A stretch of DNA of 64,000 nucleotides, from assembly GCA_943788395.1 (NCBI GenBank), contig CALSQC010000001.1, positions 647,035 to 711,034 on the forward strand, given 5' to 3'. Positions within the stretch are counted from its first letter, which is position 1; the number at the start of each line of letters is the position of its first letter. This stretch comes from an uncultured Candidatus Pelagibacter sp. GTDB lineage: Bacteria; Pseudomonadota; Alphaproteobacteria; Pelagibacterales; Pelagibacteraceae. The notes under the pieces were generated by a model. That model did no database searches, was not told where the DNA came from, and saw only the letters and a program-made list of their open reading frames with translations. This document shows positions 1 through 64,000 of this stretch, piece by piece. A program made the translations under genes and the position numbers.

Positions 1-1183
1 TTTTAACTCTTATTACTGATAAGACGGGCCCAAATATTTCCTCTTTATAAATTCTCATATCTTTTTGGACATGATCAAACAAACATCCTCCTATAAAAAA
101 ACCTTTTTCATAACCTTGAAGTTTTATATTTCTTCCATCAACAACTAATTTAGCCCCCTCTTTAACACCCAAATCAACATAGCTTTTTACTTTTTCTAAA
201 TGCTCTTTAGTTACCAGTGGACCCATTTCAGATGTTTTATCCATACCAGGGCCTACTTTTAATGCTTCAGCTTTTTTTGATAAGCGTGCAACTAATTCGT
301 CTCCTATATCTCCCACTGCAACAGCAACAGATTGGGCCATGCATCTTTCTCCCGCAGATCCATAAGCTGCCCCCATTAATCCATTGACTGCACCATCAAG
401 ATCACAATCAGGCATTACAACTAGATGATTTTTTGCACCTCCTAAGGCTTGAACTCTTTTTTCGTTTTTTGCAGAATTTTCATAAATATACTTTGCTATT
501 GGAGTTGAGCCTACAAAACTCACAGCTTTAATATCTTTGTTTGTTAAAATAGCATCAACTGACTCTTTATCTCCATTGACAACATTAAAAACTCCATCTG
601 GTAATCCAGCTTCTTTTAGTAACTCAGCTAATTTCAATGGACAAGATGGGTCCTTTTCTGATGGTTTTAAAATAAACGTATTGCCACAAGCTATAGCGAT
701 AGGAAACATCCACATAGGTACCATTGCTGGAAAGTTAAACGGTGTAATGCCTGCAACTACTCCAAGCGGTTGTCGCATTGACCAACTATCAACATTTGTT
801 CCTACATTTTCAGAAAATTCACCTTTAAGTAAATGTGGTATTCCACATGCAAACTCAACTACTTCTAGTCCTCTTGTTAAAGACCCCTTGGCATCTTCGT
901 AAACTTTTCCATGCTCTGAAACAATTAATTTAGTTAGTTCATCAGAATTTTTTTCTATTAATTCTTTAAACTTAAAAATTATTCTAGCTCTTTGAAGAGA
1001 AGGTTTTAGTGACCATGTTTCAAAAGCTTTTTTTGCAACTTCAACAGCTTTATCTAAGTCAGTTTTACTTGCTAGTCTTACTTCTGATTCTTGTTCACCT
1101 GTTGCTGGATTAAAAACTTTACTTTTTCTGTCAGACGTTCCTGATATCAGCTTTCCGCCAACAAAATGTTCTAATAAATTCAT
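1..1183 (-). CDS. mmsA: methylmalonate-semialdehyde dehydrogenase (CoA-acylating); 3' end runs off the window
   Basis: Absent from the ORF track because it has no stop in the window. My translation from the ATG at 1183..1181 gives MNLLEHFVGGKLISG... Aldehyde dehydrogenase motifs PMWMFPIAIACGNTFILKP and SAGERCMAQS are present. Confidence 0.8.
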   Translation of the reverse strand, partial: MNLLEHFVGGKLISGTSDRKSKVFNPATGEQESEVRLASKTDLDKAVEVAKKAFETWSLKPSLQRARIIFKFKELIEKNSDELTKLIVSEHGKVYEDAKGSLTRGLEVVEFACGIPHLLKGEFSENVGTNVDSWSMRQPLGVVAGITPFNFPAMVPMWMFPIAIACGNTFILKPSEKDPSCPLKLAELLKEAGLPDGVFNVVNGDKESVDAILTNKDIKAVSFVGSTPIAKYIYENSAKNEKRVQALGGAKNHLVVMPDCDLDGAVNGLMGAAYGSAGERCMAQSVAVAVGDIGDELVARLSKKAEALKVGPGMDKTSEMGPLVTKEHLEKVKSYVDLGVKEGAKLVVDGRNIKLQGYEKGFFIGGCLFDHVQKDMRIYKEEIFGPVLSVIRVK

Positions 1184-1207
1184 GGATGACTTTATTTAAA
1201 GTGGTAA

Positions 1208-1981
1208 TTAGCTTGTTGCAAGCATTTTCTTTAATTCAGCAATGGCTTTTGCTGGATTTAATCCCTTTGGACATGCATTAGTGCAATTCATAATAGTATG
1301 ACATCTATATAGCTTAAGTTCATCAGCAACTTTTTTTAATCTCTCTTTTCTTTCATCATCTCTACTATCAACTATCCATCTATAGGCTTGAAGTAAAACA
1401 GCAGGACCTAAATACTTGTCACCATTCCACCAGTAACTAGGACAAGAAGTGGAGCAGCAGGCACACATGATGCATTCATATGCTCCATCTAATTTTTCTC
1501 TATCTTTTTTTGATTGTAAAATTTCTGTGGTTTCAACTTTTGTATTTGTTTTTAACCAGGGCTCAATCGACTGATATTGTTTATACAGCCCACTAAGATC
1601 TCCTATTAAATCTTTTTTAACCTTCAAATGAGGTAATGGATAAATATTTATATCCCCTTTAATTTCTGAATGTGGCTTTGTACATGCTAAACCATTTTTA
1701 CCATCCATATTCATCGCACAAGAACCACAAACACCATGTGCACAGGATCTTCTGTAAGCTAGTGAAGGATCAATTTCATTTTTAATTTTGTTTAAAATAT
1801 CTAATACTTTTGAAGGACAATTATCCATATCTACTTCGTAAGTATCTACTCTTGGATTTTCTCCATTGGAAGGATCCCATCTATAAACATTTATTTTTCT
1901 AATATTTTTTGATCCAGTTTTATCATGATAATATTTACCTTTTTGAACTTCTGAATTTTTTGGTAAATTTATTTGCACCAC
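1208..1981 (-). CDS. sdhB: succinate dehydrogenase iron-sulfur subunit
   Basis: 257 aa. Three Cys clusters: [23 protein letters not shown] and [12 protein letters not shown]. Adjacent to sdhA. Confidence 0.95.
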
Positions 1982-3753
1982 TAGTAAACTCTTTCTTGAG
2001 GTGGAAAATACTGAACTTCATTTGTCAAAGTAGTTTTAACTACTGGTCTATAACCTATTTTCGTATCTTTTCCATTGCACCATGCAATAGTATGTTGCAT
2101 AAATTTTTCATCATCTCTTTTTGGGAAATCTTCCCTGGCATGTGCTCCTCTACTTTCTTGTCTATTATAAGCAGAATCTACAGTAGTGATTGCTTGTCTT
2201 ATTAAGTTGTCAAATTCTAATGTTTCTACTAAATCGGTATTAAAAATTAGTGACTTGTCTTTTACAGAAATTGAGTCCATTCCATCATATGTTTTTCTAA
2301 TTTCATCCACTCCCTCTTTAAGCGTTTTTTCTGTTCTAAAAACAGCACACTTTGATTGCATAGTTTTTTGCATTGCAAGTCTAAGTTCTGAGGTGCTTTT
2401 TTCACCATTAGAATTTCTTAGTTTATCAAATCTTTCTAAACATTTTTCCGTTTCAGACTGTCCTATATCTTCATGTGGTGTACCTGGTTTTACTAATTCT
2501 GCAGCTCTTTTTGCTGCTGCTCTTCCAAACACAACTAAGTCAATTAAAGAATTAGATCCTAGTCTGTTTGCTCCATGTACAGAAACACAGGCAGCTTCCC
2601 CAATTGCCATCAATCCTGGTACTGTTTCAGAATCTTTTCCTGTTAGCACTTCAGCCTTATAATTTGTTGGAATACCTCCCATATTGTAGTGAACCGTTGG
2701 AACCACAGGTATCGGTTCTTTAGTTACATCAACATTTGCAAATAATCTTGCAGCCTCTGTAATTCCTGGAAGTCTACTTTCAATAATACTTTTATCTAAA
2801 TGGCTTAAATGTAAATGAACATGGTCTTGTTCTTTTCCAACACCTCTGCCTTCATTAATCTCAATTGACATTGATCTACTCACTACATCTCTGGAAGCTA
2901 AATCTTTTGCTTTTGGAGCATATCTCTCCATAAATCTTTCACCTTTTGAATTTACTAAATAACCCCCTTCTCCTCTAACCCCTTCTGAAATTAGAGTTCC
3001 ATGTCCATAAATTCCTGTTGGGTGAAATTGTACAAATTCCATATCTTGTAATGGTAAACCTGCTCTTAAAACCATAGCATTTCCATCACCCGTACAAGTA
3101 TGCGCTGATGTTGCTGAATAATAAGCTTTTCCATAACCACCTGTTGCAATTATTGTGCTGTGGGCTCTAAATCTATGAATTGTTCCATCATTTAAATTCC
3201 AAGCAATAAGACCTTTGCATTCACCATCCTTCATCAATAAATCTAAAGCAAAATATTCAATAAAAAATTCAGTGTTGTGTTTTAAAGCCTGTCCATAAAG
3301 AGTATGAAGTATTGCGTGCCCAGTTCTATCTGCAGCTGCACAAGTTCTTTGAACAATCCCATTACCATAATTCTTTGTCATTCCTCCAAAGGGTCTTTGA
3401 TAAATTTTACCATCATCAGTTCTACTGAATGGTACTCCATATTTTTCTAATTCTATTACTGCTGCAGGAGCCTCTTTACAAAGGTACTCTATGCTATCTT
3501 GATCACCTAACCAATCAGCACCTTTAACAGTATCATACATGTGCCAACGCCAATCATCTTCACCCATATTTCCCAAAGATGCAGATATTCCTCCCTGAGC
3601 AGCTGATGTATGGCTTCTAGTTGGAAAAACTTTTGATATACATGCTGTTTTTAAACCTGCTTCACTTAAACCTACAGCGGCTCTAAGTCCCGAGCCTCCT
3701 GCACCTAGTACAATAACATCATATTCATGGTCTATAATTTTATATGAACTCAT
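1981..3753 (-). CDS. sdhA: succinate dehydrogenase flavoprotein subunit
   Basis: 590 aa. FAD fold [12 protein letters not shown] and covalent-FAD His context [10 protein letters not shown]. Overlaps the sdhB start by 1 nt. Confidence 0.95.
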
Positions 3754-3755
3754 AT

Positions 3756-4079
3756 TTATAATTTAAAAATAATAATAATTGTAATTACAGGTACTATTAT
3801 AGCAAATATTCTTAACATTTGATTTGCGGCATTTTTGGTTTTTTCATCCTGTATATAGTCCTCAAATACCTCACTAATACTTAAATTAGAAAAAAAGAAT
3901 GCAAATATAAGTAATAAAGAAAATAATAATTTTGTTGGTTGTGTTGAAAAAAAATCCATCACTTGTTGGTATTCCTTATCGTATATAGAAACTAAATTGA
4001 TAATAAACCACAACATTAAAGGTATTAAAATTACTGAACTTGCTTTTAAAAATATCCATTTTTTAGTTACGTTATTCAT
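3756..4079 (-). CDS. sdhD: succinate dehydrogenase membrane anchor subunit
   Basis: 107-aa hydrophobic protein in the sdhC-D-A-B position. Confidence 0.75.
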
Positions 4080-4088
4080 ATAAAATTA

Positions 4089-4460
4089 TTACCTTAAAAA
4101 ATAAATTAAAAATGTTGATAAAAAAGACCCTAGTATAACAATCAGTCCTGTTATTTTTGTAGCCCTTAATTCAAAACCATATCCAAGGTCCATAAACAAA
4201 TGTCTTATCTCACTTAATATTTGAAAACTAAATGACCATGTTAAGCCTAATATTAAAAATTTTCCAAAAATTGACTGTAAAAATGTTTTGGTTATCTCGT
4301 AAGTCATTTCTCCCATTAATAAAGAGGTCACCCATCCACAAATAATCGTAATGGCAAGAATATTTATTATTCCTGTAATTCTGTGCGATATAGATACTAA
4401 AGATGATACATGCCATCTATAAATCTGTATATGTGGAGATAAAGGATTATTATTTTCCAT
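4089..4460 (-). CDS. sdhC: succinate dehydrogenase cytochrome b556 subunit
   Basis: 123 aa. N-terminus PLSPHIQIYRW plus SISHRITG is typical of SdhC. First gene of the sdh cluster. Confidence 0.85.
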   Translation of the reverse strand: MENNNPLSPHIQIYRWHVSSLVSISHRITGIINILAITIICGWVTSLLMGEMTYEITKTFLQSIFGKFLILGLTWSFSFQILSEIRHLFMDLGYGFELRATKITGLIVILGSFLSTFLIYFLR

Positions 4461-5457
4461 GCAAGTTATACTTAATTATTGTTTCAGCAATTTCTACTGA
4501 ATTCAAAGCCGCACCTCTTAAAAGGTTGTCAGAAACAATCCAAAGATTTATAGTATTCTTATTAGTTTTATCCTCTCTAATTCTTGAGATAAAAGTTTCA
4601 TTTTTACCTGCAGCTTCAATCGGTGTGCTATATCCACCATCTTCTCTTGAGTCGTAGACTTCACATCCATCTGCTTTATTTAAAGCTTCATTAATTTTTT
4701 CCAAAGAAAATGGTTTTTTAAATTGAACATTAACAGACTCTGCATGAGAAACTAAAACTGGAATTCTTACACAAGTTGCTGTTAATTCTATATTTTTATC
4801 TAAAATTTTCTTAGTTTCATTTGTCATTTTTAATTCTTCTTTTGTATAACCATCATCAGTAAAATGATCTATGTGAGGGATAGCGTTAAATGCTATTTGT
4901 TTTGTGAAATTTTTTGACTTGATAGATTTATTTTCCAAAAATAATTTGGTTTGATCAATAAGTTCATCCATGGGAGCTTTTCCTCCACCTGATACTGACT
5001 GATAAGTGGAAACAACTATTCTTTCAATATCAAATAAATCATGCAATGGTTTTAAAGCGATTACTAATTGAGCTGTAGAGCAATTTGGATTTGCTATTAT
5101 ATTTTTTTTCATAGTTTTGATTGCTTCTGCATTTACTTGAGGAACAATTAAAGGAACATCCGGGTCCATTCTAAAAAAACTAGAATTATCAATTACTATT
5201 GAATGTTTGGCAGCCTTTTCAGCAAAATTTTCAGAAATTTTTCCTCCTGCTGCGAAAAACGTAATTTGCACTTTTGAAAAATCAAATGTTTCAAGATTAA
5301 AAACTTCATGTTCTTTGCTTTTGAAAAGTACTTTTTGTCCTGCACTTTTGGGTGAGGCAACTAAATATAATTCTTTAATAGAAAGATTTTTTTTTTCCAA
5401 AACCTCAAGCGTTTTTCTGCCAACGTTTCCTGTTGCTCCTACAATTGCTACATTCAT
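4450..5457 (-). CDS. asd: aspartate-semialdehyde dehydrogenase
   Basis: 335 aa. N-terminal VAIVGATGNVGR NAD fold and active-site context NPNCSTAQL. Confidence 0.9.
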   Translation of the reverse strand: MNVAIVGATGNVGRKTLEVLEKKNLSIKELYLVASPKSAGQKVLFKSKEHEVFNLETFDFSKVQITFFAAGGKISENFAEKAAKHSIVIDNSSFFRMDPDVPLIVPQVNAEAIKTMKKNIIANPNCSTAQLVIALKPLHDLFDIERIVVSTYQSVSGGGKAPMDELIDQTKLFLENKSIKSKNFTKQIAFNAIPHIDHFTDDGYTKEELKMTNETKKILDKNIELTATCVRIPVLVSHAESVNVQFKKPFSLEKINEALNKADGCEVYDSREDGGYSTPIEAAGKNETFISRIREDKTNKNTINLWIVSDNLLRGAALNSVEIAETIIKYNLHGK

Positions 5458-5477
5458 GATATTCTATAACTTTTATA

Positions 5478-6587
5478 CTAGATGAAAGGTAAATCGCAAA
5501 CTTTTCCGTTAAAAGTATTGTTATTTAGTTCAATCTTGAAGGTTTGAGTGCTTTCCCAAAAAGGTTTTTTAATCATTGCTATTCCTATCACTTCTTTAAA
5601 ATGAGGTGAGTAACAAGCTGATCTTAATTCTCCAATGATATTATTGTCTTTATCGTGCAGATTTTGTGATCCTGTAAGGCTAATTTCTTTTGTGTTAATT
5701 TTTACACCCATTAACTTTTTTTGAATTCCTTTGGATTTTACTCGTTTTAATTTTTCTTTTCCCAAAAAATTTATATCACTATCTAAACTGACATATTGAT
5801 CAAAACCACACTCAAAAGGATTGTCATTATTATCAAAATCATTTCCATAGGATAACAATGCACTCTCAATTCTTTCTATTAAATTTGGACATCCTGGACC
5901 TACATTAAATTCTTTTCCAACTTCAAAAAGTTGATCATATAATTTTTGTCCTGATGTTGTGTTTTGGACATATACTTCATATCCACCTTGTTTAGACCAT
6001 CCTGATCTTGCTATTAAATGTTTAGTTCCTTCAAAATCAAAATAATCAAAGCCAAAAAATTTTAGTTCAGTAATTTTCTTTCCAAAAATCTTTTCCATTA
6101 ATGCAAATGATTTAGGGCCTTGTATTGCCATTATATCCACTGTTGGCTCTATAATCTTCACATCAAATTTATGTCCTGATGCAAGCCCCTTCGCAAAAAA
6201 GATTACATCAGAGTCTGCTATTGATATCCACCATTTATTTTCATCTAATTTTAAAACAACAGGATCATTTACCAAGTTTCCATTTTCATCTATTATTGGG
6301 CAATAATAACATCTGCCAACTTTTGATTTTGATAAATCCCTACATGTCATTAATTGAACTAATTTAGCAGAATCATTTCCTGATATTTCTACTTGTCTTT
6401 CTGCTGCAACATCCCATACCTGAACGTGTTCCTTTAAATGTTTATAACTATCCTCTATTGAGCCAAAGGCAGCAGGTAGTAACATGTGATTATAAATTGT
6501 ATATGCTGTGACCCCTTGTTTCTCTATTCTTGAGGTATATGGTGTACTTCTTAATCTTCTAGATTTTGCTATTGAAAAGTTTTTCAT
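5478..6587 (-). CDS. dmdA: DMSP demethylase (GcvT/aminomethyltransferase family)
   Basis: 369-aa GcvT-family protein. The sequence [26 protein letters not shown]... matches my memory of Pelagibacter DmdA. Sits in the dmdA..dmdB-dmdC neighbourhood. Not verified by search. Confidence 0.8.
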
Positions 6588-7360
6588 ATTTTTAAAAATT
6601 CTAAAATCTTTTCTCTCATTTCAAAAGCTTTTTCAAACATAATCATATGCCCACAGTTTTTTATTATCTGTGTTTTTGAATTTGGAATAGAATCAGCAAA
6701 TTTCTTACCTTTTTCAAGATTAATCATCTTGTCAAACTCACCAAAAATACATAGCGTTGGGCAATTAATTTTTTTTACTGCCTCAGAGCCATTTCTGTAA
6801 TTATTACAGGCGATTAAATCTATGGCCAAAATTTCTCTGATTTCTCTTGCTGAGTTAATAATTTTTTCAACTGGATTTCCTCCAATAAACTTTTTTGAAT
6901 TTTCATAACTCCATTTCATCATTAAGTTTACTGCTTGATCATCACCTGCTTCTGCAAGATCTATTAAATCTTGATTAACTGGCATTTTATAAGAACCACC
7001 CACAAAAATTAATCTTTTTACTTTTTTTGGGTACTTAGAAAAATATTCAAGTGCCTCCAAACATCCCTGTGAATGTCCAATTATTGTCACATCTAAAACT
7101 CCAAGTTGGTTTAAAACTTTTTCTATCCAATCAGATATTTTTTCAATTGAAGGCAAACATTTTCCTTCTGAATTACCATGTCCTGGTAAATCTAAAGATA
7201 AAACATTATAATTCTGATTAGATAAGTATTGCTCTGTTAAAGACCATACAATATGTGAAAGTCCACTTCCATGTAGCAAAAGAATTGTATGTTTATTCTT
7301 ATCGATACCTTTGCCTGCATCAGAGGCAAATACATCTTGCTTGTCTACTTGAAATATCAA
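6584..7360 (-). CDS. alpha/beta-fold hydrolase of unknown substrate, embedded in the dmd cluster
   Basis: 258 aa. Oxyanion HG ([10 protein letters not shown]), nucleophile elbow GHSQG and C-terminal His (NCGHMIM). Overlaps both neighbours by 4 nt. Confidence 0.8.
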
Positions 7361-8985
7361 GTTAATTCCTTGACTTTTTTTCTAAGTTCAAATTTTTGAA
7401 TTTTTCCTGTTGATGTTTTTGGTAAATCACAAAAAATAACTTTTTTTGGAAGCTTAAATCCTGCTAAAGTTTCTCTACAAAAATCTATAATGTCTTTTTC
7501 TGATGCTGGTTTATCTTTAATCAATTCAACAAATGCACATGGCGTCTCACCCCATTTTTCATCTGGTTTTGCAACAACTGCCGCTAATGATACTGATGGA
7601 TGTTTTGCAATAGCATTTTCTATTTCAATTGAAGAAATATTTTCCCCCCCAGAAATAATAATATCTTTAGATCTATCTTGTATCTTTATGTATCCATCTG
7701 GATGTGTGACCGCTAAATCACCTGAATGAAACCAACCACCAGCCATTGATTTATCGGTTGCTTCCTTATCCTTATAATACCCTTTCATTACAATGTTTCC
7801 TCTAATCATTATTTCACCCATAGTTTTTCCATCCTTTGGCACAGGCTTCATTGTTTCAGGATCCATTACAACCGCACCTTCAGTATTAGGATAACGAACT
7901 CCTTGTCTTGCTTTAATTTCATTCTTCTTATCTTTTTCAAAATCATTCCATTCTTCATTCCATGCACACTGCAACATATGTCCATAAGTTTCAGTTAATC
8001 CATACACATGCATAACTTCAAATCCTAAATTTTCCATCTTTTCAAAAATAATACTAGGTGGCGGTGCACCAGCAGTCAGAACATTAACTTTTCTTTTTAA
8101 TTTTTTTTGTTCTTTTTCTGGAGCATTTACAATCATATTTAATACTATTGGAGCTCCCCCAAAATGAGTCACCTCATGTTTATCAATTAACTCAAACATT
8201 TTTTTTACATCAATATTTCTCAAGCAAATAACTCTTGCATGTAGCATTGCAAGCGTCCAAGGGTAACACCACCCATTACAATGAAACATTGGTACGACAC
8301 ATAAAAAATTTAATTTATTAGGCATATTCCATGCGGTAGCACTACCTGTCGCCATCAGATATGAACCTCTATGATGGTAAACTACGCCCTTAGGATTTCC
8401 CGTGGTCCCAGATGTATATCCTAATGATATTGCCTGCCATTCATCTTTTGGTTTTTTCCATTCATAATTTTCATCACCTGTATTTAAAAAACTTTCATAT
8501 TCTAAATCGCCAATTTTTTTAAAATTACTGGTGTCTATATCTTTGTCATCTATATCTATAATAGTAATTTTATTTTTAACATTCTCTAAAGCTTTGACTA
8601 TTACTTCATGGAATTGTCTGTCTACAATTAAAACTTTAGCGTCACTGTGTTCTAGAATATAACTTATAGTATTAGGATCTAATCTTGTATTGATTGCGTT
8701 AATTACTGCACCCACCATAGGAATCGAGTAATGAGCCTCAAAAATTTCTGGTGTATTAAAAGCCATAATAGAAACTGTGTCTCCAGTTTTAATTCCAATT
8801 TTATCTAATGCGCTAGCAAACTTAACGCATCTTTTATAAACATCTTCCCATGTGTATGATCTACTTTCATAAACAACAGCTTCATATTTTGGATATATAT
8901 CTTTTGTTCTCTCTAAAAATGTTAATGGAGATAAAGGAACATAGTTAGCCTCATTTTTATCTAAATTTGTATCGTAGTGATTCAT
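7357..8985 (-). CDS. dmdB: AMP-forming acyl-CoA ligase, probable 3-methylmercaptopropionate-CoA ligase
   Basis: 542 aa. AMP-binding motif YTSGTTGNPKGV and C-terminal SGKIQK. Position next to dmdA and dmdC. Confidence 0.75.
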   Translation of the reverse strand: MNHYDTNLDKNEANYVPLSPLTFLERTKDIYPKYEAVVYESRSYTWEDVYKRCVKFASALDKIGIKTGDTVSIMAFNTPEIFEAHYSIPMVGAVINAINTRLDPNTISYILEHSDAKVLIVDRQFHEVIVKALENVKNKITIIDIDDKDIDTSNFKKIGDLEYESFLNTGDENYEWKKPKDEWQAISLGYTSGTTGNPKGVVYHHRGSYLMATGSATAWNMPNKLNFLCVVPMFHCNGWCYPWTLAMLHARVICLRNIDVKKMFELIDKHEVTHFGGAPIVLNMIVNAPEKEQKKLKRKVNVLTAGAPPPSIIFEKMENLGFEVMHVYGLTETYGHMLQCAWNEEWNDFEKDKKNEIKARQGVRYPNTEGAVVMDPETMKPVPKDGKTMGEIMIRGNIVMKGYYKDKEATDKSMAGGWFHSGDLAVTHPDGYIKIQDRSKDIIISGGENISSIEIENAIAKHPSVSLAAVVAKPDEKWGETPCAFVELIKDKPASEKDIIDFCRETLAGFKLPKKVIFCDLPKTSTGKIQKFELRKKVKELT

Positions 8986-8986
8986 A

Positions 8987-10750
8987 TTAATTAAATTTGA
9001 AATTCATTATATAATCACTACCAGATGTAGCTGTTTTAAAGTGACTTTCGACTCTTGGTAAAACTCTTTTAAAATAAAAATTTGCAGTTTGTATCTTATC
9101 TTCATAAAAGTTTTTATTTTGATCATAATCTTTAAAGCTTACTTCTAAAACTTTTACCCAAGCATGAGCGATAGCCACAAAACCTAGAGCTTTTAGATAA
9201 TCATTACATGCTGCGCTTGCATCGTCTTTTGAATTTTGTATTTTTTCCTTAATCCAAGAACTAAAGTTAGACAAAATTTTTAAATGTATTTCTAATTCAT
9301 TTATAAAAGGCTTTAATTTTTTGTTATCAGTGTTGCAATCATTTTTTATTAATTCTAAATATCTATCAATTATATCCCCATTTTTATTAACTAATTTTCT
9401 AAACACCAAATCTGCTGCTTGGATAGAGTTCGTTCCCTCATAGATTGGGGTAATTCTATTATCTCTATAAAGCTGTTCTATTCCTTGATCTTTTGTATAT
9501 CCATAACCACCATGAACTTGCATTGCTTCACTTGTTATTTCCATTCCCATATCAGTAAACATTGTTTTAACTACTGGCGTCATTAAAGAAACAAAATCTG
9601 AGGCTTCTTGTTTAACTTTTTCATCTGGATGATAAAGGCTAACTTCTGTTTGTTGAGACAGCCAAAAACATAAGGCTCTCTCTCCTTCAATAATAGATTT
9701 CATATTAAGTAAAGATTTTTTAATATCAGCATGTTCAATGATAAAATCTGCACCATTAGTTGATTTTGTATTATTTGTTTTCCCTTGTTTTCTCTCTTTT
9801 GCATAACTTAAAGAATTTTGATATGCAATTTCAGAAATTCCTAATCCTTGGATTCCAACAACAATTCTTTCTAGATTCATCATGGTAAACATTGCATTTA
9901 AACCTTTATTCTTTGATCCAATCATATAACCAACTGCATCATCAAAATTTAATACACAAGTAGCAGATCCTTTAATTCCCATTTTACTTTCTATAGATCC
10001 TGTCGAAATTCCATTTCTAGCTCCAACAGAACCATCTTCATTTACAATAAATTTAGGTACCAAAAATAAACTTATTCCCTTTGTTCCAGCAGGTGAGTCA
10101 GCTGCTCTTGCAATTACTAAATGAATAATATTTTCTGTTAAATCATGATCACCTGATGTAATAAAAATTTTTTGGCCACTTAATTTATAAGTCCCATCTG
10201 ATTGTTCTACTGCTTTGGTTTTTAAAAGACCTAAATCTGTTCCACACACAGGCTCGGTAAGACACATCGTGCCACTCCACTTTCCTTCTACTATTTTTGG
10301 TAAATATTTATCTTTTATTTCTTCGGTTGCATGATGTGAAATACAATTATAAGCGCCAATGCTTAGTTCACTATAAAGTTTAAATGACAGACTTGCTGAA
10401 GATAACATTTCATCAAAAAAAGCACTTACAGTTTTTGGCATTCCTTGCCCACCGTATTTAGGGTCACATGAAAGTGAAGTCCAGCCATCTTCTATATATT
10501 TTGAATAAGCTTCTTTATAACCTGGTGGTGTTCTGACCACACCATTTTCCAAAACAGTTGGATTTTCATCTCCAGATTTTGCTAATGGTAAAATTAGATT
10601 TTCATTAATTTTTGCTGCTTCAACTAAGATATCCTTAACAAGTTCTGAATTTACCTCTTTATATTTTTCAATTTCATTATAATTTTTATTATTTCTTAAT
10701 TTTTCAAAAAGAAACATCATGTCTTCTACAGGTGCTGTGTAATTTGGCAT
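8987..10750 (-). CDS. dmdC: large acyl-CoA dehydrogenase, probable MMPA-CoA dehydrogenase
   Basis: 587-aa acyl-CoA dehydrogenase fold (…IYEGTNSIQA…). Lies 1 nt from dmdB. Confidence 0.7.
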   Translation of the reverse strand: MPNYTAPVEDMMFLFEKLRNNKNYNEIEKYKEVNSELVKDILVEAAKINENLILPLAKSGDENPTVLENGVVRTPPGYKEAYSKYIEDGWTSLSCDPKYGGQGMPKTVSAFFDEMLSSASLSFKLYSELSIGAYNCISHHATEEIKDKYLPKIVEGKWSGTMCLTEPVCGTDLGLLKTKAVEQSDGTYKLSGQKIFITSGDHDLTENIIHLVIARAADSPAGTKGISLFLVPKFIVNEDGSVGARNGISTGSIESKMGIKGSATCVLNFDDAVGYMIGSKNKGLNAMFTMMNLERIVVGIQGLGISEIAYQNSLSYAKERKQGKTNNTKSTNGADFIIEHADIKKSLLNMKSIIEGERALCFWLSQQTEVSLYHPDEKVKQEASDFVSLMTPVVKTMFTDMGMEITSEAMQVHGGYGYTKDQGIEQLYRDNRITPIYEGTNSIQAADLVFRKLVNKNGDIIDRYLELIKNDCNTDNKKLKPFINELEIHLKILSNFSSWIKEKIQNSKDDASAACNDYLKALGFVAIAHAWVKVLEVSFKDYDQNKNFYEDKIQTANFYFKRVLPRVESHFKTATSGSDYIMNFKFN

Positions 10751-10776
10751 TCTGGAACTTTAGAATAATTCTAGAA

Positions 10777-11883
10777 TTATTGCAATTTTGAAATTATCGC
10801 ATCACCCATGTCAGATGTTGATGCTTCTTTTGTTCCTTTTGACAATATATCTTTGGTTCTTAGGCCATCATTTAATACTTCTTGAACTGCTTTTTCTAAT
10901 GCATCCGCTTCATTATCCAAGTCCAATGAGTATCTAAGTGCCATTGCAAAACTTAAAATTGATGCAATAGGATTTGCTATACCTTTTCCTGCTATATCAG
11001 GTGCCGATCCGTGAATGGGCTCATACATTGCTCTCATTTCACCATCTTTATTTTTTGCACCAAGTGAAGCAGATGGCAGTAAACCCAATGATCCTGTTAA
11101 CATTGAAGCTTGATCTGAAAGCATATCTCCAAACAAGTTATCTGTAACTATTACATCAAATTGTTTTGGATTTCTCAAAAGTTGCATTGCACAATTGTCT
11201 GCAAGCATATGACTTAATTCCACATCTTTATATTCTTTATCATGAAGCTCTTGAACTTCTTCTCTCCAAAGTTGACCTGCTTCCATTACATTTGACTTTT
11301 CACACGAGGTAACTTTATTCGATCTTTTTTTGGCTAAGTCAAAAGCTACTTTTGCTACTCTAACTATTTCACTAGTTGTATATGTATGAGTGTTAATACC
11401 TTTTCTTTCTCCATTTTCAATTGGTTTGATTCCCCTAGGCTCTCCAAAATAAATTCCACCTGTTAATTCTCTAACAATCATAATATCAAGACCAGAAACT
11501 ATTTCAGGCTTAAGTGTTGATGCATCCACCAATTGTTCAAAACAAATTGCAGGTCTTAAATTGGCAAATAATTTTAATTCTTTTCTTAATTTTAATAATG
11601 CTCTCTCTGGTTTTTTAGAAAAATCTAAATTATCCCACTTAGGGCCACCCACTGCTCCTAGCATTACAACTTCACTCTCAAGAGCTTTATAAAAAACTTC
11701 ATCTGTAATTGGAGTTCCATGTTTATCGAAAGAACAACCTCCAGCTAAATCTTGATCGATTTCAAAATCTAAAGATTTATTAGCATTTAACCATTCAATA
11801 ACTTTTTTTACTTCTTGAATAACCTCGGGACCAATACCATCACCAGGTAATAATAAGATTTTTCTTTTTTTAACTTTAATCAT
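10777..11883 (-). CDS. leuB: 3-isopropylmalate dehydrogenase
   Basis: 368 aa. [12 protein letters not shown]-terminus and NLFGDMLSD motif. Adjacent to leuD and leuC. Confidence 0.95.
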
Positions 11884-12481
11884 TGAATATCCAAGGTTTA
11901 TTATTTTTTAAATTTTTTTCAAAGTTATTAATTTTATCTTCTTTGTCTAATGAAAGCGCTATGTCATCTAGGCCTTCTAATAAACATTTTTTTTTAAAAG
12001 GATCAATATTAAATTTAATTTCACTATTTCCAAAAATAATTTTTTCATCTGTTAGATCTATTGAGATTTCTTCTTTTCTTTTTGAATATTCTGATAATTC
12101 TTTTATTTTTTCTTCTTCTAAAATAATTGGCAAAATTCCATTTTTAAAACAATTGCTATAAAAAATGTCAGCATAACTTGAGCTAATGACACATGTAATT
12201 CCAAAATCTAGCAATGCCCAAGGTGCATGTTCTCTTGATGAACCACACCCAAAATTTTTACCAGCAATTAATATTTTAGATTGATTATAAGGTTCTTGAT
12301 TTAGTATAAAATCTTTAATTTCATTTCCTTGATCATCATATCTCATTTCAAAAAATAAATTTTTGCCAAGGCCTGTTCTTTTAATTGTTTTTAAAAATTG
12401 CTTAGGAATAATCATATCGGTATCTATATTTACAATTGATAAATATGCAGGAATACTTTTTAGTGAATTAAATTTTTGCAT
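11876..12481 (-). CDS. leuD: 3-isopropylmalate dehydratase small subunit
   Basis: 201 aa. [13 protein letters not shown] motif. Lies between leuC and leuB. Confidence 0.95.
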
Positions 12482-12482
12482 T

Positions 12483-13886
12483 TTATTTCTGATACTTTCT
12501 TACGTCATCCAAATTGCCTGAAATAGCAGCAGCAGCAGCCATTCCTGGGCTTACTAAATGAGTTCTTCCACCTCTGCCTTGTCTACCCTCAAAATTTCTG
12601 TTTGAAGTTGAGGCACATCTTTCTTCTGGTTTTAATTTATCTGCATTCATTGCAAGACACATTGAACACCCTGGTTCTCTCCATTCAAAACCCGAATTTA
12701 TAAAAATTTTATCAAGTCCTTCTTGCTCTGCTTGTTCTTTGACTAATCCAGATCCTGGAACTACCATCGCATGTACATGCGCTGCTTTTTTCTTATCTTT
12801 TAAAATTTTTGCTGCTTCCCTTAAATCCTCAATTCGTCCATTAGTGCAACTTCCTATAAAAACTTTATCAATCTTTATATCTTTTGCCAAAGTATCCGGT
12901 TTTAAACCCATATATTTTAATGATCTCTCAATTGAATTTTTTCTATCTACATCTTTTTCTTTTTCAGGATTAGGAACTTTTTCATCAATTGTAATAACAT
13001 CTTGGGGAGAAGTTCCCCATGTAATCATTGGTGAAATATCTTCTGCGGCTAAATTTATTTCTTTATCAAATTTTGCACCATCATCTGTTTTCAAACTTTT
13101 CCAATATTCAATTGCTTTATTCCAGTTTTCATTTTTAGGCGACATTGGTTTATTTTTTAAATATTCAATAATTTTTTCATCAGGGGCAATTAAACCAGCT
13201 CTTGCTCCTCCCTCAATCGTCATATTACAAATCGTCATTCTTTGCTCCACACTTAAAGCTGAAATTAAACTACCTGCATATTCTATTACAGATCCTGTTC
13301 CACCTGCTGTACCAATTTTTCCTATGATTTGAAGTATTACGTCTTTCGATGTTACGCCAACTGGAAGTTTGCCGTTTACGTTAATTCTAAAATTTTTTGC
13401 TTTTTTTTGAACAAGAGTCTGAGTGGCCAAAACATGTTCTACTTCTGAGGTTCCAATTCCAAAAGCTAAAGCACCAAATGCACCATGAGTCGCTGTGTGG
13501 CTGTCTCCACAAACTATTACCGTTCCTGGCTGTGTAAAGCCTTGTTCTGGTCCTATTATATGGACAATTCCTTGTCTCTTATCATCCATACCTAGATATT
13601 GTATTCCAAACTCTTTACAATTTTTTTCTAATGTGTCTACTTGAATCTTTGACTCTTGATCAGCTATTCCTTTAGTCCTATCTGTGGTTGGAACGTTATG
13701 ATCAGCAACAGCCAATGTCAAACTTGGTTGTCTTACTTTTCTTTTTGAATTTCTCAGACCTTCAAATGCTTGTGGGCTAGTTACTTCATGGACTAAGTGC
13801 CTGTCTACAAATAATAATGTTGTTCCATCACTTTGCTGGTCAACTAAATGATCGTTCCAGATTTTATCGTAAAGAGTTAGGGCCAT
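12483..13886 (-). CDS. leuC: 3-isopropylmalate dehydratase large subunit
   Basis: 467 aa. Aconitase-family motifs VCGDSHT and [11 protein letters not shown]. Confidence 0.95.
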
Positions 13887-13896
13887 TGAAAAAAAA

Positions 13897-14406
13897 TTAT
13901 TTTTTTTCTTCAGAACTTTCTTTTTTTGGTTCTGGTTGACTTTCAGGCTGTTTTTCAGGTTCTACAGAAACAGGCGCTAAGGTTTCTTCAGTCACCATTT
14001 CAGGTTTTACGTCTACCTCTATACCAATTTTTTTTCTTATCTTCTCTGCAATTCTAGCTGATTTACCTGTTCTGTCCCTTAAGTAGTAAAGTTTTGCTCT
14101 TCTTACTTTACCATGTCTTATTACTACAATTGAATCAATCACTGTTCCGTATAAAGGAAAGGTTCTTTCAACCCCCTCTCCAAAAGATATCTTTCTGACA
14201 GTAAAAGATGAGTTTAAATCTCTATTTTTTTTTGCAATGCATACACCTTCAAAATATTGAACTCTTTCTTTCTTACCCTCGGTAATTCTAACACCCACCT
14301 TAATAACGTCTCCTGGAAAAAAATCTGGTATCTTTTTCTCTGTTAATATTTTTTTAACATTATGAGCGTTAATTTCTTCAATTGTTTTCATATTAATATT
14401 TATCAA
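13897..14406 (-). CDS. rplS: 50S ribosomal protein L19 with an acidic/Pro-rich C-terminal tail
   Basis: 169 aa. L19 core [30 protein letters not shown]. The real start is probably the MKTIEE Met at about 14391. Tail is ...[21 protein letters not shown]. Confidence 0.9.
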
Positions 14407-14407
14407 G

Positions 14408-15094
14408 TTAATTTTTCTTATATTTTTTCCACAAATCTGGTCTTCGGTCGCGTGTTATAGCCTCTGATTGAGATAAACGCCAGTCTTTAATTTTGTTGTG
14501 ATCTCCTGATAAAAGTACATCTGGAACGCTTTTTTCCTCCCAAATCTGTGGTTTTGTGTATTGAGGGTATTCTAATAAACCATTTTCAAAACTCTCTTCA
14601 TTTTTAGAATGTTCGTTTCCTAAAACTCCAGGTAATAATCTTAGTATACTATCTAAAACAACAAAAGAAGCTGTTTCACCTCCAGATAAAATAAAATCAC
14701 CTACACTTAGCTCTTCTATGTTACGAGTTTTTAATATTCTTTCATCAACACCTTCAAAATGACCACATATTAAACTTATAGATTTTTCTTTTGAAAGTTC
14801 TATGGCCAATTTTTGATCAAGCTTTTTTCCTTTAGGGGATAAATAAAAAATTCGTTCATCTTTTTTTTTATTTTGGTCAATTGATTTAGCTAAAACATCA
14901 GCCTTTAATAGCATGCCAGAACCACCCCCAAAAGGTGTGTCGTCTACAGTTTTATGTTTATCTTCTGTAGCGTCTCTAATATTTGTAACCTTAAGGTCCC
15001 AAAGTTTATTTTGTAACGCCTTACCGTAGAGACCTTTGCCTAGAAGACCAGGATAGATTTCTGGATAAAGTGTAAAAATTTGAGCTTGCCACAT
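14408..15094 (-). CDS. trmD: tRNA (guanine37-N1)-methyltransferase
   Basis: 228 aa with the TrmD signature region ...[12 protein letters not shown]...[11 protein letters not shown]. Confidence 0.93.
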
Positions 15095-15102
15095 GTATCC
15101 AA

Positions 15103-15657
15103 CTATTTAGTCTCTTCCTTTGGTGCTGCGTCTGCTTTAGGAGCTTCTTCTTTTTTAGCTTCTGCTGCTGGTGCTGCGTCTGCTTTAGGAGCTTCTTCTT
15201 TTTTAGCTTCTGCTGCTGGTGCTGCGTCTGCTTTAGGAGCTTCTTCTTTTTTAGCTTCTGCTGCTGGTGCTGCGTCTGCTTTAGGAGCTTCTTCTTTTTT
15301 AGCTTCTGCTGCTGGTGCTGCGTCTGCTTTAGGAGCTTCTTCAGATCCTTCTTTTTTTCTATCCTTTTTAGGAATCGCTTTATTTGGATTATTTCCATTA
15401 GCAGGCATAGGCATTAATTCATTTTCACCTAAAATTCTTGCTACTCTTGTTGTAGGTTGTGCACCTTGACCTAACCAATATTTAATTCTTTCTGCCTCAA
15501 GTCCTACTCTTTCTTTTTTATCTTTAGGTAAAAGAGGATTAAAAAATCCTACTTTTTCTATAAATCTTCCATCTCGTGCAAAACGGCTATCCGCAACGAC
15601 AACTTTGTACACTGGTCTTTTTTTTGTTCCACCTCTTGATAATCTTAGTTTTAACAT
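15103..15657 (-). CDS. rpsP: 30S ribosomal protein S16 with a repeat-encoded C-terminal extension
   Basis: 184 aa. N-terminal S16 core [25 protein letters not shown]. The C-terminus carries [16 protein letters not shown] about 4.6 times. Confidence 0.9.
15121..15342. repeat. perfect 48-bp tandem repeat, 4.6 copies, inside the rpsP 3' region
   Basis: The unit tggtgctgcgtctgctttaggagcttcttcttttttagcttctgctgc starts at 15121, 15169, 15217, 15265 and 15313 (partial). By eye there are no mismatches. Confidence 0.95.
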
Positions 15658-15674
15658 CTTCTCTCCTTTATCAT

Positions 15675-17033
15675 TTATTTAAGTTGATTTAGTAGCTCTG
15701 GAGGTATTCCTTTATCAGACATACCCTTCAGGTTTCCTTTTGACATCTTCTTCATCATTTCAGACATCATTTTAAATTGCTTAAGCAATTTATTGATAGT
15801 GGCCGTATCTGTTCCAGAACCATTAGCAATTCTTTTTTTCCTAGAACCATCGATAACTTTAGGGTTCTCTCTCTCTTTCTTTGTCATAGATAAAATTATT
15901 GCTTCATTTAAAGTAATAATTTTTTCATCAATTCCTGCTGCATCCATTTGTGATTTCATTTTAGAAACACCAGGCATAAATGACATAACACCTTCTATGC
16001 CGCCCATTTTTTTCATTTGTCTTAGTTGTGTTAAGTAATCTTCCATTGAAAATTGGCCTTTTTTCAAATTCTCTTCTGCTTTTTTGATGTTTTCTTCCCC
16101 AAGATCTTCTGCTGCTTTTTCAACAAGAGTTACTATGTCTCCCATTCCAAGTATTCTGTTTGCAATTCTATCTGGGTGAAAAACCTCTAGATTTTCTATT
16201 TTTTCTCCTACCCCTAAAAATTTAATTGGAACTTGAGATACATATTTCATACTAACTGCCGCCCCACCTCTTGCATCACCATCAGCTCTTGTCAAAACAA
16301 TACCTGTTAGATTTACTGTATTTTTAAATTCTTTTGCGACTTCCGCAGCAACTTGACCAGTTAAAGAGTCTGCAACTAAAAATGTCTCTGTAGGATTTAT
16401 TATATTTTCAATTTGTTTGATTTCACTCATCATTTGAAGATCAATTTGTGTTCTTCCTGCAGTATCAAATAAAATAATTTCAGCTCCATTTAAGTTTGCT
16501 GCACTCACTGCTCTTCTACAAATATCAGCAGGTAACTGTCCTTCAATAATAGGTAAAGTCAAAATATTATTTTGTTCTCCAAGAGATCTTAGTTGTTCTT
16601 GTGCTGCTGGTCTATAAACGTCAAGACTAACCATCATTATTTTCTTTTTTTTATTTTTCTCTAAATATTTCGCTAATTTTGCCGTTGTTGTAGTTTTACC
16701 AGAACCTTGGAGACCCACCAACATCATCGGAACAGGTGGGACAGCATTTAAATTTATATCTGTGTTGCTTTCCCCTAGAAGAACAACTAGCTCATCATAT
16801 ACAATTTTAACAACCATATCGCCTGGCGACGTTGATCTGATTATTTCTTGGCCTAAAATTTTTGGTTTAACTTTTGTTATAAAGTCTTTAGCGACATCAA
16901 GAGATACATCTGCCTCCAGTAGAGCTTGTCTAATATTTCTTAGCCCTTCATCCACTTGATTTTCATCTAGAGATGGAGCTTTTTTTAAAGAAGAAAAAAT
17001 TTCTTCAAATTTATTTGTTAAGTTTTCAAACAT
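15675..17033 (-). CDS. ffh: signal recognition particle protein Ffh
   Basis: GTPase motifs [10 protein letters not shown] and DTAGR plus a Met-rich M domain. I prefer the ATG at 17033 (MFENLTNKF...) over the track's GTG at 17060, which lies inside a GC-rich hairpin. Confidence 0.93.
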
Positions 17034-17053
17034 AATAATTACACCCAGCAGTA

Positions 17054-17134
17054 ATCGCACTAGTGGGCGAAGCCTCGCTGACTAGTGTCGATCTCTTTGT
17101 TTCCAAAGACACCGCAAATTTAACGTTTTTGCGG
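17054..17134. promoter_or_regulatory. two strong palindromes/hairpins in the ffh-dapF divergent intergenic region
   Basis: 17054..17092 is ATCG-CACTAGT-GG-GCGA-AGCC-TCGC-TG-ACTAGTG-T-CGAT. 17112..17134 is CCGCAAA-N9-TTTGCGG. A perfect TATAAT lies at 17149..17154, 41 nt before the dapF ATG. Function is unknown. Confidence 0.35.
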
Positions 17135-17194
17135 AAACTCCAACAACCTATAATAGAGGTTCAAAAAGTCAATAAATAAGTTAAATATCTATAT

Positions 17195-18019
17195 ATGGAT
17201 ATTAAAGCTTTTAAAATGGATGGATTGGGCAATGATTTTATAATCATTGACCAAAGAAGTCATGAGCTTGATTTGGCAAAAGACCAAATAATAAAGATGT
17301 GTGATCGAAACTATATTGGGTGCGATCAGTTAATTGTAATAAAAAAAAATAAAGAAGTAGATGCTGATTTAGAATTCTATAATTCAGATGGTAGTGTTTC
17401 TGGAGCTTGTGGAAATGGAACAAGATGTGTCGCTGATTTGTTGGCTAAAGAAAATAACAAAAAAGAAATAATCCTTTGTACATCTGGAGGAATATTAAAA
17501 TCAAAGATTTTAGGAAATAACTTAGTAGAAACAGAAATTGGTGTTCCAAAAACTAAATGGAACGAAATTCCGTTAAGTAAAAATTTAGATACCAAAAGTA
17601 TCAATATTAAAATCATTAGTAACAATAATAAAGAGTACATTGGGGGGACTGCAGTTAATGTAGGAAATCCGCATGTAGTTTTTTTTGTAGATAACCTTGA
17701 GGATTACAATTTAGAAAAAATTGGACCAGAAATTGAAAATAATAATTTATTCCCTGAAAAATGTAATGTTACACTTGCAAAAATTAAAAATTCAAATTTA
17801 ATAAAAGTTAAAGTTTGGGAGAGAGGTGCAGGACTTACAAAGGCTTGTGGAACTGCTGCTTGTGCTACAGCTGTTGCAGGTAATTTGAATGGATTAACAG
17901 ATAAAAATGTAGACATAGAATTTACATTGGGAAAACTATCAATTTTTATAGATAAAAAAAATAGTGTTCATATGAAAGGTCCTGTTTCTAATATTAGAGA
18001 TTTAAAAATTAAACTGTAA
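17195..18019 (+). CDS. dapF: diaminopimelate epimerase
   Basis: 274 aa. MDGLGNDF N-terminus and both catalytic Cys contexts, SGACGNGTRC and TKACGTAAC. Confidence 0.93.
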   Translation: MDIKAFKMDGLGNDFIIIDQRSHELDLAKDQIIKMCDRNYIGCDQLIVIKKNKEVDADLEFYNSDGSVSGACGNGTRCVADLLAKENNKKEIILCTSGGILKSKILGNNLVETEIGVPKTKWNEIPLSKNLDTKSINIKIISNNNKEYIGGTAVNVGNPHVVFFVDNLEDYNLEKIGPEIENNNLFPEKCNVTLAKIKNSNLIKVKVWERGAGLTKACGTAACATAVAGNLNGLTDKNVDIEFTLGKLSIFIDKKNSVHMKGPVSNIRDLKIKL

Positions 18020-18936
18020 TGAGTATTTTCGATAAATTTAAAACTGGTTTTAAAAAAAGTGCTTCAACGTTCACCTCTGGTTTAAAAAATATTATTATAA
18101 AAACAGAAATTGATGATAAAACGCTAGATCAAATTGAAGAATACTTAATACAGTCAGACGTTGGTTTGGAAGCAGCTGAAGAAATAAAAACAATTATCAG
18201 TCAGGAAAAAATAGATCCCAAAAAAAATACAATTGAAGAAGTAAATTTGATATTAAAAGATTATATAATTGGTCTAATGAAACCTTTAGAAAATGAAAGT
18301 TTTTTTGATAAAAAAGATAAATTAAATGCAGTTCTTGTGTCGGGTGTTAATGGAGTTGGCAAAACTACTACTATAGGAAAAATAGGAAAAATTTTAAAAT
18401 CTAACGGAAACAAAGTTATGTTTTCTGCTTGTGATACCTTCAGGGCTGCGGCAATAGAACAGTTAGAGAATTGGGCAAAAAAAATTGATGTTCAAATTAC
18501 TAAATCTACTCAAGGATCTGATCCGGCTTCTGTTGCCTATAAAGCTGTAGAGGATGCAATGAAAAGTAATTTTAACCACGTTTTAATTGATACAGCTGGG
18601 AGACTTCAAAATAAAAAAAACTTAATGGAAGAATATAAAAAAATCGCAAATGTGACAAAAAAAATAGACCGTGATGCACCTCATGATGTAATCCTGGTAC
18701 TTGACGCAACATCAGGTCAAAATGTTATTAATCAAGTCGAAGAGTTTAATAAAGTTATTCCTATCACAGCTTTAATAATGACAAAATTAGATGGTACTGC
18801 AAAAGGTGGTATTTTACTTGCGTTAGCTAAAAAATATAAACTCCCAATAATTGCTCTTGGCCTTGGAGAAAAAGAGGACGACTTACAAATTTTTAATTCA
18901 AAAAAATTTGCTGAAGCTTTTGTACAGATTGGTTAA
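18019..18936 (+). CDS. ftsY: signal recognition particle receptor FtsY
   Basis: 305 aa. SRP GTPase motifs GVNGVGKTTT, DTAGR and TKLDGTAKGG. Confidence 0.93.
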   Translation: MSIFDKFKTGFKKSASTFTSGLKNIIIKTEIDDKTLDQIEEYLIQSDVGLEAAEEIKTIISQEKIDPKKNTIEEVNLILKDYIIGLMKPLENESFFDKKDKLNAVLVSGVNGVGKTTTIGKIGKILKSNGNKVMFSACDTFRAAAIEQLENWAKKIDVQITKSTQGSDPASVAYKAVEDAMKSNFNHVLIDTAGRLQNKKNLMEEYKKIANVTKKIDRDAPHDVILVLDATSGQNVINQVEEFNKVIPITALIMTKLDGTAKGGILLALAKKYKLPIIALGLGEKEDDLQIFNSKKFAEAFVQIG

Positions 18937-18948
18937 TTTGATTGTAAT

Positions 18949-19767
18949 TTAATTTAGACTTTTTATGAATGAGCTTAATGCAAATACAAGCTTTTCATCA
19001 TATTCCATCATATGATTATCATGTTTTGTAAAATACGAATATTTAGGTTTGTTTGCTATTTCATAAATTTTTTTACCCATTTTAAAAGGAACAATTTGAT
19101 CAGCTTCCCCATGCATTACTAAAACGGGAATATTAATGTTTTTAATTTTTTTTTCATTTTCAAATCTATCCTTTAATAAAAGGCCTACTGGAATGTAAGG
19201 GTAAACTTTTTTTGCTGCATCAACCATTGAAGTAAAAGGTGTTTCTAAAACTAAACCTGCAAATTTTCTATTTTGTGCAATGTGTGTAGCAATACCAGTT
19301 CCAAGAGACTCTCCATAAAGCACAATGTCTTTATCTGATAAGCCAATATTTTTTAACCAATCTATTGTGCTTTTGCCGTCCTCATAAAGCCCCGTTTCTG
19401 TCGGCTTACCAGAATTTCCACTAAAACCTCGCCAAGATATAATCAAAAAATTTACATCAATATCTTTAAAATGATTTAATTTATGAATTCTATTTTCAAG
19501 CTTTCCAGCATTTCCATGAAAGTAAACTACAGTTTTAAATCTATTAAGATCTTTTTTATGAAACCATCCTAGTAAGTTAATATCATCAGATGTTTTAATT
19601 TGAACTTCTTCAATATCTACTTTTAGTTTATCATTAAAATAATTATTTACATTTGGGTGATATAATAAACTTCTCTGAAAAAAGAATAAAAAAACTAGAA
19701 CAATTAAATAGATAAATGATGAGGCTATTATTATACTCAATAATAAATTTTTAGTTTTTTTTTTCAT
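18949..19767 (-). CDS. membrane-anchored alpha/beta hydrolase
   Basis: 272 aa. N-terminal TM helix, nucleophile elbow GESLG and HGEADQIVP. Confidence 0.75.
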   Translation of the reverse strand: MKKKTKNLLLSIIIASSFIYLIVLVFLFFFQRSLLYHPNVNNYFNDKLKVDIEEVQIKTSDDINLLGWFHKKDLNRFKTVVYFHGNAGKLENRIHKLNHFKDIDVNFLIISWRGFSGNSGKPTETGLYEDGKSTIDWLKNIGLSDKDIVLYGESLGTGIATHIAQNRKFAGLVLETPFTSMVDAAKKVYPYIPVGLLLKDRFENEKKIKNINIPVLVMHGEADQIVPFKMGKKIYEIANKPKYSYFTKHDNHMMEYDEKLVFALSSFIKSLN

Positions 19768-20656
19768 TTTGTTTTTTTGCTAAATATACGCCAAAAAATA
19801 CCAATATTGTTCCAACGTAATGATAAAATTCCAATTTTTCATCAAACAAAAAAAGTCCATAAATTGCGGCATAAACAGTAAAAATATAAAGTGTAAAGCC
19901 AGTTAAGGATGCTCCAAGTTTTTTTTGAGCTATAGTATAAAGAGTAAAAGCGATAATACCTGGGGATATAGCTGCAAAAGTTACCCAAGAAAAAAACTCG
20001 GTACTAAATGTGGTTCTTTGAAACAAAAATTCCTCTAAGATATAAAATGGGAATAAACTTGCTGATCCAAAAAAAGCAACCAAAGCAAATCTTTGAAAAA
20101 TTGGAAGTTTAGATTTCCAATAAAATAGATAAATAGAATACAAAGCCCAGCCTACTGCTGCTGCTAACATCCATAAGTCACCAATTGTTAATTTAAGATT
20201 AATTAACAAGTTTAAGTCACCTTTTATTATAATTACAAACACTCCCATTAAGCATGAAATTAAACCAATTATTTTGATAAAGTTAATTTTTTCCCTAAAA
20301 AAAATACTTGAAATTAAAATTATGAATATTGGTGACGATGTATAAATGATACCCATATTAGTAACAGTAGTAGTTTCTCCTGCTAAAAATGGAAATGCTC
20401 CACACACCCCGCAGCCCATCGCACCTAAAAAAAATAATTTTTTATATTCATTTTTAATAATTTTAAAATTTTTTCTTAATGATAAATATGTAAATGGCAA
20501 TAGAATTATAAAAACTAACGTCCACCTCCAAAATGCCAAAGAAATAGGAGGTACAAACTCAACTCCACCTCTAGCAACTACTAAGTTAGAGGCCATGAAA
20601 ATTGGCTGAATAAACAACAGAGAGAAAGCAAATAAATTATTTTTTTTAGTGATCAA
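19751..20656 (-). CDS. EamA/DMT-family transporter
   Basis: 301 aa, about 10 TM segments with a duplicated EamA-like architecture. TTG start. Confidence 0.75.
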   Translation of the reverse strand: MITKKNNLFAFSLLFIQPIFMASNLVVARGGVEFVPPISLAFWRWTLVFIILLPFTYLSLRKNFKIIKNEYKKLFFLGAMGCGVCGAFPFLAGETTTVTNMGIIYTSSPIFIILISSIFFREKINFIKIIGLISCLMGVFVIIIKGDLNLLINLKLTIGDLWMLAAAVGWALYSIYLFYWKSKLPIFQRFALVAFFGSASLFPFYILEEFLFQRTTFSTEFFSWVTFAAISPGIIAFTLYTIAQKKLGASLTGFTLYIFTVYAAIYGLFLFDEKLEFYHYVGTILVFFGVYLAKKQNEKKN

Positions 20657-20673
20657 TTTATTTTTAGAAATGT

Positions 20674-20853
20674 TTATTTTTTATCAAAGAAGGCTTCGTA
20701 AACCATCATAAAAATTGCTATAGCCATTAAAATGAATACTGGAAGCACATCCCAAAAACCAATCATAGAAGATCTTGTTAGTGTTGTTGCAAGACCTATC
20801 AAAAATGCTGCAGCTAGAATAGATCCTAATAATGTCGTTATTTTATTTAGCAT
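20674..20853 (-). CDS. possible 59-aa two-TM membrane protein (below the ORF-track cutoff)
   Basis: My translation is MLNKITTLLGSILAAAFLIGLATTLTRSSMIGFWDVLPVFILMAIAIFMMVYEAFFDKK. Its start overlaps the amidase stop by 11 nt. No homology was recognised. Confidence 0.35.
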   Translation of the reverse strand: MLNKITTLLGSILAAAFLIGLATTLTRSSMIGFWDVLPVFILMAIAIFMMVYEAFFDKK

Positions 20854-22180
20854 ATTTTTTACAACTTTTTTCTAACCAATTAGCTACACCCAAAAATCTT
20901 AGGTCATCATATTTGTCACCTACTAACTGAATGCCCAATGGTAAATTATTTGAACCAGTAAGTAAAGGTAATGAAATAGTAGGTACGCCCATATAAGTCC
21001 AAACAGTGCAGAATTCTGGACTACCTGTGCTTTTTAAGCCTTTGTCAGCAACACCTGTAGTTGCTGGACTTAAAACTCCATGATAATCTTCGAATACTTC
21101 TTTATAAGAATCGTAGCTTCGCTTCATAAAATCAACAGCTTCTGCATATTCTTTTGCAGAATATTTTAACCCTCTTTCAATTGCACTTATCATTTCTTTT
21201 GATAGTTTTTTTTTTGACTTTTTATAATAAACTTGAAAATTATTAGCCATATCTGTTTCATGAATTATTTTATGATATTTTGGGATATCATCAAAATAAG
21301 AAGGGGTATCAAATACCTCAATATTTTTTTCAAAAGTTTTTATAAAAAATTCAAAGGATTTTTGAGACTCTTTATCTATTTTTTTCCAACTTTTTGTTTT
21401 ATAAAATATAAACTTTGGTTCAAAAAGTGGGCCTTTCTTACAAACATTTAACATTTCATCTGCTGAATAATGAATTGTAGATGAATCATGCATGTCTTTT
21501 TTTATTAACGTTTTTGTTAATAAAGCAATATCTTCCACTGATTTTCCAAATACTCCAATATGGTCTAGTTTTTCAGATTGCCTTAAAACACCACTACGAG
21601 AAATTAATCCAAATGATGGCTTAAATCCTACAACCCCACAATAAGAAGCGGGTCTCAAAATTGAACCATTAGTTTGAGAGCCCAATGATAATGGAGCCAT
21701 ATGCGCTGCAACGGCTGCTGCGGATCCACTTGATGATCCCCCTGGCGTTCTTGAATGATCATGAGGATTTGTCGTTTTTCCTGGATGAAAATATGCTAGC
21801 TCTGTAGTTTCTGTTTTTCCCATAATAATAGCTCCTGCAATTTTAAGTAAATTTACTACTTCGGCTTCTTGAGATCCCGTCATTTTTTTTCTAATTACTG
21901 TTCCACATTCAGTAGGCATATCTAAAGTTCCAATTATGTCTTTAACTGCAACTGGCAGTCCATGTAAAGCACCTAGTGGCTTACCAGACTTTCTGTACTC
22001 ATCTGCTTCAGCAGCTTTTTCTAAGAGTTCTTTTTTATCAAAATGAGCCCATGCCTTAACGTCTTTTTCAAAATTTTTAATTCTATCAATATATTGTGTG
22101 CAGACCTCAACAGATGAAACTTCACCCGCTTTTAATTTTTCAACTAATTTATTAGCTGAGAGAGAAAATATATCTATCAT
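20843..22180 (-). CDS. amidase-signature family amidase
   Basis: 445 aa. The Gly/Ser-rich amidase signature TPGGSSSGSAAAVAA is present. Confidence 0.85.
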   Translation of the reverse strand: MIDIFSLSANKLVEKLKAGEVSSVEVCTQYIDRIKNFEKDVKAWAHFDKKELLEKAAEADEYRKSGKPLGALHGLPVAVKDIIGTLDMPTECGTVIRKKMTGSQEAEVVNLLKIAGAIIMGKTETTELAYFHPGKTTNPHDHSRTPGGSSSGSAAAVAAHMAPLSLGSQTNGSILRPASYCGVVGFKPSFGLISRSGVLRQSEKLDHIGVFGKSVEDIALLTKTLIKKDMHDSSTIHYSADEMLNVCKKGPLFEPKFIFYKTKSWKKIDKESQKSFEFFIKTFEKNIEVFDTPSYFDDIPKYHKIIHETDMANNFQVYYKKSKKKLSKEMISAIERGLKYSAKEYAEAVDFMKRSYDSYKEVFEDYHGVLSPATTGVADKGLKSTGSPEFCTVWTYMGVPTISLPLLTGSNNLPLGIQLVGDKYDDLRFLGVANWLEKSCKKYAK

Positions 22181-22190
22181 TTTATATTAT

Positions 22191-23552
22191 TTAATTCGCA
22201 AATAATGTTTCTGGTAACCATAAAGCAATGCCAGGGAACATATACATTAAAAACATCGCAAATATTACAATTCCTAAGAAAGGCATAATTCCAGCAAATA
22301 TTTCCATCAACTCAACATTTTTAGTTTGAACACCTTTAAGATAATAAGCTGACATGGCCATTGGTGGTGTTAAAAAAGATGTCTGTAAATTTAAAGCAAT
22401 CAGCATTGCAAAAAAATAAGGGTTAACACCAAACACTTCTAGCAATGGTAAAAATATTGGTACAAATATAATCAAAATTTCTGTCCATTCCAATGGCCAA
22501 CCTAAAAGAAAAATTATTACTTGTGTAATTATTAAAAATTGCCAAGTAGTTATTTCTATTGATTTAAAAAAATGCTCAAAAACTTCATGGCCTCCTAAAT
22601 AAGAAAATACCGATGAAAAAGTCCATGATCCTATAAACAACCACATGATCATTGCTGTAGTCTTTGCTGTTAAAAACACAGATTCTTTAAAGCTTTGCCA
22701 TTTAAGAGTTTTATAAAACCAAGAAAGAAGTATTGCACCAAATGCTCCTGCTGCTGCAGCTTCTGCTGGAGTTGCTATTCCTGCTAAAATTGTTCCAAGT
22801 ACGAGCATTATTAAACCGAAAAGTGGTACAAAAGAAACTAACACTTCTTTTAGAATTTCTGCTCTTGGCGGAATGTCTTCTGCTGCTGGTTTTGGGGCTA
22901 TAGAGGGATTTATCCAAGCTCTAGTTACAGCATATGCTATGTACAAACCTGCTAACAATAATCCTGGAAAAATTGCTGCTGCAAATAGTCTTAATGGTGA
23001 TAATTGTGCAATTACAGAATAAACAATTAACATTATACTTGGAGGGATTAAAATTCCCAAACATCCACCAGCACAAATAACTCCAGACGCAAATTTTTTA
23101 TCATATCCTGCTTTCACCATTGCCGGCCAAGCAAGCAAGCCCATTAATGTTACAACAGCTCCAATAATTCCTGTTGCTGTAGAAAATAAAGTACAAGTTA
23201 TTAATGCTGCTACTGCCATTGAAGCAGGCAGTCTGTGTGCTGCTAATCTAATTGCAAAAAATAATTTCGCTACTATTCCTGCCCGCTCAACTAAATAACC
23301 CATAAATAAAAACAAGGGAACTGCGGTTAATACGTTATTATCCATAACTGAATAGGTGTTTTGTACAAATAATTGAAATATTCTATTATCAAATATATGA
23401 TCCATTAATGCTGGATCATAAAAAGCATAATATCCAAAACCTATTCCCATTGCCATTAAAGTGAATGCAATTGGAAATCCTAATAATACGGCAAATAAAA
23501 ATATTCCCATCATTAAGATAGCCACTTCTGGATTTGTTAAACTAAATAACAT
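22191..23552 (-). CDS. dctM: TRAP transporter large permease
   Basis: 453-aa polytopic DctM-like protein. Overlaps the dctQ end by 11 nt. Confidence 0.85.
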   Translation of the reverse strand: MLFSLTNPEVAILMMGIFLFAVLLGFPIAFTLMAMGIGFGYYAFYDPALMDHIFDNRIFQLFVQNTYSVMDNNVLTAVPLFLFMGYLVERAGIVAKLFFAIRLAAHRLPASMAVAALITCTLFSTATGIIGAVVTLMGLLAWPAMVKAGYDKKFASGVICAGGCLGILIPPSIMLIVYSVIAQLSPLRLFAAAIFPGLLLAGLYIAYAVTRAWINPSIAPKPAAEDIPPRAEILKEVLVSFVPLFGLIMLVLGTILAGIATPAEAAAAGAFGAILLSWFYKTLKWQSFKESVFLTAKTTAMIMWLFIGSWTFSSVFSYLGGHEVFEHFFKSIEITTWQFLIITQVIIFLLGWPLEWTEILIIFVPIFLPLLEVFGVNPYFFAMLIALNLQTSFLTPPMAMSAYYLKGVQTKNVELMEIFAGIMPFLGIVIFAMFLMYMFPGIALWLPETLFAN

Positions 23553-24130
23553 CTTTTTGATCCTCGTCTTGCGCTGTTCTCATTAAAATTTTTTCTGTTT
23601 CCTCTGCAACAACCATTCTTGCAGGCCAATGTCCTGTTTGAATACAAATTATTGATCTAAAAACTTCACTAATCCCTTGTATAATCAATAAAATACCCGC
23701 TGCAGGTATCATGGATTTTACCATATAAATTTGTATTTGAGCTGGGCTACTCCAGCTAGTTTCTTTTATTTTCCAAGCTAAAGCCGCATATTCAAATCCA
23801 TAAAATGCCAAAGCAACCACGCCTGGAAAAAAGAAAATAAAATAAAGTATCTAAATCTACCCATGCTTGCTTTCTAGGGCTAAATAATCTGTAAATTACA
23901 TCTCCTCTAACATGAGATTCTGTTGCTAAACAGTATGCTCCTGACATCATAAGTATCGCGCCATACATCTGCATGCTGAAATCAAAATTCCAAAGCGTTG
24001 GTTTATTGAAACCATAAGCCATTGTTACTTCGTAAACTGTTCCTCCCATTAAAATTACAATACACCAAGAAAAAGCTTTACCCATTGAGGTGCTTAGCGT
24101 GTCAGCAAATTTAATGAAAGATCTCATCAT
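23542..24130 (-). pseudogene. dctQ: TRAP transporter small permease interrupted by one frameshift
   Basis: The ORFs 23792..24130 and 23542..23820 rejoin as ...QAWVDL-ILYFIFFFPGVVALAFYGF... if one base near 23851 is removed. Confidence 0.7.
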
Positions 24131-24154
24131 TGTTAAATTATATTAAAATTAACT

Positions 24155-24183
24155 AAAAAAAAAGGGGGTTTTTACACCCCCTC
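24155..24183 (-). terminator. intrinsic terminator/attenuator between dctP and dctQ
   Basis: On the minus strand, a GGGGGT/ACCCCC stem (24164..24169 paired with 24176..24181) is followed by a run of 9 U. It starts 23 nt after the dctP stop. Confidence 0.7.
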
Positions 24184-24205
24184 TTTTAAAATTATCAAAA
24201 GTTAA

Positions 24206-25363
24206 TTAGATTTTAACTTTTCCAATTGGACCAAACTCGTTTTCATAAGCCAATTTGTAGTTCGGTTGATTCATCAACAGATACTTCATTGTTCTCTTAG
24301 CGTATGCTTTTTGTGAGTCTATTACTTTCTTAAAGAAAGCATCTTTGCCAGAAAACTCAGCAACGATTTTATCCCACCCTTTTAGCTGTTCAGCTAAAAT
24401 AGCGTCAGATGTTTGGTAAACATTAACCTTATGCTCATTCATCAATTTAGCTAAGTCAGTTGAATATCTAACTAGTGCCTTGAAGTAGTTATCTGAGTTC
24501 GCAGCATATGCAGCGTTCTTCAAGATAGCTTGGTGAGCAGGTGAAAGGCTTTTCAGTTTCTTAGTATTCATAGGAATTTCAAACATCTCTTGAGATTGGT
24601 GGAAACTTCCTAGGTGATAATGCTTAGAAACATCTTGCATTCCAAACTGTGAGTCTGATGTAGGGTTGTTAAACTCTGCAGCATCAATCAAACCAGTTTT
24701 CATTGCTGGTTGGATTTCACCACCTGGTAATTGTCTTACGACCATTCCCATAGCAGTTAAAACGTTAGTCGCTAGACCAACTGTTCTATACTTCATACCT
24801 TTAACATCAGATACTTTTGTTACATTCTTTTTAAACCAACCGAAAGGCTGTGCTGGCATAGGCATATGGAAGAAACCAGTGTAATCAAATCCTACACTTT
24901 TTACTGCTTCTTCATATAATGCTCTACCTCCACCATACTCCATCCATCCCATAACTTCTTGAGATGACATTCCGTATGAAGGACCAGTTCCAAAAAGTGA
25001 AGCTGCAGCATTTTTACCGTACCAGTATGCAGTCACCCAGTGACCCATATCTACTACGCCAGAACTTACTGCTTGTCCAATTTCAGAAGTTTTTACGATT
25101 GCGTTTACTGGCTGAAGATCAATTTTAAGTGATCCACCAGACATGTCGCTAACCATTTTTGCATAATCTCCTGCCATTTCAAAAAAGATGTTAGCGCCTG
25201 AAGGCCAAGCTGCTTGCATCTTTAGTGTTACAGGAGCTGCATTCGCTATACTAGGCATTGCTACAGCTGTTGCTGCTGCTGCACCTGTTGCGGCTGCTGC
25301 TTTAAAGAACTTACGTCTTGAAGGTGCTTTAGTTGCCTTCAAAGATTTTTTATCTTTAATCAT
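24206..25363 (-). CDS. dctP: TRAP transporter periplasmic solute-binding protein with a Tat-type signal
   Basis: 385 aa. Signal SRRKFFKAAAATGAAAATAVAMPSIANA. Codon usage is visibly different from its neighbours (TTC/TAC/AAC, GCA/GGT/GTA). Confidence 0.88.
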   Translation of the reverse strand: MIKDKKSLKATKAPSRRKFFKAAAATGAAAATAVAMPSIANAAPVTLKMQAAWPSGANIFFEMAGDYAKMVSDMSGGSLKIDLQPVNAIVKTSEIGQAVSSGVVDMGHWVTAYWYGKNAAASLFGTGPSYGMSSQEVMGWMEYGGGRALYEEAVKSVGFDYTGFFHMPMPAQPFGWFKKNVTKVSDVKGMKYRTVGLATNVLTAMGMVVRQLPGGEIQPAMKTGLIDAAEFNNPTSDSQFGMQDVSKHYHLGSFHQSQEMFEIPMNTKKLKSLSPAHQAILKNAAYAANSDNYFKALVRYSTDLAKLMNEHKVNVYQTSDAILAEQLKGWDKIVAEFSGKDAFFKKVIDSQKAYAKRTMKYLLMNQPNYKLAYENEFGPIGKVKI

Positions 25364-25491
25364 TATTTCTCCTTATTAGTTAATTAACTACGAATATTTA
25401 ATCATATAAATTGTCTGAAGTCTTATGGCAAATTTGACCTAATTAATAAAATTAACTTATTTACAACTATGGGTAGAACGTTTGATGTATT

Positions 25492-26489
25492 TTAATTAAC
25501 TTTATTTTTACAGTTTCCAGTTTTAAAAAACTCTTCAATATTATCTATAGCTAAATTCGCCATTGCTATTCTTGTGTGTTTGGTTGCGCTTCCTAGATGA
25601 GGTAAAATAAAAACACTTTTTATTTTTAAATATCCAGGATTTAAATTAGGTTCACCTTTATAAACATCTAAACCTGCTGCATAAATTTTTCTTCTATTCA
25701 ATGCATCAATTAATGCCTCATCATCTACAATATCTCCACGAGCTACATTTGTAATTACAGCACCAGTTGGAAAATACTCCAATGTTTCTTTATTAATTAA
25801 ATTTTCTGTTTCTTTGTTGCGGACAACAAATTGACAATACATCGAACAAAAAGACTTTTTAGATTGTCAACAAATTGACAATACATCAGATACAGAAAAG
25901 AGACTTTTTAGATTGTCATGATAAATAGCACCCTGCTCTTTTTCATCACTCAACTTGGATCTGTTATGATAGTGTATAATCATTCCTAATGATCTGGCAA
26001 TTTTAGCAATTTTTTGTCCAATTCTTCCCATTCCTAAAATTCCAAGTCTTGTTCCAGTTAATTGTTTTCCAATTAAATAATCAGCTGACCATTTCCAGTT
26101 ACTTTCTTTTGCACTTTGAATTCCTTCTGAAACTCTTCTGCAGGCACCCAATATTAATAAAATTCCAATCTCCGCAGTAGCATCTGATAAAACTTCAGGA
26201 GTATTGGTGACTGCTATCCCTCTTTTTTTTGCTGCCTCTAAGATCTATATTTCCAAAACCCACAGCAAAATTTGAAATAATTTTAATGCTACTTGGTAAT
26301 TTGTTAATAGTTTCTTCATCCATCTTATCTGTAAGAGAAGTTAAGATTGCATCATTTCCATTGCTCAATTCAATAAGTTTAGATTGAGAATACAATTCAT
26401 CATTATTATTAAATTTTGCCTCAAATAATTTTGAAGCTTTATCCTCTGACTTCTTTTAATAATCTTCTAGTAATAATTATTTTTTTCAT
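25492..26489 (-). pseudogene. D-isomer-specific 2-hydroxyacid dehydrogenase (glyoxylate/hydroxypyruvate reductase-like), multiply disrupted
   Basis: Fragments carry GILGMGRIGQKIA, NVARGDIVDDEAL and PHLGSAT. Frame breaks lie near 26453, 26240 and 25840, and a tandem duplication lies at 25824..25916. The start ATG at 26489..26487 lies 2 nt upstream of the glcF stop codon (26494..26492), so the two genes overlap by 3 nt. Confidence 0.85.
25824..25916. repeat. diverged tandem duplication (44 + 49 nt) inside the dehydrogenase pseudogene
   Basis: Copy 25824..25867 is caacaaattgacaatacatcgaacaaaaagactttttagattgt. Copy 25868..25916 is caacaaattgacaatacatcagatacagaaaagagactttttagattgt. Confidence 0.9.
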
Positions 26490-26491
26490 AA

Positions 26492-27784
26492 TCAATTCTT
26501 TTGTAATATTTTTGGTTTTGGTCCACCAGTATACCAATCTAAAATCTCAATGGTATGTAAAATTGGAGTTTTAGTTCCATTGAGCAATTTGAGTGATGCA
26601 ACCAATATTTCCAGTTGAAATAAAGTCTGGTTCTAAACTTTCAATATTTTTTACTTTTTTTCTCAATAATTCTTTTGCTATTTTTGATTGTAAAATATTA
26701 TATGTGCCTGCTGACCCACAACATATATGTCCCTCTGGAATTTCCATACTTCATTTCTCGTTCTTGTAAGTAATTCGATAGGTTGATTATGCACTTTTTG
26801 TCCATGCTGCATTGAGCAGGCTGAATGATATGCAATTTTATATTTTTTATCTTTTGATTTAAAATTTAATTTAAGATTTTCATTTAAATATTCTGTTACA
26901 TCTTTTGTTAGTTGAGAAATTACTTTGGCTTTTTTCTTCATTTTTTATCATCTTTAAAAATGAAACCGTAATCTTTCATTGTAGTTCCACAACCTGATGT
27001 ATTGGATAAAATTGCATCTAAATTTCCTTTTAAATGTTCATCGTACCATGTATTTATATTATTTCTAAAATCTTGATGTGCATCATCTTCTTTTCCAAGA
27101 TGATGATTTAAAGAACCACAACATCTAATTTTTTTTGGCACACTACTTCTACCCCATGTCGATTTAAAAGTCTTATAGTTGCTTCATTAATTTGTGGTGA
27201 AATTTCTTTTTGTACACATCCAGTTAAAAGTGCAACTCTAGAAATATTTTTTTTCCATTTACTTTATAAATTTCTTTTTGTTTAATCGTTTTTTTTGGAA
27301 AACTTGTCGGCATTAAACTCATCATATCTTTTATTTTTGAAGGAAATAAAAACTGCACTGGTTTTGATAATTTAACTAACAAGCTTGCTAATCTAAAATA
27401 TCCGGTATTAGGAAGGACAATAGATAAAAATTTTCTAATTAGCTCTATCAAAAAAAGGTCTTTCATAATTTTTTTCAATATATTTTTTTCCATGGTCAAT
27501 AATGTGCATATAATTAACTCCAGCTGGACATGTTGTCATACAGCTATAACAAGAAAGACATCTATCAATATGTTTTACTACTTTTGAAGTTGGTTTTTTT
27601 TCATTCTCCAACATATCTTTAATCAAATATATTCTTCCCCTTGGTCCATCTAATTCATCTCCTAATATTTGATGAGTAGGACAAGTAGCATTACACATTC
27701 CACAATGAACACATTTTTTAAAAATTTTATCTGAAGAAGCATTGTCAGCATCTTTAATTGATTTTTTGAAAAATTTGATTGCAT
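26492..27784 (-). pseudogene. glcF: glycolate oxidase iron-sulfur subunit, about 7 frameshifts
   Basis: Motifs CVHCGMCNATCP, CLSCYSCMTTCP and two CCGS(L/A) are spread over at least 6 frame-shifted pieces. Breaks lie near 27752, 27437, 27245, 27140, 26941, 26747 and 26580. The ATG at 27784 overlaps the glcE TAA. Confidence 0.85.
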
Positions 27785-28992
27785 TAAACTCCTCTATACA
27801 TCTTTCCTGGATTAAATATTCTTTTTGGATCAAAGCTTTTTTTATTTTTTCTGATATTAATAATCTTGTTTCATTTACTGTAAATATAGTTTCTTCAAAA
27901 TCAAATTCCTCAGATTTTTTAATAATTGTTAAATATCCACCAATTTCTTGGTAATTTTTTTAATTTCTTTTATTTTTCATTTTTTGTAGATGGAACTTCT
28001 ACCCAAAATAAAGAACCACACCAATCAATATAATACTTAAATTTATTTTCAATATTTTGAATTAATTTAATACTTGATGATGGAGGTACTACAATTCTTA
28101 ATAAATTATTATTTGTTTGATTAAAAAGTTCAAGACTATTTATCTTTTTTCCAAAATGGAATTGATTGATGCACATCTAGTATTGTGGTCTTAATTTATC
28201 TAATTCTAATTCTTGATTTAATTCTTTAATTTTTTCATTGATAGATACTTTGTCTCCTTCAACCCTGATGCCTAAAAATGACTTATTAGATATTAGATCA
28301 TTAAATTTGAAAACTCTTTCTTTATTATATTGATATCTTCATCTTTTGGTTCCTCTGGAATAAATACTGCACCAGAAACATCGCTACTAGAGCTTGATAT
28401 TTTTTCAAATAATTCATTAACTAATTTTTTTTCCTCTGTATAAACAACAATTGTTGAGCATGATTTTTGTTTAGGTAAAACTTTTAAAGTAACTTCTGTT
28501 AGCGCTACCAGTGTTCCAAAAGCACCAGCAATCAATTTAGATAAATCATATCCAGTAACATTTTTTACAACTGTTCCACCAGATTTAATAATATCACCTT
28601 TTCCATTTACACCTCTAAAACCTAAAATATGGTCTCTTACACTTCCAACTTTAAATCTTCTAGATCCAGCAAAATTACAAGACAAGTAACCAGCAACTGT
28701 ACCCTTATTTGATTTTCCATCTTTTATAAAGCCAAAGTCAACAATTTCAAATGCGAGTTCTTGATTGTTTTTTTCTAATTCTTTTTCAACTATTTCTAAA
28801 GGTGTGTTGCCTTTAACTTTTATATAAAGTTCCTCTGGAAGGTATTCCACTATACCTGAAATTTTTGATAAAGATAATCGTTCTGCACACTGAGTTTTAT
28901 TTCCAATAAAATTTTTAGTGTTTGTTCCAACCAGTTCTATTGGAGAATTTTTATCATATAGTTCTTTTACTATATTAGAGACTTGTCTTCAT
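27784..28992 (-). pseudogene. glcE: glycolate oxidase FAD-binding subunit GlcE, 4 frameshifts plus an in-frame TAG
   Basis: Pieces carry GIVEYLPEELYIKVKGNTPL, GGTVVKNVTGYDLSKL, YYIDWCGSLFWVEV and the C-terminus SFDPKRIFNPGKMYRGV*. Breaks lie near 28982, 28300, 27975 and 27945. The TAG is at 28179..28177. Confidence 0.85.
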
Positions 28993-29012
28993 CTTCTGGA
29001 TAATAAGTTTTA

Positions 29013-30510
29013 TCAGAATCTTGGAAGATCTGGGAATTTTTCTTCACCTCTGTGAACATGAACCCTTCCTTCCTCTGCACATTTCTCTTAAAATTGGATA
29101 AACTTTTCCTGGATTTAACAAATTTTTTTCATCTAAAGATTTTTTAATATCTAATTGTTGTTGAATATCTTTATCATTAAACATTTCACACATTAATTCT
29201 CTTTTTTCAACTCCAACACCGTGCTCACCAGTTATTACTCCTCCTAATCTTACACAGGTCTTTAAAATTTCAGCTCCAAATTCCTCAGTTCTTTTAAGTT
29301 CTTCTTTATTGCTTCCATCAAACATTATTAGTGGGTGCAAATTTCCATCACCTGCGTGAAAACAGTTTGCAACAGGTAAATTATATTTTTTAGATAAATT
29401 TTTTATTTCTAACAAAGCTTCAGCTAATTTTCCTCTTGGTATCGATCCATCCATACAATAATAATCTGGCGCCATAGCTCCACATGCGGGGAACGCTGCT
29501 TTTCTTCCTGCCCAAAATGATAATCTTTCTTTTTCATTTTTGCTAAGCTTTAAACTTGAGCAATTATTTTTCTTACAAATATTACTGACCTGATTTAAAA
29601 GCTCATCAACTTCAGAGACTGTTCCATCTAATTCTACTATTAATAAAAGCTCAGCATCTCTTGGATATCCTGCTTTACTAAAGTTATCTGTAGCCTCTAT
29701 TAATGCTTTATCCATTATTTCCATACCCGCAGGAACAATTCCACTTGAAATAATTTCTGATGCTGCATTTCCACCTTCTTCTATAGTAGGAAAACCGATC
29801 AATGCTGCTTTAACAACTTGAGGATTTTTAAGGATTTTTACTGTTGCTTCTGTAATCACACCCAATAACCCTTCAGATCCACAAATCAAACCCATAAGAT
29901 CATATCCTTCTTGATCAAGAGTTTTTCCACCAACTCTACAAATTGTTCCATCCATCATAACAATTTCAACTCCAAGAATATTATTAGTGGTAGTTCCATA
30001 TTTTAAAGAATGAACGCCTCCAGAATTTTCAGCAACATTTCCTCCAATCGAACATGCAAGTTGGCTTGATGGATCTGGTGCATAATAAAACCCTTTATGT
30101 TTTACCGCATCAGTAATTCCAAGATTTGTTACACCAGGTTGGGTTACAACACATTTGTTTTCAAAATCAATTTCTAAAATTTTATTAAATTTTCCAAGAC
30201 TTAATAATACAGCATCATTTAAAGGTAGTGCTCCACCTGAAAGACCTGTGCCTGCTCCTCTTGGAACAACTTTTACATTTTCTTTATGACAAAATTTTAA
30301 AATATTACTTACTTCAGCTGTATTTTCTGGCATCACAACAGCTAATGGTGTTTGAGTATAAGCAGCTAAAGCGTCAGTTTCATATGGCTTAATCTCATCT
30401 TTATGAGTTAAAACATTCTCTGGATTTATAATTTTCGAAAGATTTTTAAAAATATATTCTTTTTTACTAATCGTTGCTTCATCAATTTTTGGTAAGACCA
30501 ATTCACTCAT
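29013..30510 (-). pseudogene. glcD: glycolate oxidase subunit GlcD with a frameshift about 24 codons before the native stop
   Basis: 488-aa ORF with PRGAGTGLSGGA. Its tail ...YPILREMCRGRKGSCSQR* is out of frame. Removing 1 nt near 29085 restores ...LRKCAEEGRVHVHRGEEKFPDLPRF* ending at 29013. It may still be functional. Confidence 0.65.
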
Positions 30511-30515
30511 AGGTC

Positions 30516-31680
30516 TTAGCCTAGCATTTTTTTTATATTTTCCAATGCGTTAGATATGTTATCTTGAGAGGCTGCAAAGCTAAATCTCACGTAATCATTG
30601 CATGTTTTGCCAAAAGCAGTTCCAGGCACAATAGCAACTCCAGCTTCATGCATGGCTTTTTTACAAAATTCTGCACCATTCATCCCTGTTCCTATTACCT
30701 TTGGAAATGCATAAAAAGCACCACCTGGAAGACTACACTCAACTCCTGGAAGGTCATTTAACCCTTTATGAATTAAATTTCTTCTTTGTGTAAATTTCAC
30801 CATCATTTCATCAATCGAGTCATCTGGGCCATCTAATGCTGCTATTCCTGCAAACTGTGCCGCTGCATTTACACATGATACACTATTAATTAAAAGTTTA
30901 TTTACATGAGGAACTAATTCTTTAGGCCAAAAACTCCAACCTAATCTCCATCCTGTCATTGAATAAGCTTTGCTCCAACCTTCTAATACAATTAATCTTT
31001 CTCTAAGTTCTGGATAGTTAAAGAATGTTGGCATTTCTTTTCCATCAAATATTTGTCTGCTGTAAATTTCATCACTTAATATTGTTACATGTGGGTGTTT
31101 TTTAAGTCCCTCTGCTAACACATCAATATCTGCTTTATCTACAAAGCTTCCCGTTGGATTGTTAGGGTTTATTAATATTAACAATCTAGTTTTATCAGTA
31201 ATTAATGATAAAATTTTTTCAGGATTAAACTTTAAGATCTTTATCTTCAGTTAAATCATAAGGAACTGATGTTGAGCCTGTATAATTAATCATAGACTCA
31301 TAAATTGGAAAAGCTGGTGTAGGGTGGATTATTTCTGCACCCGGCTCACCAAAACATTGAATCGCATAACTCATTGTTGGTTTTCCACCTGGCATGATTA
31401 AAATTCTTTCAAAATCTATATCGACACTATAACGTTTTTTAATCCATCTCGTTACAGCTTGTCTACATTCTGGAATACCATTGGACATTACATAACCATG
31501 GTGTCCATCATCTAATGCTTTTTTTGCAGCTTCAACAATGTGTTTAGGTGTTTTAAAATCAGGCTGCCCTAGACCTAAATGTATCATTGGGTTTCCTTTG
31601 GCTTCTAATGCTTTAGCTTCTGCTAAAACGCTAAATGCTGACTCTGTTCCTAGATTATTTAAATTTTTTGCTAATTTCAT
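30516..31680 (-). pseudogene. class I/II (aspartate-type) aminotransferase split by one frameshift
   Basis: The 151-aa and 222-aa ORFs rejoin as ...TEDKDLK-FNPEKILSLITDKTRLLILINPNNPTG... if 1 nt near 31230 is removed. PLP-Lys context SKAYSMTGWRLG. Confidence 0.8.
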
Positions 31681-31752
31681 ATTTAATTCTATTATTTTTA
31701 TTTTTTTAATTAATTTATTTTTTTTATATCTACTTTTTATAAGTTATTGAAG

Positions 31753-32904
31753 TTATTTTCTATAGATCAATTTTGTCTCATTGAGTTCTTTAATATTCTT
31801 ACATCCCATTAAGACCATATTTCTATTAATTTCATCATGCATATTTTGAAGCAACCGCTCTACACCTGGTTGACCAGCAGCACCTAATGCAAACAAAAAC
31901 ATTTTACCAAAACTACAAGCTGTTGCACCTGCGGCTAAAGCTTTTAAAACATGTGTTCCACGTCTAATTCCACCATCTAAAATAATTTCTAATTTATCAC
32001 CTACAGCATCTGAAATTGCTTTAACTTGATCAAATGGTGATCTTGATCCATCTAATTGCCTGCCTCCATGGTTTGAAATCATTATTGCAGTACATCCAAT
32101 ATCAATTGCTTTTTTTGCATCTTCAACTGACATCACACCTTTTAAAGCAAAAGGACCATTCCATTTTTTTACACAATACTCAGCATCTTTCCAATTCATT
32201 GCTGGATCATACTGTTCGTTAATGTATTCGATTACTGATTTTGAAATATTTGTTCCTTTATCAGTTTTATTTTTTACATTAGATAATTCAAATTTACTGT
32301 GTGTAAAATAATTAAATACCCATTCTGGATGCATTGCAAAACTCATTAAACTTTGTAATGTAAGTTTGGGTGGAGTTGTAAAACCTGTTCTGTGATCTTT
32401 TTCTCTATTACCTGCAACTAAAGTATCAACTGTTAAACACATTCCATCAAAACCAGAGATTTTGCATCTGTCTATTAGATCATCTGTAATAGATTGATCT
32501 TTATGAACATAAAGCTGAAATAGTTTCGGGCCATTAGATATCTCTGCTATTTCTTCGATCGTATTATTTGCCATTGTTGACATGCTATAAAATGTTCCAA
32601 ATTTTTCCGCTGCTCTTGCAGACGCCTTATCTCCATCATGATGATAAAGTCTTTGCATTGCTGCCGGTGATAAAAAAACTGGCATATCAATTTTTTTTCC
32701 AAAAACTGTAGTTGATAAATCTGGTTTACCAACACTAGCCAAAATATTAGGAACTAAATCACAATCATTAAATGAATCTGTATTTCTTCTTAAGGTTACC
32801 TCATCGTCAGCACCACCATCAATGTAATGAAAAATCGGAGAAGGTAATCTTTTTTTTGCTAATTTTCTAAAATCATCAAAATTATAACAATTTTTTAAAT
32901 TCAT
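31753..32904 (-). CDS. FMN-dependent alpha-hydroxyacid oxidase/dehydrogenase (LldD / glycolate oxidase family), intact
   Basis: 383 aa. The SNHGGRQLD motif and a TIM-barrel FMN family layout. Confidence 0.85.
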   Translation of the reverse strand: MNLKNCYNFDDFRKLAKKRLPSPIFHYIDGGADDEVTLRRNTDSFNDCDLVPNILASVGKPDLSTTVFGKKIDMPVFLSPAAMQRLYHHDGDKASARAAEKFGTFYSMSTMANNTIEEIAEISNGPKLFQLYVHKDQSITDDLIDRCKISGFDGMCLTVDTLVAGNREKDHRTGFTTPPKLTLQSLMSFAMHPEWVFNYFTHSKFELSNVKNKTDKGTNISKSVIEYINEQYDPAMNWKDAEYCVKKWNGPFALKGVMSVEDAKKAIDIGCTAIMISNHGGRQLDGSRSPFDQVKAISDAVGDKLEIILDGGIRRGTHVLKALAAGATACSFGKMFLFALGAAGQPGVERLLQNMHDEINRNMVLMGCKNIKELNETKLIYRK

Positions 32905-32913
32905 TAAAAAAAT

Positions 32914-33423
32914 TTAAAATCTTTTTAAAAAATTGAGCATATAACTATTAGCACCTGGATTTTTATCTCCTAGGTTAGCATTAGAAATATGATTATACTT
33001 TAGCCCAAACTCACTATTTTCAAACAAGTCTACCGTAAGCTGCAACTCAGATTTGAATTCAACTATATGTCCAAGATTTTTACCATTGCCCTCGCCATAA
33101 AGACCAGGCGTAAAGCTTGGATTAAAATTTAATTTTCCCAACTTGTACTGAGCTTGTACTCCCGTATAAACGTATGATGCACTATTTTGCATAAACATTA
33201 CACCTGTAACTGGTGAAATATTTCCTAGAAAAGTATCTCTATTTAATTCTTCATTTTGATGTTGAATTCCAATTAATGATGTAACTTTGCCTTCATCACT
33301 AAAATCAAATTTACCAGTATAAAAACTATACTCAGTATTTTTTTCTTCTGAGTTAACAGGTAAAATAAAAGCACCTAAAGCGACAGCTAAGATTACTTTT
33401 TTTAATAAATTATTAATTTTCAT
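32914..33423 (-). CDS. outer-membrane lipid A deacylase (PagL)-like protein
   Basis: Signal peptide from MKINNLLKKVILAVALGAF and a C-terminal beta-barrel with an HISN motif. I use the start at 33423 rather than the track's 33489. Confidence 0.5.
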   Translation of the reverse strand: MKINNLLKKVILAVALGAFILPVNSEEKNTEYSFYTGKFDFSDEGKVTSLIGIQHQNEELNRDTFLGNISPVTGVMFMQNSASYVYTGVQAQYKLGKLNFNPSFTPGLYGEGNGKNLGHIVEFKSELQLTVDLFENSEFGLKYNHISNANLGDKNPGANSYMLNFLKRF

Positions 33424-33425
33424 TT

Positions 33426-33785
33426 TTATTTCAATTTTTTCCTTATTATTGCACCACCAAGCAAAAATAACAATAACGGTAATATCCAAAGAATATATGT
33501 GTTTTTATTTAATTCTGGCTCAAAGATTACCCAATCACCATACCTTTTTCTTAAAAATTCATAAATTTGTTTCTCAGATTTGCCTTCATTAATTTTCTTT
33601 TTAACAAGAAGTTTAATAGTAGAAGAAAATTCAGACTCAGAGTCATAAACAGACTGACCTTGACAAACTAAACAACGGATATTTTTTAAAATTTTGTTAT
33701 TAAGATTTTTATCTTTTATATCAGTATTCGCATTAGCGATATTTATAAATAAAACCACTAATAAAAATGTTTTTAATATTCTCAT
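33426..33785 (-). CDS. ccmH: cytochrome c biogenesis protein CcmH
   Basis: 119 aa. Signal peptide, the CLVCQGQS (CXXC) motif and a C-terminal TM helix. Confidence 0.85.
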   Translation of the reverse strand: MRILKTFLLVVLFINIANANTDIKDKNLNNKILKNIRCLVCQGQSVYDSESEFSSTIKLLVKKKINEGKSEKQIYEFLRKRYGDWVIFEPELNKNTYILWILPLLLFLLGGAIIRKKLK

Positions 33786-34303
33786 TTTATAATTTGCATA
33801 ATTTGATTTAATGTTTTTTTATTAATTGGACCAATAAATTTTTTAACAATAGTCTTATTTTTATTAATAATAAAAGTCTCTGGTACTCCATATGCGCCAA
33901 ATTCAATACTTAAAAATCCATTTTTGTCAGTTAAATTTTTTGAATAAGGATTTCCAAGTTCATTAATAAATTTTTTTGCATTATTCAAATTATCTTTATA
34001 ATTTAATCCAATTATTTTAACATTTTCACTTTTACTTAATTCCATTAAAAACTTATGTTCTTTTCTACAGGGCACACACCATGACGCCCAAATATTTACT
34101 ATATAAAAGATATCCTCTTTAAAAAGTTCTTCTGAACTAATACTTTTATTAGAATAAAAATCCTTAGCCTCAAATATAGGAAGTTTTTGTTTTGTATTTA
34201 TTTTAGGTGTATAGATATTTGAACTATTTAACCCATTATAAAAAATAACAAAACAGAAAATTAAGAATATTATTACAACTGATAAATAAATCTTATTTTT
34301 CAT
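33782..34303 (-). CDS. ccmG: thiol:disulfide interchange protein CcmG/DsbE
   Basis: 173 aa. Thioredoxin motif WASWCVPCRKEH and GVPETFII. Confidence 0.88.
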   Translation of the reverse strand: MKNKIYLSVVIIFLIFCFVIFYNGLNSSNIYTPKINTKQKLPIFEAKDFYSNKSISSEELFKEDIFYIVNIWASWCVPCRKEHKFLMELSKSENVKIIGLNYKDNLNNAKKFINELGNPYSKNLTDKNGFLSIEFGAYGVPETFIINKNKTIVKKFIGPINKKTLNQIMQIIK

Positions 34304-36173
34304 TTTTTGCTCTTAAAAAACTAATCATTCCACCAAGACTTATTAATAATACAGAAATCCATATCCAAAGCATAAATGGTTTTACTTGGTATCTAATATT
34401 AAAATATTCATTACCCTTAACAGTATTCATTACTAAAAAATTATCTTTTAACAATGTTGTTTTAATGTCTGCTTCACTTGTTATAATTATTGGTTGATTA
34501 TAAACTCTAAGTTCTGGCTTTAAATTGAATATATCTCCTCGATTATCAGTTATTTTAAAATGTCCAACAATGGAGTTAAAATTTTTTTCTTTTTTTTCTT
34601 CTATTTTTTTAAAGAAAATTTCTCCTCCTTCATAGTTATATCTTTCTCCTACTTTCATATTGGTGCTAACTTCTGATGATGTTATGCTATTTAGCAAGAT
34701 ACTAAGTATAAACAAACTAAAACCAAAATGGGCAACTGTTTGTGATAAAATTTTTTTTCTATTAAAAAATTCTACGGTTGTTGTAAAAAACAAGAATAAA
34801 GATGTCCCGATTAAAATTGTATATAAAAATAAATCAACTTGAAAATTTTTAGTTACAAGAAAGGATATTGTTATTGAAATTGTAAAAAATATAATTAATA
34901 AATTTTTATTACTAATTTCTGATTTGATCCATTTAAGTCTAGATCCAAAAACCATAAATATTAAAAAAGGAACAAGAAAAGGAATTATAAGTTTATGATA
35001 GAATGGAGGTCCAACTGAGATTTTATCAGATGAAATCACATCTAAAAATATTGGGTATACTGTGCCAATTAATACCACGGATAAAAAATACATCATAAAC
35101 CAATTATTTAATAAGATTGAAGTTTCTTTACTTAGCCAAAAAAAATTTTTGTTGTCTTTATATTGTTCTTTGTGAAATATAAAAAATATTCCTAAAGATA
35201 AAAAAATCAAAATAAATAAAAAAATCAAAATAAAAATACCTCTTGCTGGATCATTTGCAAAAGTATGTACTGAATTTAATATTCCAGATCTCACTAAAAA
35301 AGTTCCACACATACTAAGTGTAAAAGATGCAATACTTAATATAACTACCCACGACGTTAAAAGTAACCTTCTCTCTAAAACTAAAATACAATGTAACAAA
35401 GCTGTTAAGGTTAGCCATGGCATTAAAGAAACATTCTCAACAGGGTCCCAGAACCAAAAACCTCCCCATCCTAATTCATAATAAGCCCAGATAGATCCAA
35501 GCATTATTCCTATGCTTAAAAAGATCCAAGATATTAAGACCCATTTTTTAATATGTTTGGCCCATTCACTATTTATGTAGTTTTGAATAACTGCTGCCAA
35601 AGCAGCAGAAAAAATAATCGAGGATCCTACATAACCAAGATATAAAATTGGAGGATGTATAGCTAATGCTGGATCTTGTAAAATTGGATTAAGACCAAGC
35701 CCTTCATTTGGAACTGGGAATACATAAATAAAAGGATTAGATGTAACTAGTACAAATAAAAAAAATCCAATTATTATTATTTGTTGAAATAATAAAGTTG
35801 AAATTCTATATTTTTTTGGTTGGTTGATTGATTTGATTATAAATAAGAAAATAAATAAAGTTAATACCAATAACCATAATAATAAACTTCCCTCATGATT
35901 TCCCCATGTGCCAGAAATTTTATAGAACAAAGGTTTGGTCGTATGTGAATTATTAAATACTGTTTCATTACTAAAATCTGAATTCACAAATGAAAATATC
36001 AAACACAAAAAACTAACTACAACAAAGAAAAATTGTAAAAAAGATAAGACAATTATGTTTTGGTCAATTTTTTTGCTGGGACTTGTCAGATCTTTGGTTG
36101 CAAAAAAACTTAATGTGAAAGAAAAAATTAAACCTAAGATTAATGAATAATATCCTATTTGACTAGCTAGCAA
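34293..36173 (-). CDS. ccmF: cytochrome c heme lyase subunit CcmF
   Basis: 626 aa, polytopic, with the WGGFWFWDPVEN tryptophan-rich motif. Confidence 0.92.
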   Translation of the reverse strand: MLASQIGYYSLILGLIFSFTLSFFATKDLTSPSKKIDQNIIVLSFLQFFFVVVSFLCLIFSFVNSDFSNETVFNNSHTTKPLFYKISGTWGNHEGSLLLWLLVLTLFIFLFIIKSINQPKKYRISTLLFQQIIIIGFFLFVLVTSNPFIYVFPVPNEGLGLNPILQDPALAIHPPILYLGYVGSSIIFSAALAAVIQNYINSEWAKHIKKWVLISWIFLSIGIMLGSIWAYYELGWGGFWFWDPVENVSLMPWLTLTALLHCILVLERRLLLTSWVVILSIASFTLSMCGTFLVRSGILNSVHTFANDPARGIFILIFLFILIFLSLGIFFIFHKEQYKDNKNFFWLSKETSILLNNWFMMYFLSVVLIGTVYPIFLDVISSDKISVGPPFYHKLIIPFLVPFLIFMVFGSRLKWIKSEISNKNLLIIFFTISITISFLVTKNFQVDLFLYTILIGTSLFLFFTTTVEFFNRKKILSQTVAHFGFSLFILSILLNSITSSEVSTNMKVGERYNYEGGEIFFKKIEEKKEKNFNSIVGHFKITDNRGDIFNLKPELRVYNQPIIITSEADIKTTLLKDNFLVMNTVKGNEYFNIRYQVKPFMLWIWISVLLISLGGMISFLRAKNEK

Positions 36174-36174
36174 T

Positions 36175-36594
36175 TTACTTCTCTCCTATGGCTTTTTTAA
36201 CTTCAGGGGGCATATAGTTTTCATCATGTTTTGCCAAAATTTTTGTTGCCATAAAATAATTTCTATCTTTTAAAAAACCTTCTGCAACAACTCCTTTACC
36301 CTCTTCAAATAAATTTGGAACAGCACCAGAATAACGAACGTTAATTTCATTTTTAAAATCAGTTATGATAAAATTAATTTCTTTAGAATTTACTGAAACA
36401 GACTGCATTTTTACCATTCCACCAACTCTTATTTTATTTTTATCTAACTCTACTAATGATTTTATTTCTGATGGCGACTGAAAGTAAACAACATTTTCTT
36501 TCAAAGATTGTAAAATTAGGAAGACTGACAAAATTACTGTCAAAAGAATTAAAACTAAAAATAAAAAACGAAGTTTAACTTTTTTACCATACAT
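36175..36594 (-). CDS. ccmE: heme chaperone CcmE
   Basis: 139 aa. N-terminal anchor and C-terminal [13 protein letters not shown] with the heme-binding His. Confidence 0.9.
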
Positions 36595-36604
36595 GGTTTA
36601 TAAG

Positions 36605-36832
36605 TTAAATATTCGAAGTATTTGACAATATTTCTTTATTGATTCTATGTGATTTTGCAATTTCTGCTTTCTTTGAACTTAAAGAACCAAACTTAGCTCT
36701 AAATTTCTTCTGTTCTTTTAAAAGTTGTAACTTGGTTACAAGATATAAAGATGCAAAACTTATTAATGTAAATGCAAAAGCAGACCAAACGTATGCTCCG
36801 TATCCATTCATTGAAATTATTTCATAAATCAT
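36605..36832 (-). CDS. ccmD: heme exporter protein CcmD
   Basis: Small single-TM protein with GYGAYVWSAFAF, lying between ccmC and ccmE. The true start may be the Met at about 36811. Confidence 0.7.
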   Translation of the reverse strand: MIYEIISMNGYGAYVWSAFAFTLISFASLYLVTKLQLLKEQKKFRAKFGSLSSKKAEIAKSHRINKEILSNTSNI

Positions 36833-37554
36833 AATCTATCTAATCCTTTATTTTTAACTTTTACCAGTTCCGTATTATATTTCATCAAAAAAATAAGCAA
36901 TGAAAAAAGAGCAAATGCCGCAGTCATAATGCTTAATGGGATCAGCATAGCAACATCAATTGACGTATTAGACAAAATATTAATTGATGCAGGCTGATGA
37001 AGTGTGTTCCACCAATCAACTGAAAATTTAATTATTGGAACATTTATAACTCCTAAAATTATAATCATAGAAGTGATCTTGATTACTTTATCTTGGTCCT
37101 CATAAACTCTCCAGGCCAATAAATACATTCCATAAAATAAAGCTAAGATTAACATAGAAGTAATTCTAGCATCCCAAGCCCACCAAGTACCCCATGTTGG
37201 TTTACCCCAAATTGATCCTGTTACTAATGCAATAATATTAAAAATAAATCCTGAGGGAGCTAAACTTTTTGAAATTAATGCAAAATTTTTATTTTTAAAG
37301 ACAAAACTTCCAACTGACAACAGAGCTAAACTTGAAAATATACCAAGTGCTATCCAAGCAGCTGGTACATGAACATACATAATTCTTACCGCATCACTTT
37401 GTTTATAATCCTCAGGTGAGAGAAAAAGTGCTTCAGTTAAACCAATAGTTAAAACAATAATAAATAAAAATAAAACGTATTTTGGTGCCTTAGAAGTAAG
37501 GGAAAAAATTTTATTAGGTTCAAAAGAATTAAACATATAAAAATTATATATCAA
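36829..37554 (-). CDS. ccmC: heme exporter protein CcmC
   Basis: 241 aa with the WGTWWAWDARIT motif. The track uses a TTG start; an ATG at about 37536 is an alternative. Confidence 0.9.
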   Translation of the reverse strand: MIYNFYMFNSFEPNKIFSLTSKAPKYVLFLFIIVLTIGLTEALFLSPEDYKQSDAVRIMYVHVPAAWIALGIFSSLALLSVGSFVFKNKNFALISKSLAPSGFIFNIIALVTGSIWGKPTWGTWWAWDARITSMLILALFYGMYLLAWRVYEDQDKVIKITSMIIILGVINVPIIKFSVDWWNTLHQPASINILSNTSIDVAMLIPLSIMTAAFALFSLLIFLMKYNTELVKVKNKGLDRL

Positions 37555-37592
37555 AAAAAAATAGTTTAATTAATTTATTTTGGATTTTTCTA

Positions 37593-37653
37593 CTGACCAA
37601 GAGTGTAAAGGGAGATAATAATTTGAGGGTAAATTAAATGCACTCTTGATCAG
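37593..37653 (-). promoter_or_regulatory. 13-bp stem enclosing a 35-nt pyrimidine-motif loop between hspQ-like and ccmC
   Basis: 37593..37605 (ctgaccaagagtg) pairs with 37641..37653 (cactcttgatcag). Pairing is perfect on the minus strand, with one G-U. The same position is a C-A mismatch on the plus strand. Confidence 0.3.
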
Positions 37654-37716
37654 AATAAAAATACATTAACTGGGATCTGTGTCTAAGTTTTGAACTAATT
37701 GTGTTTGAAAAATGAA

Positions 37717-38037
37717 TTAATTTGAGGGCTTAAAATAGCTAGACCCTTTTCGTCCTGAGAAAATTTCCTCTATTAAAGGGTGTTTTATAGGCTCCTCTGA
37801 GTCATCCATAAGTAGATTTTGCTCAGAAACATATGCCTCATATGTGATTTCATCATTTTCAGCTAATAAATGATAAAAAGGTTGATCTTTTCTTGGTCTC
37901 ACATTTTTTGGGATAGACTGATACCACTCTTCAGAATTATTAAACTCAAAGTCCACATCATAAATCACACCCCTAAACTCGAAGTGTTTATGTTTAACTA
38001 TGTCACCTATCGAAAATTTAGCTTTTTGAATTGCCAT
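37717..38037 (-). CDS. HspQ/YccV-like hemimethylated-DNA-binding domain protein
   Basis: 106 aa. The FSIGDIVKHKHFEFRGVIYDVD N-terminus is typical of the YccV-like family. Confidence 0.7.
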   Translation of the reverse strand: MAIQKAKFSIGDIVKHKHFEFRGVIYDVDFEFNNSEEWYQSIPKNVRPRKDQPFYHLLAENDEITYEAYVSEQNLLMDDSEEPIKHPLIEEIFSGRKGSSYFKPSN

Positions 38038-38107
38038 TACCTTTAATATGGGGTTTTAAAAGTAAAAATCAATAAAAAAAATATAAAAGTTTTGTGGATA
38101 TGTTAAT

Positions 38108-38668
38108 ATGTCTCAAATGAATAAATCATTTCTTAAATTTGCAACTGACTTCGGGCCTTTAGCGATATTTTTTTTTTATTATTATAATAGCGATAAAAAT
38201 TTATCTGTCGCTATACCTCCACTTATAGTTGCAACTATAGCTTCATTATTTATTGTTTGGTTTTTTGAAAAGAAAATACCGATGATGCCATTGATTAGTG
38301 GAATATTAATTACTTTTTTTGGTGGCCTTACAATATACTTTAACGACCCAACTTTTATTTATGTAAAACCTACAATTATAAATCTTTTGTTTGCTATTGG
38401 GTTAATTTTTGGAAAATACTTTACTAAAGAACCTGTTTTAAAAAAAATAATGGGTAAATCAATCTCACTTACAGATATTGGGTGGGAGTTACTAAATAAA
38501 AGGTGGGCAATTTTTTTTATTGGGCTTGCTATTTTAAATGAATGTATTTGGCGAACACAAAGTGAGGAATTTTGGGTAAATTTTAAAGTTTGGGGCATGT
38601 TACCGATCACTCTCATTTTTACTATCTTTCAAGTTTCTTTAATAAGCAAACATAAGATTAATGAATAA
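38108..38668 (+). CDS. yciB: inner-membrane protein YciB / intracellular septation protein A
   Basis: 186 aa, 5 TM segments, with FGPLAIFFFYYY... and a YciB-like layout. Confidence 0.7.
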   Translation: MSQMNKSFLKFATDFGPLAIFFFYYYNSDKNLSVAIPPLIVATIASLFIVWFFEKKIPMMPLISGILITFFGGLTIYFNDPTFIYVKPTIINLLFAIGLIFGKYFTKEPVLKKIMGKSISLTDIGWELLNKRWAIFFIGLAILNECIWRTQSEEFWVNFKVWGMLPITLIFTIFQVSLISKHKINE

Positions 38669-39008
38669 AAACCTTAAACTTGTGATTAATAATTCACAGA
38701 GCAAAATTGAAGAAAAACAAATTTTTTTTGAAAAAAATGAACTCAAGATTATTTTAGACCTGTATGCCAAAATGGTTTCTCAAGGATCTTGGAAGGATTA
38801 TGGTTTAAACATTTCTGCTAAACAAGTCAGCTTCAGTGTTTTTAAAAATGCAGCAGAAAATGCTTTATATAAAATCTGTAAAAATTTTAAGCCTAATAAT
38901 AAAAATCTTAAGTATTTAATTACAGATACTAATGGAAAAATATTAAAAAATTCGTTTGATCTTGATGTGTTACTTAAAAATACTAATTGGAAAAAACTTA
39001 AAAAATAA
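38661..39008 (+). CDS. conserved alphaproteobacterial protein, DUF2794-like
   Basis: 115 aa. The pattern F.K.EL..IL.LY...V..G.WKDY resembles DUF2794 from memory. Confidence 0.35.
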   Translation: MNKNLKLVINNSQSKIEEKQIFFEKNELKIILDLYAKMVSQGSWKDYGLNISAKQVSFSVFKNAAENALYKICKNFKPNNKNLKYLITDTNGKILKNSFDLDVLLKNTNWKKLKK

Positions 39009-39010
39009 AA

Positions 39011-39772
39011 TTATCTTCTTTGACCAAATAATCTTAGCAACATTATAAATAAATTAATAAAGTCTAAGTAAAGAGTAAGTGCGCCCATGACAGCTTTTTT
39101 GCCCATGATTTCACCTGTATCACTTACTGCATACATGTTTTTAATTTTCTGAGTATCATAAGCTGTTAAGCCCACAAAAATTAAAACACCTAAGATTGAG
39201 ATTACAAAATACATCATTGATGATTTCATAAAAATATTAACAATTGAAGCTATGATAATTCCAATTAATCCCATGATTAAAAATGAGCCCAACTTTGTTA
39301 AATCTCTTTTAGTTGTATAACCATATATGCTCATTGCACCAAATGTTGCAGAGCAGATAAAGAAAACTCTAGTTACACTCATACCTGTGTAAACTAATAA
39401 AATTGAAGATAATGATAAACCCATTAATCCAGCAAAAACCCAAAAAGTTGTTTGAGCCTTTGATGCGCTCATTTTGTTAATTCCAAAACTCATATAGAAA
39501 ACGATTCCTAAAGGAGCCAACATAACAAGCCATTTTAGTCCTGACATATAAATTGCATTACCCATTGAAGTCAGTGCCACAATCGATCCTGCATCATTAG
39601 TTACTACTGACATTTTAAAAGTCAAAAGCGCAACTATTCCTGTTAGTAAAATTCCAGTTGCCATGTAATTATAAACTTTAAGCATGTAGGCTCTTAAGCC
39701 TTCATCCATTACTACAGTTGACTGTTGAGCTTCTTTTGCTTTATTTAATATATTTTGTTTATTGAATTCCAT
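39011..39772 (-). CDS. Bax inhibitor-1 / YccA family membrane protein
   Basis: 253 aa, 7 TM segments. LRAYMLKVYNYM N-terminus and C-terminal LYLDFINLFIMLLRLFG. Confidence 0.85.
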   Translation of the reverse strand: MEFNKQNILNKAKEAQQSTVVMDEGLRAYMLKVYNYMATGILLTGIVALLTFKMSVVTNDAGSIVALTSMGNAIYMSGLKWLVMLAPLGIVFYMSFGINKMSASKAQTTFWVFAGLMGLSLSSILLVYTGMSVTRVFFICSATFGAMSIYGYTTKRDLTKLGSFLIMGLIGIIIASIVNIFMKSSMMYFVISILGVLIFVGLTAYDTQKIKNMYAVSDTGEIMGKKAVMGALTLYLDFINLFIMLLRLFGQRR

Positions 39773-39837
39773 GGCATATATATAATATCCTTTTACTAAT
39801 AATTCAAGATGTCTTAGAACCCTTAAAATAAATACTT

Positions 39838-40875
39838 ATGAATTATAAAAAACTAGGAAATACCGATATTGATGTAAGTACAATTTGTCTTGGAACTATG
39901 ACTTGGGGAGAGCAAAATAGTCAAGAGGAAGGGTTTGAGCAAATGGATTATGCTTTGGAACAAGGAGTGAATTTTTGGGATACTGCAGAAATCTACTCTA
40001 TACCACCAAAACAAGAAACATTTGGAGACACAGAAGTAATCATCGGAAATTGGTTTGAAAAAACAGGTAAAAGGGACAAAGTAATTTTAGCATCAAAAGT
40101 TTGTGGGCCCATGCGAGAGTATGTTAGAGGCGGTGGCAATCAATTTGGAACAAAAAATATAACTGAAGCTCTTGAAGGGAGCCTTAAAAGATTAAAAACT
40201 GATTATATTGATTTGTATCAGTTACATTGGCCAGAAAGAAAAACAAACTTTTTTGGGAAATTAGGTTATGAACATGATGATAGTAACGAGTGGACTCAAT
40301 TTGAGAATATTTTGGAAGATTTAAAAAAATTTCAAAAAGAGGGAAAAATAAGACATATAGGACTATCGAATGAAACTCCTTGGGGATTATCTAAATTTTT
40401 AGAACTGTCTAAAAGTAAAAACTTGCCAAGAATGCTTTCTGTTCAAAATCCATATAATTTACTAAACAGAACTTATGAAGTTGGTCTTGCAGAGATGTCA
40501 GTTAGAGAAAAAGCTGGATTATTAGCTTATTCTCCATTGGCCTGTGGATACTTATCAGGAAAATATAGAAACAATCAAATGCCAAAAGGCACAAGAATAG
40601 AGCGCGATGGTGATTTTTGGTCTAGATATAATAAGCCTAATGCCGGCAAAGCAATTGATGCTTATTATGAAGTGGCACAAAAATATGAACTGGATTTAGC
40701 TCAAATGTCTCTGAAATTTTTAGAGATACAGCCATTTGTAACATCAGTTATTATTGGTGCTACGACAATGGAGCAGTTGAAAACTAATATAGAAAGTGTA
40801 AATGTTGATCTTAAAAATGAAATTATAAAAGAAATTAATGATGTACAAACAATATATCCTAATCCATGCCCATAA
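39838..40875 (+). CDS. aldo/keto reductase (Tas-like)
   Basis: 345 aa. LGTMTWG, FWDTAEIY, DLYQLHWP and GLSNETPWG motifs. Confidence 0.88.
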   Translation: MNYKKLGNTDIDVSTICLGTMTWGEQNSQEEGFEQMDYALEQGVNFWDTAEIYSIPPKQETFGDTEVIIGNWFEKTGKRDKVILASKVCGPMREYVRGGGNQFGTKNITEALEGSLKRLKTDYIDLYQLHWPERKTNFFGKLGYEHDDSNEWTQFENILEDLKKFQKEGKIRHIGLSNETPWGLSKFLELSKSKNLPRMLSVQNPYNLLNRTYEVGLAEMSVREKAGLLAYSPLACGYLSGKYRNNQMPKGTRIERDGDFWSRYNKPNAGKAIDAYYEVAQKYELDLAQMSLKFLEIQPFVTSVIIGATTMEQLKTNIESVNVDLKNEIIKEINDVQTIYPNPCP

Positions 40876-41372
40876 TTAAAAAATTAATAATAATAATTTT
40901 CTTTGTTACTTTTTCAAATTTTCTTAATGCTGAAGAAGTAAAAAAATTAGGCAAACACAAAGATTGGGAAACCTATGTGATAAATGGTGCTTCTGGAAAA
41001 ATTTGCTTTGCTCAATCTAAACCAGTTTTACAAGCTCCAAAAAATAATCCAAGAGAAGCAAGGCTATTCATTAGTTTTAGACCCGGTGAAAATATAGATA
41101 ACGAGATTAGCATCACTAGTGGTTATGACTATAATAATAAAAATTCAGTAACAGCAGTGTCTGGAAAAAATAAATATAACTTTGATATCATCCAAGAAAA
41201 TTTTGCTTGGATGGCAGATAATAAGTTTGAAAACAAGATGATCAAAACAATGAAAAAAGGTTCTCGTATAATGGTAAAAGCACACAACCAAAAAGGTTCA
41301 CAAACTATAGATCACTATTCTTTGCTTGGTTTTACAAAAGCATATAAGGCTACAAAAGCAAACTGTAGCTAA
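40866..41372 (+). CDS. exported protein of unknown function (possibly IalB-like)
   Basis: 168 aa. Signal peptide KKLIIIIFFVTFSNFLNA/EE. The family assignment is only a guess. Confidence 0.4.
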   Translation: MPIIKKLIIIIFFVTFSNFLNAEEVKKLGKHKDWETYVINGASGKICFAQSKPVLQAPKNNPREARLFISFRPGENIDNEISITSGYDYNNKNSVTAVSGKNKYNFDIIQENFAWMADNKFENKMIKTMKKGSRIMVKAHNQKGSQTIDHYSLLGFTKAYKATKANCS

Positions 41373-41376
41373 ATAA

Positions 41377-42567
41377 ATGAAATTAAAAAAAAAAATTGTA
41401 CTCGCTTATTCGGGTGGGTTGGACACATCTATTATATTAAAATGGTTACAAGAAAACTATAACGCTGACATAATTTGTTTCACTGCTGATGTAGGTCAAG
41501 AAATTGATAGAAAAAAAATTATAAAAAATGCAAAAAGACTAGGTGTCAAAAACGTTATCATTGAAAACTTAAAAGATACTTTTGTAAAAGATTATGTTTT
41601 TCCAATGCTAAGAGGTCACGCTATTTATGAGGGAGTTTATTTGTTGGGCACTTCAATTGCGAGACCTTTAATTGCTAAAAGACAAATTGCTGTTGCAAAA
41701 AAATTTGGTGCTTATGCAGTTTCACATGGTTCAACTGGAAAAGGAAATGATCAAGTAAGGTTTGAGTTGGGTTATCATTATTTTGGTCCTAATATCAAAA
41801 TTATAGCACCTTGGAGAATTTGGAAATTAAACTCAAGAACTGATTTAATTAAATATGCAAAAAAAAATAATATTCCTATACCTTCAGATAAAAAAGGAGC
41901 TCCACCCTTTTCTATTGATGATAATTTATACCATACCTCAACAGAAGGAAAAGTTTTAGAAAATCCTAAAAATGCAGCACCAGAATTTCTTTTTCAAAGA
42001 ACTGTGTCACCTGAAAAAGCTCCAAACAAATCTACATTTATAACGATAGGGTTTAAAAGTAGTGATCCAATATCTGTTAACGGTAAAAAGTTATCACCAG
42101 GAAATTTATTACAAAAGCTTAATGAGATTGCTGGGAAAAATGGAATAGGTAGAGTTGATTTAGTAGAAAATAGATTTATTGGAATTAAATCAAGAGGTGT
42201 TTATGAAACACCCGGTGGAACCTTATTAATGACCGCACATAGAGCAATCGAGTCGGTAACACTTGATAAAGAAACAATGCATAAAAAAGATGAGATAATG
42301 CCAAAGTATGCTGAGCTTATTTACAATGGTTATTGGTATTCAAAAGCAAGATTTAAGCTTCAAAAAATTGTAGATCTAAAAAAACATAAAGTTAATGGGG
42401 AAATAAAACTAAAATTATATAAAGGAAATATAACTATCGTATCTAGACAAACAAAAAGCGGTGCTTACTCCATGAAAAAAGTTTCATTTGAAGAAAACAA
42501 AACTTTTAATAAATCTAATATTGAAAGATTTATTAATTCTCATAAAAAAAAACTAAGATCTAATTAA
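41377..42567 (+). CDS. argG: argininosuccinate synthase
   Basis: 396 aa. AYSGGLDTS and GSTGKGNDQVRFE motifs. Confidence 0.95.
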   Translation: MKLKKKIVLAYSGGLDTSIILKWLQENYNADIICFTADVGQEIDRKKIIKNAKRLGVKNVIIENLKDTFVKDYVFPMLRGHAIYEGVYLLGTSIARPLIAKRQIAVAKKFGAYAVSHGSTGKGNDQVRFELGYHYFGPNIKIIAPWRIWKLNSRTDLIKYAKKNNIPIPSDKKGAPPFSIDDNLYHTSTEGKVLENPKNAAPEFLFQRTVSPEKAPNKSTFITIGFKSSDPISVNGKKLSPGNLLQKLNEIAGKNGIGRVDLVENRFIGIKSRGVYETPGGTLLMTAHRAIESVTLDKETMHKKDEIMPKYAELIYNGYWYSKARFKLQKIVDLKKHKVNGEIKLKLYKGNITIVSRQTKSGAYSMKKVSFEENKTFNKSNIERFINSHKKKLRSN

Positions 42568-43271
42568 TTTTTAAGTTCAAAAATGCCATTTGGTCCAATA
42601 ATTTTTATCAAATTATAATTATACTTTGTTAAATAATGTTGAAATTTTTTTTCATTTATTTTATTTTCAAAATCTAACATCTCAATACAAATAAGCTTTG
42701 CTTTATAAATATTTAAATCTATTCCTTCTAAAACTTCAAAATCGTGAGCCTCAGCATCAATATTAATAAAGTCTATTTGTGTATCTTTAATATTTTGTGC
42801 TTCAGTAATTTGACTAAATTTGTATGTATGAATTTTTCTCTCTAAGTGGCTATTGAAAGAAATTTCTTTAGAAACTGTATCTGAAAATTTTTTTTCTAAA
42901 CTGTTAACTGGACTAAAATCATGATCTAGATATTGTGTGGCTTCTTTACTCTCATTTGAAATGGCAGCGCATATATTTTTATCTCCTTTTCTCAATACAT
43001 TAAACATATCAATTGAAGTTTGATTCATATCAATATTTATTCCTTTCCATCCTCTATTAAAAAGTAATGCTGTATTGCTATATTTAATTGGATGATAACA
43101 ACCTATATCTAAATAAAATCCATTCTTCGTATCTTTAAAATAATTATCAATAAATAAGTCCTCTCGATGTTGGGAGTATGTCTTTCTTTTTTTTAAAGCT
43201 TTATTTTTATAATAAAGATTAAAATACAAATAAGGTTTATAAAAAATACCAGTTTTAAAAATTTTGCTCAT
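42564..43271 (-). CDS. FkbM-family methyltransferase
   Basis: 235 aa. The YLDIGCYHP SAM-binding-like motif and FkbM-like length. Confidence 0.5.
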   Translation of the reverse strand: MSKIFKTGIFYKPYLYFNLYYKNKALKKRKTYSQHREDLFIDNYFKDTKNGFYLDIGCYHPIKYSNTALLFNRGWKGINIDMNQTSIDMFNVLRKGDKNICAAISNESKEATQYLDHDFSPVNSLEKKFSDTVSKEISFNSHLERKIHTYKFSQITEAQNIKDTQIDFINIDAEAHDFEVLEGIDLNIYKAKLICIEMLDFENKINEKKFQHYLTKYNYNLIKIIGPNGIFELKN

Positions 43272-43426
43272 TATGTCTTATTTAAGAAGTCTTTTTATCA
43301 CATATTAAATAATTTAATTAAAGCTTAGAACTATTAAATACCATAGAATTTATTAAGATTATTTACTATAAAAAGAGAAGACAATTTGACGTTTGCCTTT
43401 AATTCATAAATATCTATTCTATCATA

Positions 43427-43885
43427 ATGGAATCATTAAAAAATTGGATGGTAGATGCAGCAAATATTTTATTTGATGATAGCAAAAATGATTTAAGATC
43501 ATTACCAAGGTCTGTAAGATTACAAATTCTTTTAGTTTTGAGTTTTGTTTGGACTACAGTTTTTAGTCTTTATATATTTTCTTACACCACATTTGCTTTT
43601 GGTTGGGCGGGTCTTTATGTTGCACACATCGGTTTAATATTTGCAGTTTACATGACCTTTAAACAATTTCATAAAGCTGAAGAAAGATCTAACAGTGTAT
43701 TCCAGACAAAAAATTTTGATCCTTTTAAAATAATGGTCATTGTTTTTGTTGTTGTGTTCATTTTTGTTTTTTCAAAAGGAATTGAAGTTTTAACTAGTCC
43801 AAACCCTAGCTCTTACTCTATTCCCTATGATGGACCATCAAAATCAGTGTTTGAAAAATGGTTACCGTTTAGTAAAGATAAATAA
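43427..43885 (+). CDS. membrane protein of unknown function
   Basis: 152 aa, 3 predicted TM helices. Its stop overlaps the next start (ATAATG). Confidence 0.5.
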   Translation: MESLKNWMVDAANILFDDSKNDLRSLPRSVRLQILLVLSFVWTTVFSLYIFSYTTFAFGWAGLYVAHIGLIFAVYMTFKQFHKAEERSNSVFQTKNFDPFKIMVIVFVVVFIFVFSKGIEVLTSPNPSSYSIPYDGPSKSVFEKWLPFSKDK

Positions 43886-44265
43886 TGGAAAAAATAGCAA
43901 AAAATTTACAGCTTGTTTTAATGTGTATTATTTTAATAAGCACAGTGATTGCAGTTGGTATAGAAATTAAAAATATGTTTCTTAACCAATCAGTAACATT
44001 GGCTGATTTGCTTTTAATGTTTCTTTACTTAGAGGTATTGGCAATGGTTCGAGTGTTCTGGGACCAACAATCAATCAGCATAACCTTGCCTCTTTTAATT
44101 GCAATCACAGCTCTTGCTCGATTTATTATTCTGCAAGGTAAAGAAATGGATCCAACAGCATTAGTTTATGAGGCTATTGCAATAGTTTTAATTGCAGCTG
44201 CAATTGTAATTCTAAGATTAAGACACAGCGATAAATTGGGTCTAAAAAGAAAAAAATCAAGATAA
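43885..44265 (+). CDS. PsiE-like small membrane protein
   Basis: 126 aa, 4 TM segments. LLMFLYLEVLAMVR... resembles the phosphate-starvation-inducible PsiE family; assignment is from memory. Confidence 0.4.
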   Translation: MEKIAKNLQLVLMCIILISTVIAVGIEIKNMFLNQSVTLADLLLMFLYLEVLAMVRVFWDQQSISITLPLLIAITALARFIILQGKEMDPTALVYEAIAIVLIAAAIVILRLRHSDKLGLKRKKSR

Positions 44266-44271
44266 TCTAAT

Positions 44272-45414
44272 ATGATATTTGAAGCCTCAAGGGCCAAGGC
44301 CGTTGATCAATTAAATAACTTTGTAGAAAATAATTTATCAGATTATTCAAAACTAAGAAATTTTGATTTTGGGCCTAGCAATAGAACAAATATTTCTTGT
44401 CTGTCTCCATATATAACCCATGGTGTGATCAATGAATTAGAGTTAATTGATAAATCGCTTAAAAAATTTACGTTTGCAAAAAATGAAAAGTTTATTCAAG
44501 AAGTTTTATGGCGTGTTTACTGGAAAGGTTGGCTTGAACTAAGACCAAATGTTTGGTCAGACTATTTGATAGAATTAGATAAAATTAAAAGTCAATTTAA
44601 AAACAACCAAAATTATTTAGATGCTATTGAGGGAAAAACAGACATTGAGTGTTTTAATCAGTGGATAATTGAACTTAAAGAAAATAACTACCTCCATAAC
44701 CACACTAGAATGTGGTTTGCTAGTATTTGGATATTTACACTAGAATTACCATGGCAATTAGGTGCAGAATTTTTTATGCAACATCTTTATGATGGTGATC
44801 CTGCATCAAACACTCTTGGTTGGAGGTGGGTAGCTGGTATTCAAACTCAAGGTAAACATTATTTGGCTACTGAATGGAATATAAATAAATTTACCAATAA
44901 TAGATTTAAAAACATAAAACTTAATGAAAATGCTCAACCAATATTTAGTGATAAAACTTACTCGATTAATAAAAAAGATTTTTTAAATTCTGAAATCTTA
45001 GAAGATAAAACTTTATTAATATTTGAAAATAATATGACATTTGAATTTTCTGATTTTAAAGAACATAAATTTAAAAAAATTTTGTTAGTCTCAAATAATA
45101 CAAATAGAACTATCAGAATTAAGTGAAAAAGTGTTGAAATTTAAAGCTAATCTTTTAGAGGATCAAAAAATAAGATTAGAAGAAAAATCAATTAATTGTG
45201 AAATTACTAACATTAATGATTTAAAAAATATTACTGAAGAAGTTTATGCTCTTTATCCAACTGTTGGTGAAAATTTAGATTTTATTCAAAATAATCAATT
45301 AAAAATATTAAATTTTTATATAGAAAATTAGATCAGTTTTCTTGGCAATATTGTAATAAAGGTTTTTTTAATTTTAAAAATTATATTCCAAAAATTATTG
45401 CTAATTTTAATTAA
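44272..45414 (+). pseudogene. photolyase/cryptochrome-family FAD-binding-domain protein (no N-terminal alpha/beta domain), 2 frameshifts
   Basis: LSPYITHGV, WRVYWKGW and NHTRMWFASIW...DGDPASNTLGWRWVAG motifs. The frame changes between 45090..45126 and again between 45310..45331. The restored ORF ends at 45414. Confidence 0.7.
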
Positions 45415-45634
45415 AACCAACGTATCATTCCAATTATACCAGCTGTTGCATAAAAAAATTGTAATACAAGTATTCCCTTATGACCTCCTCTATAGGCCCA
45501 GATACCAATTAAAATAGCTGATAACAAGTAACAAACAAAATCCCAAAAACTCTATTCCAATATTTAAGGCTACAAATAAGGAATATAAGAATTGCTGTAA
45601 CAACCCCTGCCCATTCAAAAAATTTATTATTCAT
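45411..45634 (-). pseudogene. small (about 74 aa) membrane protein with one frameshift
   Basis: The span is 224 nt, not a multiple of 3. Frame 0 gives MNNKFFEWAGVVTAILIFLI... The terminal frame gives ...LLSAILIGIWAYRGGHKGILVLQFFYATAGIIGMIRWF*. The switch is at about 45510..45550. Its stop interlocks with the stop of the convergent gene. Confidence 0.35.
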
Positions 45635-45635
45635 T

Positions 45636-46307
45636 TTATAATTTTTTTATTTGTTTAAAATTTTTATCAAAATTTATCTTTTTTAAATAATTCAAAAATC
45701 TTTTTTTATTTTTAGGCCATTCTTTATCTAAAATAGAGAACCAGGCTGAATCTCTGCTTCTACCCTTAAAAATAAACATTTGTCTAAACACACCTTCAAA
45801 TCTAAAACCCAATCTTAAAGCTGCTTTTTTTGAGGATGAATTTAAATTATTACATTTCCACTCATATCTTCTGTTCCCCAAAACTTCAAAGGCATTTTTC
45901 ATCATCAAATACATCGTTTCAGTTCCTTCAACTGAATTTTGAAGAAGTGGAGAATAATTAATGTGCCCAACTTCAATTGAACCATGATCTGGTTCAATTC
46001 TTAGATAGCTCGCCATTCCACAATATTTTTTGTGTCTTTTGGAATAAATTGAATAAAAAAAAGGATCCTTGTTTAAACAAAATGATTTCATCCAATTTCT
46101 AAAATTTAAATAAGTTTTAAATGGCCCATAAGGCAAGTACGTCCAAATTATATTCTTTTTATCTTTTGAATATTCTGAATATAAGCCTTTTGAATGTTTG
46201 CTAACATTTAAAGGTTCAAGAATTGTATAATTTCCAACTAATTTTTTCTTTAATGGTAACTTTGCTTTTTTAAATTTTACCTTAGGGCCTAGTTTTAATT
46301 TATTCAT
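45636..46307 (-). CDS. GNAT-family N-acetyltransferase (RimJ/RimL-like)
   Basis: 223 aa. The C-terminal ...NLNSSSKKAALRLGFRFEGVFRQ... acetyl-CoA-binding region. Confidence 0.75.
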   Translation of the reverse strand: MNKLKLGPKVKFKKAKLPLKKKLVGNYTILEPLNVSKHSKGLYSEYSKDKKNIIWTYLPYGPFKTYLNFRNWMKSFCLNKDPFFYSIYSKRHKKYCGMASYLRIEPDHGSIEVGHINYSPLLQNSVEGTETMYLMMKNAFEVLGNRRYEWKCNNLNSSSKKAALRLGFRFEGVFRQMFIFKGRSRDSAWFSILDKEWPKNKKRFLNYLKKINFDKNFKQIKKL

Positions 46308-47024
46308 AATATTTTTTTAAAATTCTTATAAAGAATCTTAGAATAATTATTCATATCAGTCATATTATTTTTGGCAGCTTTATCAAATTTTTCTAATGCT
46401 CCATCTCCTAATTGATCTTCTAAGAGCTTTTTTATATTCTGGCACACATCCCCATTCATTAACTGTAGTGTCTTTAATTTCAATATGAAATTGAATTGCA
46501 TATGCATGATTTTGGTATTTAAAAATTTGATATTTGGTAACAGGAGATGATGCTAGTAAAGTTACATCCTTATTATTTTCTATTCCTTGCACTTCATAAG
46601 AATGCCACTGCAAACTTTTAATTTGCTCTGGAAATTTTGAAAATAAGATGTCTTCATTTTTTTCTTTAGTAAAATTGATATCCATAATCCCAATTTCTGC
46701 TGGATTTGATTTAACTACCTTGCCACCTATTACCTCACCTAGTAATTGACACCCAAGACAAAAACCTAAATAAGGTTTTTTTAAATTAACAACAAATTCT
46801 TTAATTGCTTTTTTTTCTTCAATTAGCCATGGGTATTCTTGTTCCATAAAAGTATCCATTGGACCACCCATACAAAACATTCCATCAAATTTACTTAGAT
46901 CGCTTGGAATTTTTTCACCTTCATCCAGTTCTATGGTGGTTAATTTAAAGCCATCAGCTAACATTAAATCTTTGATATAGCCTGGGTCTTCAATTTTTAT
47001 ATGTTGTAAAACTATTATATTCAT
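46304..47024 (-). pseudogene. class I glutamine amidotransferase with a C-terminal frameshift
   Basis: GFCLGCQLL nucleophile elbow and HIEI His/Glu. Removing 1 nt near 46421 joins ...VPEYKKAL to EDQLGDGALEKFDKAAKNN...KKIL*. Confidence 0.7.
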
Positions 47025-47027
47025 TCC

Positions 47028-47443
47028 TTAACCGATCAAATAGAAGACTAGAAGGTATCTACTTACTTTTCCAATTGCTACTAAAATAATAAAATCTAAA
47101 AACCTAACTCTCAATAAACCTGCAACTAAAGTTAGTGGGTCGCCTAAAATAGGAACCCAAGCAAATAATAACGACCATTTACCAAATTTATTAAACCACT
47201 TTGATGATCTTTCTATTTGTGTTTCTTTAAATGGAAACCATTTTTTTATAGTAAGATTTCTTGAATAAAATCCTAAAACCCAATTAACAACTGAACCTAA
47301 GACATTCCCAAAGCTTGCAACAATTAACAATAATACATTATCATAATTTGATGTTGTAATTAACCCTGCTAACGTAAGCTCAGATGAAAAGGTAAAATGG
47401 TTGCAGCTAAAAAGGATATAAAAAATAAAGATAAATAAATCAC
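47028..47443 (-). pseudogene. YqaA/DedA-type (SNARE-associated) membrane protein with an N-terminal frameshift
   Basis: A GTG start at 47443 gives [20 protein letters not shown] 1-nt loss in a T-run near 47388 separates it from SSELTLAGLITTSNYDNVLLLIVASFGNVLGS... Confidence 0.65.
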
Positions 47444-47562
47444 TTCGAACACTTTTTAGAACAATACTTTACCTTGTCCCAATTTAGCTTCCATTTTTTG
47501 CGCCAGACGAAAGGTCTTTTACAAACTGGACAAACTTTTGATGGTAAATTTTCTTTTTTCAC
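47440..47562 (-). CDS. DUF2256-like zinc-ribbon protein, 40 aa (missed by the ORF track)
   Basis: My translation is [40 protein letters not shown]. There are two CxxC/CxxxC pairs. The GTG start overlaps the upstream TAG (TAGTG) and the stop overlaps the downstream GTG (GTGA). Confidence 0.6.
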
Positions 47563-49050
47563 TAAATTGTATTTTTTTTAATGAATTTATCTGCTTCAGA
47601 CAAAATCATTTTTTTTCTTTCATCTTTCATTTTATCAAAAATTCGAACCATCATAGATAATCTTGGATTTTTTAAAAAAAATTTTCTATTTCGATCAATG
47701 AATCTCCAGTAAAGACCATCCATCGTATTACACCATTCCCCTTTTTTAAAATCCATCATCTTCATAAAATAAGCAGATCCACAAATGTATGGTTTAGTTG
47801 CAAAAATTCCTCCATCACTAAATAAACCCATTCCATAAACATTGGGTACCATCACCCAGTCAGATGAATCTACAAACATTTCCATAAACCATTTATAAAC
47901 AATGTTGGTTTAACCTCACAAAGGTTCATGATATTTGATAAAATCATTAATCTTTCAATATGATGAGACCAACCATGATCAACGGCGTTTTTAATTGCAT
48001 GATCTAAGGGAGGTAAACCTGTTGTTCCTTCATACCAAGATTTTTTCATTTTTCTTTCATGTTTAAAAAAATTTTTTGTTTCCATTTCATCAGAATAACC
48101 TTGATAAATTCCACGCATAAACTCTCTCCAACCTATTACCTGACGAATATAACCTTCAAGTGAATTCATTCTAATTTTATGTTTTTTATGAAATTCTAAA
48201 ACTTTTTGAATAATAAATTCAGGAGTTATTAATCCAAATTAATATATGGACTTAAAGCACTATGAAATAAGATATTATCTTTTTGATTAACAGCATCTTC
48301 ATAGTCACCAAATAAATTAGATTTTTCTTTGATAAAAAAATTGAGAAGTTTAACTACATCATCATATTCGGTTGCTAACCAGAAGTTATTTGTACTACCT
48401 GGGTGGTCTTTAAATATTTTTTCAATAATTGGTTTTAATTTTTTAGTATGGCTTGTTTCATTAATTTTTGGAAATTTTGGAATTGAAATGTCCTTAGGTA
48501 ATTTATTTCTGTTATCTTCATCAAAACTCCATTTACCACCAATGGGCTGTCCATCAGCACCCATCAATATTCCAGATTTTTTACGAACTTCTTTATAAAA
48601 AGTTGCCATAAAAGGTTTTTTTGATTTTCCTAAATAATTTTTAAACTCATCTCTAGAATTTAAAAACATTGGGGTTTGAATAACATTCCAATTAATTTTT
48701 TCTTTTTTTAAAAATTGTGAAATTTTTTTTTCAAAAAATTTATCTTCTACTTCAAAACTGGTAATTTCTTTTATTTTTTTTTGTGTGATTATTTTTTTTA
48801 ATTTTTTAAAATAATCATCTTTAAAATCTTTGTCTTCAATTTTAAGATAATCTAATTTATATTTATTTTTCTTAAGACTATCTGCATAAGACCTCATAGA
48901 AGACAAGAATAGCAAGATTTTTTGCTTATGATGTTTTTCATAGGTGCATAATCCGTTATCTTCTGCCATAAAAAACACATGGTCCTTTTTGAAGCGGTCT
49001 ACGTATTTTAATGGAAATAATTGATTGCCAAGTATAAAAAACAATTTCAT
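47562..49050 (-). pseudogene. photolyase-related protein (COG3046 / FeS-BCP-type), 2 frameshifts
   Basis: Three ORFs (273, 99 and 107 aa) rejoin as ...HSALSPYIN-GLITPEF... near 48235 and ...LCEVKP-NIVYKWFMEMFVDSSDW... near 47907. Motifs GWREFMRG, GWSHHIERLM and KPYICGSAY are present. Confidence 0.8.
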
Positions 49051-49077
49051 AGTTAAATATAACTAATTAAAAATTAT

Positions 49078-49789
49078 ATGTCAGAAAAATATCTTATTTT
49101 TGGTGCGACAGGTTCTGTAGGTTCTAGCTTAGCTGAACAGTTAAAAAATTCAGGTAATGATATTCATTTGGTTGCAAGAAATGAAAGTGAAGTTAAAGCA
49201 ATTGCTGAAAAATTGGGTTGCTCTTACACTGTAGCTAATGTTTTAGATGAGGGTTTTATCGAAAAAGTTAAAAGCAGATGTTGCTGAAATAAAGGGTATT
49301 GCTTACTGTGTTGGCTCTATTGATTTAAAGCCATTAAGAATGGTTACTGAAGCAGATATGAATAAATGTATGAAATTAAATCTTTATTCAGCTATTGAGG
49401 CTATCAAAGGATTTCAAGAAAGTTTAAAAAAAAATAAAGGCTCAATTGTTTTGTTTTCGACCGTTGCTGCTCAAAGAGGATTTACTAATCATACAATCAT
49501 TGCTTCTGCAAAGGCTGCTGTAGAAGGTTTGACTGTAACTCTTGCTGCTGAATTTGCCCCACATATTAGAGTAAATTGTGTAGCTCCAAGTTTATCAAAA
49601 TCAAAAATAGCAGAACCTATGTTAAAAAATCCAACTATCGCAGAAGGTATTGCTAAAGCTCATCCACTTAAAAGATTGGGTGAAGGAAAAGACTCTGCTG
49701 CTCTTGCAAAGTTTTTGATAACTGAAGAAAGCTCTTGGGTTACTGGCCAAGTTATTGCTGTTGATGGTGGAAGATCTAAATTATCTTAA
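49078..49789 (+). pseudogene. short-chain dehydrogenase/reductase split by one frameshift
   Basis: IFGATGSVGSSLA NAD(P) fold. An A-run near 49270 shifts ...GFIEKVK away from ADVAEIKGIAYCVGS... The tail reads VTGQVIAVDGG. Confidence 0.75.
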
Positions 49790-49796
49790 AATTAAA

Positions 49797-50063
49797 TTAT
49801 TTATCTAAAAGTTTTTTCTTTGCTTTTTCAAATTCTTCTTCAGTCAGAGCACCAGTTTTATAAAGTTCATTCAATTTAACTAACTCATCAGACAGATTTT
49901 CATCACCAACTTTTAATTGATCATTTTCATTTTCTATATTTCTAGTCTCCTCCAAAGCTCTTTCATTCTTTGCTTTAAAACCTGTTAAGATTGCTGAAAC
50001 ACCTAAATACAAAATAAAAACCAGAACGGGTAATGCTAAACTTAAAAAAATTATTTTTTCCAT
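49797..50063 (-). CDS. single-TM protein with a C-terminal SHOCT-like domain
   Basis: 88 aa. N-terminal TM helix and C-terminal LNELYKTGALTEEEFEKAKKKLL. Confidence 0.5.
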   Translation of the reverse strand: MEKIIFLSLALPVLVFILYLGVSAILTGFKAKNERALEETRNIENENDQLKVGDENLSDELVKLNELYKTGALTEEEFEKAKKKLLDK

Positions 50064-50087
50064 TATCTCTTTATATATTGATTTTAA

Positions 50088-50291
50088 TCAATCTTCATCC
50101 TCTTCTCTCCAGCCTTTTTCATACATTAACCATGCAGCGTAAATAACTGAGGATACTCCAACAATCATACCAAAATCAAAGCCTGTTTGTTGGTCATATA
50201 AATACCAGCCTAATTGCGTTGCACCAATAGGAGGAACTGTGAGAATTAACATTAATATAGCAATTCTATATGGGTATGGTGGTTTCTTCAT
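50088..50291 (-). CDS. small two-TM membrane protein
   Basis: 67 aa, two hydrophobic helices and an acidic C-terminus. No family was recognised. Confidence 0.4.
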   Translation of the reverse strand: MKKPPYPYRIAILMLILTVPPIGATQLGWYLYDQQTGFDFGMIVGVSSVIYAAWLMYEKGWREEDED

Positions 50292-50387
50292 AAGAAATAT
50301 TATTAAAAATAACCCTTAATTAAAATATAAAATTATGAGGCAAATAATCCTCTCAATTTATCTTCATTAATTTTTGATTAAATGAGT

Positions 50388-51233
50388 TTATCTTTGAGAT
50401 CTTTTAAAACACTCGATAGTATTTTTTAATAGGCAGGCAATCGTCATTGGTCCTACACCACCAGGTACTGGTGTTAAAGCTTTTGCAACTTTTGAAACTT
50501 CCTCAAATGCAACATCACCTACAATTCCTTTGTCAGTTTTATTAATACCAACATCTATCACGATCGCATCTTTTTTAACCCAATCTGCTTTGACAAGCTC
50601 TGGTATTCCAACTGCAGCCACAATTATATCAGCCTCTAAACATTCTGCTTTTAAATCTTTTGTTTTAGAGTGTGTGATTGTAACTGTGCAATTTTCCTTT
50701 AAAAGCAATTGTGCCATCGGTTTTCCATTTAAATTTGATCTTCCAACCATAACTGCTTTTTTTCCATTTAAGTTTGGTTCAATTTTTTTAATCATCAAAT
50801 AACATCCTAACGGGGTACAAGGAACTGAGCTTTCATAACCTGAGGAAAGGTTTCCAACATTCATTGGGTGAAATCCATCTACATCCTTTGAGGGAGCAAT
50901 TGCTTCAATAACTTTTTGTTTATCAATGTGTTTTGGTAATGGTAATTGAACTAAAATACCAGACACAGTCTCATCGTTATTTAATTCTTCAATTTTATCT
51001 AGTATTGTTTTTTCTTCAACAGCTTCTGGATATTTAATAACTTCTGATTTCAATCCTACTTCATTTGCAGATTTTTCTTTGTTCCGAACATAGATTTGAC
51101 TAGGAGCCATATCACCAATTAAAATAACTGTTAAACCAGGAACTTTATTATATTTAGTTTTTAGCTCAGAAACTTCTTTTTTTAGCTCTTCTCTTAATTC
51201 TGCTGCTGCTTTTTTTCCGTCTATTAAAATCAT
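50388..51233 (-). CDS. folD: bifunctional methylene-THF dehydrogenase / methenyl-THF cyclohydrolase
   Basis: 281 aa. Motifs IDGKKAA, YVRNKEKS, VGRSNLNGKP and PVPGGVGPMT. Confidence 0.95.
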   Translation of the reverse strand: MILIDGKKAAAELREELKKEVSELKTKYNKVPGLTVILIGDMAPSQIYVRNKEKSANEVGLKSEVIKYPEAVEEKTILDKIEELNNDETVSGILVQLPLPKHIDKQKVIEAIAPSKDVDGFHPMNVGNLSSGYESSVPCTPLGCYLMIKKIEPNLNGKKAVMVGRSNLNGKPMAQLLLKENCTVTITHSKTKDLKAECLEADIIVAAVGIPELVKADWVKKDAIVIDVGINKTDKGIVGDVAFEEVSKVAKALTPVPGGVGPMTIACLLKNTIECFKRSQR

Positions 51234-51243
51234 TTTATTTTCT

Positions 51244-51534
51244 CTAAAAAATCATTGGTGCGATGTAAAGCTTCATACACATTTCTATAAACCAAATCAA
51301 CAAGAGTAATACTATTGGTGATACATCTAGTGAACCTAAATTTGGAAGAAAACCTCTAATTTTGTTTAATATTGGGTCTGTTAATTTGTAAGTCATTTCT
51401 AAAATCGAATAAACAAATCTATTTTGCGTGTTTAAAATGTTAAATGCAATTAACCAACTGATGATAACATTTGCTATAACTACATAGGAATAAAGTTTTA
51501 ATACTTGAAGAACTAAGTAAAAAATAGCTATCAT
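51244..51534 (-). CDS. YGGT-family membrane protein
   Basis: 96 aa. LTDPILNKIRGFLPNLGSLDVSPIV matches the YggT pattern. Confidence 0.7.
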   Translation of the reverse strand: MIAIFYLVLQVLKLYSYVVIANVIISWLIAFNILNTQNRFVYSILEMTYKLTDPILNKIRGFLPNLGSLDVSPIVLLLLIWFIEMCMKLYIAPMIF

Positions 51535-52617
51535 TTTTTTTCTATATAAATCGACTGGCTTGGGAACGCAAAAGATGCATTATTTTTCTCAACTATTTGT
51601 TTAATTTCGATTGCCAATCTTTCTTTTACAGACAGCCATTCATTCCAACTATCTGTTTTTGTAAAACAACGAACATACATGTCTATGGAGCTGTCAGAAA
51701 ATTTATCAATTCTTACTGCCACTCCAACACTTGTATTATAATCTTCGCTTTTATTAATATAATTTTCAATTTGATCTCTTATAGTCTTAAGTTGATTAAC
51801 TGTCGTGTCGTATTGAAGTGTTATTATCCAACTAATTAGCCAGTTTGAAGTTTCACTTACATTAATGACTGCATTTTCTGCAAATTGAAAGTTAGGAATT
51901 ATTGCTAGCGACTTATCGAATTTTCTAATTGTTGTAGATCTAAAACCAATTTTTTCAACTATACCCTCTATAATTCCATCCACCATGATCCAATCACCTA
52001 TTTTAAATCTTTTTTCTACTAAAACTAAAATACCAGAAATTAAATTTTTAAATAAATCTTGTGCACCTAATGCAACTGCTACACCGAATAAACCTAGTCC
52101 TGCAATAATTGGTCCAATTTTTATTCCCCAAAGTTCGAGTACAGCCGCAAGACCTAATATAAAAATTAAAATCTTAAGAGATTTTATTATCCAACCAATT
52201 AATTCTCGTGTTAACATTTTATCTAATCCACTTAAAATATAAGAGATTGGTTCAATAATTTGATGAATTACCCAAAAAATGAAAATAGTAATTAGTGTTC
52301 TATTAATTGTATCAACAACTGCTCTGCCATCTTCAGCAAATGACATATAATAACTCGCAATAAAAAATCCTAAAACAATTGGTAAAAATCTTGCTGGCCC
52401 TTCCATTGCATGAACAAAAGTATCATCCAATTTATTAGTTGTTTTTTTTGCAATACTTTGCTAATCTTTTGATAATCACTTTACTTATGATTCCTCTAAA
52501 AATTAAAAAAATAAAAAATATACTAATACCAATTAAGATTTGAAAAATATCAACTCCATGAATCCCTTTGGACCAAACTGATAAAAATAATTCACTAAAA
52601 TTATTAAATAATTCCAT
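51531..52617 (-). pseudogene. MscS-family mechanosensitive channel with an N-terminal frameshift
   Basis: The 60-aa ORF (first TM) and the 299-aa ORF (FKIGDWIMVDGIIEGIVEKIGFRSTTIRKFD...IPN) rejoin as ...RLAK-IAKKTTNKLDDTFVHAMEG... with a 1-nt change near 52455. Confidence 0.7.
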
Positions 52618-52619
52618 AT

Positions 52620-53318
52620 TTAGATTTTATATAACAAAAATTCCTCTTCTCCAGGATTAAAAAGAAAAATCTTTTTCCACTTAATTTCATTTAAAATTGA
52701 AGAGGTTTTTTCTCCAATACACATCAAATTGGTATTCATCCACAAGGTTTCTAGCTGATAGTCTTTGATAACCTTTAAAAAATTAATCGCACTATTTTGA
52801 GAATAAATATACACAACTTCTGGCATCTTAGATTTTAAATTTTCTATAAAATTTTCATCATATTTTATAATTGCGTTTGCTTTGTAATTGATGACTCTTT
52901 CTACATTATATCCTTTAGAAATTAATTGTTCATCTAGATTACCAGAAATTATTTCTCCACTGACATAAAGTAACTTGCCCTCCGACATGTTAAAATTTTG
53001 TAAAATTAATTCTTTCAAATTATCAATATTTCCTTCAGCGGCAAAAACATTTTGAAAACCGACAGCTCTTGCCTTTTTTTCTGTAGATGCTCCTACACAA
53101 AAACAATTAATTTTTTTATCAATATTTTTAATATCAAGATATTTAATTGCATTTGAACTTGTAAAAATTATTCCCTTAAAGTCTGAAAAATTTACAAGAT
53201 TAATTTTTATTCCTTCAATCTCTATTAGCGGTAAATGAGAAACATTGTGACCTAATGACTGAAACTTCAAAATCATTTCATGACTATCTTCTAATGGTCT
53301 AGTAAATAAAATATGCAT
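52620..53318 (-). CDS. hemD: uroporphyrinogen-III synthase
   Basis: 232 aa. Lies immediately after hemC, with a weak HemD-like two-domain pattern (ILFTRP..., IFTSSNAI). Confidence 0.6.
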   Translation of the reverse strand: MHILFTRPLEDSHEMILKFQSLGHNVSHLPLIEIEGIKINLVNFSDFKGIIFTSSNAIKYLDIKNIDKKINCFCVGASTEKKARAVGFQNVFAAEGNIDNLKELILQNFNMSEGKLLYVSGEIISGNLDEQLISKGYNVERVINYKANAIIKYDENFIENLKSKMPEVVYIYSQNSAINFLKVIKDYQLETLWMNTNLMCIGEKTSSILNEIKWKKIFLFNPGEEEFLLYKI

Positions 53319-53319
53319 A

Positions 53320-54234
53320 TTATTTCTTATAACAATTATTAGAGTCCCTTTTTAATTTATTTCCTACTTCGGTACCTAATTCTTTTGCCTTACTAATTTC
53401 TTTAGATGATTTTAGATAAAATCTTTCTCTACCATCTAAGGAAAAAAGTTCTGCTTCAAGATTTACCTTATCTTTATCAATATCAGCAAAAACTCCGACT
53501 GCTGTTTCACAATCACCTTCTAAAACTTTCAAAACATTTCTTTCTGCTAAAACACAATTTTGTGTTTGTATATGATTTATTTTTTTTAATAATTTAATTA
53601 TTGTTTCATCATTATCTCTACACTGCAATGCTACAACTCCTTGTCCAGCACTTGGAATTATTTCTGAAGTTGAAAAGGTTTGAGATATTTTTCTGGTTAA
53701 TCCTAAAGAGTCAATTCCTGCATAAGATAATATAATAGCATCATATAAGCCGTCATTAAGTTTTTTAATTCTCGTATCTACATTTCCTCTTATCAATTTA
53801 AATTTAAGATCTTGTCTTATTCTTTGTATTTGAAATTCTCTTCTAAATGAAGATGTTCCAATAATTGAGCCTGGTTCTAAATTTTTTAAATTTTTATTAT
53901 CTTTGCTAATTAAAATTTCTCTTGGGTTATTTCTTTCTAAAAAACAATTAGTTAGTAACCCCTCAGTTTCTTCTGCTGGCATATCTTTTAATGCGTGAAC
54001 AGCAATATCTATTTTTTTTTCTAATAATTCTTGTTCAATTGTTTTGCAAAATAATCCCTTCCCACCATGCTCTGACACTCTGACATCTTTTATTGTGTCA
54101 CCTTTTGTTGTGATGCTTTTGATCTCAACATTTTCTATTTTTTCATTTTTCGCTATGAGTTCTTTAGCTCTGTTAGCATAAATAAGTGCTAATTTACTTC
54201 CCCTTGATCCAATAATAATTTTTTTATTTCTCAT
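53320..54234 (-). CDS. hemC: porphobilinogen deaminase (hydroxymethylbilane synthase)
   Basis: 304 aa. Motifs IGSRGSKLAL, AVHALKDMP, RGNVDTRIKKL and GQGVVALQCR. Confidence 0.93.
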   Translation of the reverse strand: MRNKKIIIGSRGSKLALIYANRAKELIAKNEKIENVEIKSITTKGDTIKDVRVSEHGGKGLFCKTIEQELLEKKIDIAVHALKDMPAEETEGLLTNCFLERNNPREILISKDNKNLKNLEPGSIIGTSSFRREFQIQRIRQDLKFKLIRGNVDTRIKKLNDGLYDAIILSYAGIDSLGLTRKISQTFSTSEIIPSAGQGVVALQCRDNDETIIKLLKKINHIQTQNCVLAERNVLKVLEGDCETAVGVFADIDKDKVNLEAELFSLDGRERFYLKSSKEISKAKELGTEVGNKLKRDSNNCYKK

Positions 54235-54293
54235 TTTATTACTTTATAATTAGTACTTATATTGAGATTGTATTATTAATAAAAACTAATTTA

Positions 54294-55367
54294 ATGAATA
54301 AAAAACCTATAATTTTAGGAATTGAATCAAGCTGTGATGAGACTGCTGCTTCAATTTTAACTGAAAATGAGCAAGGTTTACCTGTAATTTTATCTAATAT
54401 TGTTTCCAGCCAAGTTGATGTACATAAAGAATTTGGAGGGGTGGTTCCTGAATTAGCAGCAAGATCACATATAGAAAAAATTGATTTAATTACAAAAAAA
54501 GCAATCAATGAAAGTGGAGTAAAAATTCAAGATATAGATGCAATAGCATCGACAGCTGGTCCAGGACTTATCGTTTGTCTATCAGTTGGTTTAAGTTTTG
54601 GAAAAGCCATGGCTTCATCGCTTGACAAACCCTTTATTGCCGTCAATCATCTTGAAGGTCATGCTTTAAGTCCTAAGTTAAATTCAAATCTAAACTATCC
54701 TTATCTTTTACTTTTAATATCTGGTGGACATACTCAATTTTTAAGTGTCAAAGACTTAGGAAATTACAAGAGATTGGGTACAACTATTGATGATGCTGTG
54801 GGTGAAGCTTTTGACAAAACAGCAAAATTACTTGGAATAGCATTTCCTGGGGGTCCTCAAATTGAAGTTTATGCAAGCAAAGGTGATCCGAATAAATATG
54901 AATTACCTAAACCTATTTTTCATAAAGGAGGGTGCAATCTATCCTTTGCAGGTTTAAAAACAGCCGTTCTAAAAATATCTAAACAAATTAAAACTGAACA
55001 AGAGAAATATGATTTAGCAGCGTCTTTTCAAAAAACTGTGGAAGAAATATTGTTAAAAAAAAGTAAAATTGCTTTTGAAGAATTTAAAAAGATCAATAAT
55101 ACTAAAAAAAATATATTTGTAGTTGCTGGCGGAGTTGCTGCAAATAAAAATATAAGATCAGTTTTAGAAAATCTCTGTGCAGATGAAAAATTTGAAGCAA
55201 TTTTTCCTCCAGTAAATTTATGTGGAGACAATGCAGCAATGATAGCAATGGTTGGATTAGAAAAATTTAAATTAAAACAATTTAGTAAGTTAGATCACCC
55301 TGCTAAACCAAGATGGCCATTAGATGAAGATGCCATTTTTTTAAAAGGTGCAGGAGTAAAACTATAA
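54294..55367 (+). CDS. tsaD: tRNA N6-adenosine threonylcarbamoyltransferase
   Basis: 357 aa. Motifs GIESSCDETA, HLEGH and GGVAAN. Confidence 0.93.
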   Translation: MNKKPIILGIESSCDETAASILTENEQGLPVILSNIVSSQVDVHKEFGGVVPELAARSHIEKIDLITKKAINESGVKIQDIDAIASTAGPGLIVCLSVGLSFGKAMASSLDKPFIAVNHLEGHALSPKLNSNLNYPYLLLLISGGHTQFLSVKDLGNYKRLGTTIDDAVGEAFDKTAKLLGIAFPGGPQIEVYASKGDPNKYELPKPIFHKGGCNLSFAGLKTAVLKISKQIKTEQEKYDLAASFQKTVEEILLKKSKIAFEEFKKINNTKKNIFVVAGGVAANKNIRSVLENLCADEKFEAIFPPVNLCGDNAAMIAMVGLEKFKLKQFSKLDHPAKPRWPLDEDAIFLKGAGVKL

Positions 55368-55780
55368 TGCAATATTGGTTAATGAAATCTGAACCAGATG
55401 TTTGGTCAATTGATCAACAAAAAAAAGCTGGAGCTAAAGGAGCGCCATGGGATGGAGTTAGAAATTATCAAGCAGCAAAAAATTTAAAGGGAATGAAAAA
55501 AGGAGATCTTTGTTTTTTTTATCATTCAAACATAGGTAAGGAAATTGTTGGGATTATAGAAGTCATTAAAGAATCATTTTTAGATAAAACAGATGAGAGT
55601 GGCAGATTTGTAGCTGTTCAAGTTAGGTTTAGGGAAAAACTAGTGAAAAGTGTAACACTTGAAGATATTAAAAAAAATAAGGCTCTAAGCCATTTATCAC
55701 TGATTAAGCAAAGTAGGCTCTCAGTTATGCCTATAGACTCTAAAAGCTGGAAAATTATAAATAAGATGAGTAATATTTAA
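55367..55780 (+). CDS. EVE (PUA-like) domain protein
   Basis: 137 aa. The [17 protein letters not shown]-terminus and GDLCFFYHS are typical of EVE domains. Confidence 0.8.
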
Positions 55781-55788
55781 CAATCTTA

Positions 55789-57924
55789 ATGAAAAAAAAT
55801 AAAAAAAAACCTAAAGCTAGAAAAAAAGTTTCAAGAAAACCTAAAGCTAGAAAAAAAGTTTCAAGAAAAGCTAAAGCTAGAAAAAAAGTTTCAAGAAAAG
55901 CTAAAGCTAGAAAAAAAGTTTCAAGAAAACTAAAGCTAGAAAAAAGTTTCAAAAAACTAAATACAAAAAAAAATATCAATAATGCTGAAAAAGAATTAAT
56001 TTTTAAAACAAGACCTGAGTGGGTTAATAATGCCTTAGCCAGTAAATCTCAGTATCAAAAAAAATACACTGACTCTATAAAAAATAATAATGAATTTTGG
56101 AAAAAAGAAGGAAAAAGAATTTCTTGGATCAAACCATATAAAAAAATCAAAAATGTTAAATATAGTAAGACTGATGTAAAAATTAAATGGTATGAAGATG
56201 GTACTTTAAATGCTTCAAGCAACTGCATTGATAGACATCTCAAAGATAAAAAAGATAAAACTGCAATAATTTGGGTTGGAGATGATCCTAAAGATACAAG
56301 AAAAATATCATACCAACAATTACACAATGAAGTGTCTAAAGCAGCAAACGGATTGAAAAGTTTAGGTATAAAAAAAGGTGATCGTGTAACAATTTATTTA
56401 ACAATGATTCCCGAATTGGCAATTACAATGTTAGCTTGTGCAAGAATTGGAGCTATTCATTCCATTATTTTTGGTGGTTTTTCTGCAGACTCTATTTCAG
56501 GGAGAATAAATGACTGTGAGTCTGAGTTTATAATTACTGCTGATGAAGGTGTAAGAGGAGGAAAGACTATCCCTTTAAAAGAGATTACAGATGAAGCTCT
56601 TTTAAAATGCCCTAATGTTAAAAAATGCATAGTCGTTAAAAGAACTGGTAATTCTATAAATTGGGTAAACGAGAGAGATATTTGGTACGACGATTTAATA
56701 AAAAATGTCTCTAATCAATGTGACCCTGAAGAAATGAACGCAGAGGATCCATTATTTATTCTTTATACCTCAGGCTCAACAGGGAAGCCCAAGGGTGTTC
56801 TACATACTACAGGTGGATATATGGTTTATGCATCAATGACTCATCAATATATTTTCAATTACAAGCCCAAAGATATTTATTGGTGCACAGCTGATATAGG
56901 ATGGGTAACCGGACATAGTTACATAATCTATGGTCCTCTCGCTAATGGAGCTACAACGATTATGTTTGAGGGTATTCCAACTTACCCTGACAATTCTAGA
57001 TGGTGGCAAATTATAGATAAATATAAAGTGAATATTTTTTATACTGCTCCCACTGCAATTAGAGCATTAATGAGAGATGGTGATGAACCAGTTAAAAAAA
57101 CTTCCAGAAAATCACTAAAATTATTAGGAACGGTTGGAGAGCCAATAAACCCTGAGGCTTGGATGTGGTATTTTAAGACAGTTGGTAATTCAGAATGTCC
57201 TATAGTTGATACTTGGTGGCAAACAGAAACAGGAGGTATCCTGATCAGCCCACAAACTGGTGCGATTGATTTAAAACCAGGTTCAGCAACAAAACCTTTC
57301 TATGGAATTAAACCATCTATTCTTGATCAAAATGGCAAAGAAATTAAAGGTGCCGGACAAGGTAGACTGTGTATTTCTCAATCATGGCCTGGGCAAATGA
57401 GAACAGTTTATGGGGATCACCAAAGATTTATTGATACGTATTTTTCACAATTCGATGGTAAATATTTTACGGGTGACGGAGCAAGAAGAGATAAAGATGG
57501 TTACTATTGGATTACAGGTCGTGTTGACGATGTAATTATAGTTTCAGGACACAATTTAGGAACAGCAGAAATAGAAAGTGCATTTGTTGCTCACCCGAAA
57601 GTTGCTGAGGCAGCAGTGGTTGGTTATCCACATGATATTAAAGGAAACGGCTTGTATTGTTATGTCACTTTAAACGCTGGTGAACAGGATGACTTAGATC
57701 TTGAAAGAGATTTAAAACTTTGGGTTAGAAAACAAATAGGCCCATTAGCAACACCTGATATCATTCACTTCTCACCAGGACTACCTAAAACAAGATCTGG
57801 AAAAATTATGAGAAGAATTTTAAGAAAAATTGCAGCTAATGAACACGATCAATTAGGGGACACAACGACTTTAGCTGATCCAAGTGTTGTTCAAAGTTTA
57901 GTTGATAATAGAAAAAATATTTAG
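55789..57924 (+). CDS. acs: acetyl-CoA synthetase with a repeat-encoded basic N-terminal extension
   Basis: 711 aa. The Acs core runs from about residue 72 (...[34 protein letters not shown]). There is no in-frame ATG, GTG or TTG between 55789 and the core. Confidence 0.9.
55810..55956. repeat. 30-bp tandem repeat, 4 full copies plus 1 degenerate copy, at the acs 5' end
   Basis: The unit (c/g)ctaaagctagaaaaaaagtttcaagaaaa starts at 55810, 55840, 55870 and 55900. Copies 1 and 2 are identical, as are copies 3 and 4. A fifth copy from 55930 has lost bases. The encoded peptide is (P/A)KARKKVSRK. Confidence 0.9.
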
Positions 57925-58544
57925 ATTTTTATTAATTTAGAAAATTCATCTTTAATATTATCCCATTTTAATATCATTGAGTTTAAAACTATTTTTCTAT
58001 CTAGAGCCTTTAATTCTTCTGCGATAGGAGCCCACTCATATAATGCTAAGGCACTTTCATTAAAGGGCCATGATTTATAATAGTCATTCCAATCAATTTT
58101 ATCTAACCTTTCTGTAAATTTTTTTTTGGCTTGAGCGACTACTTCTTCAGGCATTCCATTTGCAAGTTCTTGATTTAATATTTCTTCATATATGTTTGTA
58201 GCATTGTCCGTTTTTTTATAATCATAAAAAACACTTAAATAAGATAAACTGTAAAAAGTTAAGTCTTGAAGAGCTACGGAATAGATGTTCCATTTTGCCT
58301 GATTGATAGATGCCAAAAATTTTTCATCATCAAAATGTAGAACCCATTTAGTTCCCATTCTTGTTTTTAAATAATTATATAAAGTTACTTGAGACACCCA
58401 CGCTGATTTTTTTTGAATAAATGATTTAAGATCATCAATATTCTTAATTTTTTTCTTTGGTAAAATTCCTTTGAATAAAGCAAATAAATAAACTCTGAAA
58501 TCCTCAAGTTTTACGTCTTTTAGTTTAAGTTTATATTTAAGCAT
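57921..58544 (-). CDS. hypothetical protein
   Basis: 207-aa ORF, non-membrane, with no motif I recognise. It overlaps the acs stop by 4 nt, convergently. Confidence 0.5.
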
Positions 58545-58665
58545 TTTTATCTACCTGTAGTTGTTTTATAATATAAAAACCCTCTAATTTCGACTTATTT
58601 TAGGGGTTTCAATCTATATCAATTTGAGTATGGTTCCTCTTTTTAACCTATAGGGAGAGTAAAAA

Positions 58666-58929
58666 ATGTCAAAACAAGAAAAACACTGGGAAAAAACTAA
58701 AGGTTTGCTATTCATTACTTTAGCAATTTGGTTTGTATTCTCAATTGGCATCTTTTTCTTCGGAACCGAAATGGAAGCATCTAGCTTTAAACCTTTTGGA
58801 TACCCACTGTCGTATTATATGACATGTCAGGGATCATTACTTGCGTTTGTAATTTTGATCTTCTGGTTTGCTGGTAGACAAGAAAAGATAGATGAAGAAT
58901 TTGGTTATACTGAAAGAGAGGATGACTAA
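58666..58929 (+). CDS. DUF4212-type small subunit of a sodium:solute symporter
   Basis: 87 aa, 2 TM segments. Its TAATG overlaps the start of the SSS gene, which is the typical DUF4212 arrangement. Confidence 0.7.
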   Translation: MSKQEKHWEKTKGLLFITLAIWFVFSIGIFFFGTEMEASSFKPFGYPLSYYMTCQGSLLAFVILIFWFAGRQEKIDEEFGYTEREDD

Positions 58930-60743
58930 TGATTAAAGGTAAATTTATAGACAATCTACCAAAAGTTTATGGAATCTACACAGGTGGATTTTTAGCTTTC
59001 ATAATCTTAATGGCGGTTCTTGAACAAGCAGGAGTATCTGCAAAAGCAATTGGTATTGCTTTTGTAGCATTCACTGTTGGTATCTATGCGATAATCGGTT
59101 GGTTATCACGTACACTTCAAGTAGACGCATATTACGTAGCAGGAAGACAAGTTCCTACTGTATTCAACGGAATGGCTACTGCAGCAGACTGGATGTCTGG
59201 TGCTTCATTCGTTGCAATGGCAGGTGGTATTTACTTCAAGGGCTATGGTTATATGGCGCTTCTAGTTGGATGGACAGGTGGATACGTACTTGTGGCTTCT
59301 TTGTTAGCACCTTACTTGAGAAAATTTGGCTGTTACACAGTTCCAGATTTTATCGGTACAAGATACGGTGGTAACTTAGCAAGACTATCTGCAGTGTTAG
59401 TATTAACAGTAGCTTCATTCACTTATGTGACTGCACAAATTAACGCGACAGGAACTATTGCATCAGTTGCACTAGATATTCCTTTTCAAATAGCTGTGTA
59501 TGTTGGATTAGCAAGTATTTTGATGTGTTCATTGCTTGGTGGAATGAGAGCGGTTACATGGACGCAAGTTGCGCAATATATAGTTTTAATTATTGCTTAC
59601 TTACTTCCTGTGTTCTGGATCAGTAACAAAATGGGTGCTGGATTCTTCCCACATTTAATGTTGGCAGATGAAGTAGCTAGAATTGCTGAATTAGAAGGTC
59701 AGTTTGGTTTTGTTAAAAACTCAGCTGCCGACTTAGCTACAGTACCGAAAGGTTTAGCTGGAATAACTAAAGCACACTCATCAGTTAACGGAACAAACTG
59801 GGGATTTATTTCTCTAGCAATTTGTATGATGGCAGGAACAGCTTCTTTGCCTCACGTTATGATGAGATACTTTACTACTCCAAGTGTTAAATCAGCTAGA
59901 AGATCAGTAGCATGGTCGCTACTTTTCATCTTCTTGTTATACTCAACTGCGCCAATGTTAGCTACGTTGTCAAAACTATCATTGATTGATCCAAACCTTG
60001 CGACAGGGATTATTGGTAAATCAATTACTGATGTTCAAGCAATAGACTGGTACCAAAACTGGAACCAAGCAAATCTGATGTTTGTTAGCGACTTTAACGG
60101 AAATGGAACTCTTGAATTAAATGAGTTTTTCATGGGTGGTAAAGCCGTTGTGTTAGCAACTCCAGAAATTGCTGGATTACCTTATGTAATCTCAGGTCTA
60201 GTTGCTGCTGGAGGTATGGCTGCTGCCATGTCTACAGCTGATGGTTTGGTTCTAGCGATTGCAAATGCTTTATCACATGACTTGTACTACAAGATCATTG
60301 ATCCAAAAGCAGAAACTGCAAAAAGACTAATTGTTGCAAGGGTATTACTTGTATTAATTGGTTTTGCTGGAGCAACTATTGCAGCTCTTGAAATTCAAGG
60401 TATCTTAGGTTCAGTAATCTGGGCTTTTGACTTTGCGATGTCAGGATTGTTCTTCCCACTTGTACTAGGTGTATGGTGGAAGAGAGCAAACGCACAAGGT
60501 GCTGTTGCAGGTATGCTACTAGGTTTAGCAGCTGGTACTTGGTATCTAGTTTGGGTACGTACTGGTGGATCTGGATTCTGGGGTATTACTCAACTTACGT
60601 TCGGTATCGTTGGATCGTTGGTTAGTTTAGTGTCTATGGTTGTTGTTAGTTTACTAACAAAAGCACCAGATGCAAAAACTCAAGCAATGGTTGATGAAGT
60701 TCGTATTCCTAGCGGTAAAACAGTTCTAGGAAAACAACACTAA
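58929..60743 (+). CDS. sodium:solute symporter family permease (large subunit)
   Basis: 604 aa, about 13-14 TM segments, with an SSS-like GR..P...NGMATAADWMSGASF region. Noticeably richer in G/C and C-ending codons than its neighbours. Confidence 0.85.
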   Translation: MIKGKFIDNLPKVYGIYTGGFLAFIILMAVLEQAGVSAKAIGIAFVAFTVGIYAIIGWLSRTLQVDAYYVAGRQVPTVFNGMATAADWMSGASFVAMAGGIYFKGYGYMALLVGWTGGYVLVASLLAPYLRKFGCYTVPDFIGTRYGGNLARLSAVLVLTVASFTYVTAQINATGTIASVALDIPFQIAVYVGLASILMCSLLGGMRAVTWTQVAQYIVLIIAYLLPVFWISNKMGAGFFPHLMLADEVARIAELEGQFGFVKNSAADLATVPKGLAGITKAHSSVNGTNWGFISLAICMMAGTASLPHVMMRYFTTPSVKSARRSVAWSLLFIFLLYSTAPMLATLSKLSLIDPNLATGIIGKSITDVQAIDWYQNWNQANLMFVSDFNGNGTLELNEFFMGGKAVVLATPEIAGLPYVISGLVAAGGMAAAMSTADGLVLAIANALSHDLYYKIIDPKAETAKRLIVARVLLVLIGFAGATIAALEIQGILGSVIWAFDFAMSGLFFPLVLGVWWKRANAQGAVAGMLLGLAAGTWYLVWVRTGGSGFWGITQLTFGIVGSLVSLVSMVVVSLLTKAPDAKTQAMVDEVRIPSGKTVLGKQH

Positions 60744-60756
60744 TTAAATTTTTATT

Positions 60757-60780
60757 AAGGGGCGATTTATTTCGCCCCTT
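60757..60780 (+). terminator. 9-bp GC-rich hairpin after the symporter
   Basis: AAGGGGCGA / TCGCCCCTT with a 6-nt loop, 14 nt after the stop. The T-tail is weak, so it could also be only a stability element. Confidence 0.55.
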
Positions 60781-60815
60781 AGTTAAGTTAAAAAACAAAA
60801 TTCCTTTTTATATTT

Positions 60816-61163
60816 ATGCCTGATATTCATCCCGCTATACTTATAATCGATTATATTTTAGGTCTCATTATGTGGACTTTAATTGGAAGAGTAGCGATGA
60901 ATATTTTTCAAAGAGAAAATTCAGAATTCTTTTTTATGAAAGCATTTGTAAAGTTAACAAATCCTTTAATACGTTTATTTAAACCAATAACTCCATCTTT
61001 TATTATTCCTTTTCTTGTTCCACTTTATGTGGCTTGGTTCTTCTATATGATCAGATTTTACCTTATGCCTTATCTATTGGGTTATTCTGTCATGGGAATG
61101 CTCTCTTTTCCTCTAGAAAGTGAAATTGCTGCAGAAATTTATCGAATTTTTGGTAAAAATTAA
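60816..61163 (+). CDS. small membrane protein, YggT-like
   Basis: 115 aa. LTNPLIRLFKPITPSFI resembles the YGGT motif; the call is weak. Confidence 0.4.
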   Translation: MPDIHPAILIIDYILGLIMWTLIGRVAMNIFQRENSEFFFMKAFVKLTNPLIRLFKPITPSFIIPFLVPLYVAWFFYMIRFYLMPYLLGYSVMGMLSFPLESEIAAEIYRIFGKN

Positions 61164-61206
61164 TTCAAATTAAAAAATAAAATTGATACTAGTAATATTG
61201 TAATCA

Positions 61207-61866
61207 ATGAAAAATATAAAAATTTCACCATCAATTTTATCAGCTGATTTTAGTCAATTAGGTAATGAAATTAAAAGACTTGAGGATGGTGGAGCTGATA
61301 TGATTCATGTAGATGTGATGGATGGACACTTTGTTCCAAATTTAACTTTGGGTCCGCCTGTTATAAAGTCCTTAAGACAGTACACCAAAATACCTTTTGA
61401 TGTTCACTTAATGATATCACCAGTCCACAAATACATAGAGGATTATGCAAATGCTGGAGCTGACATCATAACAATTCATCCAGAGGCTACAAGTAACTTG
61501 AACGACTCAATTAAACTTATTAAAAAACTAAATAAAAAAGTTGGCATTTCATTAAATCCTGAAAGTAAAATTGACTTAGTAAAAAAATATTTAGATAAAG
61601 TAGATTTAATTTTAATTATGAGTGTCAATCCTGGCTTTGGAGGTCAAAAGTTTATGCCTGAAGTTTTAGAAAAAATAAAAAAATTAAATAAAATCAAAGG
61701 ACAAGAGAAATTGAATTTTGACATTGAAATAGATGGTGGAATAAACTTTGATAACAGCAAATTAGCTATTGAAGCTGGAGCAAATATTTTAGTTTCAGGT
61801 ACAACTATATTTAAAAATAATGATGGAAATATAAAAAAGAATATTGACCTTTTAAAATCAAGTTAA
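61207..61866 (+). CDS. rpe: ribulose-phosphate 3-epimerase
   Basis: 219 aa. Motifs PSILSADF, HVDVMDGHFVPN and VNPGFGGQKF. Confidence 0.95.
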   Translation: MKNIKISPSILSADFSQLGNEIKRLEDGGADMIHVDVMDGHFVPNLTLGPPVIKSLRQYTKIPFDVHLMISPVHKYIEDYANAGADIITIHPEATSNLNDSIKLIKKLNKKVGISLNPESKIDLVKKYLDKVDLILIMSVNPGFGGQKFMPEVLEKIKKLNKIKGQEKLNFDIEIDGGINFDNSKLAIEAGANILVSGTTIFKNNDGNIKKNIDLLKSS

Positions 61867-61870
61867 AATA

Positions 61871-63478
61871 ATGATTTTTAAAAATTCTATTTCATTTTTA
61901 AAAAAAAAAATTTATTCTTTTTATTTAAACTCCAATATTTATGATCGCAGAATTTCTTTATATGATGACTCTATCCTAACATATAAGCCTAGCCCAAGTT
62001 TACTTGATTGTTTGATTAAATTTAATAAAAAAAAAATAAATATAGAAAATTATTCTATGGATGAAATATGGAATAAAGATTTATTGGAAAAAGATCATAA
62101 TAATTTAAACAGTTTTTTTTGGTTATTTAGCTTAGATTTAAAGTCCTCTAAAAGAGAAACTCAAAATATCATTTTGAAATGGATTGAAAAAAACAATAAA
62201 TATAATTCTAAGAATTGGCAAATTGATATTTTATCAAAAAGAATAATTTCCTGGATTTCAAATGCTAAACTTACTTACGAAGATGGTGAAGTCGTTTATA
62301 GAAATAAATTTAATAATATAATTAAAAAACAAATTAACCATCTAATTAAAGAAATTAATAAATCTGATTGGGTTGATGATAAATTAATTGGTTGTGCGGC
62401 AATTATTTTATCTGGATTATCTTATAACGGGAAAAATAATTATTTATTATCTGGATTAGATTTATTAAAAAAAATTATAAAATTTTCGATAGATGAAAAT
62501 GGATTTCCTAAATCAAGGAATATTAGACAATTAAATTTTTATTTAAAATATTTTATTCTAATTAGAGAATGGTTAAAAGAGTCTCAAAATGATATACCAG
62601 AATACATTGATGAAAATATTTATTATTTAGGTCAAGCTTATGTATTTATATGGCAAAATAAAAAAAAAAATTTTCTATTTAATGGAAATCATAATTCTAA
62701 AAATGAAGATTTTGATAATTATTTAAAAAGATTGGGATACTCTTTTAAAAATCAAAATAATGAATTAGGGGGCTATGTTATTCTAAATAACAAAAAAAAT
62801 TCGTTAATAGTTGATATTGGATCAAGTGTTGACAAAAAATTTTCATCAAATTACCAAGCAGGTGCATTATCTTTTGAAATTGTATCTAATGATAAAAAAT
62901 TGATTAGTAATTGTGGATATTTTCAAGATCATAATCATAAGCTAAATGAACTTTCAAAAACAACAGCTGCACACAGTACGCTAGTAATAAATGATCAATC
63001 TTCTTGTAAATTTAAAAAAGACTCTCAGTCTAATTCCATTATTTCTGATGGATTAAAGATAATAAAAAAAAATATTGTTTTTGAAAAAAACTATTGGAAA
63101 ATTGATGCATCTCATGATGGCTATTTAAAAAATTATGGCATTATTCATAACAGAGAAATAGAATTTTTTCCGGAACAAATGAAGTTCATCGGATACGATA
63201 GATTAATCTCAAAAAATAAAATTAAAAACTTAAAATTTGATATTAGATTTCACTTGGAACCGAGCAGTAAAGTTATGAAAACACAAGATAATAAATCAAT
63301 ATTTATTGACCTTGATGGAGAAGGATGGAAATTTAATTCAGATGATAATAATATTAACATTGATAGTGGTCTATATTTTGGAAAAAAAAATTCTTTTACA
63401 GATAATCAAAATATAAATATTTCAGGCATGACTAACACTGAAAATCAGACTATAAAATGGGAAATTACCAAATTATAA
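61871..63478 (+). CDS. heparinase II/III-like family protein
   Basis: 535 aa. The C-terminal pattern YQAGALSFEIVSNDKKLISNCGY...AAHSTLVIND resembles the Hepar_II_III domain. I recall the rpe-X-purH position being conserved in alphaproteobacteria. Confidence 0.5.
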   Translation: MIFKNSISFLKKKIYSFYLNSNIYDRRISLYDDSILTYKPSPSLLDCLIKFNKKKINIENYSMDEIWNKDLLEKDHNNLNSFFWLFSLDLKSSKRETQNIILKWIEKNNKYNSKNWQIDILSKRIISWISNAKLTYEDGEVVYRNKFNNIIKKQINHLIKEINKSDWVDDKLIGCAAIILSGLSYNGKNNYLLSGLDLLKKIIKFSIDENGFPKSRNIRQLNFYLKYFILIREWLKESQNDIPEYIDENIYYLGQAYVFIWQNKKKNFLFNGNHNSKNEDFDNYLKRLGYSFKNQNNELGGYVILNNKKNSLIVDIGSSVDKKFSSNYQAGALSFEIVSNDKKLISNCGYFQDHNHKLNELSKTTAAHSTLVINDQSSCKFKKDSQSNSIISDGLKIIKKNIVFEKNYWKIDASHDGYLKNYGIIHNREIEFFPEQMKFIGYDRLISKNKIKNLKFDIRFHLEPSSKVMKTQDNKSIFIDLDGEGWKFNSDDNNINIDSGLYFGKKNSFTDNQNINISGMTNTENQTIKWEITKL

Positions 63479-64000
63479 TGAAAAAAATTAAAAGAGCTCT
63501 AATCTCTGTTTCTGATAAAAATAATCTTATAAATCTTTTAAAGGTTTTAAAAAAATATAATATTGAAATAATAAGTTCAGGTGGAACATTTAAGGAAATT
63601 AGAAAATTAAAATATAAATGTCTTGAAGTTTCAGATTATACACATTCTCCAGAAATACTTGATGGAAGAGTTAAAACATTACACCCAAAAATACATGCTG
63701 GTTTATTAAGCAAAAGAAATAACAAATCTCATCAAAAAGATTTAAAAAAATACAATTTTAAAGAAATTGATCTTGTAATTGTTAATTTTTATCCTTTTGA
63801 AAAAACGTTAGAAAAAACAAAGAAACACTCAGAAATTATTGAAAATATTGATGTTGGTGGCCCAACTATGGTTAGAGCTGCCGCAAAAAATTATAATGAC
63901 GTTACTGTTTTAACTTCTACCAAACAATATAGTGACTTAATTGATGAAATAGAAAAAAATAAAGGATCAACTTCTTTAAATTTTAGAGAGAGAATGTCTT
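63478..64000 (+). CDS. purH: bifunctional AICAR transformylase / IMP cyclohydrolase; 3' end runs off the window
   Basis: My translation is MKKIKRALISVSDKNNLINLLK...SSGGT...LDGRVKTLHPKIHAGLL...NFYPF...ENIDVGGPTMVRAAAKN. The start overlaps the preceding TAA (TAATG). Confidence 0.92.
   Translation, partial: MKKIKRALISVSDKNNLINLLKVLKKYNIEIISSGGTFKEIRKLKYKCLEVSDYTHSPEILDGRVKTLHPKIHAGLLSKRNNKSHQKDLKKYNFKEIDLVIVNFYPFEKTLEKTKKHSEIIENIDVGGPTMVRAAAKNYNDVTVLTSTKQYSDLIDEIEKNKGSTSLNFRERMS

What the first reader, a model, noticed from the sequence alone, without database searches (positions are those of the whole stretch)
5478..10750. Uncharacterised alpha/beta-hydrolase translationally coupled inside the DMSP demethylation cluster
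The order on the minus strand is dmdC, dmdB, hydrolase, dmdA, with 4-nt overlaps on both sides of the hydrolase (6584..7360).

In the established pathway, DmdA (GcvT family) makes MMPA, DmdB makes MMPA-CoA and DmdC makes methylthioacryloyl-CoA. A crotonase-type DmdD then finishes the pathway.

No crotonase gene is present in this cluster. A Ser-His hydrolase (GHSQG) in this position is a candidate thioesterase or alternative last step, or an editing activity. Its role is, to my knowledge, not established.
Basis: partly seen in the sequence, partly recalled or inferred. Interest (0 to 1): 0.6.

Follow-up and report, generated by a model that had tools for sequence, protein, structure and literature searches.

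The report
Unstudied hydrolase in SAR11 DMSP operon
A conserved but never-characterised serine hydrolase sits inside the DMSP-demethylation operon of SAR11 ocean bacteria, and comparative genomics ties it to a crotonase and to the methanethiol-fixing enzyme MetY, which makes it a testable candidate for the CoA-releasing half of the pathway's unresolved last step.

Summary
On the minus strand lie dmdC-like (10750-8987), dmdB-like (8985-7357), an alpha/beta hydrolase (7360-6584) and dmdA (6587-5478), with 4-nt overlaps on both sides of the hydrolase.

- The genome has a crotonase elsewhere (PRK08139-type enoyl-CoA hydratase).
- In Pelagibacteraceae this crotonase is found in the same genera as dmdA and the hydrolase.
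- In 16 genomes of two sister genera it lies immediately upstream of the hydrolase (dmdC-dmdB-OsmC-like-ECH-hydrolase-dmdA in the six loci read in full).
- So the hydrolase does not replace the crotonase. It accompanies it.

The hydrolase belongs to a single-copy alphaproteobacterial family. In 37 of 40 sampled loci that family lies directly downstream of a MetY paralogue. Three Pelagibacter genomes have dmdC-dmdB-dmdA without the hydrolase and keep a metY-hydrolase pair elsewhere.

The closest solved relative is AF-Est2 (5FRD), which binds CoA. Its Cys172, next to the CoA thiol, is conserved in this family.

Best model (confidence about 0.4): the crotonase hydrates methylthioacryloyl-CoA, and the hydrolase cleaves the remaining CoA thioester. 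DmdD does both steps alone.

An earlier agent of this scan reached the MetY and AF-Est2 reading on other DNA. The biochemistry is untested.

The parts
8987..10750 (-). dmdC-like acyl-CoA dehydrogenase (587 aa)
   Evidence: Pfam Acyl-CoA_dh_N/M/1 plus PF12806 C-terminal domain. Syntenic with dmdB and dmdA in relatives.
7357..8985 (-). dmdB-like acyl-CoA ligase (542 aa), PRK08162 type
   Evidence: NF006020, 873 bits against a cut-off of 677. 76-79% identical orthologues sit in the same position in relatives.
6584..7360 (-). Alpha/beta hydrolase (258 aa), the subject of the finding
   Evidence: PF00561/PF12697/PF12146. AlphaFold2 model with pLDDT 93.3. Best PDB sequence match is 5FRD.
5478..6587 (-). 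dmdA, DMSP demethylase (369 aa)
   Evidence: NF009133 equivalog, 606 bits against a cut-off of 410.
7357..7360 (-). TTGA overlap: hydrolase start codon TTG and ligase stop codon TGA
   Evidence: Sequence read. TTG at the homologous position in 23 of 31 orthologues.
7367..7371 (-). AAGGA Shine-Dalgarno-like motif upstream of the hydrolase start, inside the 3' end of dmdB
   Evidence: An AGG-containing motif stands at the same distance in most orthologues whose hydrolase follows dmdB.
6584..6587 (-). ATGA overlap: dmdA start codon and hydrolase stop codon
   Evidence: The same ATGA occurs in most orthologous loci.
7070..7072 (-). Codon of the nucleophile Ser97, in GHSQG
   Evidence: Invariant in alignments A1 and A2.
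6731..6733 (-). Codon of catalytic Asp210, in GEFDKM
   Evidence: Invariant column. Aligns with Asp200 of AF-Est2.
6647..6649 (-). Codon of catalytic His238, in CGHM
   Evidence: Invariant column.
6806..6808 (-). Codon of Cys185, nearly invariant in the family
   Evidence: Conserved in at least 90% of rows. Aligns with Cys172 of AF-Est2, which lies about 4 A from the thiol of the bound CoA (PMC4861933).

Best explanation
The gene encodes an active Ser-Asp-His alpha/beta hydrolase that works in the 3-methylthiopropionate (MMPA)-CoA branch of DMSP demethylation.

Most likely it is a thioesterase that partners a PRK08139-type enoyl-CoA hydratase. The proposed sequence is:
1. DmdA makes MMPA.
2. 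The DmdB-type ligase makes MMPA-CoA.
3. The DmdC-type dehydrogenase makes methylthioacryloyl-CoA.
4. The crotonase hydrates it. Methanethiol then leaves spontaneously, and malonate-semialdehyde-CoA remains.
5. The hydrolase cleaves that thioester, or a closely related pathway thioester, and frees CoA.

In Ruegeria, DmdD performs both the hydration and the hydrolysis.

Shown here:
- The catalytic residues are intact.
- The gene is embedded in the operon with overlapping start and stop codons.
- It co-occurs with the ligase and the crotonase.
- It lies next to the crotonase in sister genera.
- It descends from a MetY-linked family.

Inferred: the substrate and the order of steps.

The ancestral pairing with MetY is read as placing methanethiol release next to methanethiol capture. 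MetY is an O-acetylhomoserine sulfhydrylase that can fix methanethiol into methionine.
For: 1. The triad and oxyanion motif are invariant, and the model is confident (pLDDT 93.3).

2. Family sample of 150 Pelagibacteraceae genomes: the orthologue abuts dmdA in nearly all dmdA-bearing genomes. Exceptions are contig breaks, a one-gene insert, G001 and G059.

3. The hydrolase follows dmdB rather than dmdA.
- G059 has MTHFR-dmdB-hydrolase-asd without dmdA.
- G001 has dmdA but neither dmdB nor the hydrolase.

4. The crotonase is found in the same genera (27 of 58 high-quality genomes, as dmdA is). It was not found in the four genera that lack dmdA. In 16 genomes it lies directly upstream of the hydrolase.

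5. Class sample of 401 genomes: 108 of 111 hydrolase-bearing genomes have the PRK08139 crotonase, and 104 of 111 have the PRK08162 ligase.

6. The closest solved relative, AF-Est2, binds CoA with the pantetheine in the leaving-group pocket beside Cys172. That residue is conserved here as Cys185.

7. Tan et al. 2013 (PMC3660561) report that methanethiol release is spontaneous after hydration, that malonate-semialdehyde-CoA is the product, and that DmdD hydrolyses it itself. DmdD homologues are rare.

8. Smith et al. 2016 (PMC5069961) state that DmdD orthologues are absent from Pelagibacter ubique.
Against: - No biochemical data exist for any member of the family.
- AF-Est2 showed no thioesterase activity on acetyl-CoA or succinyl-CoA, the only two tested.
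- Its CoA-contacting Arg117 and Arg119 are not conserved. The TPxK motif, shared by AF-Est2 and the MetY-linked forms, is lost in the SAR11 dmd-linked clade.
- 58 of 160 class-sample genomes have both ligase and crotonase but no hydrolase, so the step is not universally needed.
- In 37 of 40 non-SAR11 loci the neighbour is metY, not a CoA-pathway gene. This fits a role at the methanethiol/methionine node at least as well.
- The co-occurrence statistics ignore shared ancestry and genome size.
- AcuH-type hydratases are treated in the literature as sufficient substitutes for DmdD.
Confidence: 0.4

Rival explanations
1. The hydrolase acts at the methanethiol/methionine node together with MetY, not on a CoA thioester of the pathway. 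Examples are hydrolysis of S-methyl thioesters formed from methanethiol and acyl-CoAs (which would recover methanethiol), or hydrolysis of homocysteine thiolactone or homoserine lactone.
For: - In 37 of 40 alphaproteobacterial loci the gene lies immediately downstream of a PRK08134-type metY on the same strand.
- Three Pelagibacter genomes keep the metY-hydrolase pair in place of the in-operon copy.
- The nearer fold and sequence relatives include lactonases: 3-oxoadipate enol-lactonase 2XUA and the AHL-degrading Est816 5EGN.
- A conserved Cys lies in the leaving-group pocket.
Against: - Within Pelagibacteraceae the hydrolase follows the dmd cluster, not metY. SAR11-type metY is in 55 of 58 high-quality genomes, including genera without the hydrolase.
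- Its adjacency to the crotonase in sister genera, and its near-nesting within crotonase- and ligase-bearing genomes, point to CoA chemistry.
- No substrate evidence exists.
Confidence: 0.2
2. It is a housekeeping or proofreading acyl-CoA thioesterase. It would prevent CoA sequestration or toxicity by hydrolysing MMPA-CoA, acryloyl-CoA or 3-hydroxypropionyl-CoA when flux through the pathway is unbalanced. This is the 'editing' option of the first reader.
For: - The co-occurrence and CoA-binding-relative evidence is the same as for the best model.
- Valerate esters are AF-Est2's best substrates, and pentanoyl-CoA is isosteric with MMPA-CoA.
- Pairing a hydratase with a thioesterase is an established way of disposing of reactive enoyl-CoAs, as in valine catabolism (general knowledge).
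Against: - Hydrolysing MMPA-CoA straight after an ATP-consuming ligase encoded by the overlapping upstream gene would be a futile cycle.
- The link to MetY is not explained.
- Nothing has been measured.
Confidence: 0.15
3. The hydrolase by itself is the alternative last step. It would replace a crotonase and release methanethiol from methylthioacryloyl-CoA.
For: - There is no crotonase in this window's cluster.
- DmdD orthologues are reported absent from Pelagibacter ubique.
Against: - A PRK08139 crotonase is present in this genome, is found in the same genera as the dmd genes, and lies inside the cluster next to the hydrolase in 16 relatives.
- Ser-His-Asp hydrolases are not known to hydrate enoyl thioesters (general knowledge).
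- Hydrolysis of methylthioacryloyl-CoA alone would give methylthioacrylate, not methanethiol.
Confidence: 0.07
4. It is a short MetX-like acyl-CoA-dependent acyltransferase. It would supply O-acetylhomoserine so that MetY can trap the methanethiol produced.
For: - It lies next to MetY in most Alphaproteobacteria.
- Its solved relative binds CoA.
- MetX is itself an alpha/beta hydrolase with a Ser-His-Asp triad (general knowledge).
Against: - The genome already has a canonical MetX (447 bits, E 1e-134).
- The protein lacks the size of MetX (258 aa against about 370 aa).
- MetX (TIGR01392) is not among the 25 best of its 35 NCBIfam matches, and its only MetX-like hit is weak (31.5 bits against a cut-off of 450).
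- The hydrolase follows the dmd genes, not metY, in SAR11.
Confidence: 0.05
5. It is a generic esterase with no role in DMSP catabolism, carried along in the operon.
For: - Structural neighbours are generic small esterases.
- Automatic annotations disagree with one another: BioH-like or plain hydrolase.
Against: - It is retained in streamlined 1.2-Mb genomes with overlapping start and stop codons.
- It keeps its position across genera at 57-82% identity.
- It is placed either in the dmd cluster or beside metY.
- In the sample it was lost or absent together with dmdB.
Confidence: 0.08

Closest known systems
AF-Est2 carboxylesterase of Archaeoglobus fulgidus (AF1537, PDB 5FRD)
   Same: - It is the best solved-structure sequence match: E 9e-19 for the window protein and 2e-41 for the family profile.
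- It has the same size, triad, PGHG and GHS.G motifs and cap region.
- Its Cys172, next to the thiol of the bound CoA, aligns with the family's conserved Cys185.
   Different: - It is an archaeal enzyme of unknown physiological role.
- It had no thioesterase activity on the two CoA esters tested.
- Its CoA-contacting Arg117 and Arg119 are not conserved in this family.
- The TPxK motif is kept in the MetY-linked forms but lost in the SAR11 dmd-linked clade.
DmdD (methylthioacryloyl-CoA hydratase, crotonase superfamily) of Ruegeria pomeroyi
   Same: It is proposed to share one of DmdD's two activities, the hydrolysis of the CoA thioester left after hydration and methanethiol release (PMC3660561).
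   Different: - The fold is unrelated (alpha/beta hydrolase against crotonase).
- It cannot be expected to hydrate the double bond.
- In this lineage a separate PRK08139 crotonase is the candidate hydratase.
AcuH-type enoyl-CoA hydratases used as DmdD substitutes (Ruegeria lacuscaerulensis, SAR92 dmdA-acuH-dmdB-dmdC cluster)
   Same: The cluster logic is the same. A general crotonase is embedded with dmdA, dmdB and dmdC, as in the dmdC-dmdB-OsmC-like-ECH-hydrolase-dmdA clusters of two Pelagibacteraceae genera.
   Different: - Published AcuH clusters are not described with an alpha/beta hydrolase partner.
- Whether AcuH also frees CoA was not addressed in the papers read.
MetY-linked alpha/beta hydrolase family of Alphaproteobacteria (unnamed, uncharacterised)
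   Same: - The window protein is the single strong match to its profile in this genome (307 bits).
- It nests inside the family in the tree.
- It shares the triad, Cys185, Tyr188, Trp39, Trp78 and Trp150.
   Different: - In SAR11 it has moved from metY to between dmdB (or the crotonase) and dmdA.
- The SAR11 clade has a long stem branch.
- It carries fixed changes, for example Arg44 to Gln and loss of TP after the catalytic Asp.
BioH pimeloyl-ACP methyl ester carboxylesterase (the name given by JGI automatic annotation)
   Same: Same superfamily and similar length.
   Different: It scores far below the curated cut-offs: TIGR01738 61 bits against 207, and PRK10349 34 bits against 449. No biotin-synthesis context is present.

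Membership tests
Alpha/beta hydrolase fold superfamily (Pfam PF00561, PF12697, PF12146) | Profile match above the gathering score | tested here: met
   PF00561 97 bits against 25.8. PF12146 72 bits against 27. PF12697 63 bits against 26.3.
Alpha/beta hydrolase fold superfamily (Pfam PF00561, PF12697, PF12146) | Nucleophile elbow G-x-S-x-G, with acid and His completing a triad, and an HG oxyanion motif | tested here: met
   GHSQG (Ser97), Asp210, His238 and His30-Gly31. All are invariant in 75 sequences.
Alpha/beta hydrolase fold superfamily (Pfam PF00561, PF12697, PF12146) | Central beta-sheet core with a helical cap | tested here: met
   AlphaFold2 model with pLDDT 93.3 and pTM 0.92. Foldseek TM-scores of 0.80-0.84 to small esterases.
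AF-Est2-like CoA-binding esterases (5FRD) | Significant full-length sequence similarity | tested here: met
   E 9e-19 for the window protein. E 2e-41 and 145 bits for the family profile. It is the top PDB hit.
AF-Est2-like CoA-binding esterases (5FRD) | Cys in the alcohol (leaving-group) pocket next to the CoA thiol (Cys172) | tested here: met
   Aligns with Cys185, conserved in at least 90% of family members (PMC4861933).
AF-Est2-like CoA-binding esterases (5FRD) | CoA-contacting residues Arg117, Arg119, Lys206 and Tyr207 | tested here: not met
   - Arg117 aligns with Lys125 in the window protein and with a variable column in the family.
- Arg119 aligns with Pro.
- Lys206 is matched in the MetY-linked consensus (TPxK) but not in the SAR11 clade.
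AF-Est2-like CoA-binding esterases (5FRD) | Actual binding of CoA | not testable with these tools
   Needs purification, mass spectrometry or a crystal structure.
DmdD / crotonase superfamily | Crotonase (ECH_1) fold | tested here: not met
   The hydrolase has no PF00378 match. The PF00378 genes of the genome lie elsewhere.
BioH (TIGR01738, PRK10349) | Score above the curated equivalog cut-off | tested here: not met
   61 bits against 207, and 34 bits against 449.
MetX homoserine O-acetyltransferase (TIGR01392) | Equivalog-level match, and being the only such gene in the genome | tested here: not met
   MetX is not among the 25 best NCBIfam hits of the hydrolase. A separate MetX gene lies at G000:C1:622154-623212 (447 bits).
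MetY-linked alphaproteobacterial hydrolase family (unnamed) | Single strong match to the family profile, and placement inside the family tree | tested here: met
   E 4.2e-92, the only hit in the genome. The dmd-linked clade nests with MetY-linked forms at SH-aLRT 98.
MetY-linked alphaproteobacterial hydrolase family (unnamed) | Position immediately downstream of a PRK08134-type metY | tested here: not met
   In this genome the only metY is the SAM-V-controlled SAR11 type, at C1:107558-108883, with no hydrolase downstream.
DMSP demethylation (dmd) gene cluster | Conserved adjacency and co-occurrence with dmdA, dmdB and dmdC | tested here: met
DMSP demethylation (dmd) gene cluster | A catalytic role in the pathway | not testable with these tools
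   Needs enzyme assays or genetics.

The most novel reading that the evidence does not exclude
In SAR11 and many other Alphaproteobacteria, the last step of MMPA and DMSP demethylation is done by two enzymes, not by a DmdD-type bifunctional crotonase.
- A PRK08139 enoyl-CoA hydratase hydrates methylthioacryloyl-CoA.
- This alpha/beta hydrolase acts as the thioesterase.

Ancestrally the hydrolase is encoded next to a dedicated MetY paralogue, so that released methanethiol is trapped directly as methionine. Together these would form a widespread and so far unrecognised module that recycles MMPA sulfur into methionine.
Probability: 0.3. Interest if true: 0.75.

Novelty: new variant of a known kind. 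Interest (0 to 1): 0.62.

Why it matters
DMSP demethylation by SAR11 is one of the largest fluxes of organic sulfur in the ocean. It competes with production of the climate-active gas DMS.

The enzyme or enzymes that finish the pathway in SAR11 have been an acknowledged gap since DmdD was found to be missing there (PMC5069961).

This analysis names two concrete and testable candidates. Both are found in the same Pelagibacteraceae genera as dmdA, and in some genomes they lie side by side:
- a PRK08139 crotonase;
- this hydrolase.

It also links them to MetY, the enzyme that fixes methanethiol. If confirmed, the result would:
- complete the pathway in the most abundant marine bacteria;
- add marker genes for meta-omics studies of methanethiol against DMS;
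- assign a function to a hydrolase family present in about a quarter of sampled alphaproteobacterial genomes.

Tried and rejected
Contexts of distant homologues were obtained through the genome search and the fetch from genomes instead.
- The search for related loci with alignment A1 failed because it had no conserved stretch to search with.
- Literature searches for SAR11_0247, SAR11_0248 and SAR11_0249, and for MetY plus hydrolase, found nothing on this gene. Reisch et al. 2011 (Nature) and the 2011 Frontiers review are not held.
- An Rfam scan found no SAM riboswitch upstream of the metY-hydrolase pairs in nine other alphaproteobacterial loci. It found only SAM-V upstream of SAR11's own metY.
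- Foldseek gave only generic esterases and no specific function. The protein atlas gave only automatic 'hydrolase' names.
- Metatranscriptome contigs (4 runs of one study) cover the whole cluster at 95% identity or more. One contig bridges the dmdB/hydrolase junction (6855-7402). Contigs cannot prove a single transcript, and DNA carry-over cannot be excluded. This is treated as weak support for expression only.
- No crotonase lies near the metY-hydrolase pairs in the 47 loci checked outside the dmd-hydrolase clusters. Only two distant paralogues were seen.
The positions of Arg44/Gln44 and other clade-specific residues relative to the active site could therefore not be measured.
- The short-MetX acyltransferase idea was considered and down-weighted because a canonical MetX is present.
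- Complex prediction was not used, because no protein-protein binding is claimed.


Full report
**Observation.** The window lies at G000:C1:647035-711034 of a 1.16-Mb Pelagibacter-type genome. On the minus strand, between leuCDB and asd-sdhCD, are four genes:
- An acyl-CoA dehydrogenase with the PF12806 C-terminal domain (10750-8987).
- A PRK08162-type acyl-CoA ligase (8985-7357). It scores 873 bits against a cut-off of 677. It is below cut-off for the PRK07008 MMPA-CoA ligase model.
- A 258-aa alpha/beta hydrolase (7360-6584).
- dmdA (6587-5478). It matches NF009133 at 606 bits against a cut-off of 410.

Both junctions of the hydrolase are 4-nt overlaps, TTGA and ATGA. The TTG start is credible for three reasons:
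- The N-terminus MIFQVD..VFAS aligns with the N-termini of homologues.
- TTG stands at the same place in 23 of 31 orthologues, and ATG in 7.
- An AAGGA motif lies about 8 nt upstream.

The protein has His30-Gly31, GHSQG (Ser97), Asp210 and His238. All are invariant in 75 homologues. The AlphaFold2 model is confident, with pLDDT 93.3.

**Conservation in SAR11.** I sampled 150 Pelagibacteraceae genomes.
- The orthologue (57-82% identity) is found in all 20 sampled genomes of the window's genus and in most genomes of several others.
- It was not found in four genera that also lack dmdA.
- Comparing coordinates, the hydrolase abuts dmdA in almost every genome that has both.

The exceptions are informative.
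- Seven genomes have a GFO/IDH/MocA oxidoreductase inserted between hydrolase and dmdA.
- G059 has MTHFR-dmdB-hydrolase-asd with no dmdA.
- G001 has dmdA alone in another context, with no dmdB and no hydrolase.

So the hydrolase follows dmdB more closely than dmdA. SAR11's own metY is preceded by a SAM-V riboswitch. It is present in 55 of 58 high-quality genomes, including the genera without the hydrolase.

**The crotonase.** That is true of the window, but not of the genome or the lineage.
- G000 encodes a PRK08139-type enoyl-CoA hydratase at C1:318394-319176 (348 bits against a cut-off of 313).
- Across the family sample this gene is found in the same genera as dmdA and the hydrolase, and in the same number of high-quality genomes as dmdA (27 of 58). 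It was found in none of the four dmdA-less genera.
- In 16 genomes of two sister genera, the single PRK08139 gene lies immediately upstream of the hydrolase.
- The six of these loci read in full show dmdC-dmdB-OsmC-like-ECH-hydrolase-dmdA.
- These in-cluster genes score 369-382 bits on PRK08139.
- Each genome that has the gene carries it either in the cluster or elsewhere.

The hydrolase is therefore a companion of the crotonase, not a substitute for it.

**The wider family.** Searching 1.8 billion representatives found full-length relatives at 30-43% identity. Some are annotated from Puniceispirillales (SAR116) and other Pseudomonadota.
- A profile built only from 30 such non-SAR11 sequences finds one strong hit per genome in 111 of 401 sampled alphaproteobacterial genomes. 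It finds the window's gene at E 4e-92.
- In 37 of 40 loci fetched from different families, the gene directly upstream on the same strand is a PRK08134-type O-acetylhomoserine sulfhydrylase, MetY. The example tested scores 677 bits against a cut-off of 636.
- A dmdB-like ligase lies within a few kilobases in six of the 40 loci.
- In G358 the order is dmdB-like (70% identity)-metY-hydrolase.

**A natural experiment.** Three genomes of the window's own genus (G590, G616, G606) have leuB-dmdC-dmdB-dmdA-asd with no hydrolase between dmdB and dmdA. Each carries a metY2-hydrolase pair (43-45% identity) elsewhere. G630 has neither hydrolase nor dmdA. It is an unpublished genome, and this one claim rests on it.

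**Tree.** In a maximum-likelihood tree, the 31 dmd-linked sequences form one clade (SH-aLRT 100).
- That clade nests (98) with the MetY-linked forms of G180, G358 and the three Pelagibacter genomes, inside the MetY-linked family.
- The root rests on two very long paralogue branches, so the polarity is inferred mainly from the taxonomic breadth of the MetY-linked state.
- Residues conserved in both groups include the triad, Trp39, Trp78, Trp150, Asp181, Cys185 and Tyr188.
- Fixed differences include Arg44 (all 40 MetY-linked) against Gln44 (all 31 dmd-linked), and loss of the TP after the catalytic Asp.

**Class-wide co-occurrence.** In the 401-genome sample:
- 108 of 111 hydrolase-bearing genomes have the PRK08139 crotonase, against 73 of 290 without the hydrolase.
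- 104 of 111 have the PRK08162 ligase, against 71 of 290 without the hydrolase.
- Crotonase and ligase occur together in 160 genomes.

One of the 401 genomes (G389) is unpublished. These counts ignore relatedness and genome size, so they are supportive only.

**Closest solved relative.** AF-Est2 of Archaeoglobus fulgidus (5FRD) is the top PDB sequence hit: E 9e-19 for the protein and 2e-41 for the family profile.
- Its crystal structure holds CoA with the pantetheine in the alcohol pocket, about 4 A from Cys172.
- It prefers C5 esters.
- It showed no thioesterase activity on acetyl-CoA or succinyl-CoA (PMC4861933).
- Cys172 aligns with the family's conserved Cys185.
- The Arg residues that contact CoA are not conserved.
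- Foldseek neighbours are generic small esterases, lactonases and C-C hydrolases.

**Mechanism.** Tan et al. (PMC3660561) showed three things about DmdD:
- Methanethiol leaves spontaneously after hydration of methylthioacryloyl-CoA.
- The product is malonate-semialdehyde-CoA.
- DmdD itself then hydrolyses that thioester through Glu141.

They also note that close DmdD homologues are rare. An ordinary crotonase would leave a CoA ester that must be cleaved. A Ser hydrolase fits that step when it is:
- related to a CoA-binding esterase;
- encoded beside the crotonase or the ligase;
- almost never found in a genome without them.

I commit to this as the most likely model, with confidence about 0.4. 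The strong ancestral link to MetY keeps a rival alive, in which the enzyme acts at the methanethiol or homocysteine node (for example on S-methyl thioesters or thiolactones).

**What is known.**
- The literature read treats the last step as DmdD or AcuH.
- It states that DmdD is absent from Pelagibacter ubique and that alternate enzymes are hypothesised.
- No paper was found that assigns a role to this hydrolase.
- An earlier follow-up agent of this scan (e1-2762896) reached the MetY and AF-Est2 reading on another genome. I re-derived it independently before seeing that note.
- Not named in that note's summary, and established here, are the crotonase co-variation and in-cluster adjacency, the three hydrolase-less dmd operons, the dmdB-tracking exceptions, and the class-wide co-occurrence.

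**Verdict.**
- This is a new variant of a known kind: a two-enzyme version of the DmdD step, still unproven.
- Interest is moderately high, because the finding makes a long-standing gap in a globally important pathway directly testable.

Noticed in passing
L092:5116-5565 (also L091:8293-8742, L094:8114-8563): A 149-aa OsmC-like protein (PF02566) is encoded between dmdB and the crotonase in the dmd clusters of two Pelagibacteraceae genera. A thiol-peroxidase-like protein inside a methanethiol-producing operon is unexplained.
   Followed up: partly
L036:4458-5384: In seven genomes of one genus, a 308-aa GFO/IDH/MocA-family oxidoreductase is inserted between the hydrolase and dmdA.
   Followed up: partly
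L082:5856-6965: In G590, a 369-aa ORF with no Pfam or NCBIfam match lies between the metY2-hydrolase pair and the SAR11-type metY. It has the same length as DmdA but is not similar to it.
   Followed up: partly
L001:1058-1495 and L001:249-839: The distal crotonase of this genome is followed by a CoA_binding_2 domain protein that shares one base with it (crotonase 1495-2280, next ORF 1058-1495). msrA, a methionine sulfoxide reductase, lies just downstream.
   Followed up: no
L033:3000-9000 (G059): G059 has the variant locus MTHFR-dmdB-hydrolase-asd, with no dmdA and no dmdC nearby. asd appears as two tblastn pieces, which may be a frameshift in the MAG.
   Followed up: partly
window:5409-6589: Contigs from two RNA libraries join 5409 to 6589, skipping 1179 nt that correspond almost exactly to dmdA. 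The shorter side is only 21 letters, so this is weak. It may reflect co-occurring strains without dmdA, as in G059.
   Followed up: no
L059:2820-2887: A SAM-V riboswitch (80.5 bits) stands upstream of the genome's only metY, as described for SAR11.
   Followed up: yes
window:17049-17102: An ffh sRNA (RF01793, 54 bits) is the only Rfam match in the window at gathering threshold.
   Followed up: no
L048:3047-5182 and many of L039-L081: A PIG3-family quinone oxidoreductase and a TrcR-family regulator recur within a few kilobases of the metY-hydrolase pair in about half of the alphaproteobacterial loci.
   Followed up: partly

Follow-up and report, generated by a model that had tools for sequence, protein, structure and literature searches.

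Genuine clusters of pseudogenes are known from reductive or host-restricted genomes, such as those of Mycobacterium leprae and Rickettsia. Real pseudogenes have a dN/dS ratio close to 1 and many private substitutions for every indel; their lesions are inherited by relatives, and their indels are of the slippage type or biased to deletions. In real bacterial divergence, private substitutions outnumber private indels. Frameshift artefacts have been described for long-read metagenome assemblies and MAGs, together with IDEEL-type tests of gene truncation and frameshift-correction tools (PMC9262707). Strain-collapsed (chimeric) metagenome consensus is the target of Strainberry (PMC8302730) and myloasm (10.1101/2025.09.05.674543). 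For SAR11, hypervariable regions and population microdiversity have been reported (PMC11796062).

We analysed a stretch of 64,000 nucleotides (the window) from an uncultured Candidatus Pelagibacter sp. that carries a group of broken genes. Several frameshifts per gene and the grouping of the broken genes are features that it shares with the M. leprae and Rickettsia clusters. However, the traits of real pseudogenes are lacking: dN/dS is not near 1, the divergence is not rich in substitutions, the lesions are not inherited, and there is no slippage or deletion bias. As in long-read frameshift artefacts, the ORFs are broken without a decay signature, in one assembly series and not in short-read assemblies or isolate genomes. 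Those artefacts are usually genome-wide homopolymer indels, whereas in the window the homopolymers are clean and the lesions lie in strain-polymorphic islands, where they show both SNP alleles in tandem or a missing SNP base, unlike the usual artefacts. A fine-scale mix of two haplotypes, and sister contigs of the same series with tandem misassemblies (L012/L013 and L006), are as in a strain-collapsed consensus. With the SAR11 hypervariable regions the window shares two islands of raised diversity, one of them variable in gene content, between near-identical flanks. Island 1 (dctPQM-glcDEF-aminotransferase) differs from such regions in being an allelic divergence of a conserved operon and not a gene-content island. 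The window is within the known SAR11 microdiversity, and holds nothing beyond it.

Frame-breaking lesions in two blocks

We performed codon-aware alignments of each gene to an intact orthologue taken from near-identical contigs, and observed 31 frame-breaking indels and 1 stop codon, that is 32 lesions in 13 genes (Table 1). The initial annotation had named the same 13 genes with about 28 lesions; its gene list holds and the count is higher. It had also placed the lesions in two blocks, and all 32 are indeed confined to 23.5-31.7 kb (block 1) and 44.2-52.6 kb (block 2), with none elsewhere (P ~1e-19 for 32 lesions all within 16.5 kb, given a uniform spread over 64 kb). The ORF map showed fragmented reading frames only in these two blocks and tight ORF tiling elsewhere. 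DNA comparison of about 27 kb of flank revealed no short indels in 14.3-23.5, 31.7-35.3, 40.5-44.2 and 52.6-61.1 kb.

Most of the lesions are non-homopolymer single-base events. Length changes in A/T runs, earlier listed among the lesion types, are few. The window has 222 long homopolymers (A/T >=7, G/C >=5), with A/T runs of up to 11 bases, and none of the roughly 144 comparable A/T runs of at least 7 bases had changed its length. Rfam and tRNA scans gave nothing relevant to the lesions.

The 2-hydroxyacid dehydrogenase gene carries a 1-bp deletion at 25815 for which no matching SNP was found, a 43-bp stutter with a stop codon at position 25867, and the tandem pairs 'GA' (26243) and 'CT' (26450). 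The stutter is the "diverged duplication" of the initial annotation, which is therefore real, and the nonsense codon reported there is also present, at the junction of the stutter. The two stutter copies differ by deletions and essentially without substitutions, the one mismatch being at the junction. The variant copy, sought as a possible second haplotype, is absent from all other contig loci compared, and so we treat the stutter as putative read-level noise or local misassembly.

Table 1. Affected genes and related features of the window, with the lesions found in each.
Feature	Position	Strand	Intact product	Observation
dctQ, TRAP small permease	23545..24130	-	195 aa	1 lesion: extra base 23851/23852, 'CT' at C/T SNP (C in L001 and L002, T in other contigs, both in window)
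Polymorphic island 1	25400..33500	.		10-27 substitutions per kb vs sister contigs; flanks 0-4 per kb
2-hydroxyacid dehydrogenase	25495..26488	-	317 aa	4 indel events and a stop
43-bp stutter duplication	25823..25865	.		copy 1 = copy 2 minus 5 bases
glcF	26495..27784	-	431 aa	7 single-base indels, all on SNP sites: 26583, 26746, 26940, 27141, 27246, 27442, 27752
glcE	27787..29059	-	426 aa	7 single-base indels, all on SNP sites: 27836, 27950, 27976, 28143, 28190, 28337, 28986
glcD	29016..30510	-	498 aa	extra base 29086, 'CT' at C/T SNP, giving 488-aa form
Aminotransferase class I/II	30519..31680	-	387 aa	extra base 31231-31233, 'CT' at C/T SNP (T in L008 and L025, C in other contigs)
Polymorphic island 2	44270..49800	.		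10-50 substitutions per kb vs sister contigs; gene content variable
FAD_binding_7 photolyase-like protein	44272..45411	+	380 aa	'AG' at 45116; G/A SNP base deleted at 45304
73-aa membrane protein	45414..45634	-		'AG' at 45528; 'AG' at 45589 (the latter also in L020)
Class I glutamine amidotransferase (GATase)	46307..47024	-	239 aa	extra base 46421, giving 213-aa form (also in L012, L018, L019)
VTT-domain/YqaA-like membrane protein	47031..47452	-	141 aa	G/A SNP base deleted at 47387 (also in L014 and L017)
DPRP-type (FeS-BCP-type; PF04244 + FAD_binding_7) photolyase/cryptochrome	47565..49050	-	496 aa	2 deletions: 47901, at T/A SNP (also in L014); about 48230-48238, variable site (also in L020 and L021)
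Short-chain dehydrogenase (SDR)	49078..49786	+	236 aa	extra base 49270-49273, multi-allelic stretch
MscS-type mechanosensitive channel	51534..52617	-	361 aa	extra T at 52462

Coincidence of the indels with strain polymorphism

Out of 30 coding single-base indels, 29 fall on SNP sites, when the comparison set comprises eight sister contigs, four other metagenome contigs, L003 and L008, and GTDB genomes. L003 and L008 are error-ridden themselves, and L023-L025 confirm the majority of the alleles found in them. With the eight sister contigs alone, 21 of the 34 isolated 1-bp indels are on SNP columns (binomial test: block 1, P = 3e-11; block 2, P = 3e-5). SNP density and the number of indels per kb are correlated (Spearman rho 0.58, P = 4e-5). 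The indels that the sister contigs themselves carry also coincide significantly with SNPs in L005, L006, L014, L018 and L020, and not significantly in L017 (6/27), L019 and L007.

Insertions consist of the two alleles in tandem (C/T becomes CT, G/A becomes GA), and in the deletions the SNP base is missing. Tandem alleles were observed at 11 or more insertion sites; examples are CT at 23851, 26450, 29086 and 31231, GA at 26243 and 26583, AG at 27442, and, in island 2, AG at 45116, 45528 and 45589. The papers examined that deal with frameshifts and strain-related difficulties in long-read assembly do not describe this signature. The mscS site is a weaker case: the window has 'TTTGCTAAT' at 52462, a hybrid of 'TTTGCAAT' and 'TTTCTAAT', and the second allele occurs only in more distant Pelagibacter genomes or species.

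We defined haplotype A as the L004/L001 type and haplotype B as the L003/L008/L023-L025 type. Block 1 of the window is a fine-grained interleaving of the two. At the 236 sites that distinguish L004 from L003, the window agrees with A at 141 and with B at 86, has a gap at 5 and shows another state at only 4. Of the 21 block 1 lesions, 19 are at or adjoining an A/B SNP (P = 7e-14 for 19 or more). Lesions in this block are most numerous at an A:B mix close to 50:50, with 17 of them at a B-allele fraction of 0.42-0.62 and 4 at 0.11-0.25. Block 1 has 21 private indels and only 3 private substitutions; block 2 has 5 and 4, respectively (26 vs 7 in total). To test whether the consensus is chimeric, this private-substitution count and the A/B panel were used in place of an allele-switch count, which was not diagnostic by itself: L025, a real but more divergent short-read contig, likewise gave a random pattern.

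Island 1 is syntenic among relatives, and the alleles alone differ. In island 2 the gene content varies: some contigs have GSDH at 49796 and others lack it, and relatives carry genes for an acetyltransferase, MarC and pili. Judged from the contig sequences, the real biology underlying the pattern is a SAR11 population that is near-identical except in these two polymorphic islands.

Selection and other copies of the affected genes

The 13 broken genes have 139 synonymous versus 33 non-synonymous codon changes, mostly at third positions. This synonymous excess indicates purifying selection.

Sister contigs with Flye-style names have frameshifts in about 27-29 of their 126 copies of these genes, in the same islands but at other positions than the window, with some sites in common. 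Elsewhere, frameshifted copies are rare (3/314 in other metagenome contigs and 2/329 in Pelagibacter genomes). The closest GTDB genomes are at most 89% identical at the DNA level, and were therefore used for checking gene intactness and not for comparing haplotypes. Most of the window lesions have no counterpart in any near-identical contig. Among the shared ones, three of the glcE deletions are common to L003/L008 and three further glcE sites are affected in L005/L006. The glcD event at 29086 is also present in L001, L005 and L010, whereas the short-read contigs L023-L025 are without the extra base. Exact look-ups of the 151-aa aminotransferase fragment and of the 488-aa GlcD gave no match in other assemblies.

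Lesions that recur across samples are those giving the DPRP 273-aa fragment, the 213-aa form of GATase and the 488-aa form of glcD, each of which could conceivably be a real allele.

Origin of the lesions and consequences

Since nearly all of the breaks are on sites at which the strains differ, they would be errors of merging two strains and not signs of decaying genes. We consider it very probable that the lesions are consensus errors, arising when the reads of at least two SAR11 haplotypes present together were merged into a single contig. This would imply a haplotype mixture in the source sample, for which the occurrence of the two alleles in L003, L004 and L008, contigs with masked sample ids, is indirect evidence. 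From the contig_N/scaffold_N names of the near-identical sister contigs, we infer a long-read metagenome assembly as the source of the window. The haplotypes would be near-identical over most of the window and would give a clean consensus there; in the islands, at about 25.4-33.5 and 44.3-49.8 kb, they would differ by a few percent and be of comparable frequency. At a presumed consensus or polishing step whose error model makes indels cheaper than mismatches, a biallelic site would be resolved as an insertion plus a deletion and not as a substitution. The consensus would then keep both alleles (a 1-bp insertion, C/T to CT) or neither (a 1-bp deletion), and every such event would shift the reading frame. 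The observations agree with what such a collapse predicts: the indels are on haplotype SNPs, insertions supply the alternative allele, the rest is an A/B mix, errors rise towards 50:50, and assemblies obtained by other methods have the loci intact while contigs of the series show variable breaks in them.

The initial annotation had offered two readings, a real pseudogene cluster due to relaxed selection and a locally poor consensus. In the former, selection on glycolate oxidation, photolyases and their neighbours would have been relaxed recently in one SAR11 lineage, with an accumulation of frameshifts. Consistent with decay are the true presence of the lesions in the sequence, their clustering, the accessory-like functions of glcDEF and the photolyases, the variable gene content of island 2, and the recurrence of a few lesions in further assemblies. 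However, lesions of decaying genes should be placed independently of SNPs, and here the single-base indels follow them and spell both alleles. Relaxed selection does not agree with glcF and glcE having seven frameshifts apiece beside an overall divergence dominated by synonymous changes, nor does real divergence agree with private indels outnumbering private substitutions. Genes of unrelated function (dctQ, mscS, the SDR and the aminotransferase) are affected purely by position, and the truncated aminotransferase and glcD products are not matched in other assemblies. Heritable lesions should also be shared with close relatives, or at least lie in a lineage that has private substitutions of its own, whereas most of those in the window are private. 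In other assemblies only about 5 of 640 orthologous copies are broken. Hence a pseudogene cluster is highly unlikely, and the poor-consensus alternative is supported in a narrower form, limited to two islands with two coexisting haplotypes. An improbable variant, slightly less so than the full cluster, is that a minority of the recurring lesions are real loss-of-function alleles segregating in the natural SAR11 population, with haplotypes A and B kept at intermediate frequency in the two islands; candidates would be the DPRP truncation near 48238 (window, L020 and L021), the 213-aa GATase and the 488-aa glcD.

Generic platform noise (454- or Nanopore-like homopolymer errors) or a local drop in coverage, without any mixing of strains, might be suspected from the stutter and the unmatched 25815 deletion, which resemble raw-read noise, and from L003, L008 and L017, which are broken at many places (L003 and L008 outside the islands too). 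The unchanged A/T runs and the indel-free flank argue against it. Random errors would also miss the SNP sites (P = 3e-11 to 7e-14) and would not add precisely the alternative allele. The equal lesion density everywhere that would mark a platform artefact was not seen; the artefact would be local because the polymorphism is local. We regard such noise as very improbable. Tolerated biological frame changes, by programmed ribosomal frameshifting or phase-variable contingency loci, would account for the existence of frameshifts and have no further support. Neither slippery heptamers nor simple-sequence tracts are present at the sites, a single gene can have as many as seven shifts, and the lesion positions are not conserved in relatives, which leaves this explanation a negligible probability.

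The collapse of haplotypes carries no biological novelty: the 13 broken genes are, in all likelihood, an artefact and not SAR11 pseudogenes, and the claim that SAR11 genomes are free of pseudogenes is unchallenged by the window. The pattern offers a diagnostic that needs no reads and only a few related sequences, namely single-base indels on population SNPs, insertions of both alleles, and private indels in excess of private substitutions. This three-part signature could serve for flagging such regions automatically. Uncritical use of such contigs would inflate pseudogene counts, split pangenome families and mislead metabolic reconstructions, for example where glycolate oxidase or photolyase would seem to have been lost. 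Public archives contain such contigs, and NCBI, too, has one of the sister contigs.

Disrupted genes and their intact counterparts

The window is SAR11-like in composition (G+C ∼30%) and closely tiled with ORFs, short gene fragments being confined to block 1 (23.5–31.7 kb) and block 2 (44.2–52.6 kb). We identified sister loci by exact-protein look-up with two intact proteins of the window, DctP and FolD, which gave 20 near-identical loci; one belongs to an NCBI MAG and the other 19 to ENA assemblies. The 13 genes reported as disrupted in the initial annotation are mostly whole in these loci and carry the expected Pfam domains. Codon-aware alignment of intact orthologues with the window showed that the 13 genes contain one stop codon and 31 indel events that break the frame. 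All but one of these events (30/31) are of a single base; the remaining one is a 43-bp duplication, hereafter the stutter. The disruptions were thus borne out, including the duplication and the stop codon at its junction.

Features of the window, with the protein length expected for intact genes
Feature	Position	Strand	Length	Remark
DctP	24206–25363	minus		intact query protein
FolD	50388–51233	minus		intact query protein
DctQ			195 aa	disrupted
2-hydroxyacid dehydrogenase			317 aa	disrupted; contains stutter
GlcF			431 aa	disrupted
GlcE			426 aa	disrupted
GlcD			498 aa	disrupted
Aminotransferase			387 aa	disrupted
FAD_binding_7 protein			380 aa	disrupted
Small membrane protein			73 aa	disrupted
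GATase			239 aa	disrupted
VTT/YqaA			141 aa	disrupted
DPRP photolyase			496 aa	disrupted
SDR			236 aa	disrupted
MscS			361 aa	disrupted
Stutter	25823–25865		43 bp	
dctP/2-hydroxyacid dehydrogenase intergenic stretch	25395–25452			non-coding
ffh leader RNA motif (RF01793)	17049–17102	minus		
rpsP tandem repeat	15121–15342			48-bp unit, 4.6 copies
DUF2256 ORF (PF10013)	47440–47562	minus	40 aa	intact
acs tandem repeat	55806–55961			30-bp unit, 5.3 copies
Extra degenerate acs copy	55939–55962		24 bp	in frame

The near-identical contigs (hereafter sister contigs) belong to an ENA assembly series with records named contig_N or scaffold_N; from these names alone, we infer Flye as the assembler. Frameshifted gene copies amounted to about 27–29 of 126 in the sister contigs with such names, compared to 3/314 in 80 other metagenome contigs and 2/329 in 80 Pelagibacter genomes and SAGs. 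GlcF is full-length in 80/80 of those metagenome contigs, and DPRP in 80/80 of the Pelagibacter genomes. The sister contigs bear single-base indels of their own in the same islands of polymorphism, at times at the very sites of the window (28143, 28190 and 28337 in L005/L006; 27950, 27976 and 28986 in L003/L008; 45589 in L020).

Two sister cases also contain tandem misassemblies. A 7.9-kb hemC-to-photolyase segment is repeated in tandem in L012/L013 (ERZ10646082 contig_7588), as is AhpC-CcmH-PagL in L006 (1–2400). These multi-kb repeats look like misassembled structural variants, and are a further indication that the assembly series collapses strains.

Coincidence of the lesions with polymorphic sites

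Column-by-column inspection revealed that the insertions consist of both alleles of a neighbouring SNP placed in tandem. At 23851, for example, some contigs have C, others T and the window CT; the same was observed at 26243 (GA), 26450 (CT), 27442 (AG), 29086 (CT) and 45116, 45528 and 45589 (AG). Deletions, on the other hand, remove the very base at which other contigs vary (e.g. 27246, 27752, 27836, 27950, 27976, 28190, 28337, 45304, 47387 and 47901). With eight comparison contigs only, 21 of the 34 isolated 1-bp indels coincided with SNPs (P = 3e-11 and 3e-5). The same test was not significant for the indels of the sister contig L017. The comparison was then widened to four close contigs of another metagenome collection (L022–L025), L003 and L008, and 80 Pelagibacter genomes, which accounted for nearly all the remaining indels. 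Newly matched sites were 26583 (G/A), 26746, 26940 (T/A), 27141 (T/C/A), 28986 (G/A), 31231 (C/T), 48230–48238 and 52462. Only the lesion at 25815, beside the stutter, had no matching SNP in the sister contigs, L022–L025, L003/L008 or the 80 Pelagibacter genomes.

Relative to the sister contigs, the flanks (14–23, 34–35, 40–44 and 50–61 kb) mostly have 0–4 substitutions/kb, with ∼10 in a few bins, while 25–33 kb and 44–50 kb have 10–50. As the substitution rate is raised there, the two broken blocks are two polymorphic islands. The denser the SNPs in the other contigs, the more indels per kb the window tended to have (rho = 0.58, P = 4e-5). The underlying biology is ordinary SAR11 microdiversity concentrated in these two islands.

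We took L004 and L003 as references for haplotypes A and B, respectively. They differ at 236 sites, of which the window matches A at 141 and B at 86; five are gaps and only four have anything else. The A and B alleles alternate at a scale of tens of bases, making the window a mixture of these two known haplotypes. Lesion density is highest near an even A:B balance (17 lesions at a B fraction of 0.42–0.62); only four lesions lie where one haplotype is dominant (B fraction 0.11–0.25).

Origin of the lesions

The initial annotation allowed for a pseudogene cluster or, alternatively, for a locally poor consensus. Against the whole panel, block 1 has three private substitutions and 21 private indel events, and block 2 has four and five, respectively. 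In real divergence, substitutions far outnumber indels. The 13 broken genes differ from intact orthologues at 139 synonymous and 33 non-synonymous codons, mostly in third positions, with no sign of relaxed selection in these substitutions. As they are mostly synonymous, this pattern could not have coexisted for long with the seven frameshifts carried by each of glcF and glcE. The position of the indels on SNPs, the both-allele insertions, the codon ratio, the excess of private indels and the intactness of the genes elsewhere led us to reject the pseudogene reading. A generic homopolymer or platform-wide error was also excluded, because none of the ∼144 comparable A/T runs of at least 7 bases is changed in length; the two differences seen at such runs are losses of an adjoining non-T base, each at a SNP. 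Apart from one junction mismatch, the stutter copy differs from its neighbour only in lacking five bases, and it was not found in any other contig; it resembles noise at the read level or a misjoin at this spot rather than an evolved duplication.

These comparisons support a poor local consensus, the specific cause probably being the collapse of two haplotypes. Reads of two co-occurring haplotypes would have been piled onto one draft. If mismatches cost more than indels at that step, as in long-read error models, SNP alleles would be aligned as an insertion plus a deletion instead of a substitution. Near 50:50, the consensus step might then retain both alleles or neither, so that one base is gained or lost. 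Such a mechanism would explain why SNP alleles are either written in tandem or dropped, why the lesions depend on allele balance, and why homopolymers are clean, as are the flanks, in which the population gives an unambiguous consensus. The 273-aa DPRP fragment of the window is also encoded by ERZ10646505 contig_763, and the underlying deletion is common to L020. This recurrence is what a reproducible artefact would give in any sample that contains both haplotypes, a real allele being a remote possibility.

Variable gene content, repeats and an RNA motif

One of the islands, island 2 (∼44.3–49.8 kb), is also variable in gene content. At junction 49796, a ∼1,055-bp segment with a glucose/sorbosone dehydrogenase-like gene (PF07995, 363 aa) shows presence/absence polymorphism: it occurs in L011, L012 and L015–L018, whereas the window, L014 and L019–L021 lack it. 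Gene content beside the GATase gene differs among close relatives (L016 14728–17193; L021 12757–18411; L015 16002): an acetyltransferase is present in some and missing in others, MarC is found in the NCBI MAG and type IV pilus/T2SS genes in L021. This part of the island may behave like a small hypervariable region. The DUF2256 ORF is intact although it lies within island 2; it is flanked by the YqaA-like gene and the DPRP photolyase gene, and L016 and L017 have it annotated as a gene. Several short indels lie in the dctP/2-hydroxyacid dehydrogenase intergenic stretch, and nearly every sister contig differs in them; the stretch is either highly variable or error-prone and, being non-coding, was left out of the lesion count.

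The acetyl-CoA synthetase (acs) ORF has its repeat at the 5′ end, and in the window an extra copy lengthens the protein from 703 to 711 aa. This copy could be a further consensus stutter, overlooked since the frame is kept. L014 carries an additional copy of 31 bp, along with a fragmented acs. In rpsP, the gene for ribosomal protein S16, the repeat lies in the 3′ portion and is perfect; its copy number varies among sister contigs, giving S16 of 168, 181 or 184 aa. No tRNA genes were found in the window; its sole Rfam match, with 54 bits where the gathering score is 35, is the ffh leader motif immediately 5′ of the ffh/SRP54 gene.
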